Positions 1 to 64,000 of a stretch of 64,000 bases of DNA are shown piece by piece. The translations under genes and the position numbers were made by a program. Below the pieces are notes generated by a model. It worked only from the letters and a program-made list of their open reading frames with translations. It had not been told where the DNA came from and ran no database searches. The DNA comes from a virus. The DNA lies in IMG/VR virus record IMGVR_UViG_3300025154_000006, positions 1 through 64,000 of that record; one strand, given 5' to 3'. Position 1 is the first letter of the stretch. Each line of letters starts with the position of its first letter.

Positions 1-15
1 ATCATCGAGACTAAA

Positions 16-438
16 ATGAAAAGTTATTCTAAGAAATGGTTATCTTTACTTTATGAACTTGGTAAAGAAATTCGTAAACGTGGAGTAGAAAGACATAAAA
101 ACCATGGTTCATATTGGCGCCTAGTTCTTCCAAATGGCATAATTTTTGATCATGATGATTATAACCATAATGTAATCGTTACTTTTCCAGACGGATCTGA
201 GCTATGGTGGGCAGGAAATTTTGGAGGAGAGGTTGGTAATGCTACTGAATATGATTTACAAATTGCTATTGATGCTATTACCTTGACAAGGTATCCAGAA
301 AACCATGAATATATTACTTCGCTAAAAGAAAAACGCACTCTACTGGCGGCTGAATATTCTCGACAACTTGAACGTCTTACGGAAATTGATCGAAAACTTT
401 CTAAATTAGACGAACTTCTAGATAAAGAGTTGCAGTAA
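16..438 (+). CDS. hypothetical protein
   Basis: 140-aa ORF with C-terminal coiled coil, co-oriented with neighbours. Confidence 0.7.
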   Translation: MKSYSKKWLSLLYELGKEIRKRGVERHKNHGSYWRLVLPNGIIFDHDDYNHNVIVTFPDGSELWWAGNFGGEVGNATEYDLQIAIDAITLTRYPENHEYITSLKEKRTLLAAEYSRQLERLTEIDRKLSKLDELLDKELQ

Positions 439-439
439 A

Positions 440-454
440 GTTCGCACTACGAAC
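440..454. promoter_or_regulatory. 15-bp palindromic site GTTCGCACTACGAAC (first of about 20 copies)
   Basis: Matches consensus GTTCGYANTRCGAAC; lies immediately after the stop codon at 438. Confidence 0.8.
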
Positions 455-487
455 CCAGAGGGCGCTTATTTACAAAGCGCCCTCTGG
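455..487 (+). terminator. GC-rich stem-loop (possible terminator or processing site)
   Basis: ccagagggcgctt / aagcgccctctgg inverted repeat; no clear U-tract. Confidence 0.45.
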
Positions 488-530
488 AAAGGAGATAAAC
501 CAAAATGATAGAAATTCATTTCTAAATCTG

Positions 531-539
531 TGATATAAT
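531..539 (+). promoter_or_regulatory. extended -10 promoter (TGaTATAAT) for the GIY-YIG gene
   Basis: Exact TGnTATAAT upstream of the ORF at 668. Confidence 0.65.
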
Positions 540-667
540 CTAAATATCGAGATTGATTATGCACAGTTTTTCTGTTACAATATATTCAACGTCCGCCGCT
601 ACTATTGCCTCTGTGCATCAGTCTCGATAACTGAGTAGTTGGTGGACGTTGTTTTATTGAGGCTAAA

Positions 668-1354
668 ATGAATTCTGGCATCTATCAAATAAGGAATAAG
701 ATTAACAATTATATATACATTGGATCTGCTGTATCTATAACAGAAAGATGGACTGAACATATTCGTAGACTTAACAAGAATAAGCACCATAGTCGTCATC
801 TTCAATCTGCCTGGAATAAGTATGGTGAAGAAAATTTTGAGTTTTCTATTCTCGAAGAATGCGAGAAAGAGCAACTGGTCGAACGAGAACAGTATTATCT
901 GGATACGCTTTGTCCTGAATATAATGTCTGTAAGATTGCATATAGTCAATTAGGAATGAAGCATACTCCAGAAGCGCGAGAGAAAATGTCTATTTCGCGA
1001 AGAGGAAAAATATGTACGGCGGAAACCCGTAAAAAACTATCAGAAAAAGCGAAGGGAAGAACTTTTTCTCAACAATGGCATGAACTTCAAAGCATATCTC
1101 ATAGAGGCTATAAGCCAACTTAGGAAGCTGTACTTAATATGTCTAAGGCCCAGTTAGGAAGAAAACATTCCCAAGAGACAAAAGATAAACAAGCTCTTTG
1201 GCATAAGGGAAGACCTCGTTCTCCAGAAACTATAATAAAAATGTCTATTGCGAATAAAGGGAAAAAGGCCAGTCCAGAGACTCGCAGAAAAATGTCAGAA
1301 GCGCGTATAAAATACCTTTTATCTTTAAAAAAAGAAAATGAGGAAACTACATGA
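668..1354 (+). pseudogene. GIY-YIG homing endonuclease with NUMOD3 repeats, in-frame TAG at 1121-1123
   Basis: SGIYQIRN..YIGSA N-terminus; HTPEAREKMS/HSQETKDKQ repeats; ORFs 668-1123 and 1139-1354 share a frame across one TAG. Confidence 0.85.
785..898. repeat. 114-bp identical segment, inverted copy at 59810-59923
   Basis: Base-by-base identity between the two GIY-YIG genes. Confidence 0.9.
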
Positions 1355-2292
1355 GTTTAACGTCACTAATTCGTAATCCAATTATTAGAAAAGAAATACT
1401 AAGCCATTGCGCAATTCCCAAAATAGATAAAATGGAAATGTTGATCCAGAGAAGAACAAACAATCCAAGCGTTCTCGGCACCGCGGTAGATTATGCAATT
1501 CGCTTCTGGCTCGAGAAGAAGCATAGTGGAATTCAAGTCAATCCACTTGTGGCAGAACTTGCGCTTACTCGGGATATTCCCGAATTTACTTTCAACAAGA
1601 AGTCGGAAGCCAGGAAGATTGTAAAACAAGCACTTGAATATATAGAACAAGCAAAGGTGCTTGACGATAGCTTTTGTTACTGGGTGTTCCAGTTGGCAAA
1701 TTTAGATCTCATCTACCGTCAACAGATCATGCCCAAGTCTATTCCAATGATCCCAAGCCAGAACGACATTAGGGAACTCAAAGACCTGGTTGCACTTGCT
1801 ATCAAAAGTTGGCCCGTTCCGCGTAGTTATTGCTTACTCAATCCTACTTTCGGGACCGCAAGTCAAATGGTAGGTGGTGCCGACGCTGACGTAATCCAAG
1901 ATAGCACAATCATTGACATAAAGTGCGTAGCAGAACCGTCTATTTCGGATGTGGTTGTGCAGTTGATTGGCTACACTTCACTTTATTCTGCTGGAACTAT
2001 TGACAAACTACCAATTGGAGAGAATATAGACAAAATTGGCGTCTACTATGCTCGTCATGGGAAGTACCTGTCTTGGGATATTGGAGAGATCTGTTCTTGG
2101 CAAGAAATCAAAGGACTTTATTTGTTTCTTGAGACTATGGTAAAACAAGGAACATTGACCACTGGCAATCGTGGACTTGGTACTGACAATGGCACTATGG
2201 AATATCTTGAAAAGGCTTTCTCGCAAGATGAAAATATTGATGTTGGTAGAATTTTTGAAGATGAAAACAACGGTTTTGATTTTTTGGTTTAA
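1351..2292 (+). CDS. PD-(D/E)XK-family nuclease-like protein
   Basis: GGADAD..IIDIK motif followed by QLIGY. Confidence 0.65.
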   Translation: MSLTSLIRNPIIRKEILSHCAIPKIDKMEMLIQRRTNNPSVLGTAVDYAIRFWLEKKHSGIQVNPLVAELALTRDIPEFTFNKKSEARKIVKQALEYIEQAKVLDDSFCYWVFQLANLDLIYRQQIMPKSIPMIPSQNDIRELKDLVALAIKSWPVPRSYCLLNPTFGTASQMVGGADADVIQDSTIIDIKCVAEPSISDVVVQLIGYTSLYSAGTIDKLPIGENIDKIGVYYARHGKYLSWDIGEICSWQEIKGLYLFLETMVKQGTLTTGNRGLGTDNGTMEYLEKAFSQDENIDVGRIFEDENNGFDFLV

Positions 2293-2305
2293 TAGGAGAT
2301 AGGCA

Positions 2306-2593
2306 ATGGAAAAACAAAGTACTGTTCGGTTTTGGGACAACATGGGAAAGAAACGCTCAATGATTGTTCATTTTCCCTCTATAGAAATTGCAGAAGCGTT
2401 TATTGAAACTTATCAAAACTATGGAAGTATTCGACAATTTAGCGCAGATGTTTATGAAAATTACGAGAAATATCCACCTTTGCAAGGAAGTAACAGGCAT
2501 GATGAATTTGTTTATATTCATGGAAAGAACGATCTGCCTACTTTTCTGGCAATTTACAATACTATTCTTTATGATAGCGGAGGCATGATATGA
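2306..2593 (+). CDS. hypothetical protein
   Basis: ORF with aggag RBS. Confidence 0.65.
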   Translation: MEKQSTVRFWDNMGKKRSMIVHFPSIEIAEAFIETYQNYGSIRQFSADVYENYEKYPPLQGSNRHDEFVYIHGKNDLPTFLAIYNTILYDSGGMI

Positions 2594-2716
2594 AGAAACT
2601 GTATAAAGTCTATGATTTAAAAAGCGATAACTGTACTCGTCAATATCTTACAGAGGCAGAGGTTGTAGAATTAAGGCATAAGGGTTATCGCGTAACCTTG
2701 ATTGAGGAGAGTTAAT

Positions 2717-2929
2717 ATGGAAACCAGAATTGGTTTTTATGTTGAAATTGAATTTGACGACGAAAGTCAAGATAATCCAGATTCCATTGCCATAATTGCC
2801 GACAACTTAGCAAATGCAATCATTGAAAAAGCCAATGGAGACGGACTGGCGGACGAAGACGAAGATGGTATTACTCTTGCGGTAGATATTTTTAATTCAA
2901 AGTTAGCGCCTGTTCATAAATATGTTTAG
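2717..2929 (+). CDS. acidic hypothetical protein
   Basis: RBS gaggag, METRIG start; very D/E-rich. Confidence 0.6.
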   Translation: METRIGFYVEIEFDDESQDNPDSIAIIADNLANAIIEKANGDGLADEDEDGITLAVDIFNSKLAPVHKYV

Positions 2930-3160
2930 AGGAACTAAAATGAAAATCATAATCAAAATTGTAATTAATACAGATAGTTCAATATTTAACGTTAACCCGG
3001 GCCAGAAAATAAGCGAAGAGGCAGTTTGGGCGCTTTTGGGCATTACTGGGGATTTGTTAATTTATGATCATATAACTCATTTTGCTGGCTTCAATCCGAT
3101 CAAAGACGAAAACGGAAACAAGATTGGAACAATTTCATTCAATACAAAGGAGATAAAATC

Positions 3161-3493
3161 ATGATCTGCCCACATTGCCATAAAGATAATACTGAGTTCG
3201 TAGAAGTAGAAAACCCCGAGTACTGGTGCCAGAATCTGGAATCTAATATTATTCCTGTTGGCACTGCCGTAGAGTGCTTGTCGTGTGGCTTGCGCGGTCC
3301 TGGTTCTTTTGAAGGAAATGACGATGATGATACCCAAGCGGCCATGGAACTTTGGAATAGTTTGGTCATGGTAAATGAAAATAGTCGCCGTAAAATTACA
3401 GAAATGTTTATTCTTACGCCCATTGTGGACAGCACACTAGTTAATTTTGTTTTAGATTTACTTTTCAAAGTTAAGGATACTAAAAATGACTAA
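3161..3493 (+). CDS. Zn-ribbon protein (Lar-like CPxC..CxxC)
   Basis: CPHC...CLSCG...AMELWN pattern. Confidence 0.55.
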   Translation: MICPHCHKDNTEFVEVENPEYWCQNLESNIIPVGTAVECLSCGLRGPGSFEGNDDDDTQAAMELWNSLVMVNENSRRKITEMFILTPIVDSTLVNFVLDLLFKVKDTKND

Positions 3494-3924
3494 AGACCAA
3501 CAGAAAGACTATATTTCAATGAAATTAGAAAACATAAAAAGCGTATTCTTGATGTTATTGAAAACGATGCTATTCCAGAATACTGGACCGGAAGAGAATT
3601 GAGTATATTAGCGCAGCAACTTCTTGATAATGTAACTCAAAACCACGTCAAGGAAGTTCGCAATGCGAACAAAATATAGGAGACAAGACATGGGTAAAAC
3701 TTCCGGCAATCACATTACCAGGGCAATTGAGGAAATTGATAATGCACTTTGGAATATTAAACCAGAAGATCAGAATTCCGTGCATTTAGCGCGTGCTTAT
3801 CTGATATTCTCTCTTTTCTCAGACGGATACGAACTTTCTACATCCTATCGTGTTATTAAATCTAAGCGCGGTCCAGAACTTTATAAAAAAGCCTTGAAAC
3901 TTATTGAAAAATTGGAGAAATAAA

Positions 3925-4407
3925 ATGCACAACATTCACTATGCACGTATTTACGCAGGATCGCCCGAAGATGCTTGTGGTATGGCCAAGTCTCAAATTG
4001 AAGACTTTGGCGATGAGAACAACTGGCGCCGCATTATAGGATGCGTGGATAAGGCAGGGAACCAATATCATACAAGCGACGATGATAGTCGTTGGGAATT
4101 GCCTAAATCATGGCAGGAAATTGAAGACCAGCTCAAACGGGAACTTGTACCAGACGCCTGGACCAAAGAGAACTTTGACACAAGTATCGCCAAACTTCAA
4201 GGCGGCGAAACGCTTCAAGAAACAGATTGGTACCATATTCGTAAATATGCAGAACACATGGAAGATACGATCTACTTACCAGCATTTTCTCTTGAAGCAA
4301 GAAGTCAGCTACGCGAGTATCAATATGACGAATTTGGACTTACTAATCTTTGCGAAGAAGATGAAAATAGTACTGAATATATTGTTGCCGTGGATATGCA
4401 CAGTTAA
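3925..4407 (+). CDS. hypothetical protein
   Basis: RBS ggag; ends in VDMHS, a terminal VDxHx motif seen in phage small proteins. Confidence 0.65.
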   Translation: MHNIHYARIYAGSPEDACGMAKSQIEDFGDENNWRRIIGCVDKAGNQYHTSDDDSRWELPKSWQEIEDQLKRELVPDAWTKENFDTSIAKLQGGETLQETDWYHIRKYAEHMEDTIYLPAFSLEARSQLREYQYDEFGLTNLCEEDENSTEYIVAVDMHS

Positions 4408-4419
4408 GGAAACTAAATA

Positions 4420-4932
4420 ATGGAAACTAAGTCACTTACGCAAGAAGAGGCAGAGGAATATATTAACTCTGGTGGTATTGACTGTCCATTTTGTGATGTG
4501 AAAAACAGTGTTCGGACAAATGGAATTGATTCCGGTACCGGAGTTGCAGAATCTACTTGTTTATACTGCGAAAAAACCTGGACAGAATTCTGGAAAATGG
4601 TTGGCGTTTGTGATGATGACAATAGAGACAATCCTTTCTATCTCGAAGAACCAAAATGCTTAGTTCGGGTAATTGAAGCGGAAATTCCGCATGGACAAGA
4701 AGTCTATATGGTGTGTATTCTCCTGTCTCCTGACGAGAAAACCAGCGTGGTTCTGTTGGATAGCGACGATCCGCTTAGTTGTATTTCGCCCAGAGACTAT
4801 GATACGTTCTTGTTTAATTGCGAAGAACAAGCGCGATTTTGGAAATGCGAATTGGACATTCGCATAAAGAAAGATGATTATTTTGATCCCAGTTTGCCAG
4901 ACAACGCCTATGAAAACGAAGAGACAAAATGA
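4420..4932 (+). CDS. Zn-ribbon hypothetical protein
   Basis: CPFC..CLYC..W.E. Confidence 0.6.
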   Translation: METKSLTQEEAEEYINSGGIDCPFCDVKNSVRTNGIDSGTGVAESTCLYCEKTWTEFWKMVGVCDDDNRDNPFYLEEPKCLVRVIEAEIPHGQEVYMVCILLSPDEKTSVVLLDSDDPLSCISPRDYDTFLFNCEEQARFWKCELDIRIKKDDYFDPSLPDNAYENEETK

Positions 4933-5192
4933 AAACACTTCAACCTAAATGTCCTGAATGCGAAAAACTATCTGCTGTCCGCGAAAAATCTCAGCCACTT
5001 GGAGAATTCTTAGATTGGTTAGAACGCGAAAGAGGATTAACCCTTGCGGAGTTTGAAGAACACGCTGAACATTATTTTCCCGCAAGAATAGGGACAGAAA
5101 GACTTCTTGCAGAATACTTCAATATTGATCTCGGCGCAGCAGAAAGAGAACGATCTGCATTATTGAAATGGTTACAAGAAGAACAGGAGTAA
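4929..5192 (+). CDS. hypothetical protein
   Basis: ATGA overlap with the upstream gene. Confidence 0.65.
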   Translation: MKTLQPKCPECEKLSAVREKSQPLGEFLDWLERERGLTLAEFEEHAEHYFPARIGTERLLAEYFNIDLGAAERERSALLKWLQEEQE

Positions 5193-5478
5193 ATATGAAC
5201 TACAAAACTATTGTTTCAAGATATATTCGGCAAACCATTTATCACAGAGCAAGATAGTCCTGATTTTCCACAAATTTGGAGTACAGAATGACAACGCCAA
5301 TTAACAGACTTGTTGAGGCAGCAAAAACCGCAAGGGACATGCTTGACCAATTGCCCATGGGAATTGATTACGACGCCGACCCAGATGATCAATCGCCAGA
5401 AGATATGGTTGCGCATCTTGGCGGATTGATATATAAAATCCTCAATAAAGCGCTTATTGACTTAGGAGAAAATGACCA

Positions 5479-5760
5479 ATGAAGCGAGACCGTACTACCA
5501 AAATTGTAAATGTCATGGAAAAGAATAGGAAGTATCCCTTTATGCGCCTTCGCGATAAGTGGCTTGCGGAATTAGGATTTACCGAGGGCGCCACTGCATA
5601 CATAACAATTGTAGGCTCAGATACAATTACAATTTCTTCAAGTCCACCTATGTTGGTTAGACAAGAACTCACGCCGATTGAAATAATCAAAGCAGAATAC
5701 GCCAAACTTGGCATCCCAACTACTGAAAAGAAGAAGTATCAAGTTACTATGGTTTTATAA
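5479..5760 (+). CDS. AbrB/SymE-like swapped-hairpin DNA-binding protein
   Basis: PFMRLRDKWLAELGFTEG resembles the SymE/AbrB motif. Confidence 0.55.
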   Translation: MKRDRTTKIVNVMEKNRKYPFMRLRDKWLAELGFTEGATAYITIVGSDTITISSSPPMLVRQELTPIEIIKAEYAKLGIPTTEKKKYQVTMVL

Positions 5761-5771
5761 GGAGAAACATT

Positions 5772-6098
5772 ATGGATTTCAATAAGTTTATCGAAAATTG
5801 CAATAGATTACGCAAAGAACATCCAGAAGTTGGCAGATATAATGTCGTTTGTTCTTCTGACGAAGAGGGAAATTCATTTGGCGAAGTAACGTACAATCCT
5901 ACTGTCTGTTTTGTTGAAGATGGCGACTGGCAAAGCGTTAATTTTGCGTGGCAACCAGTTGTAAAGGAAGGTCCAAAAGAACAACTTTATTGTTCGCAAT
6001 GCGAACAGCCAGTAGAAGAGATTAATCAGAAAACTGCCGAATGTTACGAGTGCTATCTGGATAATCTGCAAAAAGCAAATAGTGTTTGTGTCAACTAG
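5772..6098 (+). CDS. hypothetical protein (DEEGN motif, Zn ribbon)
   Basis: SSDEEGNSF; CxxC pairs. Confidence 0.6.
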   Translation: MDFNKFIENCNRLRKEHPEVGRYNVVCSSDEEGNSFGEVTYNPTVCFVEDGDWQSVNFAWQPVVKEGPKEQLYCSQCEQPVEEINQKTAECYECYLDNLQKANSVCVN

Positions 6099-6121
6099 GA
6101 GAATAAACATGATTTGGTTTA

Positions 6122-6130
6122 TGTTATAAT
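6122..6130 (+). promoter_or_regulatory. extended -10 promoter (TGtTATAAT) of the HNH cassette
   Basis: Exact TGnTATAAT followed by aaggagg-like RBS and ATG at 6149. Confidence 0.65.
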
Positions 6131-6148
6131 AATAAGGAGGTAAACAAT

Positions 6149-6646
6149 ATGAAGAAAACTAACGTATGTAGTAGATGTGGGAAAGGTCCGAAAGTAAACA
6201 GATCTTGGTGCAGAGAATGTTTGCGAATATATGATCAAGAGTATCGAAAGCGAAATGCCAAAAGATTAAAAATTTATCGAAACAAGTATCAATTAACTGT
6301 TTATAAAGAAAAAAAATCGGTATATGACAAGAAACACAAAGCCCAAAATAAAGAACATTATAGAGAAAAATCTAAACAATGGAGTCGTCAACTTAGATTG
6401 GATATATTATCTCATTATGGCGGAAAATGTGTTTGTTGTGGAGAAACAAGAACAGAATTCCTTGCAATGGATCATATAAATGGTGGAGGTAATATACACA
6501 GAAAAAGCATAACCACTACTATATACAGATGGCTAAAAGCAAACAATTACCCCGATACTTTTCAGATATTGTGCCATAATTGTAATGCATCAAAATCTTT
6601 TTATGGGTATTGTCCACATCAAAAGGAAAAAGAAAATGTCAATTAA
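6149..6646 (+). CDS. HNH homing endonuclease
   Basis: CVCCGE..LAMDHING..QILCHNCN. Confidence 0.85.
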   Translation: MKKTNVCSRCGKGPKVNRSWCRECLRIYDQEYRKRNAKRLKIYRNKYQLTVYKEKKSVYDKKHKAQNKEHYREKSKQWSRQLRLDILSHYGGKCVCCGETRTEFLAMDHINGGGNIHRKSITTTIYRWLKANNYPDTFQILCHNCNASKSFYGYCPHQKEKENVN

Positions 6647-7211
6647 TACCAGAAGTTCAAATTCTAATAATCGTATATTTTTCACTTCTGATCAACACTA
6701 TGGCCATGCCAATATACTTAAGTATGCCACTCGTCTTTTTGAGAATGTTCAAGAAATGGACAGAGAACTAATTCGGCGTCACAACGAACGCGTTCAGCCC
6801 AAAGATACTGTTTATATTGTTGGAGATTTTACGCTGAATGGACATGAATTTGCCGTCAAGATAATGGAACAACTAAACGGCAATCTGGTTTTTCTTCCCG
6901 GAAGCCATGATGGAAGATGGTTTGACAAAGATCTTGGAACCGAAAAAATTCGATGCGTGGACCCAATTTACATTATTGAAAAAGCCGCACCAGTTCCCAT
7001 TATTCTGTGCCACTACGCTATGAGAACTTGGTCAAGGTCGCACTATGCTTCTTGGCATCTTTTTGGCCACTCTCACGGAAAACTTGAACCGTATGGACTT
7101 TCATTTGATATTGGAGTAGATTCGCACAATTACTATCCGTGGTCGCTTGATGAAATTGAGCAAAAGATGACAACTTTGAAGCCAATTGAAAACTATTCTA
7201 AAGGAGAATAA
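6636..7211 (+). CDS. calcineurin-like metallophosphoesterase
   Basis: DQHYGH, VGDF, GSHD, CHY, GHSH motifs. Confidence 0.9.
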   Translation: MSINTRSSNSNNRIFFTSDQHYGHANILKYATRLFENVQEMDRELIRRHNERVQPKDTVYIVGDFTLNGHEFAVKIMEQLNGNLVFLPGSHDGRWFDKDLGTEKIRCVDPIYIIEKAAPVPIILCHYAMRTWSRSHYASWHLFGHSHGKLEPYGLSFDIGVDSHNYYPWSLDEIEQKMTTLKPIENYSKGE

Positions 7212-7212
7212 A

Positions 7213-7479
7213 ATGTATATCTGTGATATTGAAACAAATAACTACGACAACGAAAGCGAAGAATACTGGATGATGCACTTTGCAATTGGCGCATTTCGTT
7301 TTAGCCTAAGATTAAATCGCGCCGATGTTATGCGTTTGTTTGGCATGTTCTTTGTTACTAGGAATAGCTCTTCTTTTGTTATTAATTATATGAATGAACT
7401 ACGAATGCCGACAGAAGGCAGGTCCAGAATAGTAACCGTTAGTCTCAAAACGCTAAACGCAAGAAAACAAGGAGAATAA
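7213..7479 (+). CDS. hypothetical protein
   Basis: RBS aggag. Confidence 0.55.
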   Translation: MYICDIETNNYDNESEEYWMMHFAIGAFRFSLRLNRADVMRLFGMFFVTRNSSSFVINYMNELRMPTEGRSRIVTVSLKTLNARKQGE

Positions 7480-7698
7480 TGAATACCATTACAGAAGCGC
7501 TTGGCCATTTGGGCGAAACACTTGCCAAGAAGGGATTTAGCGCATTGGACTTGAATTGCGAAGATGACGAGGATGTAATCATGTACGCATTGACATATAT
7601 GGAAAACCACTTGGATGACATTTTAGAGAGCGTACTTGAAGATCAAGATCGAGAAGCGAAATAAGATTAGTTTGCGTTGCGACCATTCAAACCACAAG

Positions 7699-7740
7699 AA
7701 TATCGAGGTAATTAAAATTAATTACCTCGATATTTTATTA
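7699..7740 (+). terminator. rho-independent terminator-like hairpin
   Basis: aatatcgaggtaatta / taattacctcgatatt stem followed by a T-rich tract. Confidence 0.6.
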
Positions 7741-7969
7741 CCAGGAGGTAGCCGTGGGCATTACTATTAAGATACTTGGCATATCGCCATTTGATTGTAT
7801 ACAACTTGCCAGGGATATTGAAAATCGATATGAAGTAGACGAACTTTACTTGATGAACGATTTGGTTCCGCAACCTGTTGTTTTGCCAATGACCAAAATT
7901 TTGATGTACCAGTGTTTCTTGCATTTTCACGTGTAATGTAGTACACTGTACTTGCATCTCCCTCCTCGG

Positions 7970-8022
7970 GACAGACGGCATTCTTCTTTTAGAGTTATTT
8001 TTAGCAAAGAATGCCGTCTGTC
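7970..8022. other. 16-bp inverted repeat
   Basis: gacagacggcattctt / aagaatgccgtctgtc, intergenic upstream of the replication module. Confidence 0.7.
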
Positions 8023-8040
8023 GCATTTTACAGAGAAAAT

Positions 8041-8448
8041 ATGAAACAGAAAATAAATCTAATTATCCCTTTGGGAACACCTCATCCAAATCCCTGTCCG
8101 GATTGTGGGAAAAGACTATTGCTAACGAAATTTGGCGATAAGGGTTGTGGATATGCCTGTGAAGATAGAAACAGAACTGGTTGCCGCGGAAACGCAGGGT
8201 GCCATCCCAATGGCAAGCCACTCGGAAAACCTATCGATCAGGAGGACAGACATTTGAGGGTAATCTTGCATTCTCTTATTGATCCCTACTGGCTAAACAC
8301 CCGAGCGCAAGTTCCCAAAAGAAATGCTATTTATGAATTTTTTAGAAAGAAGATGAAACTTAGCGTATTTCATGTCTCGATCTTGACAAAAGATCAGCTA
8401 AAATGGGCCATTAAGATTGCGCAGACTGATTTGAGGAAGGAGTTTTGA
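8041..8448 (+). CDS. zinc-finger protein (DUF3268-like)
   Basis: CPDCG..YAC..C.GNAGCHP..PLG, H...DP.W, FHVS. Confidence 0.7.
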   Translation: MKQKINLIIPLGTPHPNPCPDCGKRLLLTKFGDKGCGYACEDRNRTGCRGNAGCHPNGKPLGKPIDQEDRHLRVILHSLIDPYWLNTRAQVPKRNAIYEFFRKKMKLSVFHVSILTKDQLKWAIKIAQTDLRKEF

Positions 8449-9437
8449 TGCAAATAGATTTCAAAACCTCAAAACGTCAATATGATTGCCGAATAGAAAT
8501 TCAAAGAGATTTAGGCAAGCCAAATGGCATTGGCTCAACGTGGATATGGCCGTGTCCGTTTCACAAAGAAAAAACAATTGGAGGATTTCATGTTTATTCT
8601 ACCGGGTTTAAATGTTATTCGTGTGGAAGACATGGAGACATTTACGATTGGTGGGTATTTTGGAGAGATAAGCCATTATCTGATGTACTAATGGCAGATG
8701 GATTAAATATTAATGATATTACTAAACGAACATCCGAAAATGCAGCAAGAATAGAAAAAGAACTCTCGCACAAGATTTCTGAGGCAAAAAGAGCACTGGA
8801 AGAATTACAATCTACCCGGAAATGGGAAATTTATCATTCCGCACTAACGGCACACGCACGCGAAATGTATAAAAAACGCGGAATTCCAGAGTGGTATCAA
8901 GATTGGAGAAAATTTGGTTTTTGTCCTAATTTCAAAGTTTGGTATAATGGCGCAGATTACTTTACGCCAAGTTTAACTATACCAATGTTTCTTACAGGCT
9001 GGACCTGCATAAACATTCGCCATCGTCTTATTAATCCGCCAGACAATACGCCCGGAAATAAATATCGCCCAGAACGTAGCGGACTTGGTACTCAATTGTT
9101 TTTAGCAAACCCAGATAAATCATCTAACCACGAATACAAATTGATCGTAGAGGGAGAATTCAAGGCTAGTGTTTGCTACGTTACATTGGGTTCTGATAAA
9201 TGGCAAGTAGTTGGACTTCCTGGAAAAAACGCAAAGTCTGACATTGCAGAACAGATAAAGGGCGGTCTTTCTGTTGTGTGCCTAGACCCAGACGCCACAA
9301 AAGAAGCCATTACTCTTGCCAAAAAGATTGGAGGACGAATGTTTGCTTTACCAGAGAAAATAGATGACATGATTATCGCAAATAAAATAACACAGATAGA
9401 CCTTAAGAATTTAATTCGTAGTGCGAACAAAGTGTGA
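8448..9437 (+). CDS. DNA primase (CHC2 zinc finger plus TOPRIM)
   Basis: CPFHKEKT..FKCYSCG; IVEGEFKA; LDPD. Confidence 0.85.
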   Translation: MQIDFKTSKRQYDCRIEIQRDLGKPNGIGSTWIWPCPFHKEKTIGGFHVYSTGFKCYSCGRHGDIYDWWVFWRDKPLSDVLMADGLNINDITKRTSENAARIEKELSHKISEAKRALEELQSTRKWEIYHSALTAHAREMYKKRGIPEWYQDWRKFGFCPNFKVWYNGADYFTPSLTIPMFLTGWTCINIRHRLINPPDNTPGNKYRPERSGLGTQLFLANPDKSSNHEYKLIVEGEFKASVCYVTLGSDKWQVVGLPGKNAKSDIAEQIKGGLSVVCLDPDATKEAITLAKKIGGRMFALPEKIDDMIIANKITQIDLKNLIRSANKV

Positions 9438-9506
9438 AAAACTCATAGAAAACTCGTTACGCACAATGAGGCAAAACGTGATATAAATTCAAGAGAGGAA
9501 ATCACC

Positions 9507-9755
9507 ATGCGTTATTATGAAAAACCCAAGAAACCGTTGAGAAATTGGCAAATGATAAAACGGGTAAAAATTTTCAGGGAGGCACTTTCTGAAATGCCCG
9601 AAGAGTTTAAGCGCGCCATGAATATATTTCGTATCGTTCTTGTTGAACAATTCTGTTCAAGGAACAACCTGTCAGACAGGGAAGACATTTCTGCGTTCTA
9701 CGTAGACGCTGTATTGGCAGAACTTGTTATCAAACAATTACTTAGTTTTGACTAG
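9507..9755 (+). CDS. hypothetical protein
   Basis: RBS gagg. Confidence 0.55.
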   Translation: MRYYEKPKKPLRNWQMIKRVKIFREALSEMPEEFKRAMNIFRIVLVEQFCSRNNLSDREDISAFYVDAVLAELVIKQLLSFD

Positions 9756-9763
9756 GAGAAGAC

Positions 9764-10246
9764 ATGATAATTTATGATCCCAATGACGATCCTGGCGCTT
9801 TTCCCGAGGCCGAGTACGAGGACATTGACGAAAGCGGCAATCCGCCACAGACAAAAGAGCGCAAAAAGACCATGAAAGAAGCGGCGCTTTCGCCAAAGAC
9901 GCCACTACAGCAAAAAGCACTCTACGCTTGCAGAGGGCGTCAGTATTTCGGCACTACGGCGCAGCGCAAATTGTTTCAGAAGATTGAAGCCAAAGCCATT
10001 GGCGCAGATCAACAAAGCCGTCTCTGGGCAGCCTGGATGGATGATCGAATTGGGTGGGCGGCAAAATATCGCTGGAGCATAGAAATGCTTGTGACGGCCA
10101 TTGAAAACAAAGTTAAATATGACGAATGGAAATCTCGACACGCTAGTCTTGTCCTGGCGAGGCCGTCCGTAGAACAACTTGCCGGTGTGGTTGAGAACAG
10201 AATGAAGGAATTAAAACATGACGGATCAGACCAGTCTGACTATTGA
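9764..10246 (+). CDS. hypothetical protein, possible replication initiator
   Basis: Position directly upstream of the DnaC-like ATPase. Confidence 0.45.
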   Translation: MIIYDPNDDPGAFPEAEYEDIDESGNPPQTKERKKTMKEAALSPKTPLQQKALYACRGRQYFGTTAQRKLFQKIEAKAIGADQQSRLWAAWMDDRIGWAAKYRWSIEMLVTAIENKVKYDEWKSRHASLVLARPSVEQLAGVVENRMKELKHDGSDQSDY

Positions 10247-11054
10247 TCACGCAGGAACTGCCGCGGCTTGGACATTCTGGATGGGCTATTTTCGGCAGCG
10301 ACAGGGTAAATTTCCTGGCTTCGATGTTCGTAAAGCAACCAAAAAAGACGTGCTTGGTCTTGGGAATGGCGACGAATGTCCCTTTTGCCACGGAACCGAG
10401 ATAATCAAGTTTAGGGAAACGGTTCGCACTACGAACTATAATCTTGATGCGGTTCTATGTGTTTGTTGCCTGATGCGAGTTACGGCAGGATCAAGAGACG
10501 AAGAATCGCCATGGCAATCTAAAACCGTAGCAGAATTGAAAGAACTTGACATTCCAAAAGGGTCTGCGGGGTTTACCAAAATCATAAAACAAGAAACTGC
10601 CAGATTTATTCGCGATCTTGGAATATGGGTTTATCTTAGTGGTACTTACGGTTGTGGGAAAACAGCACTTGCCTATGCGGTAAAGTCAAACCTACGAGGA
10701 ATTTCTACCTATGTCAACGTGGCAGATCTATCAGACAAAATCTATGAGGCTACCGGAAAACATACCCTAAACGACTTAACCGACAGTCTAATTGGCATTC
10801 CGGTGCTTATTGTTGATGATCTTGGAGCAGAACACTCTACGGATTATCTATATTCTGTACTTTATAAGGTCATAAATGGCAGATACGCAAGAGGGTTTGA
10901 TAGGCCGACTTATATAACGTCCAACCTTCCTATAGGCGAACTCAAGGTATCTACCGTTGACAATCTTCGCAGAATTGCCAGTCGTTTATCAGACAACGAA
11001 CTTGTTGTAGAACTCGTATCAAAACAAGCAGATTATCGAGGGATGAAGAAATGA
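10218..11054 (+). CDS. DnaC/IstB-like AAA+ helicase loader
   Basis: Walker A GTYGCGKT, Walker B LIVDDLGAE, ITSNL, RIASRL. Confidence 0.9.
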   Translation: MTDQTSLTIDHAGTAAAWTFWMGYFRQRQGKFPGFDVRKATKKDVLGLGNGDECPFCHGTEIIKFRETVRTTNYNLDAVLCVCCLMRVTAGSRDEESPWQSKTVAELKELDIPKGSAGFTKIIKQETARFIRDLGIWVYLSGTYGCGKTALAYAVKSNLRGISTYVNVADLSDKIYEATGKHTLNDLTDSLIGIPVLIVDDLGAEHSTDYLYSVLYKVINGRYARGFDRPTYITSNLPIGELKVSTVDNLRRIASRLSDNELVVELVSKQADYRGMKK

Positions 11055-11455
11055 CAGTAACAAAAGACCAAATTGCAAATTTGTTAAACGAGTACAAGAC
11101 GGATAAATTAGTTGCCATAAACGTATTGGGTATGCAACTTGAAAGTAATCTTGGATTAGCCGGAGGTCATTTTTGGGTTGGCAACGGCGTTCGGTTTGGC
11201 GAAATGAGACAGTGTGATCTATGGAGATTTAGTGACGATTTTTCTTGTGCTTGGGACGTGTTGGAGTTTCTTTCACAGAAGTACGAATGCTCAACCGCCG
11301 TTGGTCGCGAATATCCTTTCAATAGAGGCGTTTACGTAGCGCGAATGGTTGGCGGAAGGTATCAATACAATAACCCAGAATTGAAACTTTATGCCCTTGC
11401 CGAAACCGCGCCACTTGCTATCTGCCGTTTGGCATTACTTACGGTGGCAAAATGA
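11051..11455 (+). CDS. phage ABA-sandwich domain protein
   Basis: FS.D..CAW.V...TAPLAICRLAL. Confidence 0.75.
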   Translation: MTVTKDQIANLLNEYKTDKLVAINVLGMQLESNLGLAGGHFWVGNGVRFGEMRQCDLWRFSDDFSCAWDVLEFLSQKYECSTAVGREYPFNRGVYVARMVGGRYQYNNPELKLYALAETAPLAICRLALLTVAK

Positions 11456-12399
11456 TAAAGAGACTACATGAGATAGTTGAAGAACGCAGACTAGAGTTGA
11501 TCGAGTGGCAGAAGGACCCAGATGAACATCGTCCTATTTCAACTGGAATAACCGCGCTTGATGATCTGTTTGGCGGCTTTCCCAGGTATCCGTTTTACTT
11601 TGCTCTGATAGGAAGAATGAAAAGCGGGAAAAGCACCGTGGGTCTAAACCTAACACTTGCCCTGTGCGCTAATTCCCAAAAGCCCACCATTCTATATACG
11701 CTTGAAGAATCTAATAGAGAGGTTGCCGATAGGGTTATCGCAAAGTCAACAAGTGTTGGTCGTAGTGACATCTTTAATCTTAGGCTTACTTATGAGATGT
11801 TCCAAGAGATGACCCGAGCAGTAGAAGAGTGTAAAGAATTTAGTTATTATGTAAATGATCATTTATCTAACCTAACCGACATTCTTACGGATGCAAAGAA
11901 GAATAAAGTGACCCAGATCATCATTGATAACTTTCAGCTACTTACAGGAGGCAAAGGGCAATCAAAGAGAGAACAGTTAGAGTATTTATCTCAACAGATT
12001 ATGCGCGCCAGGCAGGAAGGCATGACAATATTCCTGGTTAGTCAGGGAAACGACAAGGACGGTTCTTTTGGGTCCGAACAAGTACTAAAAGACGCCAATA
12101 TCGTTGTTGGTATTGATTTAGTTCATATTGACTCAACAGATAAGAATAGTGCTATTCTGGATACCATGAGGCGGCTTACGGTACGGCTTTCTAGGTTTTC
12201 TTCAATGGGCACTCATGCAGATATATTCTTTGATGGAGAACACTCACGCATACTTCAATTAGAAACAGTAATGCCCGATGATATAGACTTCTATATCAGA
12301 ACACTTGATAAACACGGAAGCGCAGAACAGGCAATTGTCGAACCGGCCATACCAGAACCAGAAATGGAAGAGAACCTTCCAATAGTAATAGGAGAATAA
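11452..12399 (+). CDS. DnaB-like replicative helicase (C-terminal ATPase domain only)
   Basis: ISTGITALD, GRMKSGKS, TLEES, IIDNFQL, VSQ. Confidence 0.85.
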   Translation: MIKRLHEIVEERRLELIEWQKDPDEHRPISTGITALDDLFGGFPRYPFYFALIGRMKSGKSTVGLNLTLALCANSQKPTILYTLEESNREVADRVIAKSTSVGRSDIFNLRLTYEMFQEMTRAVEECKEFSYYVNDHLSNLTDILTDAKKNKVTQIIIDNFQLLTGGKGQSKREQLEYLSQQIMRARQEGMTIFLVSQGNDKDGSFGSEQVLKDANIVVGIDLVHIDSTDKNSAILDTMRRLTVRLSRFSSMGTHADIFFDGEHSRILQLETVMPDDIDFYIRTLDKHGSAEQAIVEPAIPEPEMEENLPIVIGE

Positions 12400-12401
12400 A
12401 C

Positions 12402-12731
12402 TTGAACATCTTTTCAATATTCGCGTCATACTTACTTTATAAGTTAGGTGTATTTATGGATCACAGTGCGAATTTCTTTTACCGCAAGGCGCATGTTCGG
12501 GCCACGGTAGGTAGGCAATTGTTTAACTCTCCGCCTACAGATCGCAATCTCTATGTTATTGTTTACAAGAAAGGAGATAGCGCCTTTGTCTCAATGGGAT
12601 ATAATAATGTCTGGGATGAAGAGAAACTGAAACAAAAGTATATGCTTTCCAAGGGAGAAGTTGTATATTTTGAGAGTATTTCTGATTTCCGCAAGAATGG
12701 CCTAAATGCAATCTGGACTAAAAACGAGTAG
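12402..12731 (+). CDS. hypothetical protein
   Basis: TTG start after aggag. Confidence 0.5.
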   Translation: MNIFSIFASYLLYKLGVFMDHSANFFYRKAHVRATVGRQLFNSPPTDRNLYVIVYKKGDSAFVSMGYNNVWDEEKLKQKYMLSKGEVVYFESISDFRKNGLNAIWTKNE

Positions 12732-13070
12732 TACCCTGGCAATCCTGCCCAATATATAAATACAAGGAGAATAAAATGTTTGAAATTATCGAAGATGTAA
12801 AAAGGGGCAAACGCAACGCGAGTGATATTTATGGTTTTGCGCTTTGGTGGCCTGGAAAGACATTCTGGATTTGGTTCCTTTTTGCTATTATGGGAACGGT
12901 GCTTGTAGTCTTATTTCACAAGTAGTTAATATCATCTTCTCAACCGACCACCTCCGCTTCGGCAAATGTGCAAATGTAGAACCTGAATGATTACAGGTGC
13001 GGTCCATAGAATTATGGACTTAGGTTGTCTAATGGGCGTAAAGCCGTCCAACTTTTCAAAAGGAGATAAT

Positions 13071-13277
13071 ATGGGACTGCGTGGACCAAAACGATCTGAA
13101 AAACACAAGAAAGTTATGGAACTTATTAAAACGAAATCTGCATCAGAGATTTCTCGCATTCTTGGAATATCAAGAGAGCGCGTAAGACAAATCATTTACG
13201 CCAATGGCGGATATGCCGAAGAGTATGTTGTGCATCCGTTTGGCAAGCATAACCAAAAGAGGAAACATGCTTCTTAG
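13071..13277 (+). CDS. HTH protein (sigma70 region-4-like)
   Basis: SASEISRILGISRERVRQI. Confidence 0.75.
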   Translation: MGLRGPKRSEKHKKVMELIKTKSASEISRILGISRERVRQIIYANGGYAEEYVVHPFGKHNQKRKHAS

Positions 13278-13512
13278 CGATAAACAGTTACTACTTCTAT
13301 TATGCGTTTCAGAAAAGAGGAAGATTGTAGACATTTCTAAAATCATTGGTCGTTCGCAGAGAACTGTACAAGTGCTTCTGGAAGAACTAGAGAAGCTTGG
13401 CTATCTTGAGAATACTTACGGTCCCAACGGTGGCGGCAAAACCGCTGGTAGGCACTTGACGCCAAGTACAATTAAACTCCTGCAACAAACAGGACACAGG
13501 AATATCAAATAG
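13267..13512 (+). CDS. winged-HTH DNA-binding protein
   Basis: IVDISKIIGRSQRTVQVLLEELEKLGYL. Confidence 0.75.
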   Translation: MLLSDKQLLLLLCVSEKRKIVDISKIIGRSQRTVQVLLEELEKLGYLENTYGPNGGGKTAGRHLTPSTIKLLQQTGHRNIK

Positions 13513-13521
13513 GAGAAGAAA

Positions 13522-13917
13522 ATGATCTCCCAACAACTTCAATATTTCATAACTTTCGTTCGGAATGATATAAAGAAGCGCACAGAACAGGAAAACTATG
13601 TTGAAACGGTCACTTCCGACGCCGCAAGAATTACGTTGATTATTGCCATTCGCCAGATTTTCCCAGATACTATCAAAAACCGAGACTTGCGACTTGGTAT
13701 AATCATGGCGCTTACTGGAATTCCCATATCTTCACAGAACGATCTGCCCGCGGCGTGTACATCTTCGTTAATTGGAGCCATAAATGATAATCTTGCCCGA
13801 GATACTACAGGAAGCATTTCCAGAGAACTCCAGGATGCGGTTGAAGGCTTACATTATTTCTACCCGTGGAAAATACTTGAACCCAGGGAGCCCGACATGG
13901 ATTTGTCCCATTTGTAA
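13522..13917 (+). CDS. hypothetical protein
   Basis: RBS aggag. Confidence 0.6.
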   Translation: MISQQLQYFITFVRNDIKKRTEQENYVETVTSDAARITLIIAIRQIFPDTIKNRDLRLGIIMALTGIPISSQNDLPAACTSSLIGAINDNLARDTTGSISRELQDAVEGLHYFYPWKILEPREPDMDLSHL

Positions 13918-14224
13918 TGGAAAAATGGATAAATATATTCCTTTTGATATGCACGAGGCATTAATTTCAAGAGGACAAGTACAAGGAAGTCCATTTGCAT
14001 TCTTAATATACCACCCGTGTAACGTAGTTTTGAGGCACAATAGCATAACAGGTTGCAGGCACGAAGGTGGAGTGGGCGGCAGCGAGATATTTGCTAAGTG
14101 CGCCAAGCAAATTGCACATTATGAAACCAGCGAAAGGGTTACTGGTTATCTTATTGCAATGCAAGAGTACTTTCCGGTCGTGGCCCGCGATGTGCTACAG
14201 CGGTTTCTTTCACTTGGAGAATAA
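13877..14224 (+). CDS. HNH-like Zn-binding protein
   Basis: CPIC..DMHE..N....H....CRH; start position uncertain. Confidence 0.5.
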   Translation: MNPGSPTWICPICNGKMDKYIPFDMHEALISRGQVQGSPFAFLIYHPCNVVLRHNSITGCRHEGGVGGSEIFAKCAKQIAHYETSERVTGYLIAMQEYFPVVARDVLQRFLSLGE

Positions 14225-14226
14225 AA

Positions 14227-14427
14227 ATGTCCATTATTCAAACAAATACATGGACTTGCGAAATCTGCGGAAAAGTATCTGTTGACACACATGAGGTTTG
14301 GCTTTATTCCGATCCCGTTGTAAAACCACCAAATGACGAGAATTGGTATCACGTAGGAGAATTCTTCAAAGAAAAACTGGCCTGTCCAAAATGCGTTAAG
14401 AAATATGGAAACCAAGAGGAACAATAA
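14227..14427 (+). CDS. small Zn-ribbon protein
   Basis: CEICG..CPKC. Confidence 0.6.
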   Translation: MSIIQTNTWTCEICGKVSVDTHEVWLYSDPVVKPPNDENWYHVGEFFKEKLACPKCVKKYGNQEEQ

Positions 14428-14630
14428 TGAAACACTATTACAAAAAAGCATTGTACATTGCCACAGAAGAAGCATACGAAAATGAAGTAATTGATACGGC
14501 AATGAAAGATTTGATAATTGGCGAAGACAAAGACTTCGCAGATAAAGAAGATTGGATTACTTGTCATATTTCAGAGTAGCTAGAAAAAGCAGAAGAGGAA
14601 GTAAATGCCAGACGGAAAAACCCATCATAA
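14427..14630 (+). pseudogene. small ORF interrupted by TAG at 14577-14579
   Basis: TAATG coupling; the frame continues ISE*LEKAEEEVNARRKNPS and overlaps the next start. Confidence 0.45.
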
Positions 14631-15159
14631 ATATTATAAAAGTGTCGGTTGGCCGATAGTTATTGTTCTATCGTTATTTGTTCTAGGATGGACACTTGTA
14701 GTTGATAGGGCTAATGCTGGTTGGTATCTTGAGTTCGCATTCTGGCTTTATCCACACTATCTAAGCGCCGCAGTCTGCGAACCGGACCTAGACTTACTTG
14801 GTGTGTCGTCTAGTGATGGGGTTATGCTTAGAAAACTTGGATGTGTGGGAGTACCGATTTTTGCTTATTGGGCTTTCTATGCCGCTATGATTCGTTATCT
14901 ATCAAAGACTTTTGGATTTGGTGGTATATTTGGCGGACACAGAAGTAAGTTGAGCCATAGTCTATTTCCCGGAACCGTAATCAGAATGGCATTTGTTGAC
15001 TTCCCGTTCTTTGCAGGATACTGGTTATTTTCACGGTTCGCAGTACGAACATTTAGCGTTTCGTTTTGGGATATAACAATTTTTTTGCTGGCACAATTTG
15101 CGGCTTTGGGTGTTAGCGACAGTATACATATATGGCTTGACAAAAATCATGGAGAATAA
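14605..15159 (+). CDS. DUF2227-like metal-binding membrane protein
   Basis: MPDGKTH, PDLD, HRS.LSH, HIWLD; hydrophobic segments. Confidence 0.75.
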   Translation: MPDGKTHHKYYKSVGWPIVIVLSLFVLGWTLVVDRANAGWYLEFAFWLYPHYLSAAVCEPDLDLLGVSSSDGVMLRKLGCVGVPIFAYWAFYAAMIRYLSKTFGFGGIFGGHRSKLSHSLFPGTVIRMAFVDFPFFAGYWLFSRFAVRTFSVSFWDITIFLLAQFAALGVSDSIHIWLDKNHGE

Positions 15160-15162
15160 GTT

Positions 15163-16212
15163 ATGAATAGTGAAGATATCAGAGAGCTTGGACAGGAAGA
15201 ACAGGAGCGCTTGGCAGAAGCACGGAAGAACTTTTGCTTACTTAGGCCAGAACCAGTACTTGAGGATATTGTATTTGATGAACCCATTTACGTAGAGCCA
15301 ACTTTCAAAGGCGAGTTTGGTCTTCAAAGCGCCTCGATGTGGCTTTCTGTGATTGGGTCCGTGATCGTCTCTGCTCTGACCGTTGGTATCATGTTGTTTA
15401 TTTCGGCAATTAGGACGGATGCCAATCTGCTAAATACTGAATCTGGCGATTGGATTATCTCATTGGCAAAGGTAATGCCAGTAGCCTTTCTGTTTGCTGG
15501 CATGATTGCCTTTGAAGGATATGCTCTATCTCACGGATTGGCGGTTGGCAGAGAGAAGGGAAAAGAAAGCTTTTCTCCGTGGGCGCTGATTGCCTCGTTT
15601 GCAGTAATGTGTTTTGCTGGCCTTATGCGTTCATTTGGACTTGCAGATATGGCAAACGCAAGCGAATTAGTAATGTTTATCTATAATCTTGTTACGGTTC
15701 TGGTTATTATCTCTATGGGCGTAGGTGCGCCGCTAATTGTTTACTTTGGAGCAATCAATATTGGAGCATTTACGTCTAAGTTTGAGGAGAAGAAGAAGCA
15801 CAGTAAAGAAGAATTTCACAAAGAATTGATTACCGCAAAAGAGAAACACCAGCAAGAAAAAGATGATTTTTATGCTAGTTATCAGAAGCGTATCGATAAG
15901 TGGTTTTTGGATTTTGAAAAGTATTATCGTTCGTCCGCAGATCAGTTGTTTGGCGTAGATCGTACCAGGCAACGCGCAACTAAAACAAGTAGCCAGGCCA
16001 GTCGCCACGAAGAGGTTGCAGAGAATGTCAGAGCTAAAGTTAGGGGCTTCCTAAAACAATCGGACATCTTGCCAAGTCAAGTTGGTAAAGAAGGTGTAAT
16101 CTCTGTGGCGCGGATCAACGATGAACTTGGAATTACCGATGCGGTTACGAAGAATAATGTAAGTGTTTATATCAACGGTTTCAAGAACTTAGAACTCACT
16201 GGAAAGTGGTAG
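15163..16212 (+). CDS. multi-pass membrane protein with coiled-coil tail
   Basis: About 4 hydrophobic helices followed by a charged coiled coil. Confidence 0.65.
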   Translation: MNSEDIRELGQEEQERLAEARKNFCLLRPEPVLEDIVFDEPIYVEPTFKGEFGLQSASMWLSVIGSVIVSALTVGIMLFISAIRTDANLLNTESGDWIISLAKVMPVAFLFAGMIAFEGYALSHGLAVGREKGKESFSPWALIASFAVMCFAGLMRSFGLADMANASELVMFIYNLVTVLVIISMGVGAPLIVYFGAINIGAFTSKFEEKKKHSKEEFHKELITAKEKHQQEKDDFYASYQKRIDKWFLDFEKYYRSSADQLFGVDRTRQRATKTSSQASRHEEVAENVRAKVRGFLKQSDILPSQVGKEGVISVARINDELGITDAVTKNNVSVYINGFKNLELTGKW

Positions 16213-16231
16213 GTTGAATTTATACCTATCG

Positions 16232-16240
16232 TGATATAAT
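16232..16240 (+). promoter_or_regulatory. extended -10 promoter (TGaTATAAT)
   Basis: Upstream of aaggag RBS and ATG at 16268. Confidence 0.65.
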
Positions 16241-16267
16241 AGTTCTATACACAAAAAGGAGAACAAA

Positions 16268-16921
16268 ATGGAAAAAGACATCATCGTTGGTGAGATTATG
16301 GACACTCAGGTTTCGCCCGGGCAACTCAAGGCAATTAGTGCTTTGCGTACCGCGAAGATCCCGAAAGAACACATCAAGAAACATCCTGGCAAAGGAGGCA
16401 AAACTTTTAGTTTTGTTCCTCATACTATTGCCACGGATACTCTGAATAGCGCTTTGGGTATGAATTGGGATTGGGAAATTCTTGACTACAGTCTCTATCC
16501 AGACAATAGTGCCGTCGCCCGCGGGAAACTGACCGTTCATTGGACGGACCGGGACGGCAAAGAGCGAGAACGGAAAGTTACCGAAATGGGCGGCTTTGAT
16601 GGTAAGGGCGATAAGCCCACCGCGGCCTATGTTGTTCTGAGTGCCTGTAGTCGTGCCTTACTTCGCTGTATGCTTCGGATGTTCGGATATGGACGTGAAC
16701 TCTATCCAGACGACGAGGGCGGTCTTACTACTGAGCAAGCCTGGAATACTCTTGAGCAGTATGCCAAGACCAAGAAGGTGTCTAAAGAAGAGTTGGTCGC
16801 GGCTATCAAAACTAGTGGCATTACCAAAGATACTCTAGTTGATCGCTTTGAAGAAGCGTATGCCCTAGTACAGGCTATTCTTGACTCTAAAACCAAATCC
16901 GCCGTACCCTCTACTCTATAA
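16268..16921 (+). CDS. Rad52/22-family single-strand annealing protein
   Basis: IKKHPGKGGKTFSFV..LNSALGMNWDWEI..A.S.AL.RC...FG.G.ELY. Confidence 0.8.
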   Translation: MEKDIIVGEIMDTQVSPGQLKAISALRTAKIPKEHIKKHPGKGGKTFSFVPHTIATDTLNSALGMNWDWEILDYSLYPDNSAVARGKLTVHWTDRDGKERERKVTEMGGFDGKGDKPTAAYVVLSACSRALLRCMLRMFGYGRELYPDDEGGLTTEQAWNTLEQYAKTKKVSKEELVAAIKTSGITKDTLVDRFEEAYALVQAILDSKTKSAVPSTL

Positions 16922-17037
16922 TTTTTTTAAAGCCTCTTGCATTCGTGACGTTCTATATGATTATGGAACCAGGTCCCAGATGGCTTAGACGATGCAATGG
17001 GCTTTAGAACAGTTCGTAGTGCGAACACGGAGACGAT

Positions 17038-17307
17038 ATGACCAATGCGATTGTCAAATGCAAACGGTGCAGCAAGTTTCTTCTGCCCCACACTAAGATG
17101 TGCGGAAATTGCGGTTGGACAAACAATACGCAATGGATGAGTAAAGATGTTACCACATCTGTCCGCATGGGTAAGTCTAGTGGCACATTACACAAGTATG
17201 TTATCAGAGACGGCGAAGTTGTAGAGTTGCTTCCGGCCAGAACGCACAGGCAAAGGCGAAAATTTGTCGCGGATATTAAGAATAGAAAAACTCAAAAAGT
17301 ACACTAA
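17038..17307 (+). CDS. Zn-ribbon hypothetical protein
   Basis: CKRC..CGNCG. Confidence 0.6.
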   Translation: MTNAIVKCKRCSKFLLPHTKMCGNCGWTNNTQWMSKDVTTSVRMGKSSGTLHKYVIRDGEVVELLPARTHRQRRKFVADIKNRKTQKVH

Positions 17308-17316
17308 GGAGAAAAC

Positions 17317-17518
17317 ATGAATATCAAATTGCTTGCAAAACTCAATATGGCCATGGAAAAGTTTGTTAAAACAGAATGCGATTCTAATATGGCAAGAACT
17401 AAATGTATGGAATCCTCCTAATCTCGCTAAGTTTATGGCAGCTGCTGCGGCGGCTGTTTTTGATATAAGTATAGAATCTAGTGACTTTACAGAAAACAAC
17501 CTAAGTATATCTTCTTAG
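17317..17518 (+). pseudogene. small ORF with apparent frameshift near 17385
   Basis: RBS and ATG at 17317 read into a short frame; protein-like sequence continues in another frame (WQELNVWNPPNLAKFMAAAAAAVFD) to 17518. Confidence 0.4.
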
Positions 17519-17554
17519 TTCGCATTACGAACACAGCAGATAGGAGAAAGTACC

Positions 17555-17935
17555 ATGCCATTACTTCCAATTATGCACGAGTTCGTTCCGATGATCGAAT
17601 CTGGGAGGAAATTTCATACAATCCGTAAAGAGAGAAAACACCCATTCAAAGTAGGGCAATCTCTCTTCTTGTATACCGATTCTCGTACGCCCAGGGCAAA
17701 ATTCCAGTTCGAGAAGCCACTTAATTACATCTACCGCGTATCGGTTGACCCAGAGTTGCTTACAGTGCTTCTAGAAGGCAATCCCATGTCTATGCGACAA
17801 ATCAAAGACTTGGCTTGGCACGATGGCTTTGATGATCATTTTGCCTTCTTTAGGTTCTTTGAAAGGTATTCTCTAGACATTTGTAAGACAGATTTAAGAT
17901 TATTGTGTTGGGAATTTCCATCTTATCTATTCTAG
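17555..17935 (+). CDS. ASCH/PUA-like domain protein
   Basis: IESGRKFHTIR..LAWHDGF. Confidence 0.7.
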   Translation: MPLLPIMHEFVPMIESGRKFHTIRKERKHPFKVGQSLFLYTDSRTPRAKFQFEKPLNYIYRVSVDPELLTVLLEGNPMSMRQIKDLAWHDGFDDHFAFFRFFERYSLDICKTDLRLLCWEFPSYLF

Positions 17936-17943
17936 GAGACAAA

Positions 17944-18951
17944 ATGAATAACGTTTGCTATATAGGCCAAATAAAAGAAGTCAAGCCCATTGAACTTGCT
18001 GATCGTCTGGAAAGTGCCGTTGTTTTCTGTGGCGATGGCGGGACATGGGAAGGTGTGGTTGAAAAATGGCGTTGGCAACTCGGAGAAATGTGTGTTGTCT
18101 TTCTTTAAGACGCCCTAGTTCCTGCCATTCCGGGACTTGAGTTCATGGATAAGAGTAAGCGCCGCGTCAAAATGGCTCGTTTCCGCGGTGCGCCAAGCGA
18201 ATGCGTGATCTTCAATTGTATTGCTACTGGCAATGTTGGCGATGAGGTAAGTGAACAACTTGGAGTTACTAAGTACGAGAAGCCTATTCCCGTAGAGATG
18301 CAAGGGCAGGCTAAGGGCAACTTCCCGTTATTTATCCCAAAGACAAGTGAACAAAATTACCAAGCGGCACCAGTCATTGTTGAGTATCTAGGGACCGTTC
18401 CATTCTATGTTACTCTAAAGGTAGATGGGATTAGCGGTACTGCTTATCGTTATTTTGGAGAATTTGGCGTTTGTTCTCGTACTCTGGAACTCAAAGACCA
18501 GTTTCCATTCTGGAAGAAAAATCTTGATTATCCGGGTAATATCTATTGGCGTATGGCTAAAAAGTACGATCTTGAAAACAAGATCCCGGAGGGTTTCGCC
18601 ATTCAGTTTGAAGTCTACGGAGAGGGTATTGGCGTTCCAAAGAACCCGCTTGGGATCAAAGGACATGAGATTATCGTCTTCAATCTCTACAACATTGCCA
18701 AACATGAGTACGAGAGTTATCAGACACTCAAAGATTTCTGTTCGCAGTACGAACTTCCCTTTCCGCAAGAAGTTGATCCGTTGTCTATTCCTCAAATGGA
18801 AACCAATGATGATTGGCGTAAGTTCGTAGAAACCCTCAAATACTCTAATGGCAAACCCGTTGAGGGTATTGTTGTTCGTCCTCTTGTAGAACATAGGGCT
18901 GGAAATCATCGCTGTAGTATGAAGGTACTCAACTTGAGCCATAAGGACTAA
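17944..18951 (+). pseudogene. RNA ligase (Rnl2/DRB0094-like) with in-frame TAA at 18106-18108
   Basis: N-terminus I..VKPIELADRLE; motif I KVDG, QFEVYG, FNLY, EGIVVR, SMKV; both ORFs share a frame. Confidence 0.85.
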
Positions 18952-19143
18952 TCAAATGCTAAATCAAATTGATAATATTCGTCGTTTCCCGGAAGGTTTT
19001 ATCAAGTTTTGCACTTTTCACTCTATTGTAGAAATAGAGAAATGGGCACAAAAACAAGAATGCTGGTACTTTCAACAGATTGCCTATAAACAAGAGACCT
19101 ATCTTGCGGCAATCAAAACAATTCAGACAACAGGAGAATAATC

Positions 19144-19503
19144 ATGGACATTAAAGAGATCAAAATCAAGAAGGCCGCTTTTGAAGATTTTGGATTAGAA
19201 TTGTCGAGATTTAGTTCGCGATCCGATTATTTTGGTTTGTTTTATAGAGCAGACTATTCAGGAAGATATTCAAGATTTATCTTCTGTAGAGAAGTTTGGG
19301 AAATTGAACAACTTGTAAAAGTCATCGAAGCACTTACGGACTTTTCGTGGGATCCTGCGAACGCAATGTACGGGAATTACTTTAGACCTGAGCAAGCAAA
19401 GTATTATAGAGAACAGGATCAAAAGCGACTTGATAGGCAAATTGTCAGTAGTGGTAAATGGCAAGGTGACGAAAGAGACGAAACAAGGGCGGTGCGAAAA
19501 TGA
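19144..19503 (+). CDS. hypothetical protein
   Basis: RBS aggag. Confidence 0.6.
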   Translation: MDIKEIKIKKAAFEDFGLELSRFSSRSDYFGLFYRADYSGRYSRFIFCREVWEIEQLVKVIEALTDFSWDPANAMYGNYFRPEQAKYYREQDQKRLDRQIVSSGKWQGDERDETRAVRK

Positions 19504-19794
19504 CTATAAATCTAGATTTTGATTTGCTGGCAGACGCTTTTCAGAATGCCAACATTTTGTGATCAATGAAGTAAGCTGTTATCAAGAGGGCTGGATGAAC
19601 GGACAAAAGCGAATTGTGAAGTTGGCATAACTAAAGGAGAGATAACATGGAAGAACAACCGATTTGCGAATGGCACGCTATTGATGTTGTTGGTGGAGAA
19701 GCCTGGGTATGGGCATCTACTCGGGAAGATGCTATTCAACAGGCTAGCGCAGTTCCCGGAATTATAGAAATTGAGTATTGCGAACGGGTATATA

Positions 19795-20184
19795 ATGAAA
19801 AATCCGCTTAGACATTATCACACATGGTCAGAAATAGTGATCGGCCATGGACTTGCTGCAAAGTTACGCATTTGCAAATGTGGCTATCAAGAAACATTTC
19901 TTTTTGACCGAACCAAACACGCCTTTGTATGGACGCCGGGCAATTTCTTAGAAGATTATACAAGTCACATATTTGTTGTTGCTGGAACATACGAAACTTG
20001 GCTAAAATCTGTACAGTTTCTAAATGATACTTTCAAAGATACAGAAGTTCGACGAATAGAAGGAGAATATGATCTCAACGAAATGTTGAAATTGATCGTT
20101 CCAAGGATATATCTTACAGAGGACTGGTTCGAGAGTGATTTAATTTCAAATCCGAAACTTAGGGTCATACTTATGTATCGTTAG
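19795..20184 (+). CDS. hypothetical protein
   Basis: Co-oriented ORF; H.W..C.CG. Confidence 0.5.
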   Translation: MKNPLRHYHTWSEIVIGHGLAAKLRICKCGYQETFLFDRTKHAFVWTPGNFLEDYTSHIFVVAGTYETWLKSVQFLNDTFKDTEVRRIEGEYDLNEMLKLIVPRIYLTEDWFESDLISNPKLRVILMYR

Positions 20185-20196
20185 GAGAGAAAACAA

Positions 20197-20481
20197 ATGA
20201 GAGGCATGCATTATTGCAAGAAACACAAAAGTAATTATTTCGATGGCGACGGTTGTCTAGATTGTTATTTTGAAAGGCTAGATAAAAAGGCCGCCACTAT
20301 GTCGTTGCCAGACCGACTAGAAGACGAAGAACTCTATATCGATGCCGGTGACGAGGCCGCAGTTAAACTTAGACAACACTATGACTTTGTAGACACTATT
20401 CTTGGTCGTGTTTCTGCTGGCGATACGTTTATTCCGTTGTGGGTTTTTCAAAAAGCACAAACATTACAGAAAACGAGGTAA
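20197..20481 (+). CDS. hypothetical protein
   Basis: RBS aggag. Confidence 0.6.
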   Translation: MRGMHYCKKHKSNYFDGDGCLDCYFERLDKKAATMSLPDRLEDEELYIDAGDEAAVKLRQHYDFVDTILGRVSAGDTFIPLWVFQKAQTLQKTR

Positions 20482-20485
20482 GATA

Positions 20486-20782
20486 ATGGCAGAACAAGTT
20501 TACGGTGCCGAATGGTGGGATAAAAAGAAAAGGCGGTGGGGCAAATCTCTGCGCCTGCAATTTTCTGATGATCTTTTTCGTGGCGATGACGAGTATTGGA
20601 CATGTTTATGCGGCGGAATTGGCGACAAGTGGGGTGTTCAAACATTAAGAAGTTTGGCGCTACTTGGTGCGGCTGTAGTACTTGCGCATGAAGGCGAGAT
20701 AGATTCTGGGATATTGCCACATTGTGTTCCAGCGCATATTCGCAACAAAATCAAAGAATTGTTGCCAGACGAGAAAGAATGA
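20486..20782 (+). CDS. hypothetical protein
   Basis: RBS gaggt, MAEQVY start. Confidence 0.55.
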   Translation: MAEQVYGAEWWDKKKRRWGKSLRLQFSDDLFRGDDEYWTCLCGGIGDKWGVQTLRSLALLGAAVVLAHEGEIDSGILPHCVPAHIRNKIKELLPDEKE

Positions 20783-21030
20783 TCTGCCCAATCTGCAAAG
20801 TTAACAACATCACCAAATCCATTAATCAATTTGGTGGCAGGATACCCATTTGTGGGTCCTGCCACCAGGAGGGATTAGAGTGGGCTACGGAAGATCCGTT
20901 TCTGATGAGAGAACTTGAACACGGATTTTCGCTTGACGAAGCGCTAAAGACTTATCACTGGTCTTTGCCACCAGACAACGATGATGAGTTTGTGAATTTC
21001 GTGTGGCAAATACACTTTGCGATTGATTAG
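20779..21030 (+). CDS. Zn-ribbon hypothetical protein (last + strand gene before convergence)
   Basis: CPIC..CGSC; stop overlaps the stop of the convergent gene. Confidence 0.55.
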   Translation: MICPICKVNNITKSINQFGGRIPICGSCHQEGLEWATEDPFLMRELEHGFSLDEALKTYHWSLPPDNDDEFVNFVWQIHFAID

Positions 21031-21926
21031 GTTGCTCGTATCGAGACTTTCTTGATATTGCTTTCTTTGGTGGTTCCTCTGCCGGTGGCGCCACAAGAGG
21101 AACACCGAAAACCGCTCCACAAGCCTTGAGGTGTTTGATATTGCACGGACCAAGAAAGATTATCGCTTTCGCATTTCGGACACATATCTTTATCATGCTC
21201 TGTGAAAATGTTGAGATTGGGATGACCTGGTATCCACGGAAGAAATCTTAGATAGACATCCTCAAGCAATGGCGCAACGTCCCGTTTGCAGTATTTGAGC
21301 ATTTTCTCCAACCCGTCTTTACTTCCCTCGGCACAGACGTCCCAATCTTCAATGGTCATCTTTGTTTTTCCACCAATCCCAAGAACGGTCTTTCCTAATT
21401 CGTCTAAGCTATTTGAGGTAAATGCAAACTTCTCTCTCGCAACCTTGAGGGTATCTACGATAGAATAAAATGATGGGGGCGGATAGTTATATTTGAGAAA
21501 CTTTGTGTTTAGGCGCTTAAAATCAAACTCGCGACCATTTTGTGTAATAATTATATCGGCTTGATCCATTAGTTTCCATATTCCGCTAAGTATACTTCCC
21601 TCTTCTCTTGCAATTGCTTCTTTCGGAGTAACAATTTCTCCCATTATTTCTGGTTCAAACAACCACTTTGCCGCCCAACAGAGAATTGACCAGTCTTTGA
21701 CTATACGGTTTGGTTGAATATATTCTGTTTTTAGGCTCCAAATACCGCGTACTTCCATATACAGGGTTTCTATATCAAGCAATAGTATCTTGGCAGTTCT
21801 TGGGTGGCGGGATTCCAGGCTTTGATATTTATGACATTTTGGACACTGATATTGTTCTTTATTGGTTAAATCTCTGGGGTTTCTTCGTTTCCACAACGTT
21901 ATATGTTCGCAGTATTTACACTTCAT
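21027..21926 (-). CDS. DEDD/RNase H-like 3'-5' exonuclease with Zn ribbons
   Basis: LLDIET, TQNG.EFD, VDTL, YCKRDV; C-terminal CPKC..CSSCG. Confidence 0.85.
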   Translation of the reverse strand: MKCKYCEHITLWKRRNPRDLTNKEQYQCPKCHKYQSLESRHPRTAKILLLDIETLYMEVRGIWSLKTEYIQPNRIVKDWSILCWAAKWLFEPEIMGEIVTPKEAIAREEGSILSGIWKLMDQADIIITQNGREFDFKRLNTKFLKYNYPPPSFYSIVDTLKVAREKFAFTSNSLDELGKTVLGIGGKTKMTIEDWDVCAEGSKDGLEKMLKYCKRDVAPLLEDVYLRFLPWIPGHPNLNIFTEHDKDMCPKCESDNLSWSVQYQTPQGLWSGFRCSSCGATGRGTTKESNIKKVSIRAT

Positions 21927-21943
21927 GCTTTCCTCTCTTGTCT

Positions 21944-21980
21944 ACAAAGAAACAGGGATGGTAAAAACTACCATCCCTGT
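21944..21980 (-). terminator. rho-independent terminator after the lysis genes
   Basis: acagggatggta / taccatccctgt stem followed on the - strand by TTCTTT. Confidence 0.6.
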
Positions 21981-22020
21981 CAACGATATTGATTTGTGCA
22001 TGATACGGTTCAAGAAACGA

Positions 22021-22392
22021 TTAATCAATGCCGTTTTCGGTAAGCGAATAGCCAAGTAACGGACTATTGGTTTCAATTCCAGCATTGTGCATTGCGGGAC
22101 CTACAAACAATTCGGCGGCCTGGCCCAGAATAATTGTGGCAATGCGCAAAAGCGTTGTCAGCGTTTCGTCCATTATAGGAAAACTTGTAGACGGTGACAG
22201 AAAGAAGAAGATTGAAAAACCGACCATGCCAAGCAGGTTGATGGTACTAGCCCACCGTAAAGAAGTGCCATCTTTAACCAATCCGGGAATACGTTTGAGA
22301 AGATCAACAATTAGCGGGACCAGTACAGGAATTGACGCATTTCCCAGAAACCAGAGAAGAATTGAAAGTAGAAAATTGAGATCGAGTTCCAT
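22021..22392 (-). CDS. putative holin
   Basis: Small protein with about 3 TM segments downstream of the endolysin. Confidence 0.6.
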   Translation of the reverse strand: MELDLNFLLSILLWFLGNASIPVLVPLIVDLLKRIPGLVKDGTSLRWASTINLLGMVGFSIFFFLSPSTSFPIMDETLTTLLRIATIILGQAAELFVGPAMHNAGIETNSPLLGYSLTENGID

Positions 22393-22436
22393 TTGATTAC
22401 TCCTATATTCTGATTATACTACACTTTAGGGCAGAT

Positions 22437-22880
22437 TTACTTTGGTATAAAATTTAGATACAGGGTAATTGACAAACCTATACAGTTGAAAATAAAGCCA
22501 ACAATAAACACAATGATACCAACTGTAGTCGCAACTACCCATTGCTGGCGCGTTTGATCAGAAGAGCCGCGAAGAACGCCTCCGCTGGTTGCGCTTAGGA
22601 TTTTGCTTATTTCGTGTATGGCATTATCGTCTCTTTCAATTTTATTTTCAATTTCTTGAATTTTGTTTGAATACATGTTTTGAGAAACGGTTTCGGCCAC
22701 CAAATTGTTATGGTGTTTGTCATATTCCGCTTGGGCATTTTGGGCCTTATCCAACGCCCGCTCTTGTGCGGTAAATCTCTCTGTGTATCGTTTTTCTCTT
22801 TCCGTTTCGAGTTCGCGGAAAATCTCAAACTCGCGGAAAGTAAGATATTCCGTTTTTATATCGTTTTCGTCTTTATTCAT
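22437..22880 (-). CDS. coiled-coil protein with C-terminal TM segment (lysis cassette)
   Basis: Heptad pattern plus hydrophobic C-terminus. Confidence 0.55.
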   Translation of the reverse strand: MNKDENDIKTEYLTFREFEIFRELETEREKRYTERFTAQERALDKAQNAQAEYDKHHNNLVAETVSQNMYSNKIQEIENKIERDDNAIHEISKILSATSGGVLRGSSDQTRQQWVVATTVGIIVFIVGFIFNCIGLSITLYLNFIPK

Positions 22881-22910
22881 GGTTTCTGCCTCCGGTTCGC
22901 AGTACGAACA

Positions 22911-23327
22911 TTATGGTCCTTTGACAAGAACCAGGTTCTTGCTTACCGCAATCCAGAATCCAACCAGGGCAAGGATTACCGTAGTTATTAATGACGGAAG
23001 AATTTTGTCAACGATATACTTTATAACCCCGGTAAACGGGTCCGACCTAATGTCCAGATCTTTCTTTGTGAGCATTTCTTCGCGAAGAGCATTAATGTTT
23101 GATACTGTTTGCCGTTGTTTCCATACAAGTCCGTTTTCCACATCTCCATTACCAATGACTATTTTTTTCAACATAAGAACTGCATTCTCCAGGTCATCAG
23201 ACCTATTCTTTTCAATGTCACAAAACGGGAAGGACTGAATCCTCGAGAATGCTACTGAAATAGCGTCTTCGATCACTTTTGTTAGGCGGGTTTCTTCGTT
23301 GATTTGCTTTTGTGTTAATGCTGCCAT
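22911..23327 (-). CDS. membrane protein (lysis cassette)
   Basis: IGNG...GL motif plus C-terminal TM segment. Confidence 0.55.
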   Translation of the reverse strand: MAALTQKQINEETRLTKVIEDAISVAFSRIQSFPFCDIEKNRSDDLENAVLMLKKIVIGNGDVENGLVWKQRQTVSNINALREEMLTKKDLDIRSDPFTGVIKYIVDKILPSLITTVILALVGFWIAVSKNLVLVKGP

Positions 23328-23330
23328 TTT

Positions 23331-24035
23331 TTACTCCGAGTAGGGAATTATTGCAGAAGTTCTTATTGTATTTATTTTACAGTGAAATCCATCAATTATC
23401 GCCGTTTTGCCACTATTGGAAAATAACGGAGTTCCGAAATTGTAGTCCCATGGACTGGTCGAGCCGTCTGGGTGAACATCCCAAGCGGTGTGCCATAACC
23501 ACCGAGGTAACGCAACTGCGAGAGTTTTTGCTTGCGATATAGTTAACGTAGTAAGATAATCATAATCCAGACACCAAATTTTCAAGCTTTCTTTGCCGTT
23601 AACGTATACCGTTTTTGGATCTGCTATTCTGAAAATGTTTTCGCCAGGACAAGTAACGCCCTCCGAACGCATCGGCTCGGCGGTTATGTTTGTCCCAAGG
23701 ATGAACGATCGCTTCGTAAAGCTTCCAAACTTGTTGGTAAATGCCCCGTTGTCACGCATCTTTGACCGCCAATACGTCAGACTTTCCCCGCTTGCTACAA
23801 ACGATGGGTGACGCCGCGCCCACGACCAATACCATAACCATTCAACGGGTTCAACCAGTGAGTACGCCTCGCCGTTACCGAGCTTTACGACCTCGGGAAC
23901 ATCATCGTTCGGATCGCGTGATTTATATCCATATTCAATACGTTCTCGATCATGCAAACCGATGTAATAGATCTCGGGCGCAGACGGAATTTGATCGGTA
24001 GACACAGAAAGATACAGGTTTATATTGGTAATCAT
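23331..24035 (-). CDS. hypothetical Trp-rich protein coupled to the endolysin
   Basis: ATGA overlap with the endolysin stop. Confidence 0.6.
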   Translation of the reverse strand: MITNINLYLSVSTDQIPSAPEIYYIGLHDRERIEYGYKSRDPNDDVPEVVKLGNGEAYSLVEPVEWLWYWSWARRHPSFVASGESLTYWRSKMRDNGAFTNKFGSFTKRSFILGTNITAEPMRSEGVTCPGENIFRIADPKTVYVNGKESLKIWCLDYDYLTTLTISQAKTLAVALPRWLWHTAWDVHPDGSTSPWDYNFGTPLFSNSGKTAIIDGFHCKINTIRTSAIIPYSE

Positions 24036-25129
24036 AGCGGAATCAGGTCAAGCGGCTTGGTCGCGTAATTATCTGCGCCAATTGTAATGTGCAAAATTGG
24101 CAGAGATTGTTCCTCGGCGTTAATGTCCCATTCTTTACGTACATAAGATGTTCCGAGAGAACACCAGCACACGGGACCCGGCAGCGCTAAATCTTTTCCG
24201 GCACGACGTGCTTTCGTAAATCTAATTGACGTTGAAGACTTTTCAACGCCGTAAATAATATCACCGTATCGCAGAAAAGAAGGACCGATAACATTGGTGG
24301 TAGAAGTTAAATCACTTGTGTTACGAACATTCAGAACCGAACTTGCAACAGTGGCAATTGTAATCATAGTTTCTCCTTCGGGCGGGGGCGGAATAACGGG
24401 CGGGGGAAATTGAACACCAAAGATAGATTCAAATTCGCTTACGCGAATTAGATTTGTGTCGATTGCTTTTTTACCGCTTGTAACACCATATTGTGCCGGG
24501 TCTGCACTCCAACTGTTTTGCCAAATTGTCCACGTTTTTCCGCGACTTGTCCACGCAGACGGCACAACGGGTTCATATGAACCCGGCCTAGATAGCCACA
24601 ACGGGAATTGTGAAAAGAATTCTGTATTAAAGCCATTGTCGTTAATATAGTGGTAGTTACTGTATAACAGAAATTTCTGATTAGGTACTAATTTCCAATA
24701 TTCACGAATGACCGCTTCGTGGTCACTTCCTTGTGGGTTGGAATACCCTGGCGTTTCTTCTGCGTCTAGCGCAATGGTAACGCCAGGATAATGTTTCATT
24801 ACCTCCCAGTATTTTGCCGTTTGCGATATTGCGGAAATATTTTTGATTGGATACGGCCACATATACGGAATTGCCGCAATTTTCGACGTCCTGGCGCGCG
24901 CAAATTCCTCTGCGGCAAAAGCCTGAATCAGGGATCCGTTTACAATCTTTAGAATGGCAAATCTGGAACCGTTGGTGTATGCCAAATCGTAATTAATCGG
25001 TGTATAGTTACCGCCATATTCTTTCCAGTCGTAGTGAGCATGATCTGTACCAAACAAGGTTTCGTTGGCAGCATTTAATCGCAAAACATCCTGAACAGCA
25101 AATTTTACAATATCAAATATTTTCTTCAT
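24032..25129 (-). CDS. endolysin, GH25 muramidase-like with Pro linker and SH3b-like domain
   Basis: GTD, ALDAE, LLYSN, PLWLS, WTIWQ, IDTN; PPPVIPPPP linker; VLNVR. Confidence 0.8.
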   Translation of the reverse strand: MKKIFDIVKFAVQDVLRLNAANETLFGTDHAHYDWKEYGGNYTPINYDLAYTNGSRFAILKIVNGSLIQAFAAEEFARARTSKIAAIPYMWPYPIKNISAISQTAKYWEVMKHYPGVTIALDAEETPGYSNPQGSDHEAVIREYWKLVPNQKFLLYSNYHYINDNGFNTEFFSQFPLWLSRPGSYEPVVPSAWTSRGKTWTIWQNSWSADPAQYGVTSGKKAIDTNLIRVSEFESIFGVQFPPPVIPPPPEGETMITIATVASSVLNVRNTSDLTSTTNVIGPSFLRYGDIIYGVEKSSTSIRFTKARRAGKDLALPGPVCWCSLGTSYVRKEWDINAEEQSLPILHITIGADNYATKPLDLIPL

Positions 25130-25136
25130 TTTTCTC

Positions 25137-26234
25137 CTAGAACGGATAGCATCCGTAACCGTACACGCGGCTGGTTGCCGCCAGCGTCCAGACAGACACG
25201 TCTGCTTTTCGGAAGATCGCGTCGGTTGTTGTTTGTGTGCCTGTTCCGACTGGCAACGCGCTCGCGCCAGTATCGCGACAGTTAGCGGGGAATGGGATGT
25301 TGGCAAATAGACTAGCGACTGGCAACGGTATCAAGAAACTGTTGTGTGCCGTTCCGCCGAAACTTGCGCTCACGTCTACCGACCAGTGGCAGATTTCGTT
25401 TGCTGTCCACCACCTGGCAAAATTGATCGTGGACGATGCAATAGTCATGCTTCCGCCGCCCGCGGGAGTCGGCGTGTAATTGAAATAGGTCGGGAAACCC
25501 TCGGGGTTTTCAATGTACGATATAGCCGTGTCGGTCAACGCGCCTGCGGCCATTGCGTAATCGTTGTTGGTGATAAGTGTGATGGTAGTGTTCGGAGCGC
25601 TGTAGGATGATGCGCCGATGACGCCATACTCAAAACCGCCGCCCTGTTTGTATCTGATTTTTGTCCCCTTACGATAGGTGGCGGTCACGTCGCCCGAAGC
25701 CGTGAACGTGTGATCGCCTGTGCGCGTCCAGGTTGTGGATATTTCAAACCAACCATCGCTTATGCTAATTTGTTTCCATACTGCATTTCCGCTGGATTTA
25801 TCCAGCATGATGAATGCTTTGTCGTTTGTCTTATTTAGCCAAATATCTCCAACTAAGTACCCGCCAGTTTCGTCATCATTCACTGTCGGGTTGGTCGTTT
25901 TACCCCCCGTAATATTTGGAAAATACCCATGCAATGAGTTCGCAAGCCCGATAAGCGTGGCGTAGTAATCACCGAGTCCAGGATAGTATAAAGCAAACCG
26001 CTCAGTGGTAATTTCTGACAAGTTGTTAGAGAACTCCATTAATTCTTCCAGACTGCTGCCTCCGGTTGTTTCAACCGTAACCTCTCCTGTGCCATCGTCG
26101 GCGCCGGTGCTGGAAATAAAAATACCGCCGCCAGCTATAATTTTCGTAACAAGCGCGTCTCCAGAATCGGAAATATTAATATTATCTTTAACAACAGTGC
26201 CGTTTTTGATTTGGTTTTTTCCACGAATAGCCAT
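25137..26234 (-). CDS. tail fibre / receptor-binding protein
   Basis: PTVNDD..GY.VG.IW motif; G/T-rich beta structure; end of the tail operon. Confidence 0.7.
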   Translation of the reverse strand: MAIRGKNQIKNGTVVKDNINISDSGDALVTKIIAGGGIFISSTGADDGTGEVTVETTGGSSLEELMEFSNNLSEITTERFALYYPGLGDYYATLIGLANSLHGYFPNITGGKTTNPTVNDDETGGYLVGDIWLNKTNDKAFIMLDKSSGNAVWKQISISDGWFEISTTWTRTGDHTFTASGDVTATYRKGTKIRYKQGGGFEYGVIGASSYSAPNTTITLITNNDYAMAAGALTDTAISYIENPEGFPTYFNYTPTPAGGGSMTIASSTINFARWWTANEICHWSVDVSASFGGTAHNSFLIPLPVASLFANIPFPANCRDTGASALPVGTGTQTTTDAIFRKADVSVWTLAATSRVYGYGCYPF

Positions 26235-26245
26235 AATAATTTCTC

Positions 26246-27547
26246 CTAAAGGTTGTATTTTATTCCAAGATAATCATAAGTATCCTGTAAATCAACACCG
26301 CTCTTAATGGCGCCGTAAACTATTATTTCCGCAATATCGCCAAACAGATATTTTCCAGACGATGCGCCATCAACTTCTGGACATCCAATTGTATGAACAG
26401 AATCTCCGGCAGAAAAACCGGCGGCATTTACTCCCTTTGATATTTGATCTAAGAAAAACTCATATCCGGCGCCAGACGATCTTAGCTCAAATAAATGAAG
26501 TCCACTAAGCGGCATGTCTGCTGGATAACTCTCAACCCTAGATGTTCTAAAACAACCAAGATAACCGGAGTTAGACGGAGAATAACGCCACCAACTGTCT
26601 ATATCGGTAGAATGATTATAAAGATTATAATATGTATCGTCAACACTGGCAACTATAAATAGGTGTGCTGATGTAGAAAGTAATGATCCAATACCGATAA
26701 TAGACATTTTGTCTTCACCATCAAAACGAACAACAGGATTCCCGTTAATAATATTCGTTTTCAGAACCGGACGATAAATTCCAGAGGCAGTAACCTCCAG
26801 GGAATTTGGTCCAGAATCAATCCAGGAAGATATGGGGTTTCCGTCGACAAGACCGCTTATTGCATTGGCATCCAGGTGCAAAACTAAATCTGCTTGTGGA
26901 ATAAGCGGCTGTATGATTGGCAATGTATTTTTTAAATACAGAACGGTTATTTCGTCTCCAGACATAGGCGCAAACGCCGTTATAAAACTTGTTTTTGTCG
27001 CACTTAAAATATAATCACTTGGCGTAAGAGCAAGGCCGTTATAAAAGACGATAATTTTATATGCCGCACTACCAATTTCAAATTCTGTATTTGATCCATC
27101 CACCTGGCTTGAAAGATCAACGTAAAATATCGATTTTCCATAAACGCCATATTCTTCAAAGTTAAGATGATAATATTCCGGCGACCCGCCGTCCCCAAAC
27201 AATGTGCCTCCTTGAATGCCGCTTAAATCATTGTGCTTTGTAGTATTTGTTCCCTGTTCAAGAGGAGGGGGGGCTTGAGACGCTTGTGCAGAAGAAGATG
27301 GCGAAGCAACGACAGTACTTATACTTAATTGACTTGTATTTGTATAAACTACCGGGAACCCGCTTTGGTAATTTACGTAAACAGCATCGCCAATTGACGG
27401 GCGTCCGCCAATGTATTTCAGGCCGTGTAGTTTTTCTCCACGGAAACTAAGTCTAACAGAAACATAGTTTCCAAGAACGTCTATTACAGACGCAGGAATT
27501 GTCTTTTGTTTTGTTATTGCGGTTATTGGCGCAAGAAGGCTACTCAT
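26246..27547 (-). CDS. tail protein with C-terminal LamG/concanavalin-like domain
   Basis: HNDLSGIQGG..YYHL; LHLDA..W.D.G..P.L...NG.PVVRFDG..GDIAEIIVY. Confidence 0.75.
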   Translation of the reverse strand: MSSLLAPITAITKQKTIPASVIDVLGNYVSVRLSFRGEKLHGLKYIGGRPSIGDAVYVNYQSGFPVVYTNTSQLSISTVVASPSSSAQASQAPPPLEQGTNTTKHNDLSGIQGGTLFGDGGSPEYYHLNFEEYGVYGKSIFYVDLSSQVDGSNTEFEIGSAAYKIIVFYNGLALTPSDYILSATKTSFITAFAPMSGDEITVLYLKNTLPIIQPLIPQADLVLHLDANAISGLVDGNPISSWIDSGPNSLEVTASGIYRPVLKTNIINGNPVVRFDGEDKMSIIGIGSLLSTSAHLFIVASVDDTYYNLYNHSTDIDSWWRYSPSNSGYLGCFRTSRVESYPADMPLSGLHLFELRSSGAGYEFFLDQISKGVNAAGFSAGDSVHTIGCPEVDGASSGKYLFGDIAEIIVYGAIKSGVDLQDTYDYLGIKYNL

Positions 27548-28523
27548 TGTTTCTTCCAGTTACAGACATTCTATAAAGACCGTTTTCTAATTTGACCTGA
27601 ACATCTTCAACTATTATACTTTCGATAATGTGCCTTTGTGTTCCGGTAGAAAAAAGATTGACGTTATAAATATCTCTTGTTTCAAGTCTTGGATCAAAAC
27701 GCGCGTTCACCGTAAACATTTTTCTTCGCTGACGCGCCCTTTTCTGGTAAATTGCAGCGGCCTCTAGGGCGCCAGAATCTAATTCGCTAAGTCTATACAT
27801 TCTGGTAACAATGCCGACGCTTTTTGCCGTTTCCTCGTCAATTGAAATTCCAACATCTGCCGAATAAACAATTCCATCAGAACTTAGTTGAGAATTGTCT
27901 CCGGTACTTTCGGCAATAGATTTTACATAAACAGCGTCAACCGCATCGCGAGTAGCAGAATAGGTAAACTCTAATTCTCTATTGCTAGAGTGCGTTATTT
28001 CTATAGGGCGTTGTTGAATTATCGACTGAATTGCGCTTTCTGTATTAGATTCGTAGTCTACAAAGATAGCTTCTCGTCTATCCTTTAGTTCTGTTCTCTT
28101 AATGTTTTCTACAACAAGCGTGTCTCCTCCGCTTCGGCCAAGAGATATGGTGACTGGACTTGGGTAATTTATATCGGCAAAAACATACGAATAAACCCAC
28201 ATCCCGTTACAATATACTGAGATATAATAATCGTAAAGAAAAACCCGAATTTTATAAACAATAGTCGAGTCGTTTCCAATTAGGTATTTTTGATTATTAA
28301 CAAAAGTAGAGCCAAGTTTTGTTCTTGTATAAATATATTGTTTTCCGCTTTGGTCGCCAACACCAACGTCTTTTGATATATAAATATAAATTTCCTCAAG
28401 AACATCGTTTGATTCCGAAAACGAACTTCGCGCGGTTATATTTGTTGATATAACCAATGCGGTAGCCGCCGATGGCGTAAGGTCAAAATAAATATCGAAA
28501 CCTCCATTTGTTACATTTGTCAT
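27540..28523 (-). CDS. minor tail protein (hub C-terminal-like)
   Basis: Synteny; DPRLE.RD motif. Confidence 0.6.
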   Translation of the reverse strand: MTNVTNGGFDIYFDLTPSAATALVISTNITARSSFSESNDVLEEIYIYISKDVGVGDQSGKQYIYTRTKLGSTFVNNQKYLIGNDSTIVYKIRVFLYDYYISVYCNGMWVYSYVFADINYPSPVTISLGRSGGDTLVVENIKRTELKDRREAIFVDYESNTESAIQSIIQQRPIEITHSSNRELEFTYSATRDAVDAVYVKSIAESTGDNSQLSSDGIVYSADVGISIDEETAKSVGIVTRMYRLSELDSGALEAAAIYQKRARQRRKMFTVNARFDPRLETRDIYNVNLFSTGTQRHIIESIIVEDVQVKLENGLYRMSVTGRNNE

Positions 28524-31500
28524 TAAAGACTTATCTCGCTTTCAGATATATTTGCAACACTAATAATGTTGTCGCCAGGAAACACAGTTGACGTTCCCGC
28601 AATTTTGCACAGCATATCTAATAGTCCCGCTATGGAATAATCGTGATCGCCGCTGATTCCGGTAAAGCCAAAAACATTAACCTTATCGTTATTGTGAAGA
28701 TATACAAACGTGCCCTCTGGATAGAGACCGCTTGCTTTGTTTCCCTTTTGGGGAGCAACTTCTGGTATTGTGTTTGTAATCCAAACCTTATCCAATAAAG
28801 TGCCATTAAAATTTGAATCCAGTTGCCAAAGACCAGCGCCTGTTGGCCAGGTTGTCCTACAGCGTTCCCTAATCCAAATAAGTTCTCCGCTTGTTGTTAT
28901 CCACACCTTCCATTGCATAAAGTTTGCGGGAATATACCAGCCAGAACTTAAGCAGCAGTGATATGTATCGGTATCAACAAAATACATTTGGTTTTCCGTT
29001 GTTCCATCAAGCCACTTGAATAAATAAAACTCTATGCAGCCACCATTTATGTATTCTCTTCCGCCACCACCCGGCGGATCAGAGCTATATGGTGGCTCGA
29101 CAGCTCCTTTTAGGCGCAACTGAAATGGACCAAGCGGCGTCGTGGGCGGAACCGGTTCTCCATAAAGGTATCCGTCTGGAATGCCCACGTGAAATATGCT
29201 ACCGTTGCCACCAACATCAACCCAGGCGCCATAATCAACTACAAAAAACTCCATATCCGTTTTTCCAGTAGCTGGATTTAGGTCTAATGGCAAAACTCCT
29301 ATTTTGTCTTGTGTTACAACAAAGCCAGTAGTCCTAAATTTTGGGGGGTCTATAATTGACCAAATCCCAACATGGAATATGTCGTCGCTAGTTGCAATAC
29401 TTCCATCGTTTTCTTTCCAGGAATAATAAAGTTGAGAACCATGGATTGGCCATGTGGCGGTTGATGTAAGTTTGTATTCGATACCAAACTCTCCATCGCG
29501 GTGCCAAAATCTAAGATCGTAGGTCTTGTTTGTAACCGGCCCGAAGCCGTATTCTTCTAAAATTGTTTTTATCCCATTTCTTACAACGGCCAAGCATATT
29601 TTTCCAACCTCCATATAGCCAACCAAATAGCTGTTTCCATCTACGCCCATACCAACAAGCCCAAGTTTTGAGTAGCTTCCAATTACATTTCCCCTTAAGT
29701 AGCAATCAAAATTCCACGCAGAGTATGGCCTTTGGGAGAAAAAGATTTGCGGAACTCCCTTTGTTGTATTGGCAAGTTTTTTGGGAGATTCTCCCTCTAC
29801 AACCGAGCTGCTATATGTTTCGGAAATTATACTGATCGATATTTTTCCGGTATTTTGGGTTGCGTTATAATAATTTCTCCAAGAGAAACCAAATGGAAGG
29901 GAAGATAGTTCTTTTAGTTTCCCTTTTCTTGTAATGGTTGTAGACCAGGACTGTCCGCTTTGTATTTCCGTGGCATTTGCCTCATAACTTCCAAATGTAG
30001 AATATTCCTCAAAGTCGCTGTGGTCCGGTGGTATATCCCACGCATCTGTATCATTTAAGCAAACAGGATAAACAACCACATTTAGCGGATCGCCTGCTAC
30101 AGCGCCGTTTGTAATTTCCATATCTAATATTATCGTCACTTCCCTTTCTCCAAGCCCATCATCGACGGGAGTAATAATCCAAGCGCAACTCCCAAAAACG
30201 CCAATAGTTAGAAGGTTTGACGTTGTTAGATCATTAATCTCCAATTCATAACTTGTCATTGGGTTGGGGTCAACAGAAATCCCATTCCAGCAATATAATT
30301 TGAACGGAAGCAGATCTGTATTAAGGTTTTCCAATTGCATATTAACGTTTTCTTGAAGTGGAAGAAGCGACACAACAATACCGGGAACCTCTATGCGTTC
30401 GGTATAATAAGTTGTGTTTCCGCTTGGAGATATAACTCGTATTCCAACCTTAATTAATTTTTTTCCCTCTCCTGGATTTGCCATATTATATATAACCGGA
30501 TAAGAACCCGGGCGAACATTTTCCTCGAACCAGGTTTGCTCTGGGTGTTTATATGTACTATCAAGTTCGCCAATTAAAGAAATATAGGTTGTTTGAATGC
30601 CAGAATTGTCCTCAACCAACATAAGAGCATAGAAGTCATCGTTGTTTGTATTGGTTGGCGTGTTATCTACAGGATTTGGGCCGGGTGCGCCAGATGAAAT
30701 ACCCGCCCTGCTCCAGCCATAAAGCCTTATCTCAATAGTTTCCGAATTGTCAAATAACGGATAATCTACACAAAATTCTTTTAGGTCTTTACACCAGTGA
30801 TCGGTTGCGGCTTCTCCGGCATGTGTTTGATAAACAAGTCCGCCGGCATCTATGACTTCTTGGGTCCAAAAATCGCAGGACAAAGACCAGTTTATTCCGG
30901 TTTGGGTTTCGACCCTATAGAGATTATTCAACTCTTGAACCCGATCAAGAATTGCCTGTTTTCCTTGCAGTTCCATGTAAAACGGGTGTGTCATCATCGA
31001 AGTGTGCCACATTGCGTCTGGAACAAAATTTATATTGTATCCGCGACTTCCGTCTTCAAGCGTTGCCCTTATATCCGATATGACAACATCGTGGAACTTG
31101 ACATATTCAGTTCCCTCTGTCGTATTAACTCCGGCTTCAATTTTAGAATATGCGCCAGTGATAAGTAGGGGATTATCTAAATATTCTTCCGACGATGCCT
31201 TTATTTTGACCGACCAACCGGAATTGGGCGAGCCGCTTATGCTATCGATAATAAGACTTACGAATTCCGCACTTTCTCCAATAAGTTGATATGGCTTGGT
31301 TGTGGAATAATATCTATTTGTTGATGAAAAAACGAGGTTATCTCCACAGGAAGCGGCCAGAAACCGAAGATTAATTGTAGAAACAAGGGTTTTTCTGTCG
31401 ATACTAAACGTAATACCGTCTTGGCTCCAAAGTAGAAGCGTATATTTTGTTTCAGAAACAAATTCTTCTTTTCTGTAAAATCTTACGCACATAAAAACAC

Positions 31501-32314
31501 GAGAGTTTTCAACGAACACATTGCCAATTTCGGCAACCGACAAATCTTCTGGAACCGAAACAAAGAAATCTGACCAGGCGCCGTTTAGTCCATCCTCTGC
31601 AAATTCATAACTTGCGCCCTTAATTGATCCTTTGTGTGTTGTACTATAAACAAAAATCTTTTCGCCCAGAAGTGTCGCCCCGGTATACTGGAGTAGCTCT
31701 ACGTCTTCCGTATTAAAGCCGCTATAAACGTGTGTAGGGTTAAAAAGTCGTCCTTGGTGTTTGTGTTCTGATCCGTCCGATGCAATGTAAACGGGCCTAA
31801 TTCCGCCCTCGTCAATATAAAATATAATAGCAGTATTATCTGTTAATGGATGAATTGCTCCTGTTGGTATTGTGGAAAAAACATTTTGGGAAACAATACA
31901 GTTTTCGGTTCCCAAAAGTACAAGATCGGGATTGTATGTGGCCTTATACCAGTTTCCGGAATAAAAGTACCAAAGTAAGTTTTCAAAAATTCCTGGCCTG
32001 CAAATTGGGTCTGCCTCTATTGGCGTACCTGTAATCGCAACGCGAACCGGGGTCGCCTCGCCCTCTATGTGCAACATAACATCGCCATTTGTCTTGATAG
32101 AAATTGTTACGAATTTTTCAAGATCACTGTTATAGCAAATAGCCTCTGGTAAAGGATAACCATTTATCTCTCCCTCCGCAAGAGCATATTCCGGCGCATT
32201 GTCTGTATAGGCGTCAAAGTATACGCGCGATTTATATGCAGTCAGTCTTCCGGTTGCCCTAAGGCTTTCAGGAATAGTTATTGCATCTTCGTATGACTGG
32301 GAACTTGTTCTCAT
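28523..32314 (-). CDS. large minor tail / tail tip protein
   Basis: About 1260 aa, acidic and beta-rich, two genes after the tape measure. Confidence 0.65.
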   Translation of the reverse strand: MRTSSQSYEDAITIPESLRATGRLTAYKSRVYFDAYTDNAPEYALAEGEINGYPLPEAICYNSDLEKFVTISIKTNGDVMLHIEGEATPVRVAITGTPIEADPICRPGIFENLLWYFYSGNWYKATYNPDLVLLGTENCIVSQNVFSTIPTGAIHPLTDNTAIIFYIDEGGIRPVYIASDGSEHKHQGRLFNPTHVYSGFNTEDVELLQYTGATLLGEKIFVYSTTHKGSIKGASYEFAEDGLNGAWSDFFVSVPEDLSVAEIGNVFVENSRVFMCVRFYRKEEFVSETKYTLLLWSQDGITFSIDRKTLVSTINLRFLAASCGDNLVFSSTNRYYSTTKPYQLIGESAEFVSLIIDSISGSPNSGWSVKIKASSEEYLDNPLLITGAYSKIEAGVNTTEGTEYVKFHDVVISDIRATLEDGSRGYNINFVPDAMWHTSMMTHPFYMELQGKQAILDRVQELNNLYRVETQTGINWSLSCDFWTQEVIDAGGLVYQTHAGEAATDHWCKDLKEFCVDYPLFDNSETIEIRLYGWSRAGISSGAPGPNPVDNTPTNTNNDDFYALMLVEDNSGIQTTYISLIGELDSTYKHPEQTWFEENVRPGSYPVIYNMANPGEGKKLIKVGIRVISPSGNTTYYTERIEVPGIVVSLLPLQENVNMQLENLNTDLLPFKLYCWNGISVDPNPMTSYELEINDLTTSNLLTIGVFGSCAWIITPVDDGLGEREVTIILDMEITNGAVAGDPLNVVVYPVCLNDTDAWDIPPDHSDFEEYSTFGSYEANATEIQSGQSWSTTITRKGKLKELSSLPFGFSWRNYYNATQNTGKISISIISETYSSSVVEGESPKKLANTTKGVPQIFFSQRPYSAWNFDCYLRGNVIGSYSKLGLVGMGVDGNSYLVGYMEVGKICLAVVRNGIKTILEEYGFGPVTNKTYDLRFWHRDGEFGIEYKLTSTATWPIHGSQLYYSWKENDGSIATSDDIFHVGIWSIIDPPKFRTTGFVVTQDKIGVLPLDLNPATGKTDMEFFVVDYGAWVDVGGNGSIFHVGIPDGYLYGEPVPPTTPLGPFQLRLKGAVEPPYSSDPPGGGGREYINGGCIEFYLFKWLDGTTENQMYFVDTDTYHCCLSSGWYIPANFMQWKVWITTSGELIWIRERCRTTWPTGAGLWQLDSNFNGTLLDKVWITNTIPEVAPQKGNKASGLYPEGTFVYLHNNDKVNVFGFTGISGDHDYSIAGLLDMLCKIAGTSTVFPGDNIISVANISESEISL

Positions 32315-32322
32315 GTTTTTCC

Positions 32323-32760
32323 TTATGAAATATCCAGTGGCGTTGCGCTTAGGCATTGAAACACACACTGTACCAAAGACCAGGCGCTTGGGCCCTCTAC
32401 CATTACACCAAGAAGTTGCTCTGAAAACGAACCAAGCATTACCACATTATATACCTGTTCGCAGTGCGAAACCATGGTCAAAACATTTGACGGAGTTCCG
32501 TTTGGGTTGTTGAACGAAAAGAAGGTTCGTAAATCTTCAAGATTGCCAAAATTTTCTCTATTCTCTTCTTGCCTAACCCGAACAAGATATTCGTCTCTTT
32601 TATAAAGCCCACCGACTGCAATGTCAAGGCTTCCATCAAGGGTTTTGTCGATACTCTGAGACTTTTCGAGAATTGGTCTATATCCAGATAAAAGTACCTG
32701 AAAACGACGCGAAAAACTACCGTCGCTTGTTGTAAGAGTAAAATAATCATTGGTTGCCAT
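32323..32760 (-). CDS. distal tail protein-like
   Basis: Directly follows the tape measure; KTLDGSL motif. Confidence 0.55.
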   Translation of the reverse strand: MATNDYFTLTTSDGSFSRRFQVLLSGYRPILEKSQSIDKTLDGSLDIAVGGLYKRDEYLVRVRQEENRENFGNLEDLRTFFSFNNPNGTPSNVLTMVSHCEQVYNVVMLGSFSEQLLGVMVEGPSAWSLVQCVFQCLSATPLDIS

Positions 32761-35700
32761 TATGATCTTAGTTCCTGTGCTACTGCGTCAATAACAAATC
32801 TGGACAGGTGTTCGTTACCAAGATAAATGTTAATTGTTTGCTTTTTATCTTGCTTTACGGCATTGTTCAAGAGGTAGGTAGTGTCATTATACATTGTATC
32901 CTCGGTTTGATTTGACAAATAGGGATAGTTGACCGGAAGAGTATCTTTGGGTTGGCGCGGATCTTGCGGAGCAGGTTGAACAGGCGGCGGATTAGTTCCG
33001 GCCTCGTAAATTAAATTGATTTGATCTAATACTCCGGCAAGTCCGATCCGAAGCTTTTCCATTCCTTCACCAGACAATGTGTTCAATTCGCCACCCATAG
33101 ACATAATGGCAAGTTGCATCTGGAAAACAGCCTCTTCGTGTTCATGTGCGGCCCTGGCCTGTTCTTCTGCAAGAGCAAGCTGTTTTTGTTGTAGGGCGTA
33201 TTGTTCCTTGGCATACCTTCGTTCTTCTGCAACTTGTTCTGCTTGTAACTTTTTCTGCTCTTCGTAATATTTCTTTTGAAGATCAAGTTGCTTTTGTTGC
33301 ATTGCAAGAGATTCGAGCTGTTGTTTCTTTTGAAGATTAAAACGCTCGTCCTCAAGCTTCCAAAGTTCTTCTTGGCGCGCGCGTTGTTTCTCAATCTGGT
33401 CGCCTTCCATATTGTGCATGGTGGTCTCGCGACCCATTTTCCGTTCGGCCAATTTGCGTTGGCGCCCAGTCATAAAACGAGATTCTTCCGCAAAATCTTC
33501 TTGCTTCCATCCCCACTGCATATTGCGAAGTTGATCTTGATAGCCCCAATCTTCCTTGGCCCAGGTGCGCGTGAGGTTCATCTGGGTTTGTTGAATAGTA
33601 TTGCCAATATTGATATTTGCCGCAGATTGGTTTATCTGTTCTTGTTGCAGACCAAACTGTTGTTGCTGATACCAATTTGACAGGGCGATTTGCTTATCCT
33701 GAATCCCCCACATGGTCTGGGTATGAGCCCATCCCGATTGAAGTCCTTGTTGTTGCAACGCAAAGCCTTGTTGTTGGTATCCGTAACTTTGTTGCATCCA
33801 GCTATATTGTTCTCCCTGTATACCGCCAATAGACGTAATTTGGTTGGGTTGACCAGTAGCGGGATTGATGCTTCCTAGCGTAATTGGCTGTGCAAGCTGA
33901 ACGCCATTAACTGCGGCGTTAACAGAACGATTCTGTGTTGTCCCAAAAATATTCTGTCCCATTTGTTGCGAAGACAGACTGCCCATTTCTAAACCTGTTG
34001 TCCCATAAGGAAGTCCAGTTAGACGACCATTATTGGTGTCTGTCATTGCCAGATAGTTGGCATTGATAGTGTTGCCCTGCATGGTTCTGACACCGGGAAG
34101 TTGTCCCAGGTCCATACCGCCCAGGGCCAAGGTTGCCATGGCCATAGGGTCGCCACCAAGAGCACGATTATAGAATTCTGCTTGCCCACCCGTCATTCCA
34201 GTCATTTGTGCATAGATTTTATTTCCGGTACTGGCATTGCCATAAAAGGTGCTTTTATCGTACTGGCTTTGTGCCATTCCGCGCACCTGCTCTGCGGCAA
34301 ATGTAGACGCCGTAGCAGAAGCGGTAAGATTTGCGGCTTCTCGTGGCGACATTAAGGGCGATAATTTTGTTGGATCTACCGCAGTGGTCGATCTTCCAAT
34401 TGCGGCATTTGCCATATATGCTTCTTGTTGTGCGCGAATAACATTTTCGGCAGGAGTACCAACAAATTTCGATAATGTGTCCTCGAATTTGATCAACAGA
34501 TCGTTTATCTCTGTTTCTGTTCTTTGTCTTGCGCCTCCCGCCATTGTTGGACCCATTGGGTGCCCCTGCATATATTTAACGCCAGGCAACGATGTGGCAA
34601 ATTCTGCGCCAGTTGTAATTGCAATTCTTTGTTCTTCTGGAATTTCTTTATCTGAAAGATAACGCGTAAGCGCGTCTGTTCTAAGGCTTCCTTTGCTGTC
34701 TCTTTGCCACGCAAACGTAGCGCCTCTTCCGGCGCCGGACAATATTGACTGGGCCAAATCCTGATCCCTGATCCCAAGATCCATTCCAGAAGCAAGTTTT
34801 TGTGTAAGGCTATTGTTAATTGTCCAATTTGGATTTCGCGCATACATAGCTTGGACGTTAGCAACTGCTTGTTGGGAGTAAATACTCATTCCCGGTTGTT
34901 CCATTAAAAGCCTGGTTCCGCCACTTATGGTTCCGGCCAGGCCGCCAGAACCACGTAGTTGTCTAAGTTGCTCAAATGTTGTACCGCCTTCAATTTGTTT
35001 ACGGGCTTGTTCGTACCACGTTTCTCGTTCTTGATTTAGCGCACCGCGACTTCCGTCTTCAAATGTTCTTTCTCTGGCAAATGGCTTATATTTATAACCA
35101 CCAGAAAACGTTTGCGCCAATACGTCATATGGTGCCAGGAAATATTGCTTTGCTTCGTCAAATTTCGATAAGCGATAAGCAAGCGACTCTTGATCTTCCG
35201 TTTTCTGATATATCTGTGATCCGCCAGATACCACCGCGGTGGCAATTCCTACCGGAAGCGCCGCTTTACCAAAGAATTTTGATGCAGTACTTCCTTTTCT
35301 AAAGGAATCGGCAATCCACTGAGTAGCGCCCCACGCACCTACGCCCGCCATTGCCGTTCCAAAGACATCGCCAAGAACTGGATAATCTGCGGCCATGGTC
35401 TGCGCGGTTATAAGCGGATTGGCATTTGCGCCCATAAGTGCCTGTTTATTTAGCAATGCCATCTGTGGACTGTAGACGGGTTGGCGAATACCAAAAGTTT
35501 GCGCGGCCTGAGCAGAAATGGCCTGATTTAGACCCATCGCCTGTTCTTGTCCCTGGCCCATTCCACCAGTAATGATGTTTCCAATAGAACGGAAATACAT
35601 CAAACCAAAACCACTGAGCATTCGCCTGGCCGCACCGCCCATTGTATTCTCTTCGGCCATTGCCTCTTGCTCGAGCTTTTGCGTCATTCTTGCATTGTCT

Positions 35701-38700
35701 ATTTTCTGCAAACGCCCTTGCAGAGTCCCAAGTTTTGTAACGTCTTCTTGCGTTAGTTGACCAGATGCAAGTTTGGTTTCGCCTTCCGACACTTGCTTTT
35801 TGAGATTTTCGTAGGCCATTTCTTGCCCAAGCCTGCGTTTTTGTTCTTGTACACCGCTTAGGGCTTTTTCTTCATCAACCAGTCCCTTAATGCGGTTTCC
35901 GTGTTTGTCGGATAATTTGCCAAGAAGATCGGCCTCTTCTTTTATTAAGCGGTTGTATTCTGCGCGTTGAGAACTGGTTCCGGTAACAAGTCCACCGCCG
36001 CTACCCTCTTTGAGCATATCGCCGGTTTTTAGTTTGTAAGCGTCTGTCAAATCTGCCAATTCGGTTTGCTGTTGGCCGATCAGATCTGGGCGTTCTTTCT
36101 TTATTTTTGCGGTAATGCCGAGATTTTCTCTTAGTATGGCTTTGTTTTGCGCAGCGGCTATGAACGGTTTCATTCTTTCAAGCCGCTCATCTATGGTTCC
36201 AGTTCTTTCGGGTCCAACAATGCCAGCTTTCGACATTCCAGTAAAGAGTTCCTGGAAAGTATTAGAAGTAACAAGTGCCTCTGACATTTCTGCTATGAAA
36301 GCGTTTTGCGCCATTCCGCTTGCGGTTCTACCGCGGCCAGCATCGCCAAGCTCCGTAATTGCTCTTTTGCCCTTATTGTCAGCATATGACGTGTTGAGAT
36401 TTGCAATGGCGTCGCCCATATCAGGAAAACTTGTTTCTTTGTGTTCTTTTACACCAGAATACGCCAATTGTTGCGCGTCTCTCAATAGACCGGCTTGTCG
36501 TAATGTTGGCCCGTGAATTCTAAGTAACCTATTGGCCTCTGCCGGATTCGTCAACCTTAATTGGTTTATTCTTGCAGAAATATTCCTTGCCTCAAGTGCG
36601 CTTTCTCCCGCATTAAGTTCTGGGAACCCAAGATCGGTTAGAGACTTGTCCAGAGTACTAAAAGTTCCTCTAATCTGTTCAATACTATCCTGGTACATAT
36701 TAGAGAAAGCGGCAAGCGCTTTACGGGCTTTGCTTGGTGAGGAAACAAAGCTTGGATATTTTCCACCACCAGTCGCATCTTTACCGCCACTTCTTCCGCC
36801 AAAAGTACCCTCCGCAATAGCATCTACTGTGCGATCATACCCGATCCACCCCGTAGTGTTCCCTTCTTTGTCTTTAAGCGGAATATCGTGAGGCTTTTCG
36901 CCGCCAGCCAATATGGTTTGCTGTTCTTTTGTCTTCTTTGATGTAAGAACAGATTGTTCTTTGCCAAACGGAATTTCTCTTGCCGACTCAAAATCAAAAT
37001 TAGCGGCAAGGTTTGGATTGATTGCCGTACCAAGTCGTTGTAATTCTGGAATAAGCACATCTTTTTCTTTTTGCGTTAAGTTCGGATCATTGAGTTTCGC
37101 TTCAAGGCGATGCGATTTCTCTACGAGCGTCTCTTTGCCCTCGTTCGCACTGCGAACTGCGGAACTTAGTCTATCAAGCATTTGATTCTCACTAGACTTT
37201 GGATCGTAGCCAAGAATTTGCTGCATCTGTATACTTGTGGTTCCCGGCATTTGTGCGGAAGTTCGCGCTAATCTTCCGGCGCCAGCCGTATCTTCCGAAG
37301 TAACGTATTTGTTCTTTCTTGCAGAATAAACATCTTCTGTTCCAATTGCTTCCCATTGCGAATAAAGCGCATCTGCTTTTGCCTGATCACCACCAGTTAT
37401 TTTCAGCGCGATTGTCTTCGCAAGTTCTTTTTCTTTATTTCCTTCTTTTGAGCCAACGGCACGACCAAAGAAACCAGCAAGAATTGGCATCTTTGTCATC
37501 AGTTCATTGCCCTTTTGCGTACCAAGAGAACGATATGTAGCAGAGATCCGCCTGACGAGGCGCATGCCCCATTGTCCCTTATCTGAAATCGCCTCAAGTT
37601 CAGATCGCAGCACGGCCTCGTCTTCTTCGCTTGTTCCAAACTTGTTTGCTATTGAAGCGGCGGAACGCGTGTAACTTCCATCGGAATATGGCGCAGTAGC
37701 ATCCACGGCGGCCTGTTGCATAAAGTTTTGTAGGCCACCCGTGTCTATATTCTGTTCTTCTTTTCCGCCACCAGAGAACACGCGGTTTACTGGCGACCAT
37801 TCTTTATCCCATCCTTGTGGTTTGGGGCGAGAATATCCAAAGAACTGTTCGCCCTTTTGATTTTCGCCAAATCTTATCGAGGAAAGTGCTTGCGAAAGAT
37901 TGCTATCACCAAGTTCGGCGTAGTCTACACCAGTCATATACGAAGCTTCGTCGCTTACGTTTCCTTTCCTGCCAAGAAACTTATTTGCCGTAGCAAGAGT
38001 AAGCCCTACACTATATTCTTTACCAATGTGTTCAACTGGCATAGACTTACCAACTGCCTGTTTCCAAACCTCGTTGTAGGGAAGAGTTGCCCGTTTTGCT
38101 ATATTCTTTGCTGTTGGATCGACATTTCTAATCGCGTCTCTGGCGCTTTGAACGTAAGAGTTGAACCGATTTGCTGTGTTTAAACTTGGAAACTTTGCCG
38201 CTTCTTTGCCACGAATAAATGCTACTTGGTCTTTTGGAAGAATATTATCGCCAAATGTCTTTAATATTTCTGGACCAAAAGTATCAAAGAAGAACTTTTG
38301 GTATTCTGTATCGTAATCTTTATCTCCCAACTGCCCTCTTCCTATGGCGCTACTTCCATAAATACCATATTGCGCTTCCATTTCTGGTCGTATTCTGTTC
38401 CAAACTTCTTTTCCGAGAAGAGTTCGCATTTCCCTAAACGGGATATTTATACCTGGCATAGGAGATTCGCCCGGGGCGGCAGGATCTCTTTGCGATGCCG
38501 TAACAATGCGTTTTTCTCTTAGAAATCTACTTACTTCTCTTTGCTGTACTTCTAAAGTACCTGCGGCGCGACGCGTCATGGGTTGCAGTAGTTTTTGCGT
38601 AGCATAACTTGTTCCTGGCGCTAGAAATGGCGCAGGATAGTCGCCACCGCGAATTGATAGCGGATCTTCTCTCTCCTGGGACTTTTTGATTAGCCCTTGA

Positions 38701-47147: not shown

Positions 47148-47209
47148 TTCAAACTCCTATGAAAAACTGAATAATTGCAGGATTTGGAGGCCCACTAAAC
47201 AACTTTGGT

Positions 47210-47845
47210 TTAATTCTTTGCTTTTAGATATGCTTCAAATTTCTCGTTGTAGCCCTTTTGGTCGCCTTTCAACATGGCGGCATTGGCTTCTTTGAGAAGA
47301 CTTGTGGCAGTTACCTCGGCAGTAGCGTTTGCCGAACTGTCCAAAGCGCTTGCGCCAGCAACGGCTGTCTGTCTAATTTGAGCATTCGTTGTTGCCAGTT
47401 TCTCGCTGATGGCTTTCAGGGCAACTTCCAACTTATCTTCTGGGAGATCGGGCAGTAAGCCGTCTGCTTCCCATTGGGCAAGATTTGGATATTTACCCAT
47501 AACCAACTGATTGCGCGCTAACTTGCGAGTCGCGGCTTGCAGTTGTTCGTCAAGCGATGTCTTTGCCTCAAGAATTGCCTTTGATCCAGTTTCCAAAGCA
47601 GCAAACTGATCGGTCAAAGACTTAATCTGAGTCTGGGCGGTAAGAAGTTCACCTTTGGTTGCTTTGTGAGCAAGGGTTTCTTTCTCGTGTGTCTGTTGAA
47701 GCCCAGTGTAAACAGCTTTTGTGAAAAACTCACCGGAGTTTATTTTTCCCATTAGTTCTGTGTACAATGATTGGTAATCTGGACTGTTACCGGTTCCGCC
47801 CGTTGGGGTGGTTACGGCAACATTAAGATCATCGGTAGGCGGCAT
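47210..47845 (-). CDS. capsid scaffolding protein
   Basis: Coiled coil, between the portal and capsid genes. Confidence 0.7.
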   Translation of the reverse strand: MPPTDDLNVAVTTPTGGTGNSPDYQSLYTELMGKINSGEFFTKAVYTGLQQTHEKETLAHKATKGELLTAQTQIKSLTDQFAALETGSKAILEAKTSLDEQLQAATRKLARNQLVMGKYPNLAQWEADGLLPDLPEDKLEVALKAISEKLATTNAQIRQTAVAGASALDSSANATAEVTATSLLKEANAAMLKGDQKGYNEKFEAYLKAKN

Positions 47846-47846
47846 T

Positions 47847-49418
47847 TTATTTTTCTCCTGTCTTATCGCGGTTCTGCGCTTGAGGTTCTTCTACATCAGT
47901 CGCAGATTGGTCGGAGGTGGCCTTTGTCTTGGCGGCCATTAGGTCTTTCTCTCGTTCTGCCTCCGCGTCGGCTTCGGCGTTGATCTCTTTTAGCTCTTCT
48001 TCTACATTGTCAACGTCCTGGAACATATCTAGCAAGTGGCGCCGCGAACCTAAATGGTTCTTTGATCGGATAGCCACCTCGTTCACAAGCGCCTCTCTGT
48101 CAACCGGAAGCATTGGCGCCCATTTCACAATCAACTTTTCTTTCAGGTCTTCTTCGGTAATTCCATTGATGCCCTTTACCTGGCAAATCTTTAGGATGAT
48201 TTCTGCTAATGCGATCATTCCCACGGTCCAGTTGATACGCTCCAACTTAATGTGTGTAACCAACGGGAACATGCGAGTAGTAAGCGTCAGGGAGGACCTC
48301 TGTGACCCTTCGTCTTCACCATCTGCTACGGCGGGATGCCTTGCCTCTCGCCTGTAGATTGCTTCAAGTCGTTCTGTTATGGTCAACATGGGCGCAGACG
48401 TACTGTCGGTTCGCACTGCGAACAAATCCGGTTGCGTGTCGTTTGGCGATAGGCCAGCGGAAGCGCCAATGTCAATAGCAATGCGCCCATTTGGAAGTTC
48501 TACTTTCTTGATACCAGTTCGCACACCACGGACTGCCAACGTTCCGTGACTATCGTCTGAAACGGCATCGCCCAGATCGGCATATCGCAAATTCATCTCA
48601 AGGATAACGCCCTTGATGGTCTCTGTGATCATTGAATGACCCCAGAAACCAGAAGTACGAATATGTGGAATATAAACAAACGGGACAATACCAAATGGAT
48701 TAGCGCCCTCTAGCGGAACGCCATCCATGGTCAGCGTCTTTTCGTTCACAGAAATCTTGTAAGTGTCTTTTGTCCAATGCTCGATGTAGTAATACTTTAT
48801 GTTGGTATCTTGAGGATCTTCAACATAATAACCATAACTTTGAGCGTCTGATGCGTTTATCTCACGAACAAACCAGCACTCCCGTAAGCGCCACAGATTA
48901 GTACCATCTGGAATTCCATAAAATTCTGTTGGTTCTGGTGCAATCGCTTGTATTTTCTGTATTGGATCATTTGGCTTGAAAGTGACTCCCCACACACAAC
49001 CACCGAGATATTGAGAGAGAACGGCATTGCTTGAGAAAAGTGCGCCACCGCCACCGCTAATCAGTGCGTCCGTAATGGCATCTACGATAATACTACTTCT
49101 TTTGCTATCGGTTTTTCGCAGTGCGAACTTTATAGGAACGCCACTATCCCTAATGCTTTCGATGGTATTTCCAAGTAAAACAGTTGCGTGACGCTCGCAG
49201 GAGTTCGGAATCGGATTGATCTTTAGCGGATACTTATCAATGGTGGTCCCAGATGTCTTGTCTTGGATTGTTTCTTGTAGCGGAACACTACCGTACCAGT
49301 CGCTTAACTCTAAGTAAGCCTCCTGCATAGTATTCCATTGGGTATATGGAAACCTAGGAATGCTCTGTAAAGTAAAAGGAGAGGTGGCGATTAATGATCC
49401 AAATAAGGTTTTTAGCAT
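47847..49418 (-). CDS. portal protein (SPP1 gp6-like)
   Basis: NPFGIVPFVYIPH..G.S, W...LPVD; synteny; start position uncertain. Confidence 0.85.
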   Translation of the reverse strand: MLKTLFGSLIATSPFTLQSIPRFPYTQWNTMQEAYLELSDWYGSVPLQETIQDKTSGTTIDKYPLKINPIPNSCERHATVLLGNTIESIRDSGVPIKFALRKTDSKRSSIIVDAITDALISGGGGALFSSNAVLSQYLGGCVWGVTFKPNDPIQKIQAIAPEPTEFYGIPDGTNLWRLRECWFVREINASDAQSYGYYVEDPQDTNIKYYYIEHWTKDTYKISVNEKTLTMDGVPLEGANPFGIVPFVYIPHIRTSGFWGHSMITETIKGVILEMNLRYADLGDAVSDDSHGTLAVRGVRTGIKKVELPNGRIAIDIGASAGLSPNDTQPDLFAVRTDSTSAPMLTITERLEAIYRREARHPAVADGEDEGSQRSSLTLTTRMFPLVTHIKLERINWTVGMIALAEIILKICQVKGINGITEEDLKEKLIVKWAPMLPVDREALVNEVAIRSKNHLGSRRHLLDMFQDVDNVEEELKEINAEADAEAEREKDLMAAKTKATSDQSATDVEEPQAQNRDKTGEK

Positions 49419-49511
49419 ATTTTTAGACAAAAAAATAGCAGGCACAATGGCATATGTCTGCGTATCGTACGGGTATATTTCGTATATGTCTATGCGTACT
49501 TAAAAAGCATA

Positions 49512-49736
49512 CTACTCTTTTTGAATCTCGTCAAGTATCTTAGATGCAATAAGTGTCAATTTGTCTGCATTTGAAGCGTCTTCGTAACTAATTCCGGTAT
49601 ATTCCTCAAGATCAACGATGTGTCCGCATTGTTCGCATTCCCATTCGGTGATCTGGCACGTAGGGGCATAATACACATCGTCATCGTGAAAACCGCATTC
49701 CGGACAGGTTATTTCAAGAAAAAAACGCTCTCCCAT
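49512..49736 (-). CDS. small Zn-ribbon protein
   Basis: CPECG..CEQCG; RBS ggag. Confidence 0.6.
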   Translation of the reverse strand: MGERFFLEITCPECGFHDDDVYYAPTCQITEWECEQCGHIVDLEEYTGISYEDASNADKLTLIASKILDEIQKE

Positions 49737-49774
49737 ATTATCTCCCGTATCTTTTATCTCTTGTTGTAGAGCGA

Positions 49775-51388
49775 CTAGCGTGTGTTCTTGGCGCGGTTGG
49801 TGGAACGAGCAACGGATCCACGAGACGAGTAAGGTAAACGCTGAACGCTTCCTGTACTTTTTGCGGCATCCTCTTCTTCGAGCGATGGATATAACGCGCG
49901 AGAAACATAACAGCCCATAGCCAAAGTCGCAACAAGGTCTTGTGGAATTTTTGCAGATTTAGAGTTATCCAAGATTGGGTCATAAGATTTGAACTGGGAG
50001 CCTATTCCAGTGGCAGTTATGGGCCAGAACCATAAATTTGCAGAGATGGCAAGCCTGGCGCTTACTAGATAACTATACTTCCCAGAACCAGAGAAGTCAA
50101 GTCCATTGATGCGTTCTACGGAATAGTTATTTCCAGTGACATATTGAACATTGAATAGTTCCGCAGAATACTTCTGGGTAGACGTTGAGTCTACGCCCAC
50201 AAAGACAGGTTGATATATCTTCATAAACTCAAGTAGGTGGTTTACCCATGGCATAATTGAGCCGCCGCCATTGCCCCACCATAAAGCAGAAACAACATTA
50301 ACTTTTGGCGCATTGGTAACGTCATGTACCATGATTACTGGCGCGTTCCTGCTTGGCGCCGCGCCTGTTCCGGGATCGGTGGTAATAATATAGGTGTGCA
50401 TAGGGTCCCTGGGAAAACGATAATGCCAGTAGCCCATAGCAGGATGACTTTCTCCATGAAAACCCGGAACGCCCGCGGCAATTCCCTCTCGAAGTTGCGC
50501 TGCAAGACTTTCGCTTTCACAGGCTTCAACTACCGTTCTTGAGAAGTAACTACCACGTCCTTCTGGTCGCTTTCCGGTAAGATAAAAACCACGTTCTTCT
50601 TCTGGGATATTGCGTAGCTGTGTAGCAATTTGCTCGGGAGTGTTGTTTAGGTTCTGTTCCGAGTCTATTAGGAATACTGCCCAGTGTTCTGGGTCCGCCT
50701 TGGCGTTGTCAAATAAAGCCCAAAGCTGTGGATTGTCCAATGGATTCGAGATAATACTAAGCCTACCCATAAATGGGCGGCCAGATGCTGTAGCGCCAGT
50801 TCCGCGAGTGGTTAGGCGCATAATCAGCGTGGATAGGTCGTCAAAACGCCACGCCTCTTCAATATTGAACCAATCGCCACGCTGAGAGAATAGATTGCTT
50901 GCATCAGACAGCTCGCCCGCGGAATAGAAGTGCATTACAGAAGAAAACAGGATGTTTCCAACATAGAAATTGAAATTGATTTTAGGATGTGGACTAGACG
51001 GACTTCCCGATATAAGTTTCTCTAAACGGGTATTCTTGGCATATTTCAGGATTAGATCATACATAATCCTGGCTTGATCTAGGTCCTTGCCAATATTGTA
51101 GAACTCAAATTCCTGGGTAATGGTTGCGTGAAAGCAAGCACCAAGGCCCACGGCCAAGGTTTTGCCCGCGCTGATTCCGCAGATTGCCAGCACGCCCTCT
51201 TGCTTTGCCATAATAGCGTCAACTTGCCACTTTCCTTCTTCTGTGAAATTGTAATCAAACTGGAACGGCCTATCTTGTCCCTCTTTTTGTAACCAATATC
51301 TAGCCCACAGATTCGGATCACTCTCGCTGGCTTTCATAAGTTCTACTTCTGCCAATGAGAGTTTATATAGTTTCTCCAACTTTGCCAT
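49775..51388 (-). CDS. terL: terminase large subunit
   Basis: GISAGKT Walker A, NIEEAW Walker B, ISNP, TTDPG nuclease motif, QDLVATLA. Confidence 0.9.
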   Translation of the reverse strand: MAKLEKLYKLSLAEVELMKASESDPNLWARYWLQKEGQDRPFQFDYNFTEEGKWQVDAIMAKQEGVLAICGISAGKTLAVGLGACFHATITQEFEFYNIGKDLDQARIMYDLILKYAKNTRLEKLISGSPSSPHPKINFNFYVGNILFSSVMHFYSAGELSDASNLFSQRGDWFNIEEAWRFDDLSTLIMRLTTRGTGATASGRPFMGRLSIISNPLDNPQLWALFDNAKADPEHWAVFLIDSEQNLNNTPEQIATQLRNIPEEERGFYLTGKRPEGRGSYFSRTVVEACESESLAAQLREGIAAGVPGFHGESHPAMGYWHYRFPRDPMHTYIITTDPGTGAAPSRNAPVIMVHDVTNAPKVNVVSALWWGNGGGSIMPWVNHLLEFMKIYQPVFVGVDSTSTQKYSAELFNVQYVTGNNYSVERINGLDFSGSGKYSYLVSARLAISANLWFWPITATGIGSQFKSYDPILDNSKSAKIPQDLVATLAMGCYVSRALYPSLEEEDAAKSTGSVQRLPYSSRGSVARSTNRAKNTR

Positions 51389-51858
51389 TATTTATTTAAC
51401 TCCGCGGAAGTCCATACCATTTCGCGGATAGTATTTTCCAGAATTTCAATAAGTTGATCTGATATTTGAAAACGCTCTTTATTGATCCTCAAAGACTCAA
51501 AAATGTCTCCGTTTGCATGGCGTAAACTTGCGGCTTTCCAGTCTGCAAGCATTTCAATCAGGTCAAGCAAACTCATTCCGCTAATTCCATTAAACCAATG
51601 TTCGGGATGGTGAGAATTATTGTCGTAGTGATGTTGTAGTGCCGTTCCCATTTGTATTAAGAAACCACGATATTCATCACTTCCGTATGTTGACGCTTTT
51701 AACTTAGGAGTATATTCGTCATGCATACTCTTTTCTGGTTCTATTAATTTGCTCGCATCATGCGCCATTTGACGCAACATTAGATTTCCTCTAACTTCTT
51801 CGATTAATCCGCGAACGGTTTTTATGTGTGCCTTTATAGCATCTGTACTATCGTACAT
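51388..51858 (-). CDS. DUF5662-like HD-type protein
   Basis: HD.SK, HHY..N.HHPEH, EMLADW. Confidence 0.75.
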   Translation of the reverse strand: MYDSTDAIKAHIKTVRGLIEEVRGNLMLRQMAHDASKLIEPEKSMHDEYTPKLKASTYGSDEYRGFLIQMGTALQHHYDNNSHHPEHWFNGISGMSLLDLIEMLADWKAASLRHANGDIFESLRINKERFQISDQLIEILENTIREMVWTSAELNK

Positions 51859-51870
51859 TTTTGACCTATT

Positions 51871-52224
51871 TTATGACCGCGGACGGTTCATAGACCGCAT
51901 CATAGCAAGTTCTTGGTTCCAGTTGCGCTTGGCCCGTATTTCCATGATGTAATAGTCCATAAATGACTTTGGCAGAAAACTTGCCGGAGTATCTTCTGGA
52001 AGAGAACCAACAAGAGCAAGCGAAATGAGTTGATATTTCGGCAACGCCTCATCTTCATAGAACAACATTTTGAGTTTTGTTCCATTGGTAATACAACTAA
52101 GCGGCTGTATACCCTGGGCCTGGATACCAATTACGATTTCCAGATCATCAAGATCAATGACTTTTCGGCCCTCTTCCAGTTCTCGATATTTGGTTTGTAC
52201 ATGAAAATTATTGTCAAAGGTCAT
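51871..52224 (-). CDS. hypothetical protein
   Basis: ATGA coupling. Confidence 0.6.
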   Translation of the reverse strand: MTFDNNFHVQTKYRELEEGRKVIDLDDLEIVIGIQAQGIQPLSCITNGTKLKMLFYEDEALPKYQLISLALVGSLPEDTPASFLPKSFMDYYIMEIRAKRNWNQELAMMRSMNRPRS

Positions 52225-52913
52225 TCTTTTTCTCCGTGTTCGTTGATTTTTCCCAAGATGTGCGCCTTAGTCTCGGAGTATTTCTTCACCGGTTGCGGAC
52301 GCAGACGAAAATTAGACGATGGTTTGTATTCTTCTTCATCATCTTCGTCTATGATACTTTTAGAAACTGGTTTATAGGAAGAGGTTGGCGAAACTCGTTT
52401 TTCTGCCTCAATAATCGACCTGTACTCTTTCGCAGATAGAGACAGACCATCAAGTACCCAACCGAGAACTTCTTCAACAAATACAAGCAGGGCCATGCCA
52501 AGCCAGCCAATAAGGCGATAGATCGGAACGTTGGAAGACAAGTCTGCAACAACGTTCTTTTCAAACCACAAAATGTTAGTGGCGCCATCGACAATCGCGC
52601 AGATAACAAACATAGAAATGGAAATATTGTTAGTAGTAAGCCACTTAGGAAAACCGTCTTGTAAGATACGGTTTGATCCAAAGCGCTTACGAAGATACAG
52701 CGCGGCGTTCTGCCCATATTGGAACAATAAACCAAGCAGAATTGGCAAATAAATACCAATCCACAAAGTTGGATCGGCCCAGGCCGCAAACGCCTGGATG
52801 GTTTGCGTTAATGATGCATAACTAAGTCCAAGCAGCGCCACGAGTACGACCATAAGCGCCAGGACATTGATTAGTGCAAGATATTTATGTTTTGAGATAA
52901 CGTTTGATTCCAC
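52221..52913 (-). CDS. membrane protein
   Basis: About 4 TM segments, charged tail. Confidence 0.65.
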   Translation of the reverse strand: MESNVISKHKYLALINVLALMVVLVALLGLSYASLTQTIQAFAAWADPTLWIGIYLPILLGLLFQYGQNAALYLRKRFGSNRILQDGFPKWLTTNNISISMFVICAIVDGATNILWFEKNVVADLSSNVPIYRLIGWLGMALLVFVEEVLGWVLDGLSLSAKEYRSIIEAEKRVSPTSSYKPVSKSIIDEDDEEEYKPSSNFRLRPQPVKKYSETKAHILGKINEHGEKE

Positions 52914-52917
52914 TTTT

Positions 52918-53829
52918 CTATTCTCCTATTTTTTTCTTGAAATTTTGTATGCCACTGTTTTGTGAAAAACACACCCAACCACCATCTTTAATCTTGGCCC
53001 ACGAAAAACCGTCGATTTCTGGAATAATTTCTTCAAATTCGTATTGCGAACCATCAACGTGGGTATTGGCAATCATTCCAGAAGCCATGGACGGACCTTC
53101 TCTAACCGCTACCGAGCGTGTTGCGATATAAATATTCGCAATGGCATTCTCGGGTTGGGCTTTCTTTAGCGTTACCTCTTTGAGTACGGGCAGGTTCAGG
53201 TCGCGCAAGGAGAAGAATGACCAGAAAATGGTTTCCGGAACATATTCTTTATATTCGCCAAGCAAGTATGGCAGGTTGATCTTACTTTCGGTAGTAAGTG
53301 ATACGATTAGTGGTTTTGGGTTTTTCAATTCGGTCTTGAATAACGAGAATATTTCTTCCAGTGGCGTTTTTTCGTCATTGATAATTGGAACCGGGAACAA
53401 ATTGGGGGCAATTGCCAACAGTTCTTTGCATTTTTCTAGCCAGCAATAGTGCGAAGCCAATATGCCAACCCGAAGTTTCGGGTTCTTTTCCAGAAAAGCA
53501 CCAATTAATCGCTTTTCTGTCTCAAGACTATCCGGGAAGTTGGTATCGGGTTCAATGTAGATTTCATCAAAACTTCCAAGAGACAAAACATTATCAACCA
53601 GTTTTGTGATCACTTTCTGGTCATTCTTTATAATTGCTCTTGGAAGAAATGGAGATATGGTGGATAGACCAAAGTTCGCACCGTCCTCAATAAGTATTTC
53701 CATCTTTTCCGTTCCGCGTCCATGGAACGGAAAATACAGAAGACCATGCGAAATTCCGGTTTCGGTAATTAGTTTGTGATTTCCGTCCCCTGTTGAAAAT
53801 ATGTCTCTTAGAAGAATTGCTAGTTTCAT
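52918..53829 (-). CDS. protein with C-terminal SH3b-like domain
   Basis: VAVREGPS..W.KI..GGWV. Confidence 0.6.
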   Translation of the reverse strand: MKLAILLRDIFSTGDGNHKLITETGISHGLLYFPFHGRGTEKMEILIEDGANFGLSTISPFLPRAIIKNDQKVITKLVDNVLSLGSFDEIYIEPDTNFPDSLETEKRLIGAFLEKNPKLRVGILASHYCWLEKCKELLAIAPNLFPVPIINDEKTPLEEIFSLFKTELKNPKPLIVSLTTESKINLPYLLGEYKEYVPETIFWSFFSLRDLNLPVLKEVTLKKAQPENAIANIYIATRSVAVREGPSMASGMIANTHVDGSQYEFEEIIPEIDGFSWAKIKDGGWVCFSQNSGIQNFKKKIGE

Positions 53830-53853
53830 TTTTGTATACCTCTTATTTGCAGT

Positions 53854-54804
53854 TTACACCATATTTGCATTTACGTCTATGTATTGTTTTACAATCTTGA
53901 TAAAGTTGGTAGGAGAAAATGGGTCTCCAATCATTCGTTCTCGCCAGGAGGAAACGTCTTCTCTTGGCTTGCAGGCAGATTGCATTGTGTCCCAAAGATT
54001 GCCAACCGCAGAATCAAGTGGATATTCCATAATGTCCCTATACTTATCCCACGACTTTACGTAATCGAAATTATCTTGTGAGTTTCCAATCCTTGGCGGG
54101 ACATTCTCTGCCATCATTAGGGTTGGTTTTCCGCGGGCAATCGCAAGATAGGCATAAGTTTCTGTGCCAATTACCAAGTCCGCTGTATCTATTTCTTTAA
54201 AGGACTGATCTGGTAAACCAAGTACATACTTGACATTGGAAATCCTGTGTAGTCCACAACTGTCCAGTGAGCGAAGGTATCTAACCGTAATGTCAAAAGA
54301 GTGTGCTTTTTGTGCCTCCAAAAGACGATCCATTATTTTGTGATTAATCTCCTGGTTGACCGGAGCGTTCCAACCATTTGTATTTGCATGAATTGGAGCA
54401 AATGTTACTTTTCGTATTATTTTGGATACTGGCGCAAATTCTCTCTGGTCGCAGAACGACCAGCCAACAATGTGTACTGGTTTTGTAACTCCAATGCGAT
54501 CTAGTACTTGTTTATGTCCTATAGACGGAACGAAAATAGCAGTCGTTTTGGGATGTGGATGACATTCTCTAAAATCATACCAAAGCGGCGGCCTTGCCGT
54601 GTGCCCAAACAGAAAAATTAGACAACTCTCGGGCATTTTATTAATTCTGTCTATTCGCCATTTTGTTACGTCGCTATCAAAAAGGGCAACCGTTGGATTT
54701 TGGGTATAGTCGGCTGGTTTCCAGCCAGCATTTCGCATGGCCTGTTCGTATGCCTGGCCCTTCTCTTGATGATCGCGAATAAAGAAAGTTGTCTTATCTG
54801 TCAT
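53854..54804 (-). CDS. GT-B-like glycosyltransferase
   Basis: FAPIH; ADLVIGTET.AYLAIARGKPT. Confidence 0.6.
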   Translation of the reverse strand: MTDKTTFFIRDHQEKGQAYEQAMRNAGWKPADYTQNPTVALFDSDVTKWRIDRINKMPESCLIFLFGHTARPPLWYDFRECHPHPKTTAIFVPSIGHKQVLDRIGVTKPVHIVGWSFCDQREFAPVSKIIRKVTFAPIHANTNGWNAPVNQEINHKIMDRLLEAQKAHSFDITVRYLRSLDSCGLHRISNVKYVLGLPDQSFKEIDTADLVIGTETYAYLAIARGKPTLMMAENVPPRIGNSQDNFDYVKSWDKYRDIMEYPLDSAVGNLWDTMQSACKPREDVSSWRERMIGDPFSPTNFIKIVKQYIDVNANMV

Positions 54805-55435
54805 TGCGCTTCCGTAGCGTCCAGATGAATTCCCACTCCTGCTTCGGGCCGGTAATACTTTCTATGATTTCAAGCCCGGCGTTCTGGAATATCTTTTCCC
54901 AAGTAGGGCGAAATAGATGCCATTCATATTGGCGATTTCGCGAAGCAAGTTGCCGAAACCCCTCTTCGTGAATACTGTTTCTGTAACTTATGCAGTTGGG
55001 GGCCTCTATGTAAAGAATGCCATTTGGCGACATAAACCTGCCAATTGCGGCTAGACTTGCTTTATGATCTATGTCTTCCGGGTCCAGATGTTCGATTACA
55101 CCCAATAGAACAACTACATCAAAGGTATGTCCAAAGTCGGTATCTTCGATCAGACCACAACGAATATCTGCTTCCGGTACTTTCTTTTTGGCAAGTTCGC
55201 AGGCAACGGGAGAAAAGTCAAGTCCGGCATACCGCGCGGTTTTACCCCACCTATCTGCAAAGTAACGCAGTAAATGTCCGTTTCCGCACCCAAGATCCAG
55301 GATGTTCTCGATATTTTGGTGTGATCGCACGGCACTGAAACAAAATTCGTCTCGTTCGTCACCAGACCATTTTTCGGGGTCGGCAATATAATACTCGTTA
55401 TATTTCTTGATCAGAGCGCTATTTGAAATATCCAT
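54794..55435 (-). CDS. class I SAM-dependent methyltransferase
   Basis: ILDLGCGNG, GLDFS, FDVV..VIEHL, PNG.L. Confidence 0.9.
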   Translation of the reverse strand: MDISNSALIKKYNEYYIADPEKWSGDERDEFCFSAVRSHQNIENILDLGCGNGHLLRYFADRWGKTARYAGLDFSPVACELAKKKVPEADIRCGLIEDTDFGHTFDVVVLLGVIEHLDPEDIDHKASLAAIGRFMSPNGILYIEAPNCISYRNSIHEEGFRQLASRNRQYEWHLFRPTWEKIFQNAGLEIIESITGPKQEWEFIWTLRKRNDR

Positions 55436-55454
55436 GCAGTTTTATCCTTTGTTT

Positions 55455-55673
55455 TTAAAAGTCGGACAGTTTGCCAGTCATAATAATTTTTTCAACCGCG
55501 GCAATGGCGGCGGCTTCGTCTATCGCATTAACGGTATGCCCAAAGTTGTCAATAACAACCATGTTCCCATCTCCAAACATCCCTCCTTCCATAATCTGCG
55601 CAATCATGTTGCCATTCCTTGTGACAATCATATAATTCTCTGCCCCTTTTTTGTACCGGATCATATCTTCCAT
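55455..55673 (-). CDS. hypothetical protein
   Basis: RBS aaggag. Confidence 0.55.
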   Translation of the reverse strand: MEDMIRYKKGAENYMIVTRNGNMIAQIMEGGMFGDGNMVVIDNFGHTVNAIDEAAAIAAVEKIIMTGKLSDF

Positions 55674-55711
55674 ATTTTCTCCTTTTATTGTCTATTTTTC
55701 GCGGTGCGAAC

Positions 55712-56344
55712 TTATTCTACGTTTGTTATAGTACCACTTATAACAGTTGGGTCAAAGGGGTGGACATCGCCACCGCGAATTATTGCGGCCTTACTCGCCT
55801 CTCTTGCGTATACGCCCGTAGTAGATACCTGGGCAAGCGCCGCAATTAGCAAGGGATTGGCCTCTATTGGCGCATCTAGTTTGAAAGTTTGCCCGGTTGT
55901 AAGCATGGTAATAAAATGGTTTCCGCTAATTGTTTTCATAGTAAACGCCGGGAATGTTCGGGTATTCTCGTCCATGTGAATAAGGCAAGCCTCTAGTTGC
56001 GCCCTGGCCACTCGCGCTTGTCCAAGTCCAATTACTGTCTCTTTCGTAACCCATCCGCCGCCAAGCGCAATAACACATAAGGCGATCCCGATAGAATAAA
56101 CCACGAAATTAGCAACTTTCTTAATGGCAATGACCATGTGGTCGAATAAATCATTCCAACGGGCATCTTCGATTGCTTTCTGCTCTGCGGCTTTTTCATT
56201 CGCAGCGCGAACCTGTTCATCAAAAAGCGCCCGCTGATCGGTTTCTACAACTATTTGATAAGCTTTGGCCTCGTCCACGACTGCTTTGTTCCCACAGCCA
56301 ACTAGAAAAAGCGCAAATAAAACAAAAGAATATATTTTTTTCAT
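55712..56344 (-). CDS. lipoprotein with a TM segment
   Basis: MKK..FLVGC lipobox. Confidence 0.65.
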   Translation of the reverse strand: MKKIYSFVLFALFLVGCGNKAVVDEAKAYQIVVETDQRALFDEQVRAANEKAAEQKAIEDARWNDLFDHMVIAIKKVANFVVYSIGIALCVIALGGGWVTKETVIGLGQARVARAQLEACLIHMDENTRTFPAFTMKTISGNHFITMLTTGQTFKLDAPIEANPLLIAALAQVSTTGVYAREASKAAIIRGGDVHPFDPTVISGTITNVE

Positions 56345-56380
56345 TTTAGTTTCTTCTCTGCAATATACCATGTTTTGGGG

Positions 56381-57016
56381 TTATTTGACGATTTTGGCAT
56401 ACGTCATGCAGACTGAAACACTTGGAACAATTGTTTTCACTATGGCCAACAGTTCGTCTATATTGCCACCACCAAAAGCCTCGTGGAACTCGCCACGGAA
56501 TATCTCTATTCCCTTAAGTGGCTCTAGGTCTTTGAGGATCTCAAATTCTGCGCCTTCGCAATCCATAATCATTACTTTGGGCGGCTTGTCGAATTTACAC
56601 ATCTTTAGAGCATCTTTTAGTGTCTTTGATTTCACAATTGGACCAGCCTTGCTACCATAAATCCTATGCGCGCCCGAGTTCTTTGTCATGTGCATTCTAA
56701 TGTCTCTGCCATCTCCAGTAATGGCAAAGTTAAAAACCTTGATTAGATCGCCAAGTCTATTCGTTTTGATATTTGCCATTAGTCTACTGTAGTTGAGCGG
56801 TGACGGTTCAAAGACGAATACCCTGGCGCCGTACTTCTTTGCCAGAGTCATACTTACTTCGCCAGTATGTCCGCCGATTTCTATTACGGTATCGCCTGGT
56901 TGCAGATTCCACGTATCGGGCCGGTACTCGGTCTGGATTTCGTCCATGATAAAATTTTCCTCCCACGAAGAATCGCAGAAAACTAGTCCGAGCGGATTAT
57001 TCATAACATTTTGCAT
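56381..57016 (-). CDS. FkbM-family methyltransferase
   Basis: VIEIGGHTG, FEPSP.N, MDCEGAE, EFH. Confidence 0.9.
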   Translation of the reverse strand: MQNVMNNPLGLVFCDSSWEENFIMDEIQTEYRPDTWNLQPGDTVIEIGGHTGEVSMTLAKKYGARVFVFEPSPLNYSRLMANIKTNRLGDLIKVFNFAITGDGRDIRMHMTKNSGAHRIYGSKAGPIVKSKTLKDALKMCKFDKPPKVMIMDCEGAEFEILKDLEPLKGIEIFRGEFHEAFGGGNIDELLAIVKTIVPSVSVCMTYAKIVK

Positions 57017-57729
57017 TATTGTCCTCGTGCTTTCTTTTTACCCATTCGATGAAGTATTATAGTGCTACTACTTTCGTATTTTTGGTTCCAAATTGGGTCA
57101 AGTAGTTTTACTTTTACGTCTGGACAATGGCACATAGTTCGGTGCCACGCCATTTGCTCGTCCCAGTCGCCAAATACTTGCCATTCTTGATACCATGTCT
57201 CAAAGAACATCTGCGTATTTTCATTAGTGCGAAAGAAGATTACGCCGGTATTTATAAACGGCATTCTCTTGTCGCCAATCATTGCCTGCGTTATCTCTCG
57301 CTCCATGATACTATTTTTGCTAATGGGAGGCGACAAAAGCGGATCTGCGAATATCTCGTCAACATACCACGGATCGCCGTTTTGCCTAACGTGATACGAA
57401 ACACAAATATCGTGATCTTTCAGATAGTCAAATCCAGTTGTCAAGTCTTTCTTGACGGCTGTATCCGCATCAAGATACAGAGTTTTCTGAAATGGACTAA
57501 GATGGTAAAGAAACGGCTTTACTTTTCCGGCAAGAAACCCAAGTTCGCCGTCTTTGCGCCGCGGATTAAGTCCGTTCCATTCTATAAATGCGGTTCCGTT
57601 AACCTGTATATCGCCAACGGTGGCAATTGGAATGTTTATATTTAGTTTCTTTATAGAGGCGACGCTTTTGCCTGCCACCTCTTTTGCCTTTTCTCCAAAG
57701 GCCATATACAGAAAGCCCTTATCGTTCAT
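57016..57729 (-). CDS. GT-A glycosyltransferase (GT8 / nucleotide-diphospho-sugar transferase-like)
   Basis: SPF..TLYLDADT, NTGVIFF, DEQ, WN, H. Confidence 0.8.
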   Translation of the reverse strand: MNDKGFLYMAFGEKAKEVAGKSVASIKKLNINIPIATVGDIQVNGTAFIEWNGLNPRRKDGELGFLAGKVKPFLYHLSPFQKTLYLDADTAVKKDLTTGFDYLKDHDICVSYHVRQNGDPWYVDEIFADPLLSPPISKNSIMEREITQAMIGDKRMPFINTGVIFFRTNENTQMFFETWYQEWQVFGDWDEQMAWHRTMCHCPDVKVKLLDPIWNQKYESSSTIILHRMGKKKARGQ

Positions 57730-58646
57730 TTTACATACTCCCGAACTATAGACAAGAACCTGTTTGCGTTAAACGTACTGCCAATATTTACTTTTTTCCA
57801 CCGTTCTACGTTTGGGTCTTGTCGCACCGCAAACTGCATGATCATGTTGTCTGACATCCCATCAAGTTGGACAGGATAGTCTATCCATTTGTAGAGACTG
57901 TAGTGCTTAACGGTCATTCCGTCTTCTCGTGGCGGCTGTCCTTGTGATCCATAGAATATCGTTGGTTTTCCTCTGGCAACCGCTAAATGGGCTAGTGTTC
58001 CAGCAGATATTACTATATTATGCCTACCAATACTCGCAAGCGCATCTTTTGTTTTCAGATTGGCTTGCTCAAACGTCACATTTGGTATTTGTGGATCATA
58101 CATGCCGCTTGCAGAAAACGTTTTGCCATATCTAATAGTTACTTTTTTGAATAGTGGCGCCAACTCAAATACTCGCTCAAGCGCTTTTCTGTTTAGTTCA
58201 AAACTTGCTGGAGAACGAAGAAAATCCTGTCCAGCAGGTCCCATTGTGTGCATTGGCGCAAATAGCAACGTCTTTTCCCGCATTGGTTTCCAATTGATTA
58301 CTTCTCCACAAGAAAAGCCACACGGTTCTATTCTTGACCTATATCCATAAGAGATCATGGCGTTCTTGATCTCCCTGGTAAATACAAAGTTGCAACTTAC
58401 TGGAAACTCTTTGTGAAAACCGTCCCAGAAGTACCAGGAATTTGCAGAATGTGGATAGACAAAAATCGGTCTATTTGTTTTCGCAAATTCATTTAGAATC
58501 GGCCTATAGTGATCTTGTTCCAAGTCATATAACAAAAAACTCGCCTCGTCTGGATCGACGGTTTTTCTATAGTTCGCATCAAGTAGTGCTTTTCTGAACG
58601 GACGCGACATATCCCTGCGTTCCAACACATAATATTTTCTTGTCAT
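57726..58646 (-). CDS. GT-B-like glycosyltransferase, paralog of 53854-54804
   Basis: FAPMH; VISAGTLAHLAVARGKPT. Confidence 0.6.
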   Translation of the reverse strand: MTRKYYVLERRDMSRPFRKALLDANYRKTVDPDEASFLLYDLEQDHYRPILNEFAKTNRPIFVYPHSANSWYFWDGFHKEFPVSCNFVFTREIKNAMISYGYRSRIEPCGFSCGEVINWKPMREKTLLFAPMHTMGPAGQDFLRSPASFELNRKALERVFELAPLFKKVTIRYGKTFSASGMYDPQIPNVTFEQANLKTKDALASIGRHNIVISAGTLAHLAVARGKPTIFYGSQGQPPREDGMTVKHYSLYKWIDYPVQLDGMSDNMIMQFAVRQDPNVERWKKVNIGSTFNANRFLSIVREYVK

Positions 58647-58958
58647 TTATAGCGACTCCGCCAATGCTTTTAGGTTTTTTAACAATCTGTTGTTTTTGCT
58701 TTCCAGCGGTTCGTCTTTTATGTCAACAAGGCGCCTTATCGAGCCAAGTCTGCTTTTTACATTCTCTAAATCGTCTGGATGAAAAATTACGCATTTTGGA
58801 TTGCTGTTTGTTTCCTTAAGAAGATATATTGTGCCACGATCTGTATATTTATTTAATGCGTAATGTAGTGTCGGAAAAAGCAGATCGATTGCCTTTTGAA
58901 AACTATCGAGAGTCAGTTCTGTAGCCTCGTTTGAACATGCGGTGCAATATTGTGTCAT
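58647..58958 (-). CDS. hypothetical protein
   Basis: Co-oriented ORF abutting its neighbour. Confidence 0.5.
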   Translation of the reverse strand: MTQYCTACSNEATELTLDSFQKAIDLLFPTLHYALNKYTDRGTIYLLKETNSNPKCVIFHPDDLENVKSRLGSIRRLVDIKDEPLESKNNRLLKNLKALAESL

Positions 58959-58983
58959 TTTGCGATGTATCTCCGGCGATATG

Positions 58984-59295
58984 TCAGTATGTGCGATAAT
59001 TGCACTTGGTATTCTCGCACCAAATGTCTTTTCCGTTGGTTGTCAACTTGTTCACAAGGCCGATCTTCTGACATTTAGGACATATTTTGTCAAGATACCA
59101 ACAGGTTTTTGCTGAGTTCGCACTGCGAAGCGGATTAAATATCTTTTCTCTGCATTCCTCGCAAAGCGGAACAAAAATGCCTAAATTGCTTTGCTCCATT
59201 ATGGCGTCTTTTTTGAAGATCGCTTTCTTGCAAACGGTGCAAATAACCGGAGAATGATCAATTAGAAATTGTACAAATTTATTAATCGGGTTCAT
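58984..59295 (-). CDS. Cys-rich Zn-binding protein
   Basis: Multiple CxxC. Confidence 0.55.
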   Translation of the reverse strand: MNPINKFVQFLIDHSPVICTVCKKAIFKKDAIMEQSNLGIFVPLCEECREKIFNPLRSANSAKTCWYLDKICPKCQKIGLVNKLTTNGKDIWCENTKCNYRTY

Positions 59296-60043
59296 TTTCG
59301 ACAACCTCCACCAACATATTTTCTGCCATCGGAACCAACGCGAGTCTTTTGGCGGCATATTTTTTCTTAAGAGTTAGAGATATTTTATCACGGGTTTCTT
59401 GAGAAACAATTTTTCCTTTTTGTGCCCTAGATATCTTCAGGCGCGCCTCGAGTGATACGGTTTTGCCTTTTTGCGCCAATGACATCTTGGCGCGCGCTTC
59501 TTCGGAAGCGCGTTTTTCATTATGGTTTTTATTCCCAGTTAAAGCAAGAGACATTTTCATACAGGTTTCTTCCGAGTGATGTTTTCCAAGCATACCTCTT
59601 TTATGTCCTTTTAGCGCCCGCGATATTTTCTCGCGGGTTTCGACGGATACGTTTTTCCTTGCGAGAGACATTTTCTCGCGGGTTTCAAAAGACAAATGTT
59701 TTCCAATATTCGCAAGAGACATCTTTAAGCGAGATTCTTCTGTGTGTCTTGTTCCTAGTTTGCTATATGCTTTTTTGCAAATATTGTATTCTGGACAAAC
59801 ACTGTCTATATAATACTGTTCTCGTTCGACCAGTTGCTCTTTCTCGCATTCTTCGAGAATAGAAAACTCAAAATTTTCTTCACCATACTTATTCCAGGCA
59901 GATTGAAGATGACGACTATGGTGTTTTGTTCTTTTTAAGAGAGAAACATGCTCATTCCACCGTCTATCAATATTAATGGCAGATCCGATATATATTTTTT
60001 CGTTAATCACATTCCTTATTTGATAGATGCCTATAAGAATCAT
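59282..60043 (-). CDS. GIY-YIG homing endonuclease with NUMOD3 repeats
   Basis: GIYQIRN..YIGSA; repeated SxETRxKMS. Confidence 0.9.
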   Translation of the reverse strand: MILIGIYQIRNVINEKIYIGSAINIDRRWNEHVSLLKRTKHHSRHLQSAWNKYGEENFEFSILEECEKEQLVEREQYYIDSVCPEYNICKKAYSKLGTRHTEESRLKMSLANIGKHLSFETREKMSLARKNVSVETREKISRALKGHKRGMLGKHHSEETCMKMSLALTGNKNHNEKRASEEARAKMSLAQKGKTVSLEARLKISRAQKGKIVSQETRDKISLTLKKKYAAKRLALVPMAENMLVEVVENEPD

Positions 60044-60348
60044 TTTTTGGTCTTATTCCGAGACAGCTCTTTGAGCAGAAGAGAAGTATCCATTCCCATA
60101 TCTTTAAGCACATTGTAAATTGCCACTTCAAGAACGGACAGTTCTTCGTGGGTAATGTTGATTTGGCAATGATACTTTATCGCCTCTAGTATCTCGTGGA
60201 TCACGGTAGATTCTTGTGATTGTACGTGCTGTTCTGGCGAAATAAGAATAATCTGGCTCATTGGATTCATTTGCCCAGAATTGTCGGTCCCGCCAAGTTT
60301 TTTGGCGGGAGAATAGATCAGTTCGTAGTCATAAGCCAATATCTTCAT
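60040..60348 (-). CDS. HExxE metalloprotease-like small protein
   Basis: STVIHEILEA. Confidence 0.55.
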   Translation of the reverse strand: MKILAYDYELIYSPAKKLGGTDNSGQMNPMSQIILISPEQHVQSQESTVIHEILEAIKYHCQINITHEELSVLEVAIYNVLKDMGMDTSLLLKELSRNKTKK

Positions 60349-60687
60349 GTTTTATCTCCTTTGATTGTTGACACACAACATAGTCAATATATCACAAAAT
60401 CCAGCCTTTTTGTACCAGAATACCCATTATCTCCATGGAGAATAATGCCCAAAACCTATACGCGACAACCTTCTCGTGTATAGATTTCCAAGAAAACCGA
60501 TTTTCCGAAAAAGGGAGAGTTTTTATAAGGAGACTATTAAGAAGGGTATAGAGATGGTGCATGAACAGGGGGGGGGTCGCTTATATAGGACTCTTCTTTG
60601 TTCATCCCCCGTTCCCCCTTCCCCCCTCGGCTCGTGGCTTTTCGTGACGCCCCTGCCCCCCTCTCCCCCTACCCCAAGGAGGTAGCA

Positions 60688-60939
60688 ATGTCTAAACGAA
60701 ACGCTTGTATCTTGTTGGCCGTACTAATGCTCGCCCTCTCCTCCATTGCTTGCGACGATGGCGGGATTGTTGATAACGATTGCGCTACGTGTGGCGGTCC
60801 CGAAACTGGCGGCCAGGTTATGAATCCCGACAACGTTGTTCAGCAGGGATATAGCGCACTGGAAGTGGTATGGTGTAACGACCCGGGGTACAAGGACTAC
60901 AACTCGTGGCACTGCAACGATGTTCGGAGCGGAAAATGA
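60688..60939 (+). CDS. small Cys-rich lipoprotein
   Basis: aaggagg RBS; signal peptide with SIAC lipobox. Confidence 0.65.
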   Translation: MSKRNACILLAVLMLALSSIACDDGGIVDNDCATCGGPETGGQVMNPDNVVQQGYSALEVVWCNDPGYKDYNSWHCNDVRSGK

Positions 60940-61101
60940 CCATCCTTCCCGTTGATGTTGGCGCCGTTATCTTTGGCGTGATCATGTCCATCGTCATTCC
61001 CGCGGGCGTGATTGTAGACTCGGTCGTGTTCTAGCAAGTCCCAACTTCCAAGTAGTCCTCTCTCTACAAGAGGACTACTACAGTTGTGCGCTTGTACAAC
61101 A

Positions 61102-61155
61102 AGGTACTGCCTAACCTATCTCAATAGGCACACACTAAGGAGGTTGCGATGCCTG
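61102..61155 (+). repeat. 54-bp direct repeat, copy 1
   Basis: Identical to 61804-61857; contains a hairpin, AAGGAGG and ATG. Confidence 0.9.
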
Positions 61156-61201
61156 CTTAGGCATAAGCCGCAAGTCTCTTACTTGCATAAAGGAGGTTAC
61201 G

Positions 61202-61435
61202 ATGTTCGCGCTTGGTTTGCTTGTTGGCCTAAGTATTGGTTTGGTTATCGGTGCCATTGGTTTGGTTGCAATGGTGCTGAAAGACGAACGCAATATGGAC
61301 GAATCCATGAAGTCGCCCGTGGTACTTGATTGTATGGGCGAATATTGGTGTCAGTTGCATGAATGCTCTGCTTATGAGTGCGCGTGTGACTGGTCGCATC
61401 AAGACTACCTCGCAATGGTTCATTGCGAGGACTAG
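61202..61435 (+). CDS. small membrane-anchored Cys/His-rich protein
   Basis: aaggagg RBS; N-terminal TM segment. Confidence 0.6.
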   Translation: MFALGLLVGLSIGLVIGAIGLVAMVLKDERNMDESMKSPVVLDCMGEYWCQLHECSAYECACDWSHQDYLAMVHCED

Positions 61436-61540
61436 GCATGTGTGTTCTGCCTATAGGGGGAAAGGCAGAGCAGACCTGCTTAGGTCTAGTGCCGATAAGT
61501 CCTTACTCGCAAGAGAAGGCACAGGCAAAGGAGATGTACG

Positions 61541-61726
61541 ATGGATACCAATACCAGTTTCATGCAGATCGTGCGCGAGGACGGCGTCCGTGACTTGGCC
61601 ATGACTATTCGCGTCAAGTTCGGCCACGCCTTGGAGATGGAACGCCTGGGCAATGACGCCCAGGCCAGCATCTTCCTTGCTGAGGCCATTGAGGCCGAAG
61701 TCAAGGTCAAGGCCGAAACCAAGTAA
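61541..61726 (+). CDS. hypothetical protein
   Basis: aaggag RBS. Confidence 0.65.
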   Translation: MDTNTSFMQIVREDGVRDLAMTIRVKFGHALEMERLGNDAQASIFLAEAIEAEVKVKAETK

Positions 61727-61803
61727 TAACAACACGGTCGCCATGCTGTCTACAAGGGTGGTAGTAGACAGCATTGGACTGTGCTTGTTGGTGTTAAGCA
61801 CAC

Positions 61804-61857
61804 AGGTACTGCCTAACCTATCTCAATAGGCACACACTAAGGAGGTTGCGATGCCTG
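61804..61857 (+). repeat. 54-bp direct repeat, copy 2
   Basis: Supplies the RBS and ATG for the ORF at 61851. Confidence 0.9.
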
Positions 61858-62084
61858 TAGCACAGGTGTTCACATCCGTAAGTGCTGCTCTTCAAGCCGT
61901 CGAGAAGATGGCTGTCGGTCAGCGTATCGTAGTCATGGGCAGAAACGCCCATGTTGTCAACGGCATTGGTTGCAAGACTGTCCAGTATGATAAACAGTCT
62001 TTGTCCGCAACCGCGCGCCCTGTCGATGGGCGCGCGTTCAACCGCGTTAACAACGGACTTGTGTCCATGAAGGAGGCAGAATGA
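61851..62084 (+). CDS. hypothetical protein
   Basis: aaggagg RBS. Confidence 0.6.
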   Translation: MPVAQVFTSVSAALQAVEKMAVGQRIVVMGRNAHVVNGIGCKTVQYDKQSLSATARPVDGRAFNRVNNGLVSMKEAE

Positions 62085-62269
62085 CCGTTATGCAAGCCTG
62101 GCAATGGATTACCTCTAGGTGGTGTGCGACTACCTGGACACCCATTGACCCAGATGTCCGTACGATCCTGCGCCTACCCGCGCTTCTGGGCATGGCGCAC
62201 GGCATGTTGGTTACAAGGGCTGGCGCGAATGGCTCACAAGAGTTCATTAAGCGCATAAACACGAGGTGA
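62081..62269 (+). CDS. hypothetical protein
   Basis: aaggagg RBS, ATGA coupling. Confidence 0.55.
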   Translation: MTVMQAWQWITSRWCATTWTPIDPDVRTILRLPALLGMAHGMLVTRAGANGSQEFIKRINTR

Positions 62270-62524
62270 AGAATGTTTGCGATCTACGAACCGATCATGC
62301 GTTTACTTGTCTCGCTTATTGTGTTGGCTGGAAATGCCCGATGTCCCGGACATGGCAATCTGGACTACATGGTAAGGCGGGTACTGGCAGACGCCAAAAA
62401 CCGTCTACAACAGCAAGCCTAAGTCGTTGCGTCTGTGCTTATCCGAACAGAGAGATAAGCACAGAACCGACCTGCTTAGGTCGCTACTCTGGTGCGGAGT
62501 TCGCACTGCGAAAAAAGGAGAGAA

Positions 62525-62800
62525 ATGGCTACCCTTCGTATTCCCAAGTCCACAAATGGCGAGAAGTCGTTACTTCCTCGTCGCTCGACTCAATGGTTGC
62601 TAGACGCCATGGGCGAGATGTTCAATGACAACTGTACCGACGCCGAGATACTTGGCGTTACTCGTGTTCAGGTCATGCGCGGCCTGGCCACGGCAGGCGT
62701 TCCTAACGACGAGATCAGGGAAATCTGGCAGGGGCAGTTCGCGTTGAAGAGCGCCCAGGAGAGGTATGACCTACTCTCCTACTTCGTGTATGGCGAATAG
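62525..62800 (+). CDS. hypothetical protein
   Basis: aaggag RBS; palindromic site directly upstream. Confidence 0.65.
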   Translation: MATLRIPKSTNGEKSLLPRRSTQWLLDAMGEMFNDNCTDAEILGVTRVQVMRGLATAGVPNDEIREIWQGQFALKSAQERYDLLSYFVYGE

Positions 62801-62998
62801 GACTACCGGAGCCCTACGCACCGCCAACGATTTCACTATATAAGTCCTATATAGGGAAATGTAGGACTTATATCGTCCATCCAAAGAAAGGAGATAACCC
62901 TATGGCCCTTGATCGTGTAGTGTTCTGGTCGTTTGCCGCATTTGCGCTATTTGGCGCCATCGCTATCCTGTTGTTCGCCTAGACACAAGGAGTTCAAA

Positions 62999-63496
62999 AT
63001 GTCTCAGAACCAAAAAACCGTAATCACGCTTGCCAATCTTGGAAGCGCCGTCGAGGTTCGCCTGGACCCCGAAATCGTCTTCGCCATTGCTACCGAGTTC
63101 AGTGATAACCCGCTTGTCCAGAAGTCTGACGAACTGGCGGCCCTGGAAGCGGAACTTGCCGTTGCGCAGGCTGGCGTTGACGGTTTTCGCACTGCGAACC
63201 AGAGGATAGGCGATCTTGCTATCCGGAAAGTTCACCTGGAACATGCCGCTCGCGCCATTCTGCTGGAAAAGAAAGGCGTCAAGAACATGGCGGAGTTGCC
63301 ATTGGCAATCCGCGGCGTGGTTGAGAAATATCGCCAACAAATCCTCGCACTGGATACCACGTACCAGGATACTTGCAAAGAACTGGCAGAAATGCGCCAG
63401 AAACTTGAAATGTCCGAGTTCAATGCCCATTTGACCGCAAAGGTCAATATCGAAGCGGCGATCTCCGCCATCATCAAGGAGGCCAACGGTGGCTAA
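62999..63496 (+). CDS. coiled-coil hypothetical protein
   Basis: aaggag RBS. Confidence 0.7.
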   Translation: MSQNQKTVITLANLGSAVEVRLDPEIVFAIATEFSDNPLVQKSDELAALEAELAVAQAGVDGFRTANQRIGDLAIRKVHLEHAARAILLEKKGVKNMAELPLAIRGVVEKYRQQILALDTTYQDTCKELAEMRQKLEMSEFNAHLTAKVNIEAAISAIIKEANGG

Positions 63497-63557
63497 GAAG
63501 TCCGTATTACCCGTTTCAAACGGTGTCAATTCAATCATCAACAACGAGGAGACCAAA

Positions 63558-64000
63558 ATGTCCAAGAAGAATTCCGCCAAATCCATCAATGCCATATCTG
63601 ATCAGCCACTTGCCGCGCCGTTTACTTTTCAGCCCGCCAATGGTCGCAACGACCTGGCTCTGCTGCGCGTAGACGGCGACGAAGACAAGGCTCCGTTCTA
63701 CATCGACGCGCCCGACCGTGTTCACGGTATTTGCAATGCCGCGACCCATGTCTGGGTTGGCACATATCCAGTGTTTGAACCCGGAAAGTTCTACTTCCGC
63801 ATGTCCCGGGACGACGTCAAGAAAGAATTTGGTGTCGAAAGCATGGGCTATATCCGCGGTAGTGCAGAGTTGCAACAGGCTGTTACAGAGGGTAAGTATG
63901 CCCACACCAAGCCGATTGTTGAGGATGCCTGGTATCGCGTGTCCTGGAACGGTCATCGCTTCACCCTCAAGGTTGTTGAATGGCGCAATTACGAGAAGGA
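63558..64000 (+). CDS. hypothetical protein, runs off the window end
   Basis: gaggag RBS; open frame MSKKNSAKS... to the end. Confidence 0.7.
   Translation, partial: MSKKNSAKSINAISDQPLAAPFTFQPANGRNDLALLRVDGDEDKAPFYIDAPDRVHGICNAATHVWVGTYPVFEPGKFYFRMSRDDVKKEFGVESMGYIRGSAELQQAVTEGKYAHTKPIVEDAWYRVSWNGHRFTLKVVEWRNYEK

Follow-up and report, generated by a model that had tools for sequence, protein, structure and literature searches.

Cluster A mycobacteriophages carry stoperators, dozens of copies of a short site genome-wide, many of them in short gene junctions; each site is asymmetric and points with transcription, and the immunity repressor of the temperate phage binds it. The KorB operators of plasmid RK2 and the dispersed centromere sites of the N15 prophage are short palindromes that occur on a single replicon in promoter-proximal, distal and intragenic positions, and they require a ParB-family protein. 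An IclR protein normally has an effector domain and a length of about 250 aa, and the cellular regulators act locally, at few promoter sites per genome. The published operator class of IclR-family group 1 is GTNCG-N5-6-CGNAC (PcaR, PcaU, PobR, CatR, HutR and others; the P. putida PcaR operator is described in PMC12455658). The sole published phage analogue of the motif described here is the unexplained 17-bp palindrome TGTTCGGNNNCCGAACA of Cluster O mycobacteriophages (Corndog and relatives), whose sequence fits this IclR-type class.

The window analysed here, bases 1-64000 of an 83,468-bp virus record (a complete phage genome of 83.5 kb), belongs to an uncultivated groundwater phage that carries the 15-base palindrome GTTCGYANTRCGAAC both within and between genes. 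The motif has a 7-1-7 arrangement and the core form GTTCGC-N3-GCGAAC. It shares 7-bp arms and an identical outer GTTCG-N5-CGAAC with the Cluster O repeat, and the whole record holds 34 copies with up to two mismatches, the number published for Corndog and recounted in AY129335. In both cases the copies are intergenic and intragenic, more frequent in the non-structural arm, mostly away from promoters, and conserved in relatives with single-base losses and with indels between copies. Both phages are siphoviruses in which no integrase was found, and in both the structural genes are neighboured by genes for a methyltransferase and a glycosyltransferase. The two repeats differ at the centre (GG-N3-CC in Cluster O, CA-N-TG here) and in their arms, which are invariant in Cluster O, whereas one Y/R position varies here. 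Host and habitat also set them apart, with Mycobacterium for Cluster O and a groundwater host for this phage; no protein similarity to Corndog was detectable by tblastn or phmmer.

A sequence-only reading of the window had taken the copies for binding sites of a dimeric protein, serving either a stoperator-like network or genome organisation and partition. The sites do resemble stoperators in that dozens of short copies lie across the genome, many in short junctions, but the analogy fails on asymmetry and orientation, as the sites are symmetric, and on the repressor and integrase, neither of which was found among the proteins scanned. They likewise resemble the KorB and N15 sites as short palindromes at promoter-proximal, distal and intragenic places of one replicon. 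However, no ParA, ParB or integrase was found among the ~105 proteins scanned against Pfam and/or PHROGs, which makes a partition system unlikely. The binding-site part of that reading fared better, as set out below. The copies in the window, and the gene of a candidate binding protein, are as follows.

440-454, exact, intergenic, 1 nt past the stop of ORF 16-438; adjoins a hairpin with a 13-bp stem (455-487)
3656-3670, exact, intergenic, 19 nt 5' of ATG 3690; copy kept at the orthologous place in relative G001 (4229)
5992-6006, exact, within ORF 5772-6098; G001 copy (8359) identical
9414-9428, one mismatch, 3' end of primase-like ORF 8445-9437
10422-10436, exact, within IstB-like ORF 10218-11054; G001 orthologue (12284) changed at the Y and R positions only
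13267-13512, plus strand, gene for an 81-aa winged-helix protein in the replication module, candidate binder
15036-15050, exact, within ORF 14605-15159; G001 orthologue (17068) changed at Y and R only
17012-17026, exact, intergenic, 11 nt 5' of ATG 17038; left border of a 0.5-kb segment missing in G001
17518-17532, exact, overlaps the stop of ORF 17333-17518, 22 nt 5' of ATG 17555; right border of the same segment
18740-18754, exact, within RNA-ligase ORF 18145-18951
22895-22909, exact, between minus-strand ORFs 22911-23327 and 22437-22880, 1 nt past the upstream stop and 14 nt 5' of the ATG
32457-32471, one mismatch, within ORF 32323-32760 (minus strand)
37143-37157, exact, mid-way in the 2881-aa ORF 32760-41405 (minus strand)
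42552-42566, exact, intergenic, with hairpin 42576-42605 on one side and, on the other, the next minus-strand gene with its ribosome-binding site and ATG (42530)
43739-43753, exact, adjoins the stop of ORF 43754-44299 (minus strand), 52 nt 5' of ATG 43686
48409-48423, exact, within portal ORF 47847-49445 (minus strand)
49114-49128, one mismatch, within the same portal ORF 47847-49445
53037-53051, one mismatch, within ORF 52918-53829 (minus strand)
55697-55711, two mismatches, adjoins the stop of ORF 55712-56371 (minus strand); orthologue in relative G003 (15321) has one mismatch
56198-56212, two mismatches, within ORF 55712-56371 (minus strand); G003 orthologue (14811) has one mismatch
59116-59130, one mismatch, within ORF 58984-59358 (minus strand); G003 counterpart degenerate
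62499-62513, one mismatch, intergenic, 34 nt past hairpin 62432-62465 and 11 nt 5' of ATG 62525; G003 copy (7764) exact
63185-63199, one mismatch, within ORF 62933-63496; no copy at the orthologous place in G003, hence lineage-specific

All 22 coordinates listed earlier were reproduced (13 exact, 7 one-mismatch and 2 two-mismatch copies), and the worry that copies had been missed proved unfounded, with no further copy at up to two mismatches in the window. The 13 exact copies compare with 0 in 100 dinucleotide-preserving shuffles, and the 22 copies with up to two mismatches compare with 0.75 on average, and at most 4, in shuffled sequence; the earlier figure of about 0.001 exact hits expected by chance in 64 kb also holds (4^-12 x 2^-2 x 64,000, or ~0.00095). 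The whole 83,468-bp record contains 19 exact copies, and a reversed-pattern control gave 0. Copies are spaced at about 1 per 2.5 kb, rising to about 1 per kb in the first early genes. Non-coding DNA, although only 13% of the genome, holds 9 of the 19 exact copies. Synonymous-codon shuffling (n=300), confined to the 146 gene calls with intergenic DNA left unchanged, reduced the exact count from 19 to a mean of 9.2; since the 9 intergenic copies remain, the 10 coding copies fall to ~0.2. The coding copies occupy all three frames.

The functional unit is the whole palindrome, given that isolated GTTCGCA half-sites were not enriched (19 vs ~13.5 expected). A logo of the 52 sites with at most one mismatch in three genomes showed no extension past 15 bp. 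The sole variable half-site position is a C to T change (Y/R in the palindrome), and A7 and T9 are invariant, yet unable to pair in a hairpin. GTTCGTA may replace GTTCGCA in one half, but both halves are weakened in no site: the T..A variant occurred in 0 of the 52 sites, a marginally unexpected absence, with an estimated ~3 expected among 59 sites at up to two mismatches. On the sense strand, 7 C..A and 6 T..G variants were counted by hand, and a strand bias relative to transcription was absent.

Relatives G001 and G003, at 70-85% nucleotide identity, both carry the same motif, with 11 copies (24 kb) and 13 copies (17 kb), respectively, at up to one mismatch. Of 132 core positions compared (12 in each of 11 orthologous pairs of sites), 11 differed, compared with 122/264 for ungapped 12-nt flanks, a flank figure that is inflated by indels. 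From this sequence comparison, the motif core is under strong purifying selection among the relatives. Sites in coding DNA have nonetheless been gained or lost via point changes.

The sites occupy short gene junctions, wedged in after a stop codon and ahead of the ribosome-binding site that follows, or else lie within genes. As described earlier, the copies at 440, 17518, 22895, 43739 and 55697 start 0-1 nt after, or overlap, the stop of the upstream ORF, and the copy at 62499 precedes an ATG whose ribosome-binding site is AAGGAG. Two predicted sigma-70 promoters (67670 and 78289) have the motif centred at about -52, and one copy is located between divergent predicted promoters at 73577. However, ~29 of the 34 sites had no recognisable sigma-70 promoter nearby, and a -10-like hexamer stood at promoter spacing in only 4 of 68 site-directions. 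With promoters near so few sites, a classical operator role fits a minority only; the Cluster O authors were equally negative about their repeat.

On its sequence, the motif is real, conserved, selected as a whole palindrome and of IclR operator form. Every exact phage copy fits GTTCGC-N3-GCGAAC, listed as the PcaR consensus of C. glutamicum, and this fit makes a set of protein-binding sites the most likely identity of the palindromes. The dimeric-protein proposal gains support from the full palindrome, the lack of strand bias, the core selection in relatives and the match to the IclR operator class. We infer protein binding, the identity of the binder and the effect of binding from these features. 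As the best reading we tentatively favour duplex sites for a winged-helix dimer of IclR-type specificity (GTTCGC-N3-GCGAAC), probably phage-encoded, that would act as a genome-wide regulator or roadblock. A two-fold symmetric protein would act on double-stranded DNA, one subunit reading each GTTCGCA half-site as the winged-helix dimers of the IclR systems do on their palindromes, and when bound may regulate or block transcription mainly in the early arm. Unlike the IclR systems, the phage has as many as 34 sites, of which half fall in coding DNA, and among the ~105 proteins scanned Pfam revealed no full-length IclR gene (~40 small ORFs lay outside the scan).

The best candidate binder is the effector-less 81-aa protein of 13267-13512, already proposed earlier and still plausible, as a candidate only. 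The G001 counterpart shows 79% identity and retains the putative recognition helix; the AlphaFold2 model of the 81-aa protein has three helices and a wing (pLDDT 70.8). Pfam matches to HTH_36 and TrmB were weak and under the curated cut-offs. Foldseek with the model gave MarR, DtxR, Csa3 and IclR-family wHTH domains at E 0.01-0.04; IclR-family chains were not favoured among them, which points to a generic winged helix only. Alignment to an IclR N-terminus with hhalign placed the HTH in register but was not significant (E 0.081). No motif copy adjoins the protein's own gene. The other two binders named earlier are weakened: G001 lacks the HTH gene of 13071 at the syntenic position, and its version of the AbrB-like gene at 5479 is interrupted by an inserted GIY-YIG endonuclease.

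The binder might instead be a PcaR-like IclR-family regulator of the host, with the sites linking phage expression to host metabolism or serving as a decoy or sponge through replication-multiplied copies. We consider this unlikely, although the motif equals the cellular IclR operator consensus, and an Acetobacteraceae contig (G008:C187) has three copies of the 15-mer (two exact, one one-mismatch) around an IclR-family gene whose protein matches PDB entries 2ia2 at 1e-34 and PcaR 8eju at 5e-30. The lack of a full-length IclR protein among the phage proteins scanned would also suit a host binder, and the indifference to position and the many coding copies would suit titration. Local IclR regulators are not known to be a target of this kind. 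The Cluster O authors report no copy of their repeat in the genomes of M. smegmatis or M. tuberculosis, evidence against a host regulon in that case.

It is improbable that the copies are recombination hot spots or module-border linkers that aid gene exchange among related phages. The 0.5-kb segment 17027-17517, without counterpart in G001, does sit between the copies at 17012 and 17518, where G001 has a single copy (19037); insertions adjoin two other copies (65889 and 67645), and the Cluster O authors describe the same pattern. In addition, copy 15036 is only 14 nt away from a contig break. By hand tally, ~11-12 of 76 gap borders fell within 35-40 nt of a copy vs an estimated ~4 expected, but this comparison is confounded by the preference of copies and break points alike for gene junctions, and ~28 of 38 gaps had no copy at either border. 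Selected mid-gene copies would be left unexplained, and the proteins scanned included no recognisable site-specific recombinase.

That the copies are many pac-like recognition sites of the terminase small subunit is very improbable. The early arm's sole minus-strand gene (73006-73554) encodes a member of a terminase-small-subunit family, in which PHROG 4102 matches 18 of 36 proteins (the phage's own at E 6.8e-4) and Sf6_terminase 4 of 36. An exact copy lies 22 nt 5' of its ATG, and the translated upstream extension of a homologue (P0003) shows the motif at the same place. Still, one copy of 34 beside one gene is weak evidence, and other phages with this protein family had promoter-linked palindromes only, none dispersed. 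Phased direct repeats, rather than a 7-1-7 palindrome, are the expected targets of ring-shaped terminase small subunits.

Action as an RNA or single-strand hairpin, in termination, processing or translation repression before ribosome-binding sites, is equally doubtful. Seven or eight intergenic copies lie 11-22 nt 5' of a start codon, and 3 of 18 strong hairpins are within 35 nt of a copy. However, T-runs are absent after the copies, a hairpin would gain nothing from complementarity at 6/10 and 7/9, the sense strand has the C..A mismatch as often as the T..G wobble, and ten exact copies are intragenic, in all frames.

Least probable is a site for an enzyme that modifies, restricts or nicks DNA, or a selfish REP/MITE-like repeat: the C to T change at the one variable position, an N6/N4 DNA methylase in the cassette 70780-71544 and the same 15-mer within repeat elements of two unrelated bacterial MAGs would fit, but enzyme targets are normally avoided rather than enriched, the methylase cassette is variable, the phage copies are without the conserved flanks of the bacterial repeats, and orthologous copies appear and decay through point changes.

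Exact matches to the 15-bp palindrome GTTCGYANTRCGAAC occurred 13 times in the window and never in 100 dinucleotide-preserving shuffles. When up to two mismatches were allowed, 22 matches were found against a shuffle mean of 0.75. All 22 coordinates listed by the sequence-only reading were reproduced, and no further copy with ≤2 mismatches had been overlooked in the window. The window covers the first 64 kb of an 83,468-bp virus record, and the whole genome contained 19 exact copies and 34 copies within two mismatches, and the reversed pattern, used as a control across the same genome, gave 0 matches. Exact copies were both intergenic (9) and coding (10), non-coding sequence making up 13% of the genome, and the coding copies occupied all three frames. 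Synonymous shuffling, run as a check, reduced the 10 exact coding copies to ~0.2. The occurrence of the motif is real and highly non-random. Motif density peaked among the first early genes, where a 6.4-kb stretch (62.5–68.8 kb) holds 8 copies. Intergenic copies typically overlapped a stop codon or followed it at 0–1 nt, with the next ribosome-binding site on their other side and the start codon 11–22 nt further on. Isolated half-sites, counted with a Chi-like role in mind, were not enriched (19 vs ~13.5 expected), and the spacing of copies was not significantly regular (CV 0.79 vs 0.96 for random placement, P ~0.10).

The plus-strand arm of the genome, running from ~60.6 kb across the junction to ~20.8 kb, combines small early genes with genes for replication, which encode a primase, a DnaB-like helicase, an IstB-like loader, SSB and an RNA ligase. 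The minus-strand arm (~60.5–21 kb) holds a methyltransferase/glycosyltransferase cluster, portal and tail genes, a 2881-aa protein and an endolysin. The record carries a 127-bp terminal repeat, which is probably an assembly overlap, and a near-identical contig (G002) spans the junction at 99.6% identity. Groundwater metagenomes are the source of the phage; among the runs listed as containing it, none was of RNA. No integrase, ParA/ParB, S24 peptidase or full-length IclR was found in a Pfam/PHROG scan of ~105 proteins, with ~40 small ORFs outside the scan. Features referred to in the text are listed here; genome coordinates count along the whole record, and L141 is the genome stretch from ~60 kb.

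Genome 69917-72993 (outside the window; L141:9917-12993): attC-like array with GCCTAAC...GTTAGGC ends, predicted folds of -34 to -43 kcal/mol and small cassettes between the sites.
Genome 73006-73554 (L141:13006-13554), minus strand: the only minus-strand gene of the early arm, with an N-terminal HTH.
Window 668-1123, window 59282-60043 (minus strand) and genome 80922-81602: three related, free-standing GIY-YIG homing endonucleases.
Window 54794-57729, minus strand: cluster with a glycosyltransferase and two SAM methyltransferases, one FkbM-type, situated upstream of the packaging genes.
Window 32760-41405, minus strand: no Pfam match for the 2881-aa protein, which occupies the tape-measure position.

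Recently acquired DNA, namely the attC-like array (69.9–73.0 kb), the three GIY-YIG genes and the capsid-gene intron region, contained no motif copy. No integron integrase was found for the array, one cassette of which (70780-71544) encodes an N6/N4 DNA methylase; its length differs between this phage and its relative G003.

Two related contigs from one sample, G001 (24 kb) and G003 (17 kb), were found by an IMG/VR scan for the motif itself, which also returned G002, and contained 11 and 13 copies, respectively, at ≤1 mismatch. Both are syntenic with the phage at 70–85% nucleotide identity, covering 81.6 to 20.8 kb and 73.3 to 54.4 kb, respectively, and orthologous positions hold at least 11 motif copies. 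In 11 orthologous pairs, the 12-position core differed at 11 of 132 positions and the three Y/N/R positions at 14 of 33, compared with 122 of 264 in the 12-nt flanks, a figure inflated by ungapped comparison. The remaining copies were lineage-specific, with counterparts resembling decayed or not-yet-formed sites. Taken together, the conserved cores and these counterparts indicate that the motif is kept by selection in and between genes, with turnover of copies. Contigs of four runs, at thin coverage, showed 95 differences, and none of the 40 listed fell inside a motif copy. Portal-based searches found no relatives, and scans based on the helicase and the small terminase, run on viral and metagenome contigs, yielded nothing closer than distant phages. 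In the distant phages L135–L138 no dispersed palindrome was found, and in L145–L158 the palindrome TGTGAC-N4-GTCACA occurred only within repeated promoter-like modules.

A logo built from 52 sites in three genomes showed that information was confined to the 15 bp, the flanks carrying none. The arms read GTTCG, then C (74%) or T (26%), then A, and the central base was C or G in 76%. Sites were of the types C..G, C..A and T..G, with T..A in 0 of 52, an only marginally unexpected absence from which it follows that one arm or both are always perfect. On the transcribed strand, a manual count gave 7 C..A and 6 T..G sites, without strand bias; since the two are about equally common, RNA pairing is not under selection. 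A replication-linked polarity of these variants (Fisher estimate ~0.04 in this genome) was rejected because G001 and G003 contradict it.

Selection acts on the whole 15-bp palindrome; relatives conserve it, and its form is that of an IclR operator. In a comparative study of IclR-family regulators (PMC8222616), operators of a large group follow GTNCG-N5-6-CGNAC, and the Corynebacterium glutamicum PcaR site is listed there as GTTCGC-N3-GCGAAC; the Pseudomonas putida PcaR operator belongs to the same type (PMC12455658). All 19 exact phage copies contain GTTCG-N5-CGAAC, and the motif consensus is identical to the listed C. glutamicum form. The phage copies differ from IclR operators in promoters in that most are remote from predicted promoters and half fall in coding sequence. 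A motif scan of genome contigs, which gave at least 120 stretches, 80 of them listed, returned an Acetobacteraceae contig (G008:C187, L312) with motif copies at 2057 (one mismatch), 3880 and 5100 (both exact), around an IclR/PcaR-like gene (minus strand, 2085-2867) and the operons next to it. The product of this gene matches IclR-family structures, including PcaR at E 5e-30, and the copies are probably a small natural regulon. The sequence-only reading had proposed sites for a dimeric protein, serving either as a genome-wide operator or roadblock network or in genome organisation, partition or protection. Its binding-site part is supported in outline and is sharpened to the IclR-type operator class.

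The best candidate binder encoded by the phage is an 81-aa protein (window 13267-13512), one of three named earlier. It is 79% identical in G001, where the putative recognition helix is kept, and is modelled as a three-helix winged-helix domain (pLDDT 70.8). Foldseek matched the model about equally to MarR, DtxR, Csa3 and IclR winged-helix domains (E 0.01–0.04), and its alignment to an IclR N-terminus was in register and insignificant (E 0.081). No full-length IclR was present among the ~105 proteins, and the 81-aa domain is compatible with the IclR family and not assignable to it. The other two earlier candidates fared worse in G001, where the HTH gene at 13071 has no counterpart at the syntenic place and an endonuclease gene breaks up the counterpart of the AbrB-like gene at 5479, which makes both poor candidates. 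Window 13071-13277 is a 68-aa sigma-70 region-4-like HTH gene that forms an insertion of ~183 nt relative to G001, and the interrupting gene (G001 7209-7979) is a fourth GIY-YIG gene, splitting the AbrB-like gene, which in this phage (5479-5760) is unbroken. A possible alternative is that a host IclR-type regulator binds the phage sites; the PcaR form of the consensus is consistent with such a binder.

A comparable dispersed palindrome is found in the Cluster O mycobacteriophages, which carry TGTTCGGNNNCCGAACA in 34 copies, some intergenic and some inside genes, mostly off promoters and enriched in the non-structural arm (PMC4351075). A recount of the record of Corndog, a Cluster O phage, likewise gave 34 copies. 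The present phage resembles them in the number of copies spread over the whole genome (34 within two mismatches, against 34 in Corndog) and in their placement inside and between genes, with only ~5 near predicted promoters. Its methyltransferase/glycosyltransferase cluster (54794-57729) also resembles the set beside the structural genes in the Cluster O paper. The motif itself shares with TGTTCGG-N3-CCGAACA of Cluster O only the outer GTTCG-N5-CGAAC, the inner bases being unlike. The phages are not related, as neither tblastn nor phmmer gave a true protein match; homology to Corndog was rejected, and Corndog gp76 and gp53 were insignificant against the small-terminase profile. The Cluster O repeat also fits the IclR operator class GTNCG-N5-6-CGNAC. 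It has stood in the literature with its function unexplained since at least 2015, and in the accessible parts of the citing literature it is called just a conserved repeat; we found no statement of an IclR link in the Cluster O literature to the extent that it was available. As both repeats fit this class, it supplies a concrete, testable class of candidate binder for both, and Corndog in Mycobacterium smegmatis is a growable and manipulable analogue. The present repeat is carried by an unrelated, uncultivated phage.

The stoperators of Cluster A mycobacteriophages, to which the sites had been likened, are asymmetric and oriented with transcription, whereas the phage site is a perfect palindrome with variants free of strand bias. 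Stoperators also need the immunity repressor and integrase of a temperate phage, neither of which was found among the ~105 proteins scanned (~40 small ORFs outside the scan). ParB/KorB-type sites need a ParB-family protein, and no ParB domain was present among the scanned phage proteins.

A symmetric winged-helix dimer would bind the duplex palindrome, and binding at gene junctions and within genes could modulate or block transcription genome-wide, with a few copies serving as ordinary operators at promoters. Because position appears to matter little, two further roles are possible, namely a mark on phage DNA and a sink for a host regulator. An improbable elaboration of the latter is that the phage genome acts as a transcription-factor sponge, in which 34 host IclR-type operators, multiplied by replication, titrate a scarce repressor of the PcaR/IclR kind and so activate host catabolic or glyoxylate-type operons, with no metabolic gene encoded by the phage; the Cluster O repeat would then be the same trick in mycobacteria. 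If a protein binds, such phages would have a means to mark, regulate or exploit the whole genome through one site, kept in genes despite the amino-acid cost; if none does, the repeat is stranger still.

A minor rival holds that the small terminase subunit recognises the motif. The HTH gene at 73006-73554 is preceded, 22 nt from its start, by an exact copy within a divergent predicted promoter region, and this copy is kept in the homologue P0003. A profile search gave a family of 40 representatives, in which 18 of 36 aligned members match the small-terminase PHROG and 4 of 36 Sf6_terminase; these matches identify the product as the small terminase subunit, and for the same reason a repressor or immunity-switch reading of the gene was rejected. 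Its structural model was poor (pLDDT 56.8), with insignificant TetR/SlmA fold matches (E ≥0.04), and a PDB sequence search returned nothing, Atlas giving leads only. No other early-arm gene shares its strand, and ~22 kb separate it from the likely large subunit. Its upstream region is conserved in P0003, and its transcript may be leaderless given a TATAAT 6 nt before the ATG. The IMG/VR contigs L145–L158, with a distant small-terminase homologue, carry 4–5 modules of the form TTGTCAAG-N9-TGTGAC-N4-GTCACA within ~3 kb upstream of the terminase gene, and these modules resemble an array of regulated early promoters.

The motif is weakly tied to mosaic break points. In a manual tally, 11–12 of 76 gap borders lay within 35–40 nt of a copy, against ~4 expected, and ~28 of 38 gaps had no copy at their borders. 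One clear case is a 0.5-kb segment between two copies, where G001 has one. Contigs of two other runs (X7, X8) match the phage from window position 15064 onward and have dissimilar sequence ahead of it, and this strain break falls 14 nt after the copy at 15036-15050.

The remaining readings were rejected. As a general promoter element the motif fails, two of 17 strong sigma-70-like sites in all having a copy centred near -52, and as a -35 element it has a -10 hexamer at promoter spacing in 4 of 68 site-directions vs a 1.8% background; across 72 intergenic regions only the Shine-Dalgarno sequence was enriched. An intrinsic terminator or RNA hairpin is contradicted by the missing T-run, the continuation of the palindrome through the would-be loop and the lack of strand preference, and only 3 of 18 strong hairpins lay near a copy. 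The half-sites resemble the Gram-positive SOS box. A LexA reading nevertheless fails, as these SOS-like half-sites are everted. LexA motifs vary, GTTC-N7-GTTC being among them (PMC8565304). A REP/MITE-like repeat was dismissed, as the phage flanks carry no information and orthologous places show partial matches; in the bacterial MAGs G006 and G007, unlike in the phage, the 15-mer sits in longer repeats. G006, an Eggerthellaceae MAG, has ~45 exact copies (e.g. in L287–L304), always with A or T as the central base, within a REP-like element (GTGGGC-hairpin-GCAGCTG) in which stem variants show compensating changes, and this element is an unrelated repeat that shares the 15-mer by chance.

Follow-up and report, generated by a model that had tools for sequence, protein, structure and literature searches.

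A candidate two-barrel RNA polymerase, highly diverged in sequence, in the N-terminal half of a phage tape measure protein

Could a phage tape measure protein also be a polymerase? The question is raised by a 2,881-aa protein, here called P0001, encoded in a window of 64,000 nucleotides (the whole stretch of DNA analyzed) of the viral record IMGVR_UViG_3300025154_000006. An earlier note, made from the DNA letters alone, had proposed that the N-terminal part of this protein hides a two-barrel RNA polymerase (RNAP). A tape-measure-fused virion RNAP is described by Chaban et al. 2024 (PMC10770324) for gp96 of Thermus phage P23-45 (PDB 8H2M, 8H2N), a precedent that the note cited correctly, and gp96-type fusions are given there also for P74-26, G20c, TSP4, and P23-45_stolb1-3. 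In the literature that we searched, no work other than this one, on P23-45 and phages closely related to it, was found to describe such a fusion. From conservation, gene position, and predicted fold, we interpret P0001 as a tape measure protein whose first ~1,390–1,400 aa are predicted to form a single-chain, strongly diverged member of the two-barrel polymerases (cellular RNAPs, QDE-1, YonO, and gp96), a reading to which we give a probability of roughly 0.7.

The Giant Gene and Its Neighborhood

The phage genome is 83.5 kb long and complete (direct terminal repeats; 100% by CheckV). The ORF list and translation bear out the giant gene, which starts with ATG and is the single giant ORF after the tail tube gene (Table 1); the next-largest ORF of the complete genome encodes a 1,281-aa tail-module protein without a DxDxD motif. 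The tape-measure position proposed earlier holds: the upstream neighbor matches tail tube families and shares 57% identity with its positional counterpart in the relative L006, which keeps the order of portal, tube, and giant gene. Three small ORFs (42114–42530; 41854–42150, in the −1 frame and overlapping the end of the first; and 41416–41838) follow the tube gene, and their arrangement would suit the "frameshifting chaperones" named in the earlier note. Because none of the three matches a PHROG family, chaperone or other, this label is plausible and goes no further.

The composition of the C-terminal half fits a tape measure protein. Computation recovered a hydrophobic Gly/Ala-rich segment at aa 2041–2062 and two long uncharged stretches, with uncharged Q/G-rich sequence at aa 2494–2569. 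Of the coiled-coil and hydrophobic C-terminus claimed previously, the hydrophobic part was thus computed, and the coiled coil is a reading by eye of charged heptad-like sequence at ~aa 2640–2790. P0001 matched no tape measure family (0 Pfam, 0 PHROG families), and we read it as a tape measure protein from where its gene lies and from its composition.

Table 1. Coordinates in the window of the giant gene, its predicted parts, and its neighbors
Feature	Position	Strand	Basis or description
Giant gene P0001	32760..41405	-	Polymerase-like N-terminal module, variable linker, tape-measure-like C-terminal half
Conserved N-terminal module, aa 1–~1390	37236..41405	-	9-homolog alignment continuous to ~aa 1390
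Beta-rich domain, aa 362–496; candidate wall/flap and first part of barrel B	39918..40322	-	AF2 model 2, pLDDT 80–93
Basic motif R-x-R-G-x-G-x-K ... T-G ... E-x-K, aa 498–534; candidate counterpart of β GDKMAGRHGNKG	39804..39914	-	Invariance in 9/9
Mostly helical connector between the two barrels, aa 716–910; clamp-like region in other RNAPs	38676..39260	-	Model 517..712 alignments
Double-psi beta-barrel A (β′-type), predicted, aa 911–1072	38190..38675	-	Model 712..873 matches RNAP largest subunits
R-x-P, aa 973–975 (P975 invariant); candidate counterpart of β′ NRAP	38481..38489	-	Alignment
Putative metal-binding loop G-D-K-D-Y-D, aa 1027–1032	38310..38327	-	D1028/D1030/D1032 invariant in 9/9; range arithmetic to β′ ~460–464
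Variable Gly-rich linker, ~aa 1391–1560	36726..37235	-	Gaps and lineage-specific insertions break the alignment
Tape-measure-like C-terminal half, ~aa 1561–2881	32760..36725	-	Conservation, composition
Tail tube protein, upstream neighbor of the giant gene	42622..43686	-	Pfam PF18906 Phage_tube_2, E 1.3e-6; phrog_290, E 3.2e-11
Three small ORFs between tube and giant gene, candidate assembly chaperones	41416..42530	-	ORF list, sequence

Conserved Motifs

A HMMER scan with aa 200–1399 against 1.84 billion representatives returned 10 proteins at E ≤ 1e-3. One belongs to the query's own cluster and eight are full-length relatives (2,869–3,421 aa; E 1e-228 to 4e-16; 23–38% identity); none of the 10 is a short stand-alone form. 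The alignment of nine homologs (22–38% identity) has 52 invariant columns in aa 1–1400, 5 in aa 1401–1900, and 67 in aa 1901–2881.

All seven motif strings that the earlier note had read as polymerase-like are present in P0001 where the note placed them: SDRGRGHGWKG (aa 496–506, nt 39920–39888), DVNIDLYTSEAKAPRLNL (aa 523–540), IPHIMSNITAKHTAS (aa 713–727), DQGLIKKSQ...PAPFL (aa 902–928), IVTASQRDP (aa 967–975), and GIYGSS...DKDYD (aa 1014–1032), whose last five residues, DKDYD, occupy aa 1028–1032 (nt 38324–38310). The Escherichia coli strings set beside them are likewise found in NC_000913, in rpoB (GDKMAGRHGNKG, β 1063–1074; PVDIVLNP, 1093–1100; LNHLVDDKMHARS, 1235–1247) and in rpoC (KQGRFR, β′ 334–339; NRAP, 424–427; NADFDGD, 458–464).

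Conservation of the key residues, which the note had proposed as a check, is complete: D1028, D1030, D1032, P975, R500, G501, K505, T511, G512, E532, and K534 are invariant in 9/9 aligned proteins. Every member has (G/A)DxDxD at this place, the residue before the triad being G in eight and A in one, and 8/9 proteins have no DxDxD besides the aligned one. Since a DxDxD appears in 1,275/5,000 shuffles of P0001 (expected number at its composition, 0.31), the motif by itself says little; what exceeds chance is that all nine homologs keep it at a single aligned column, when just 52 of 1,400 columns here are invariant. The "non-canonical" character ascribed to DKDYD applies to the two x positions only, and these vary freely within the family. 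R-x-P lies ~53 aa before the Asp triad, compared with 34 aa between NRAP and NADFDGD in E. coli.

Sequence Searches for Polymerase Kinship

Sequence comparison brought out no kinship with RNAPs. Pfam gave 0 families for P0001 at E ≤ 1, and for the nine members at the same threshold no RNAP family, just Hint-type and other weak non-RNAP matches. The profile PF00623 matched nothing in the whole genome at E ≤ 10 and was found in 14/14 control genomes. PDB sequence and profile searches with P0001 gave no relevant match, the family HMM scored below 0 bits against rpoB, rpoC, and gp96 (hmmsearch; −1.2 bits for gp96), and tblastn of the whole of P0001 against 50,697 phage records found no match. The profile comparison with gp96 suggested in the earlier note also failed (hhalign probabilities 0.3% and 0.07%). 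A lack of Pfam RNAP matches is likewise reported for gp96, and P0001 is therefore still compatible with membership in the two-barrel superfamily.

The Predicted Catalytic Barrel

An AlphaFold2 model of aa 200–1399, built from nine sequences, is mediocre (mean pLDDT 61.6, pTM 0.36), and pLDDT falls below 50 in the motif loops (model 294–335 and 827–832). Foldseek against the PDB gave 23 matches at E ≤ 1e-3 (best E 1.2e-4; probabilities 0.57–0.97; TM-scores ~0.1), and the matches listed, ranks to 50, are all RNAP largest subunits (bacterial β′, plastid RpoC, Rpb1) or QDE-1. VIA-align returned 33 chains at Z ≥ 8, and its best 50 rows all contain an RNAP chain, with Z of 9.2 for RDR2, 8.6–8.8 for QDE-1, and 7.9–8.3 for Pol I/II/III, vaccinia, ASFV, and E. 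coli β′. Model 712..873 matches β′ 344..497 (6wmu_D) and Rpb1 356..525 (Z 7.8–8.3, rmsd 2.8–4.0), and for the connector (model 517..712) the aligned partners are QDE-1 from residue 783 onward and the N-terminal region of β′/Rpb1. From this β′ alignment, D1028 (model 829) extrapolates to β′ ~461, within NADFDGD, and D902 falls near β′ 335. The model predicts a β′-type double-psi beta-barrel (DPBB) whose DxDxD loop, itself at pLDDT < 50, would by such range arithmetic be in register with NADFDGD.

Generic barrels share part of this fold. Designed DPBB domains and those of VCP type match model 716..841 as well (Z 5.9–6.3), and one possibility is that P0001 holds a single barrel unrelated to polymerization, either cell-wall-acting (RlpA, MltA "3D", expansin, or barwin) or an adaptor of the CDC48/VAT N-domain kind, with the Asp residues serving hydrolysis or metal binding. 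Tape measure proteins often carry envelope-degrading (lytic) domains. Model 716–870 does match CDC48A-N (Z 6.5), designed DPBBs and a formylmethanofuran dehydrogenase subunit (both 6.0–6.3), kiwellin (5.3), cerato-platanin (5.0), expansins (4.8–4.9), and barwin-like domains (4.7), and gp96 itself carries a metallopeptidase domain (PMC10770324). However, when 48,161 representative chains, one per 40% cluster, were searched independently of Foldseek, ranks 1–17 were exclusively RNAPs, with generic DPBB domains behind (Z 4.7–6.5), and the RNAP alignments run from model ~517 over up to 239 residues, vs. 77–105 for generic barrels. Furthermore, the three Asp residues form a contiguous DxDxD at the position of NADFDGD, the weak matches of the upstream beta-rich domain are RNAP β-type subunits, and no Pfam 3D, RlpA-like DPBB, or MltA match was found in the nine members at E ≤ 1. 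We consider a single non-polymerase barrel unlikely.

Still less probable, in our view, is an artefact in which a model from a shallow alignment combines with an acidic loop conserved by chance, the module being a non-catalytic structural domain of the tail or of ejection. The low pTM and loop pLDDT would agree with this, as would the failure of every sequence-based RNAP test; RNAP chains are also abundant in the PDB and inflate the RNAP count in redundant lists, and the structure-search tool rates Z 7–9 as "middling", its note adding that models with no clear match commonly reach a best Z of 7–8 too. Against an artefact, the non-redundant search still places 17 different RNAPs first (among them QDE-1 at Z 8.6), and fold, DxDxD, R-x-P, and basic motif share order and approximate register with β/β′. 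Three invariant Asp residues at i, i+2, and i+4 would be unlikely in a purely structural loop so sparsely surrounded by other invariant columns.

Among predicted viral structures (BFVD), the top three matches are phage proteins, unnamed or tail-annotated, one of them a "Minor tail protein" (E 2e-6 to 7e-5), and the named matches below them are mostly viral RNAPs (nudivirus RNAP, LEF-9, and giant-virus, poxvirus, and crAss-like polymerases). The ESM Atlas gave no usable match.

A Candidate Second Barrel

The earlier note had proposed two barrels. The β′-type barrel is predicted, with RNAP largest subunits and QDE-1 as the best fold; for the second, the structural signal is confined to Z 3.3–4.0. 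These matches link aa ~355–505 to E. coli β 818..1079, Pol I A135, and ASFV RPB2 (VIA-align). Of 14 rows covering model-2 residues ~1–176, 11 are RNAP second-largest subunits, but many of these are the same E. coli protein and they therefore represent only three independent proteins. The alignments end at model-2 residues 157–166, opposite β 1059–1079, and the basic-motif region has pLDDT < 50. Foldseek of the beta-rich domain found no match at E ≤ 1e-3, and a wide VIA search with this domain was filled by helical matches. So faint a second barrel would also suit the single-barrel alternative.

The weak structural matches place the beta-rich domain ending at K505 opposite β 818..1065–1079, and together with the position of D1028 this agrees with the earlier alignments to β and β′ made by eye. 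Because the structural alignments stop at model ~873 (with one exception, to 948), neither a bridge helix nor a trigger loop was detected; model 861–886 and 906–968 have pLDDT < 50. A conserved helix that follows barrel A at ~aa 1075–1092, with N1082, V1085, and D1090 invariant, is a candidate for such an element.

Proposed Role in Infection

Read as a polymerase, the chain would begin with an N-terminal domain, followed by the beta-rich domain whose invariant basic motif (R500, K505, K534) makes it the candidate β-type barrel. Next would come the helical connector and the β′-type double-psi barrel, where the invariant GDxDxD loop would hold the catalytic Mg2+. About 320 further conserved residues, the variable Gly-rich linker, and the tape-measure half with its hydrophobic Gly/Ala-rich segments would complete the protein. 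By analogy with P23-45 gp96, P0001 may be assembled inside the tail lumen and, on infection, pass out into the cell envelope; its polymerase end would then transcribe the first genes of the entering DNA. Since the polymerase-like module lies within the tape measure protein, this phage probably brings a transcription enzyme of its own into the cell with its tail. What we infer here is that the protein is catalytic and present in virions, as well as its template and timing.

No second phage RNAP (a gp64-like paralog) was found in the complete genome, and only two other ORFs of at least 100 aa, encoding 131 and 343 aa, contain DxDxD. Host RNAP would consequently take over afterwards. Our results support, at the level of the model, a new lineage of the known tape-measure-fused virion RNAP that is unrelated in sequence and is unaccompanied by a second phage RNAP. 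More tentatively, and as a doubtful extension, a two-barrel RNAP of the QDE-1/phage clade may have fused to a tape measure independently and convergently in mesophilic uncultivated siphophages, serving as the phage's only polymerase, which would start transcription during DNA entry and then hand over to the host enzyme.

A two-barrel polymerase could also play another part, as an RNA-dependent RNAP of the QDE-1/RDR2 kind, a synthase of primer or decoy RNA, or a PolD-like DNA polymerase. Structurally, the best matches are indeed the eukaryotic RNA-dependent RDR2 and QDE-1. However, in the dendrogram of PMC10770324, QDE-1-type enzymes cluster with single-subunit DNA-dependent RNAPs of phages and plasmids, so that likeness to QDE-1 does not imply an RNA template, and the sole characterized fusion to a tape measure protein is a DNA-dependent transcriptase. 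The phage also has its own primase-type (DnaG zinc ribbon, 8445–9437) and helicase (DnaB_C, 11452–12399) genes, and PolD is absent among the matches listed (best 50 rows) in each structure search. Such other roles seem improbable to us.

If transcription by the injected tape measure protein is borne out, phages would have turned repeatedly to the tail tape to link transcription to DNA entry, and under convergent fusion this link would have arisen more than once, as a general infection strategy vs. a Thermus-phage oddity. Giant proteins annotated as "tape measure" or "minor tail" would then hide enzymes missed by sequence searches. At ~1,390 aa, and so far diverged, the module would be a compact two-barrel polymerase in which to study the minimal catalytic core. 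With no second phage RNAP found, this phage would also be simpler to work with than P23-45 when asking what an injected polymerase has to transcribe.

Comparison with Known Systems

E. coli β/β′ offer the clearest motif-by-motif comparison: the motifs are collinear, the K505 motif corresponding approximately to β 1063–1074, D902 to KQGRFR, R-x-P to NRAP, and GDKDYD to NADFDGD. In contrast to the two E. coli subunits, which total 2,749 aa, the module is one chain of ~1,390 aa, and no Pfam RNAP domain scores on it. QDE-1 and RDR2 (PDB 2J7N, 7Y7P, 7W82) are the best structural matches (Z 8.6–9.2; QDE-1 783..1031 vs. model 517..870). The aligned part comprises connector and catalytic barrel, and both enzymes are single-chain and two-barrel, as proposed for P0001; however, identity in the aligned parts is 10–12%, and QDE-1 belongs to neither a virion nor a tail.

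Phage RNAPs also appear in the Foldseek-independent search (AR9 7s00_d, Z 7.7; PhiKZ 7ogp_A, Z 7.3; P74-26 gp62, 8f5m_A, Z 7.1), and crAss-like "putative RNA polymerase" models match in BFVD at E ~0.02, whereas YonO and phi14:2 gp66 are not among the matches listed in the structure searches. Unlike P0001, the polymerases P74-26 gp62/P23-45 gp64, phi14:2 gp66, AR9, PhiKZ, and YonO are free or capsid-packaged and not tape measure fusions.

The closest parallel in architecture is P23-45 gp96. A two-barrel-type module sits at the N terminus of the tape measure protein in gp96 and is predicted there in P0001, with DxDxD ~780–1030 residues from the start, and neither protein is detectably similar in sequence to cellular RNAPs. 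In structure, 8h2n_A aligns at Z 6.6 (rmsd 2.8, 95 aligned; model 517..853 vs. 603..793, spanning DFDGD 779–783) and 8h2m_A at Z 5.4. However, P0001 and gp96 share no sequence or profile similarity by tblastn, hhalign, or hmmsearch, and they differ in length (2,881 vs. 5,002 aa) and in the loop, GDKDYD with x positions free in the family vs. DFDGD. The metallopeptidase domain of gp96 was not detected by Pfam in P0001. Finally, the phages that bear P0001 and its relatives are uncultivated, and P23-45 has a paralogous non-virion RNAP, gp64, for which no counterpart was found in the genome studied here.

A giant gene in the tape-measure slot

Gene order places the 2,881-aa protein in the tape-measure slot. 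The window covers the opening 64 kb of a virus record, complete at 83,468 bp and bounded by direct terminal repeats of 127 bp, and its long minus-strand structural block runs from portal to tube, three small ORFs and the giant gene, followed by 145-aa and 1,281-aa proteins, more virion proteins and an endolysin (see the table). The next-largest ORF of the whole genome has 1,281 aa. No tape-measure family in Pfam or PHROGs matched the giant protein. An earlier note, made from the sequence alone, had described the preceding genes as frameshifting chaperones; one small ORF, read in the -1 frame, does overlap the first at its end, but no chaperone-family match was found, and 0/3 of the small ORFs match a PHROG family. 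This 98-aa ORF overlaps the first near a CAAAAAG/GGGGGAA stretch. The other two have in common a nearly identical stretch of DNA that encodes DDIRRKEVFL and, from their sequences, look like paralogues.

Coordinates of features in the window and in a related contig
Feature	Position	Strand	Detail
Giant gene	41405-32760	minus	2,881 aa (ORF list, translation)
Portal		minus	phrog_64 match; in block of structural genes
Tail tube	42622-43686	minus	Pfam Phage_tube_2, E 1.3e-6; phrog_290
First small ORF	42114-42530	minus	~140 aa
Second small ORF	41854-42150	minus	98 aa
Third small ORF	41416-41838	minus	~140 aa
Replication set	21027-21926(-), 8445-12399(+)		DNA polymerase exonuclease subunit, DnaG-type zinc ribbon, IstB-like loader, DnaB-like helicase
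RNA ligase-family protein	18145-18951	plus
Metagenome contig Ga0172367_10003148 (L006)	2990-21837		portal, capsid-size gene, tube, small ORF(s), giant gene, 141-aa gene, large tail gene

Sequence searches and family conservation

The earlier note had proposed a hidden two-barrel RNA polymerase (RNAP) in the N-terminal part of this protein, and all seven of its motif strings are present where it had put them. Sequence comparison gives the polymerase reading no support. Searches of Pfam, PHROGs and the PDB (phmmer) with the whole giant protein found no matches, nor did tblastn and megablast against 50,697 phage records; a scan of viral contigs with a fragment of the protein gave nothing, an ESM Atlas search gave no usable match, and a PDB profile search gave only five chance matches (E 0.76–5.3) in the linker and helical part. 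PF00623, which rings in 14/14 control genomes, gave nothing in this genome at E ≤ 10. Across the family (the giant protein and eight full-length homologs), Pfam returned no RNAP families, only Hint-type domains in two members (near the C-terminus) and three weak one-member matches. The family HMM scored below zero bits against E. coli rpoB, rpoC and gp96, the tape-measure-fused virion RNAP of Thermus phage P23-45, and hhalign against gp96 N-termini (P23-45, stolb3 and TSP4; three-sequence alignment) gave probabilities of 0.3% (full) and 0.07% (local). For gp96 itself, nothing but its DFDGD is reported to be recognizable by sequence (PMC10770324), so failure of sequence methods is expected for such enzymes.

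Conservation across the family, unlike the lone motif, exceeds chance. From composition alone one would expect 0.31 DxDxD motifs in this protein, and 1,275/5,000 shuffles contain one; a single DxDxD is not more than chance. A HMMER search with aa 200–1399 against 1.84 billion representative proteins found the protein's own cluster, the eight full-length relatives (2,869–3,421 aa, 23–38% identity, E 1e-228 to 4e-16) and a single weak match driven by repeats, with no short stand-alone form among its matches. Word-indexed searches found only the own cluster, one homolog (P0004) and a C-terminal relative (P0012). The nine-sequence alignment has 52 invariant query columns in the first 1,400, among them the putative catalytic residues D1028, D1030 and D1032; the preceding residue is G in eight sequences and A in one, and P975 of R-x-P, 53 residues upstream of the Asp triad, is also invariant. 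The basic motif is equally well kept (R500, G501, K505, T511, G512, E532 and K534 invariant). The two x positions vary freely across the family (K/L/M/D/F/N and Y/S/G/R/I/A); the loop described as a non-canonical DKDYD does differ there, but is therefore one variant of the family's GDxDxD rather than a damaged site.

Past about aa 1390 the alignment breaks up into a Gly-rich, indel-rich linker that reaches to about aa 1560. The C-terminal half aligns well again, with 67 invariant columns beyond aa 1900. Two distant members (P0009, aa 2789–2899; P0010, aa 2916–3026) carry, near the C-terminus of the tape-measure half, an inserted Hint/intein-like domain of about 110 aa (PT-HINT, E 6.7e-11), which the window's protein lacks; lying outside the polymerase module, these domains are uninformative on the active site. 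All family members come from metagenomic contigs, which reach about 84 kb. One of these, L006, has portal, tube and giant gene in the same order, and its structural proteins are better conserved (tube 57% and portal 45% identity to the window phage) than the polymerase-bearing giant protein (about 31–36%).

A 15-bp palindrome, GTTCGYANTRCGAAC, has 20 copies in the window (up to one mismatch; 0.03 expected), within 440-63199 (e.g., 42552-42566 and 37143-37157), and 28 genome-wide; one sits in the giant gene's variable linker. We considered it as a promoter for the polymerase and dropped the link because 21/28 copies fall within crude gene calls and the copies keep no consistent distance to starts.

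Predicted fold of the putative catalytic barrel

Structure searches place the module with RNAP largest subunits. The AlphaFold2 model of aa 200–1399, built from the nine-sequence alignment, is mediocre (mean pLDDT 61.6, pTM 0.36), with 554 residues at pLDDT ≥ 70 and both motif loops below 50. Foldseek against the PDB nevertheless gave 23 matches at E ≤ 1e-3, and the matches listed (ranks up to 50) are all RNAP largest subunits or QDE-1, with TM-scores of about 0.1 that reflect poor global packing. Applied to the top Foldseek chains, VIA-align gave 33 chains with Z ≥ 8 and an RNAP chain in 50/50 of the matches listed (RDR2 9.2, QDE-1 8.6–8.8, E. coli beta' 7.9–8.0; also Pol I/II/III, vaccinia and ASFV).

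The decisive control was a search of 48,161 non-redundant chains that does not depend on Foldseek. Ranks 1–17 are seventeen different RNAPs, including QDE-1 (Z 8.6), AR9 (7.7), PhiKZ (7.3), P74-26 gp62 (7.1) and P23-45 gp96 (8h2n, 6.6), together with Pol IV, II, I and III and archaeal, mycobacterial, ASFV and plastid enzymes. Generic double-psi beta-barrels (DPBBs: CDC48-N, designed DPBBs, VAT-N and expansin/barwin types; Z 4.7–6.5) rank after them and cover only model residues 716–870 (protein aa = model residue + 199), while the RNAP matches also span the connector from about 517. A Z of 7–8 is middling by the tool's own warning, and the weight of this predicted-fold evidence lies in ranking and coverage rather than in the score. 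Among the matches listed in any structure search, phi14:2 gp66, YonO and PolD do not appear, which is no evidence against a relation.

The register of the match also agrees with the motif alignment. Model residues 712..873 match beta' 344..497 (6wmu_D), so D1028 (model 829) falls at beta' ~461 by range extrapolation, within NADFDGD (458–464; E. coli positions from NC_000913), with which the earlier note had aligned DKDYD. The same extrapolation takes D902 to beta' ~335, at KQGRFR (334–339), in keeping with the note's alignment of that residue. In gp96, model 517..853 matches 603..793, spanning DFDGD (779–783).

In BFVD the top three matches are phage proteins; two have no functional name, the other is called "Minor tail protein," and named viral RNAPs come next. 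These entries (A0A7R7G2L5_2; A0A8S5SD80_1, the minor tail protein, from Siphoviridae sp. ctnpt50; and A0A172Q021_2 from Acinetobacter phage vB_AbaM_ME3; E 2e-6 to 7e-5, probability 1.00) are segments of long phage proteins that carry no polymerase annotation. They may be further hidden tail-associated polymerases, and the matches hint that more such fusions exist.

A candidate second barrel

A second model (aa 340–640) contains a confident beta-rich domain (aa 362–496, pLDDT 80–93) followed by the poorly predicted basic motif. With this model Foldseek found no match at E ≤ 1e-3 (best IsdB, E 0.062), and AR9 RNAP and V. cholerae beta come no higher than ranks 38 and 40 (E ~0.45). A wide VIA search was filled by helical-tail matches (residues 190–271). 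In a second look, 14/50 matches listed cover the beta-rich part, and 11 of these 14 are RNAP second-largest subunits, representing three independent proteins at weak Z of 3.3–4.0 (E. coli beta 818..1059–1079, Pol I A135 and ASFV RPB2). The beta-subunit alignments end at model-2 residues 157–166 against beta 1059–1079, at GDKMAGRHGNKG (1063–1074), where the earlier note had aligned K505. These matches are collinear but weak, and leave the second barrel a candidate. The predicted-structure alignments detected neither a bridge helix nor a trigger loop; the stretch at aa ~1075–1092 is a candidate for the former.

Proposed mechanism and comparison with gp96

We place the module very probably in the two-barrel polymerase superfamily. 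A role as an injected transcriptase, as gp96 would suggest, is more likely than not but distinctly less certain; for the combined reading we estimate a probability of roughly 0.7. By analogy with the discussion of gp96 in PMC10770324, the tape measure would lie in the tail tube and be expelled into the envelope at infection, and its polymerase end would transcribe the genes that enter first. With no second polymerase candidate found in the genome, where the other DxDxD ORFs of at least 100 aa have only 131 and 343 aa, transcription of the remaining genes would fall to the host enzyme. DNA polymerase exonuclease, primase-type, helicase-type and helicase-loader-type genes are present. For catalysis, template, packaging and timing alike, this account is an inference.

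A tape-measure-fused virion RNAP is already known from Chaban et al. 2024 (PMC10770324), and among the papers listed in our literature search no other describes such a fusion. The window's family shows no sequence relationship to gp96, its protein is about half as long, and, unlike P23-45, the window phage has no partner RNAP. Judged from the predicted model, the window's module lies structurally nearest to QDE-1.
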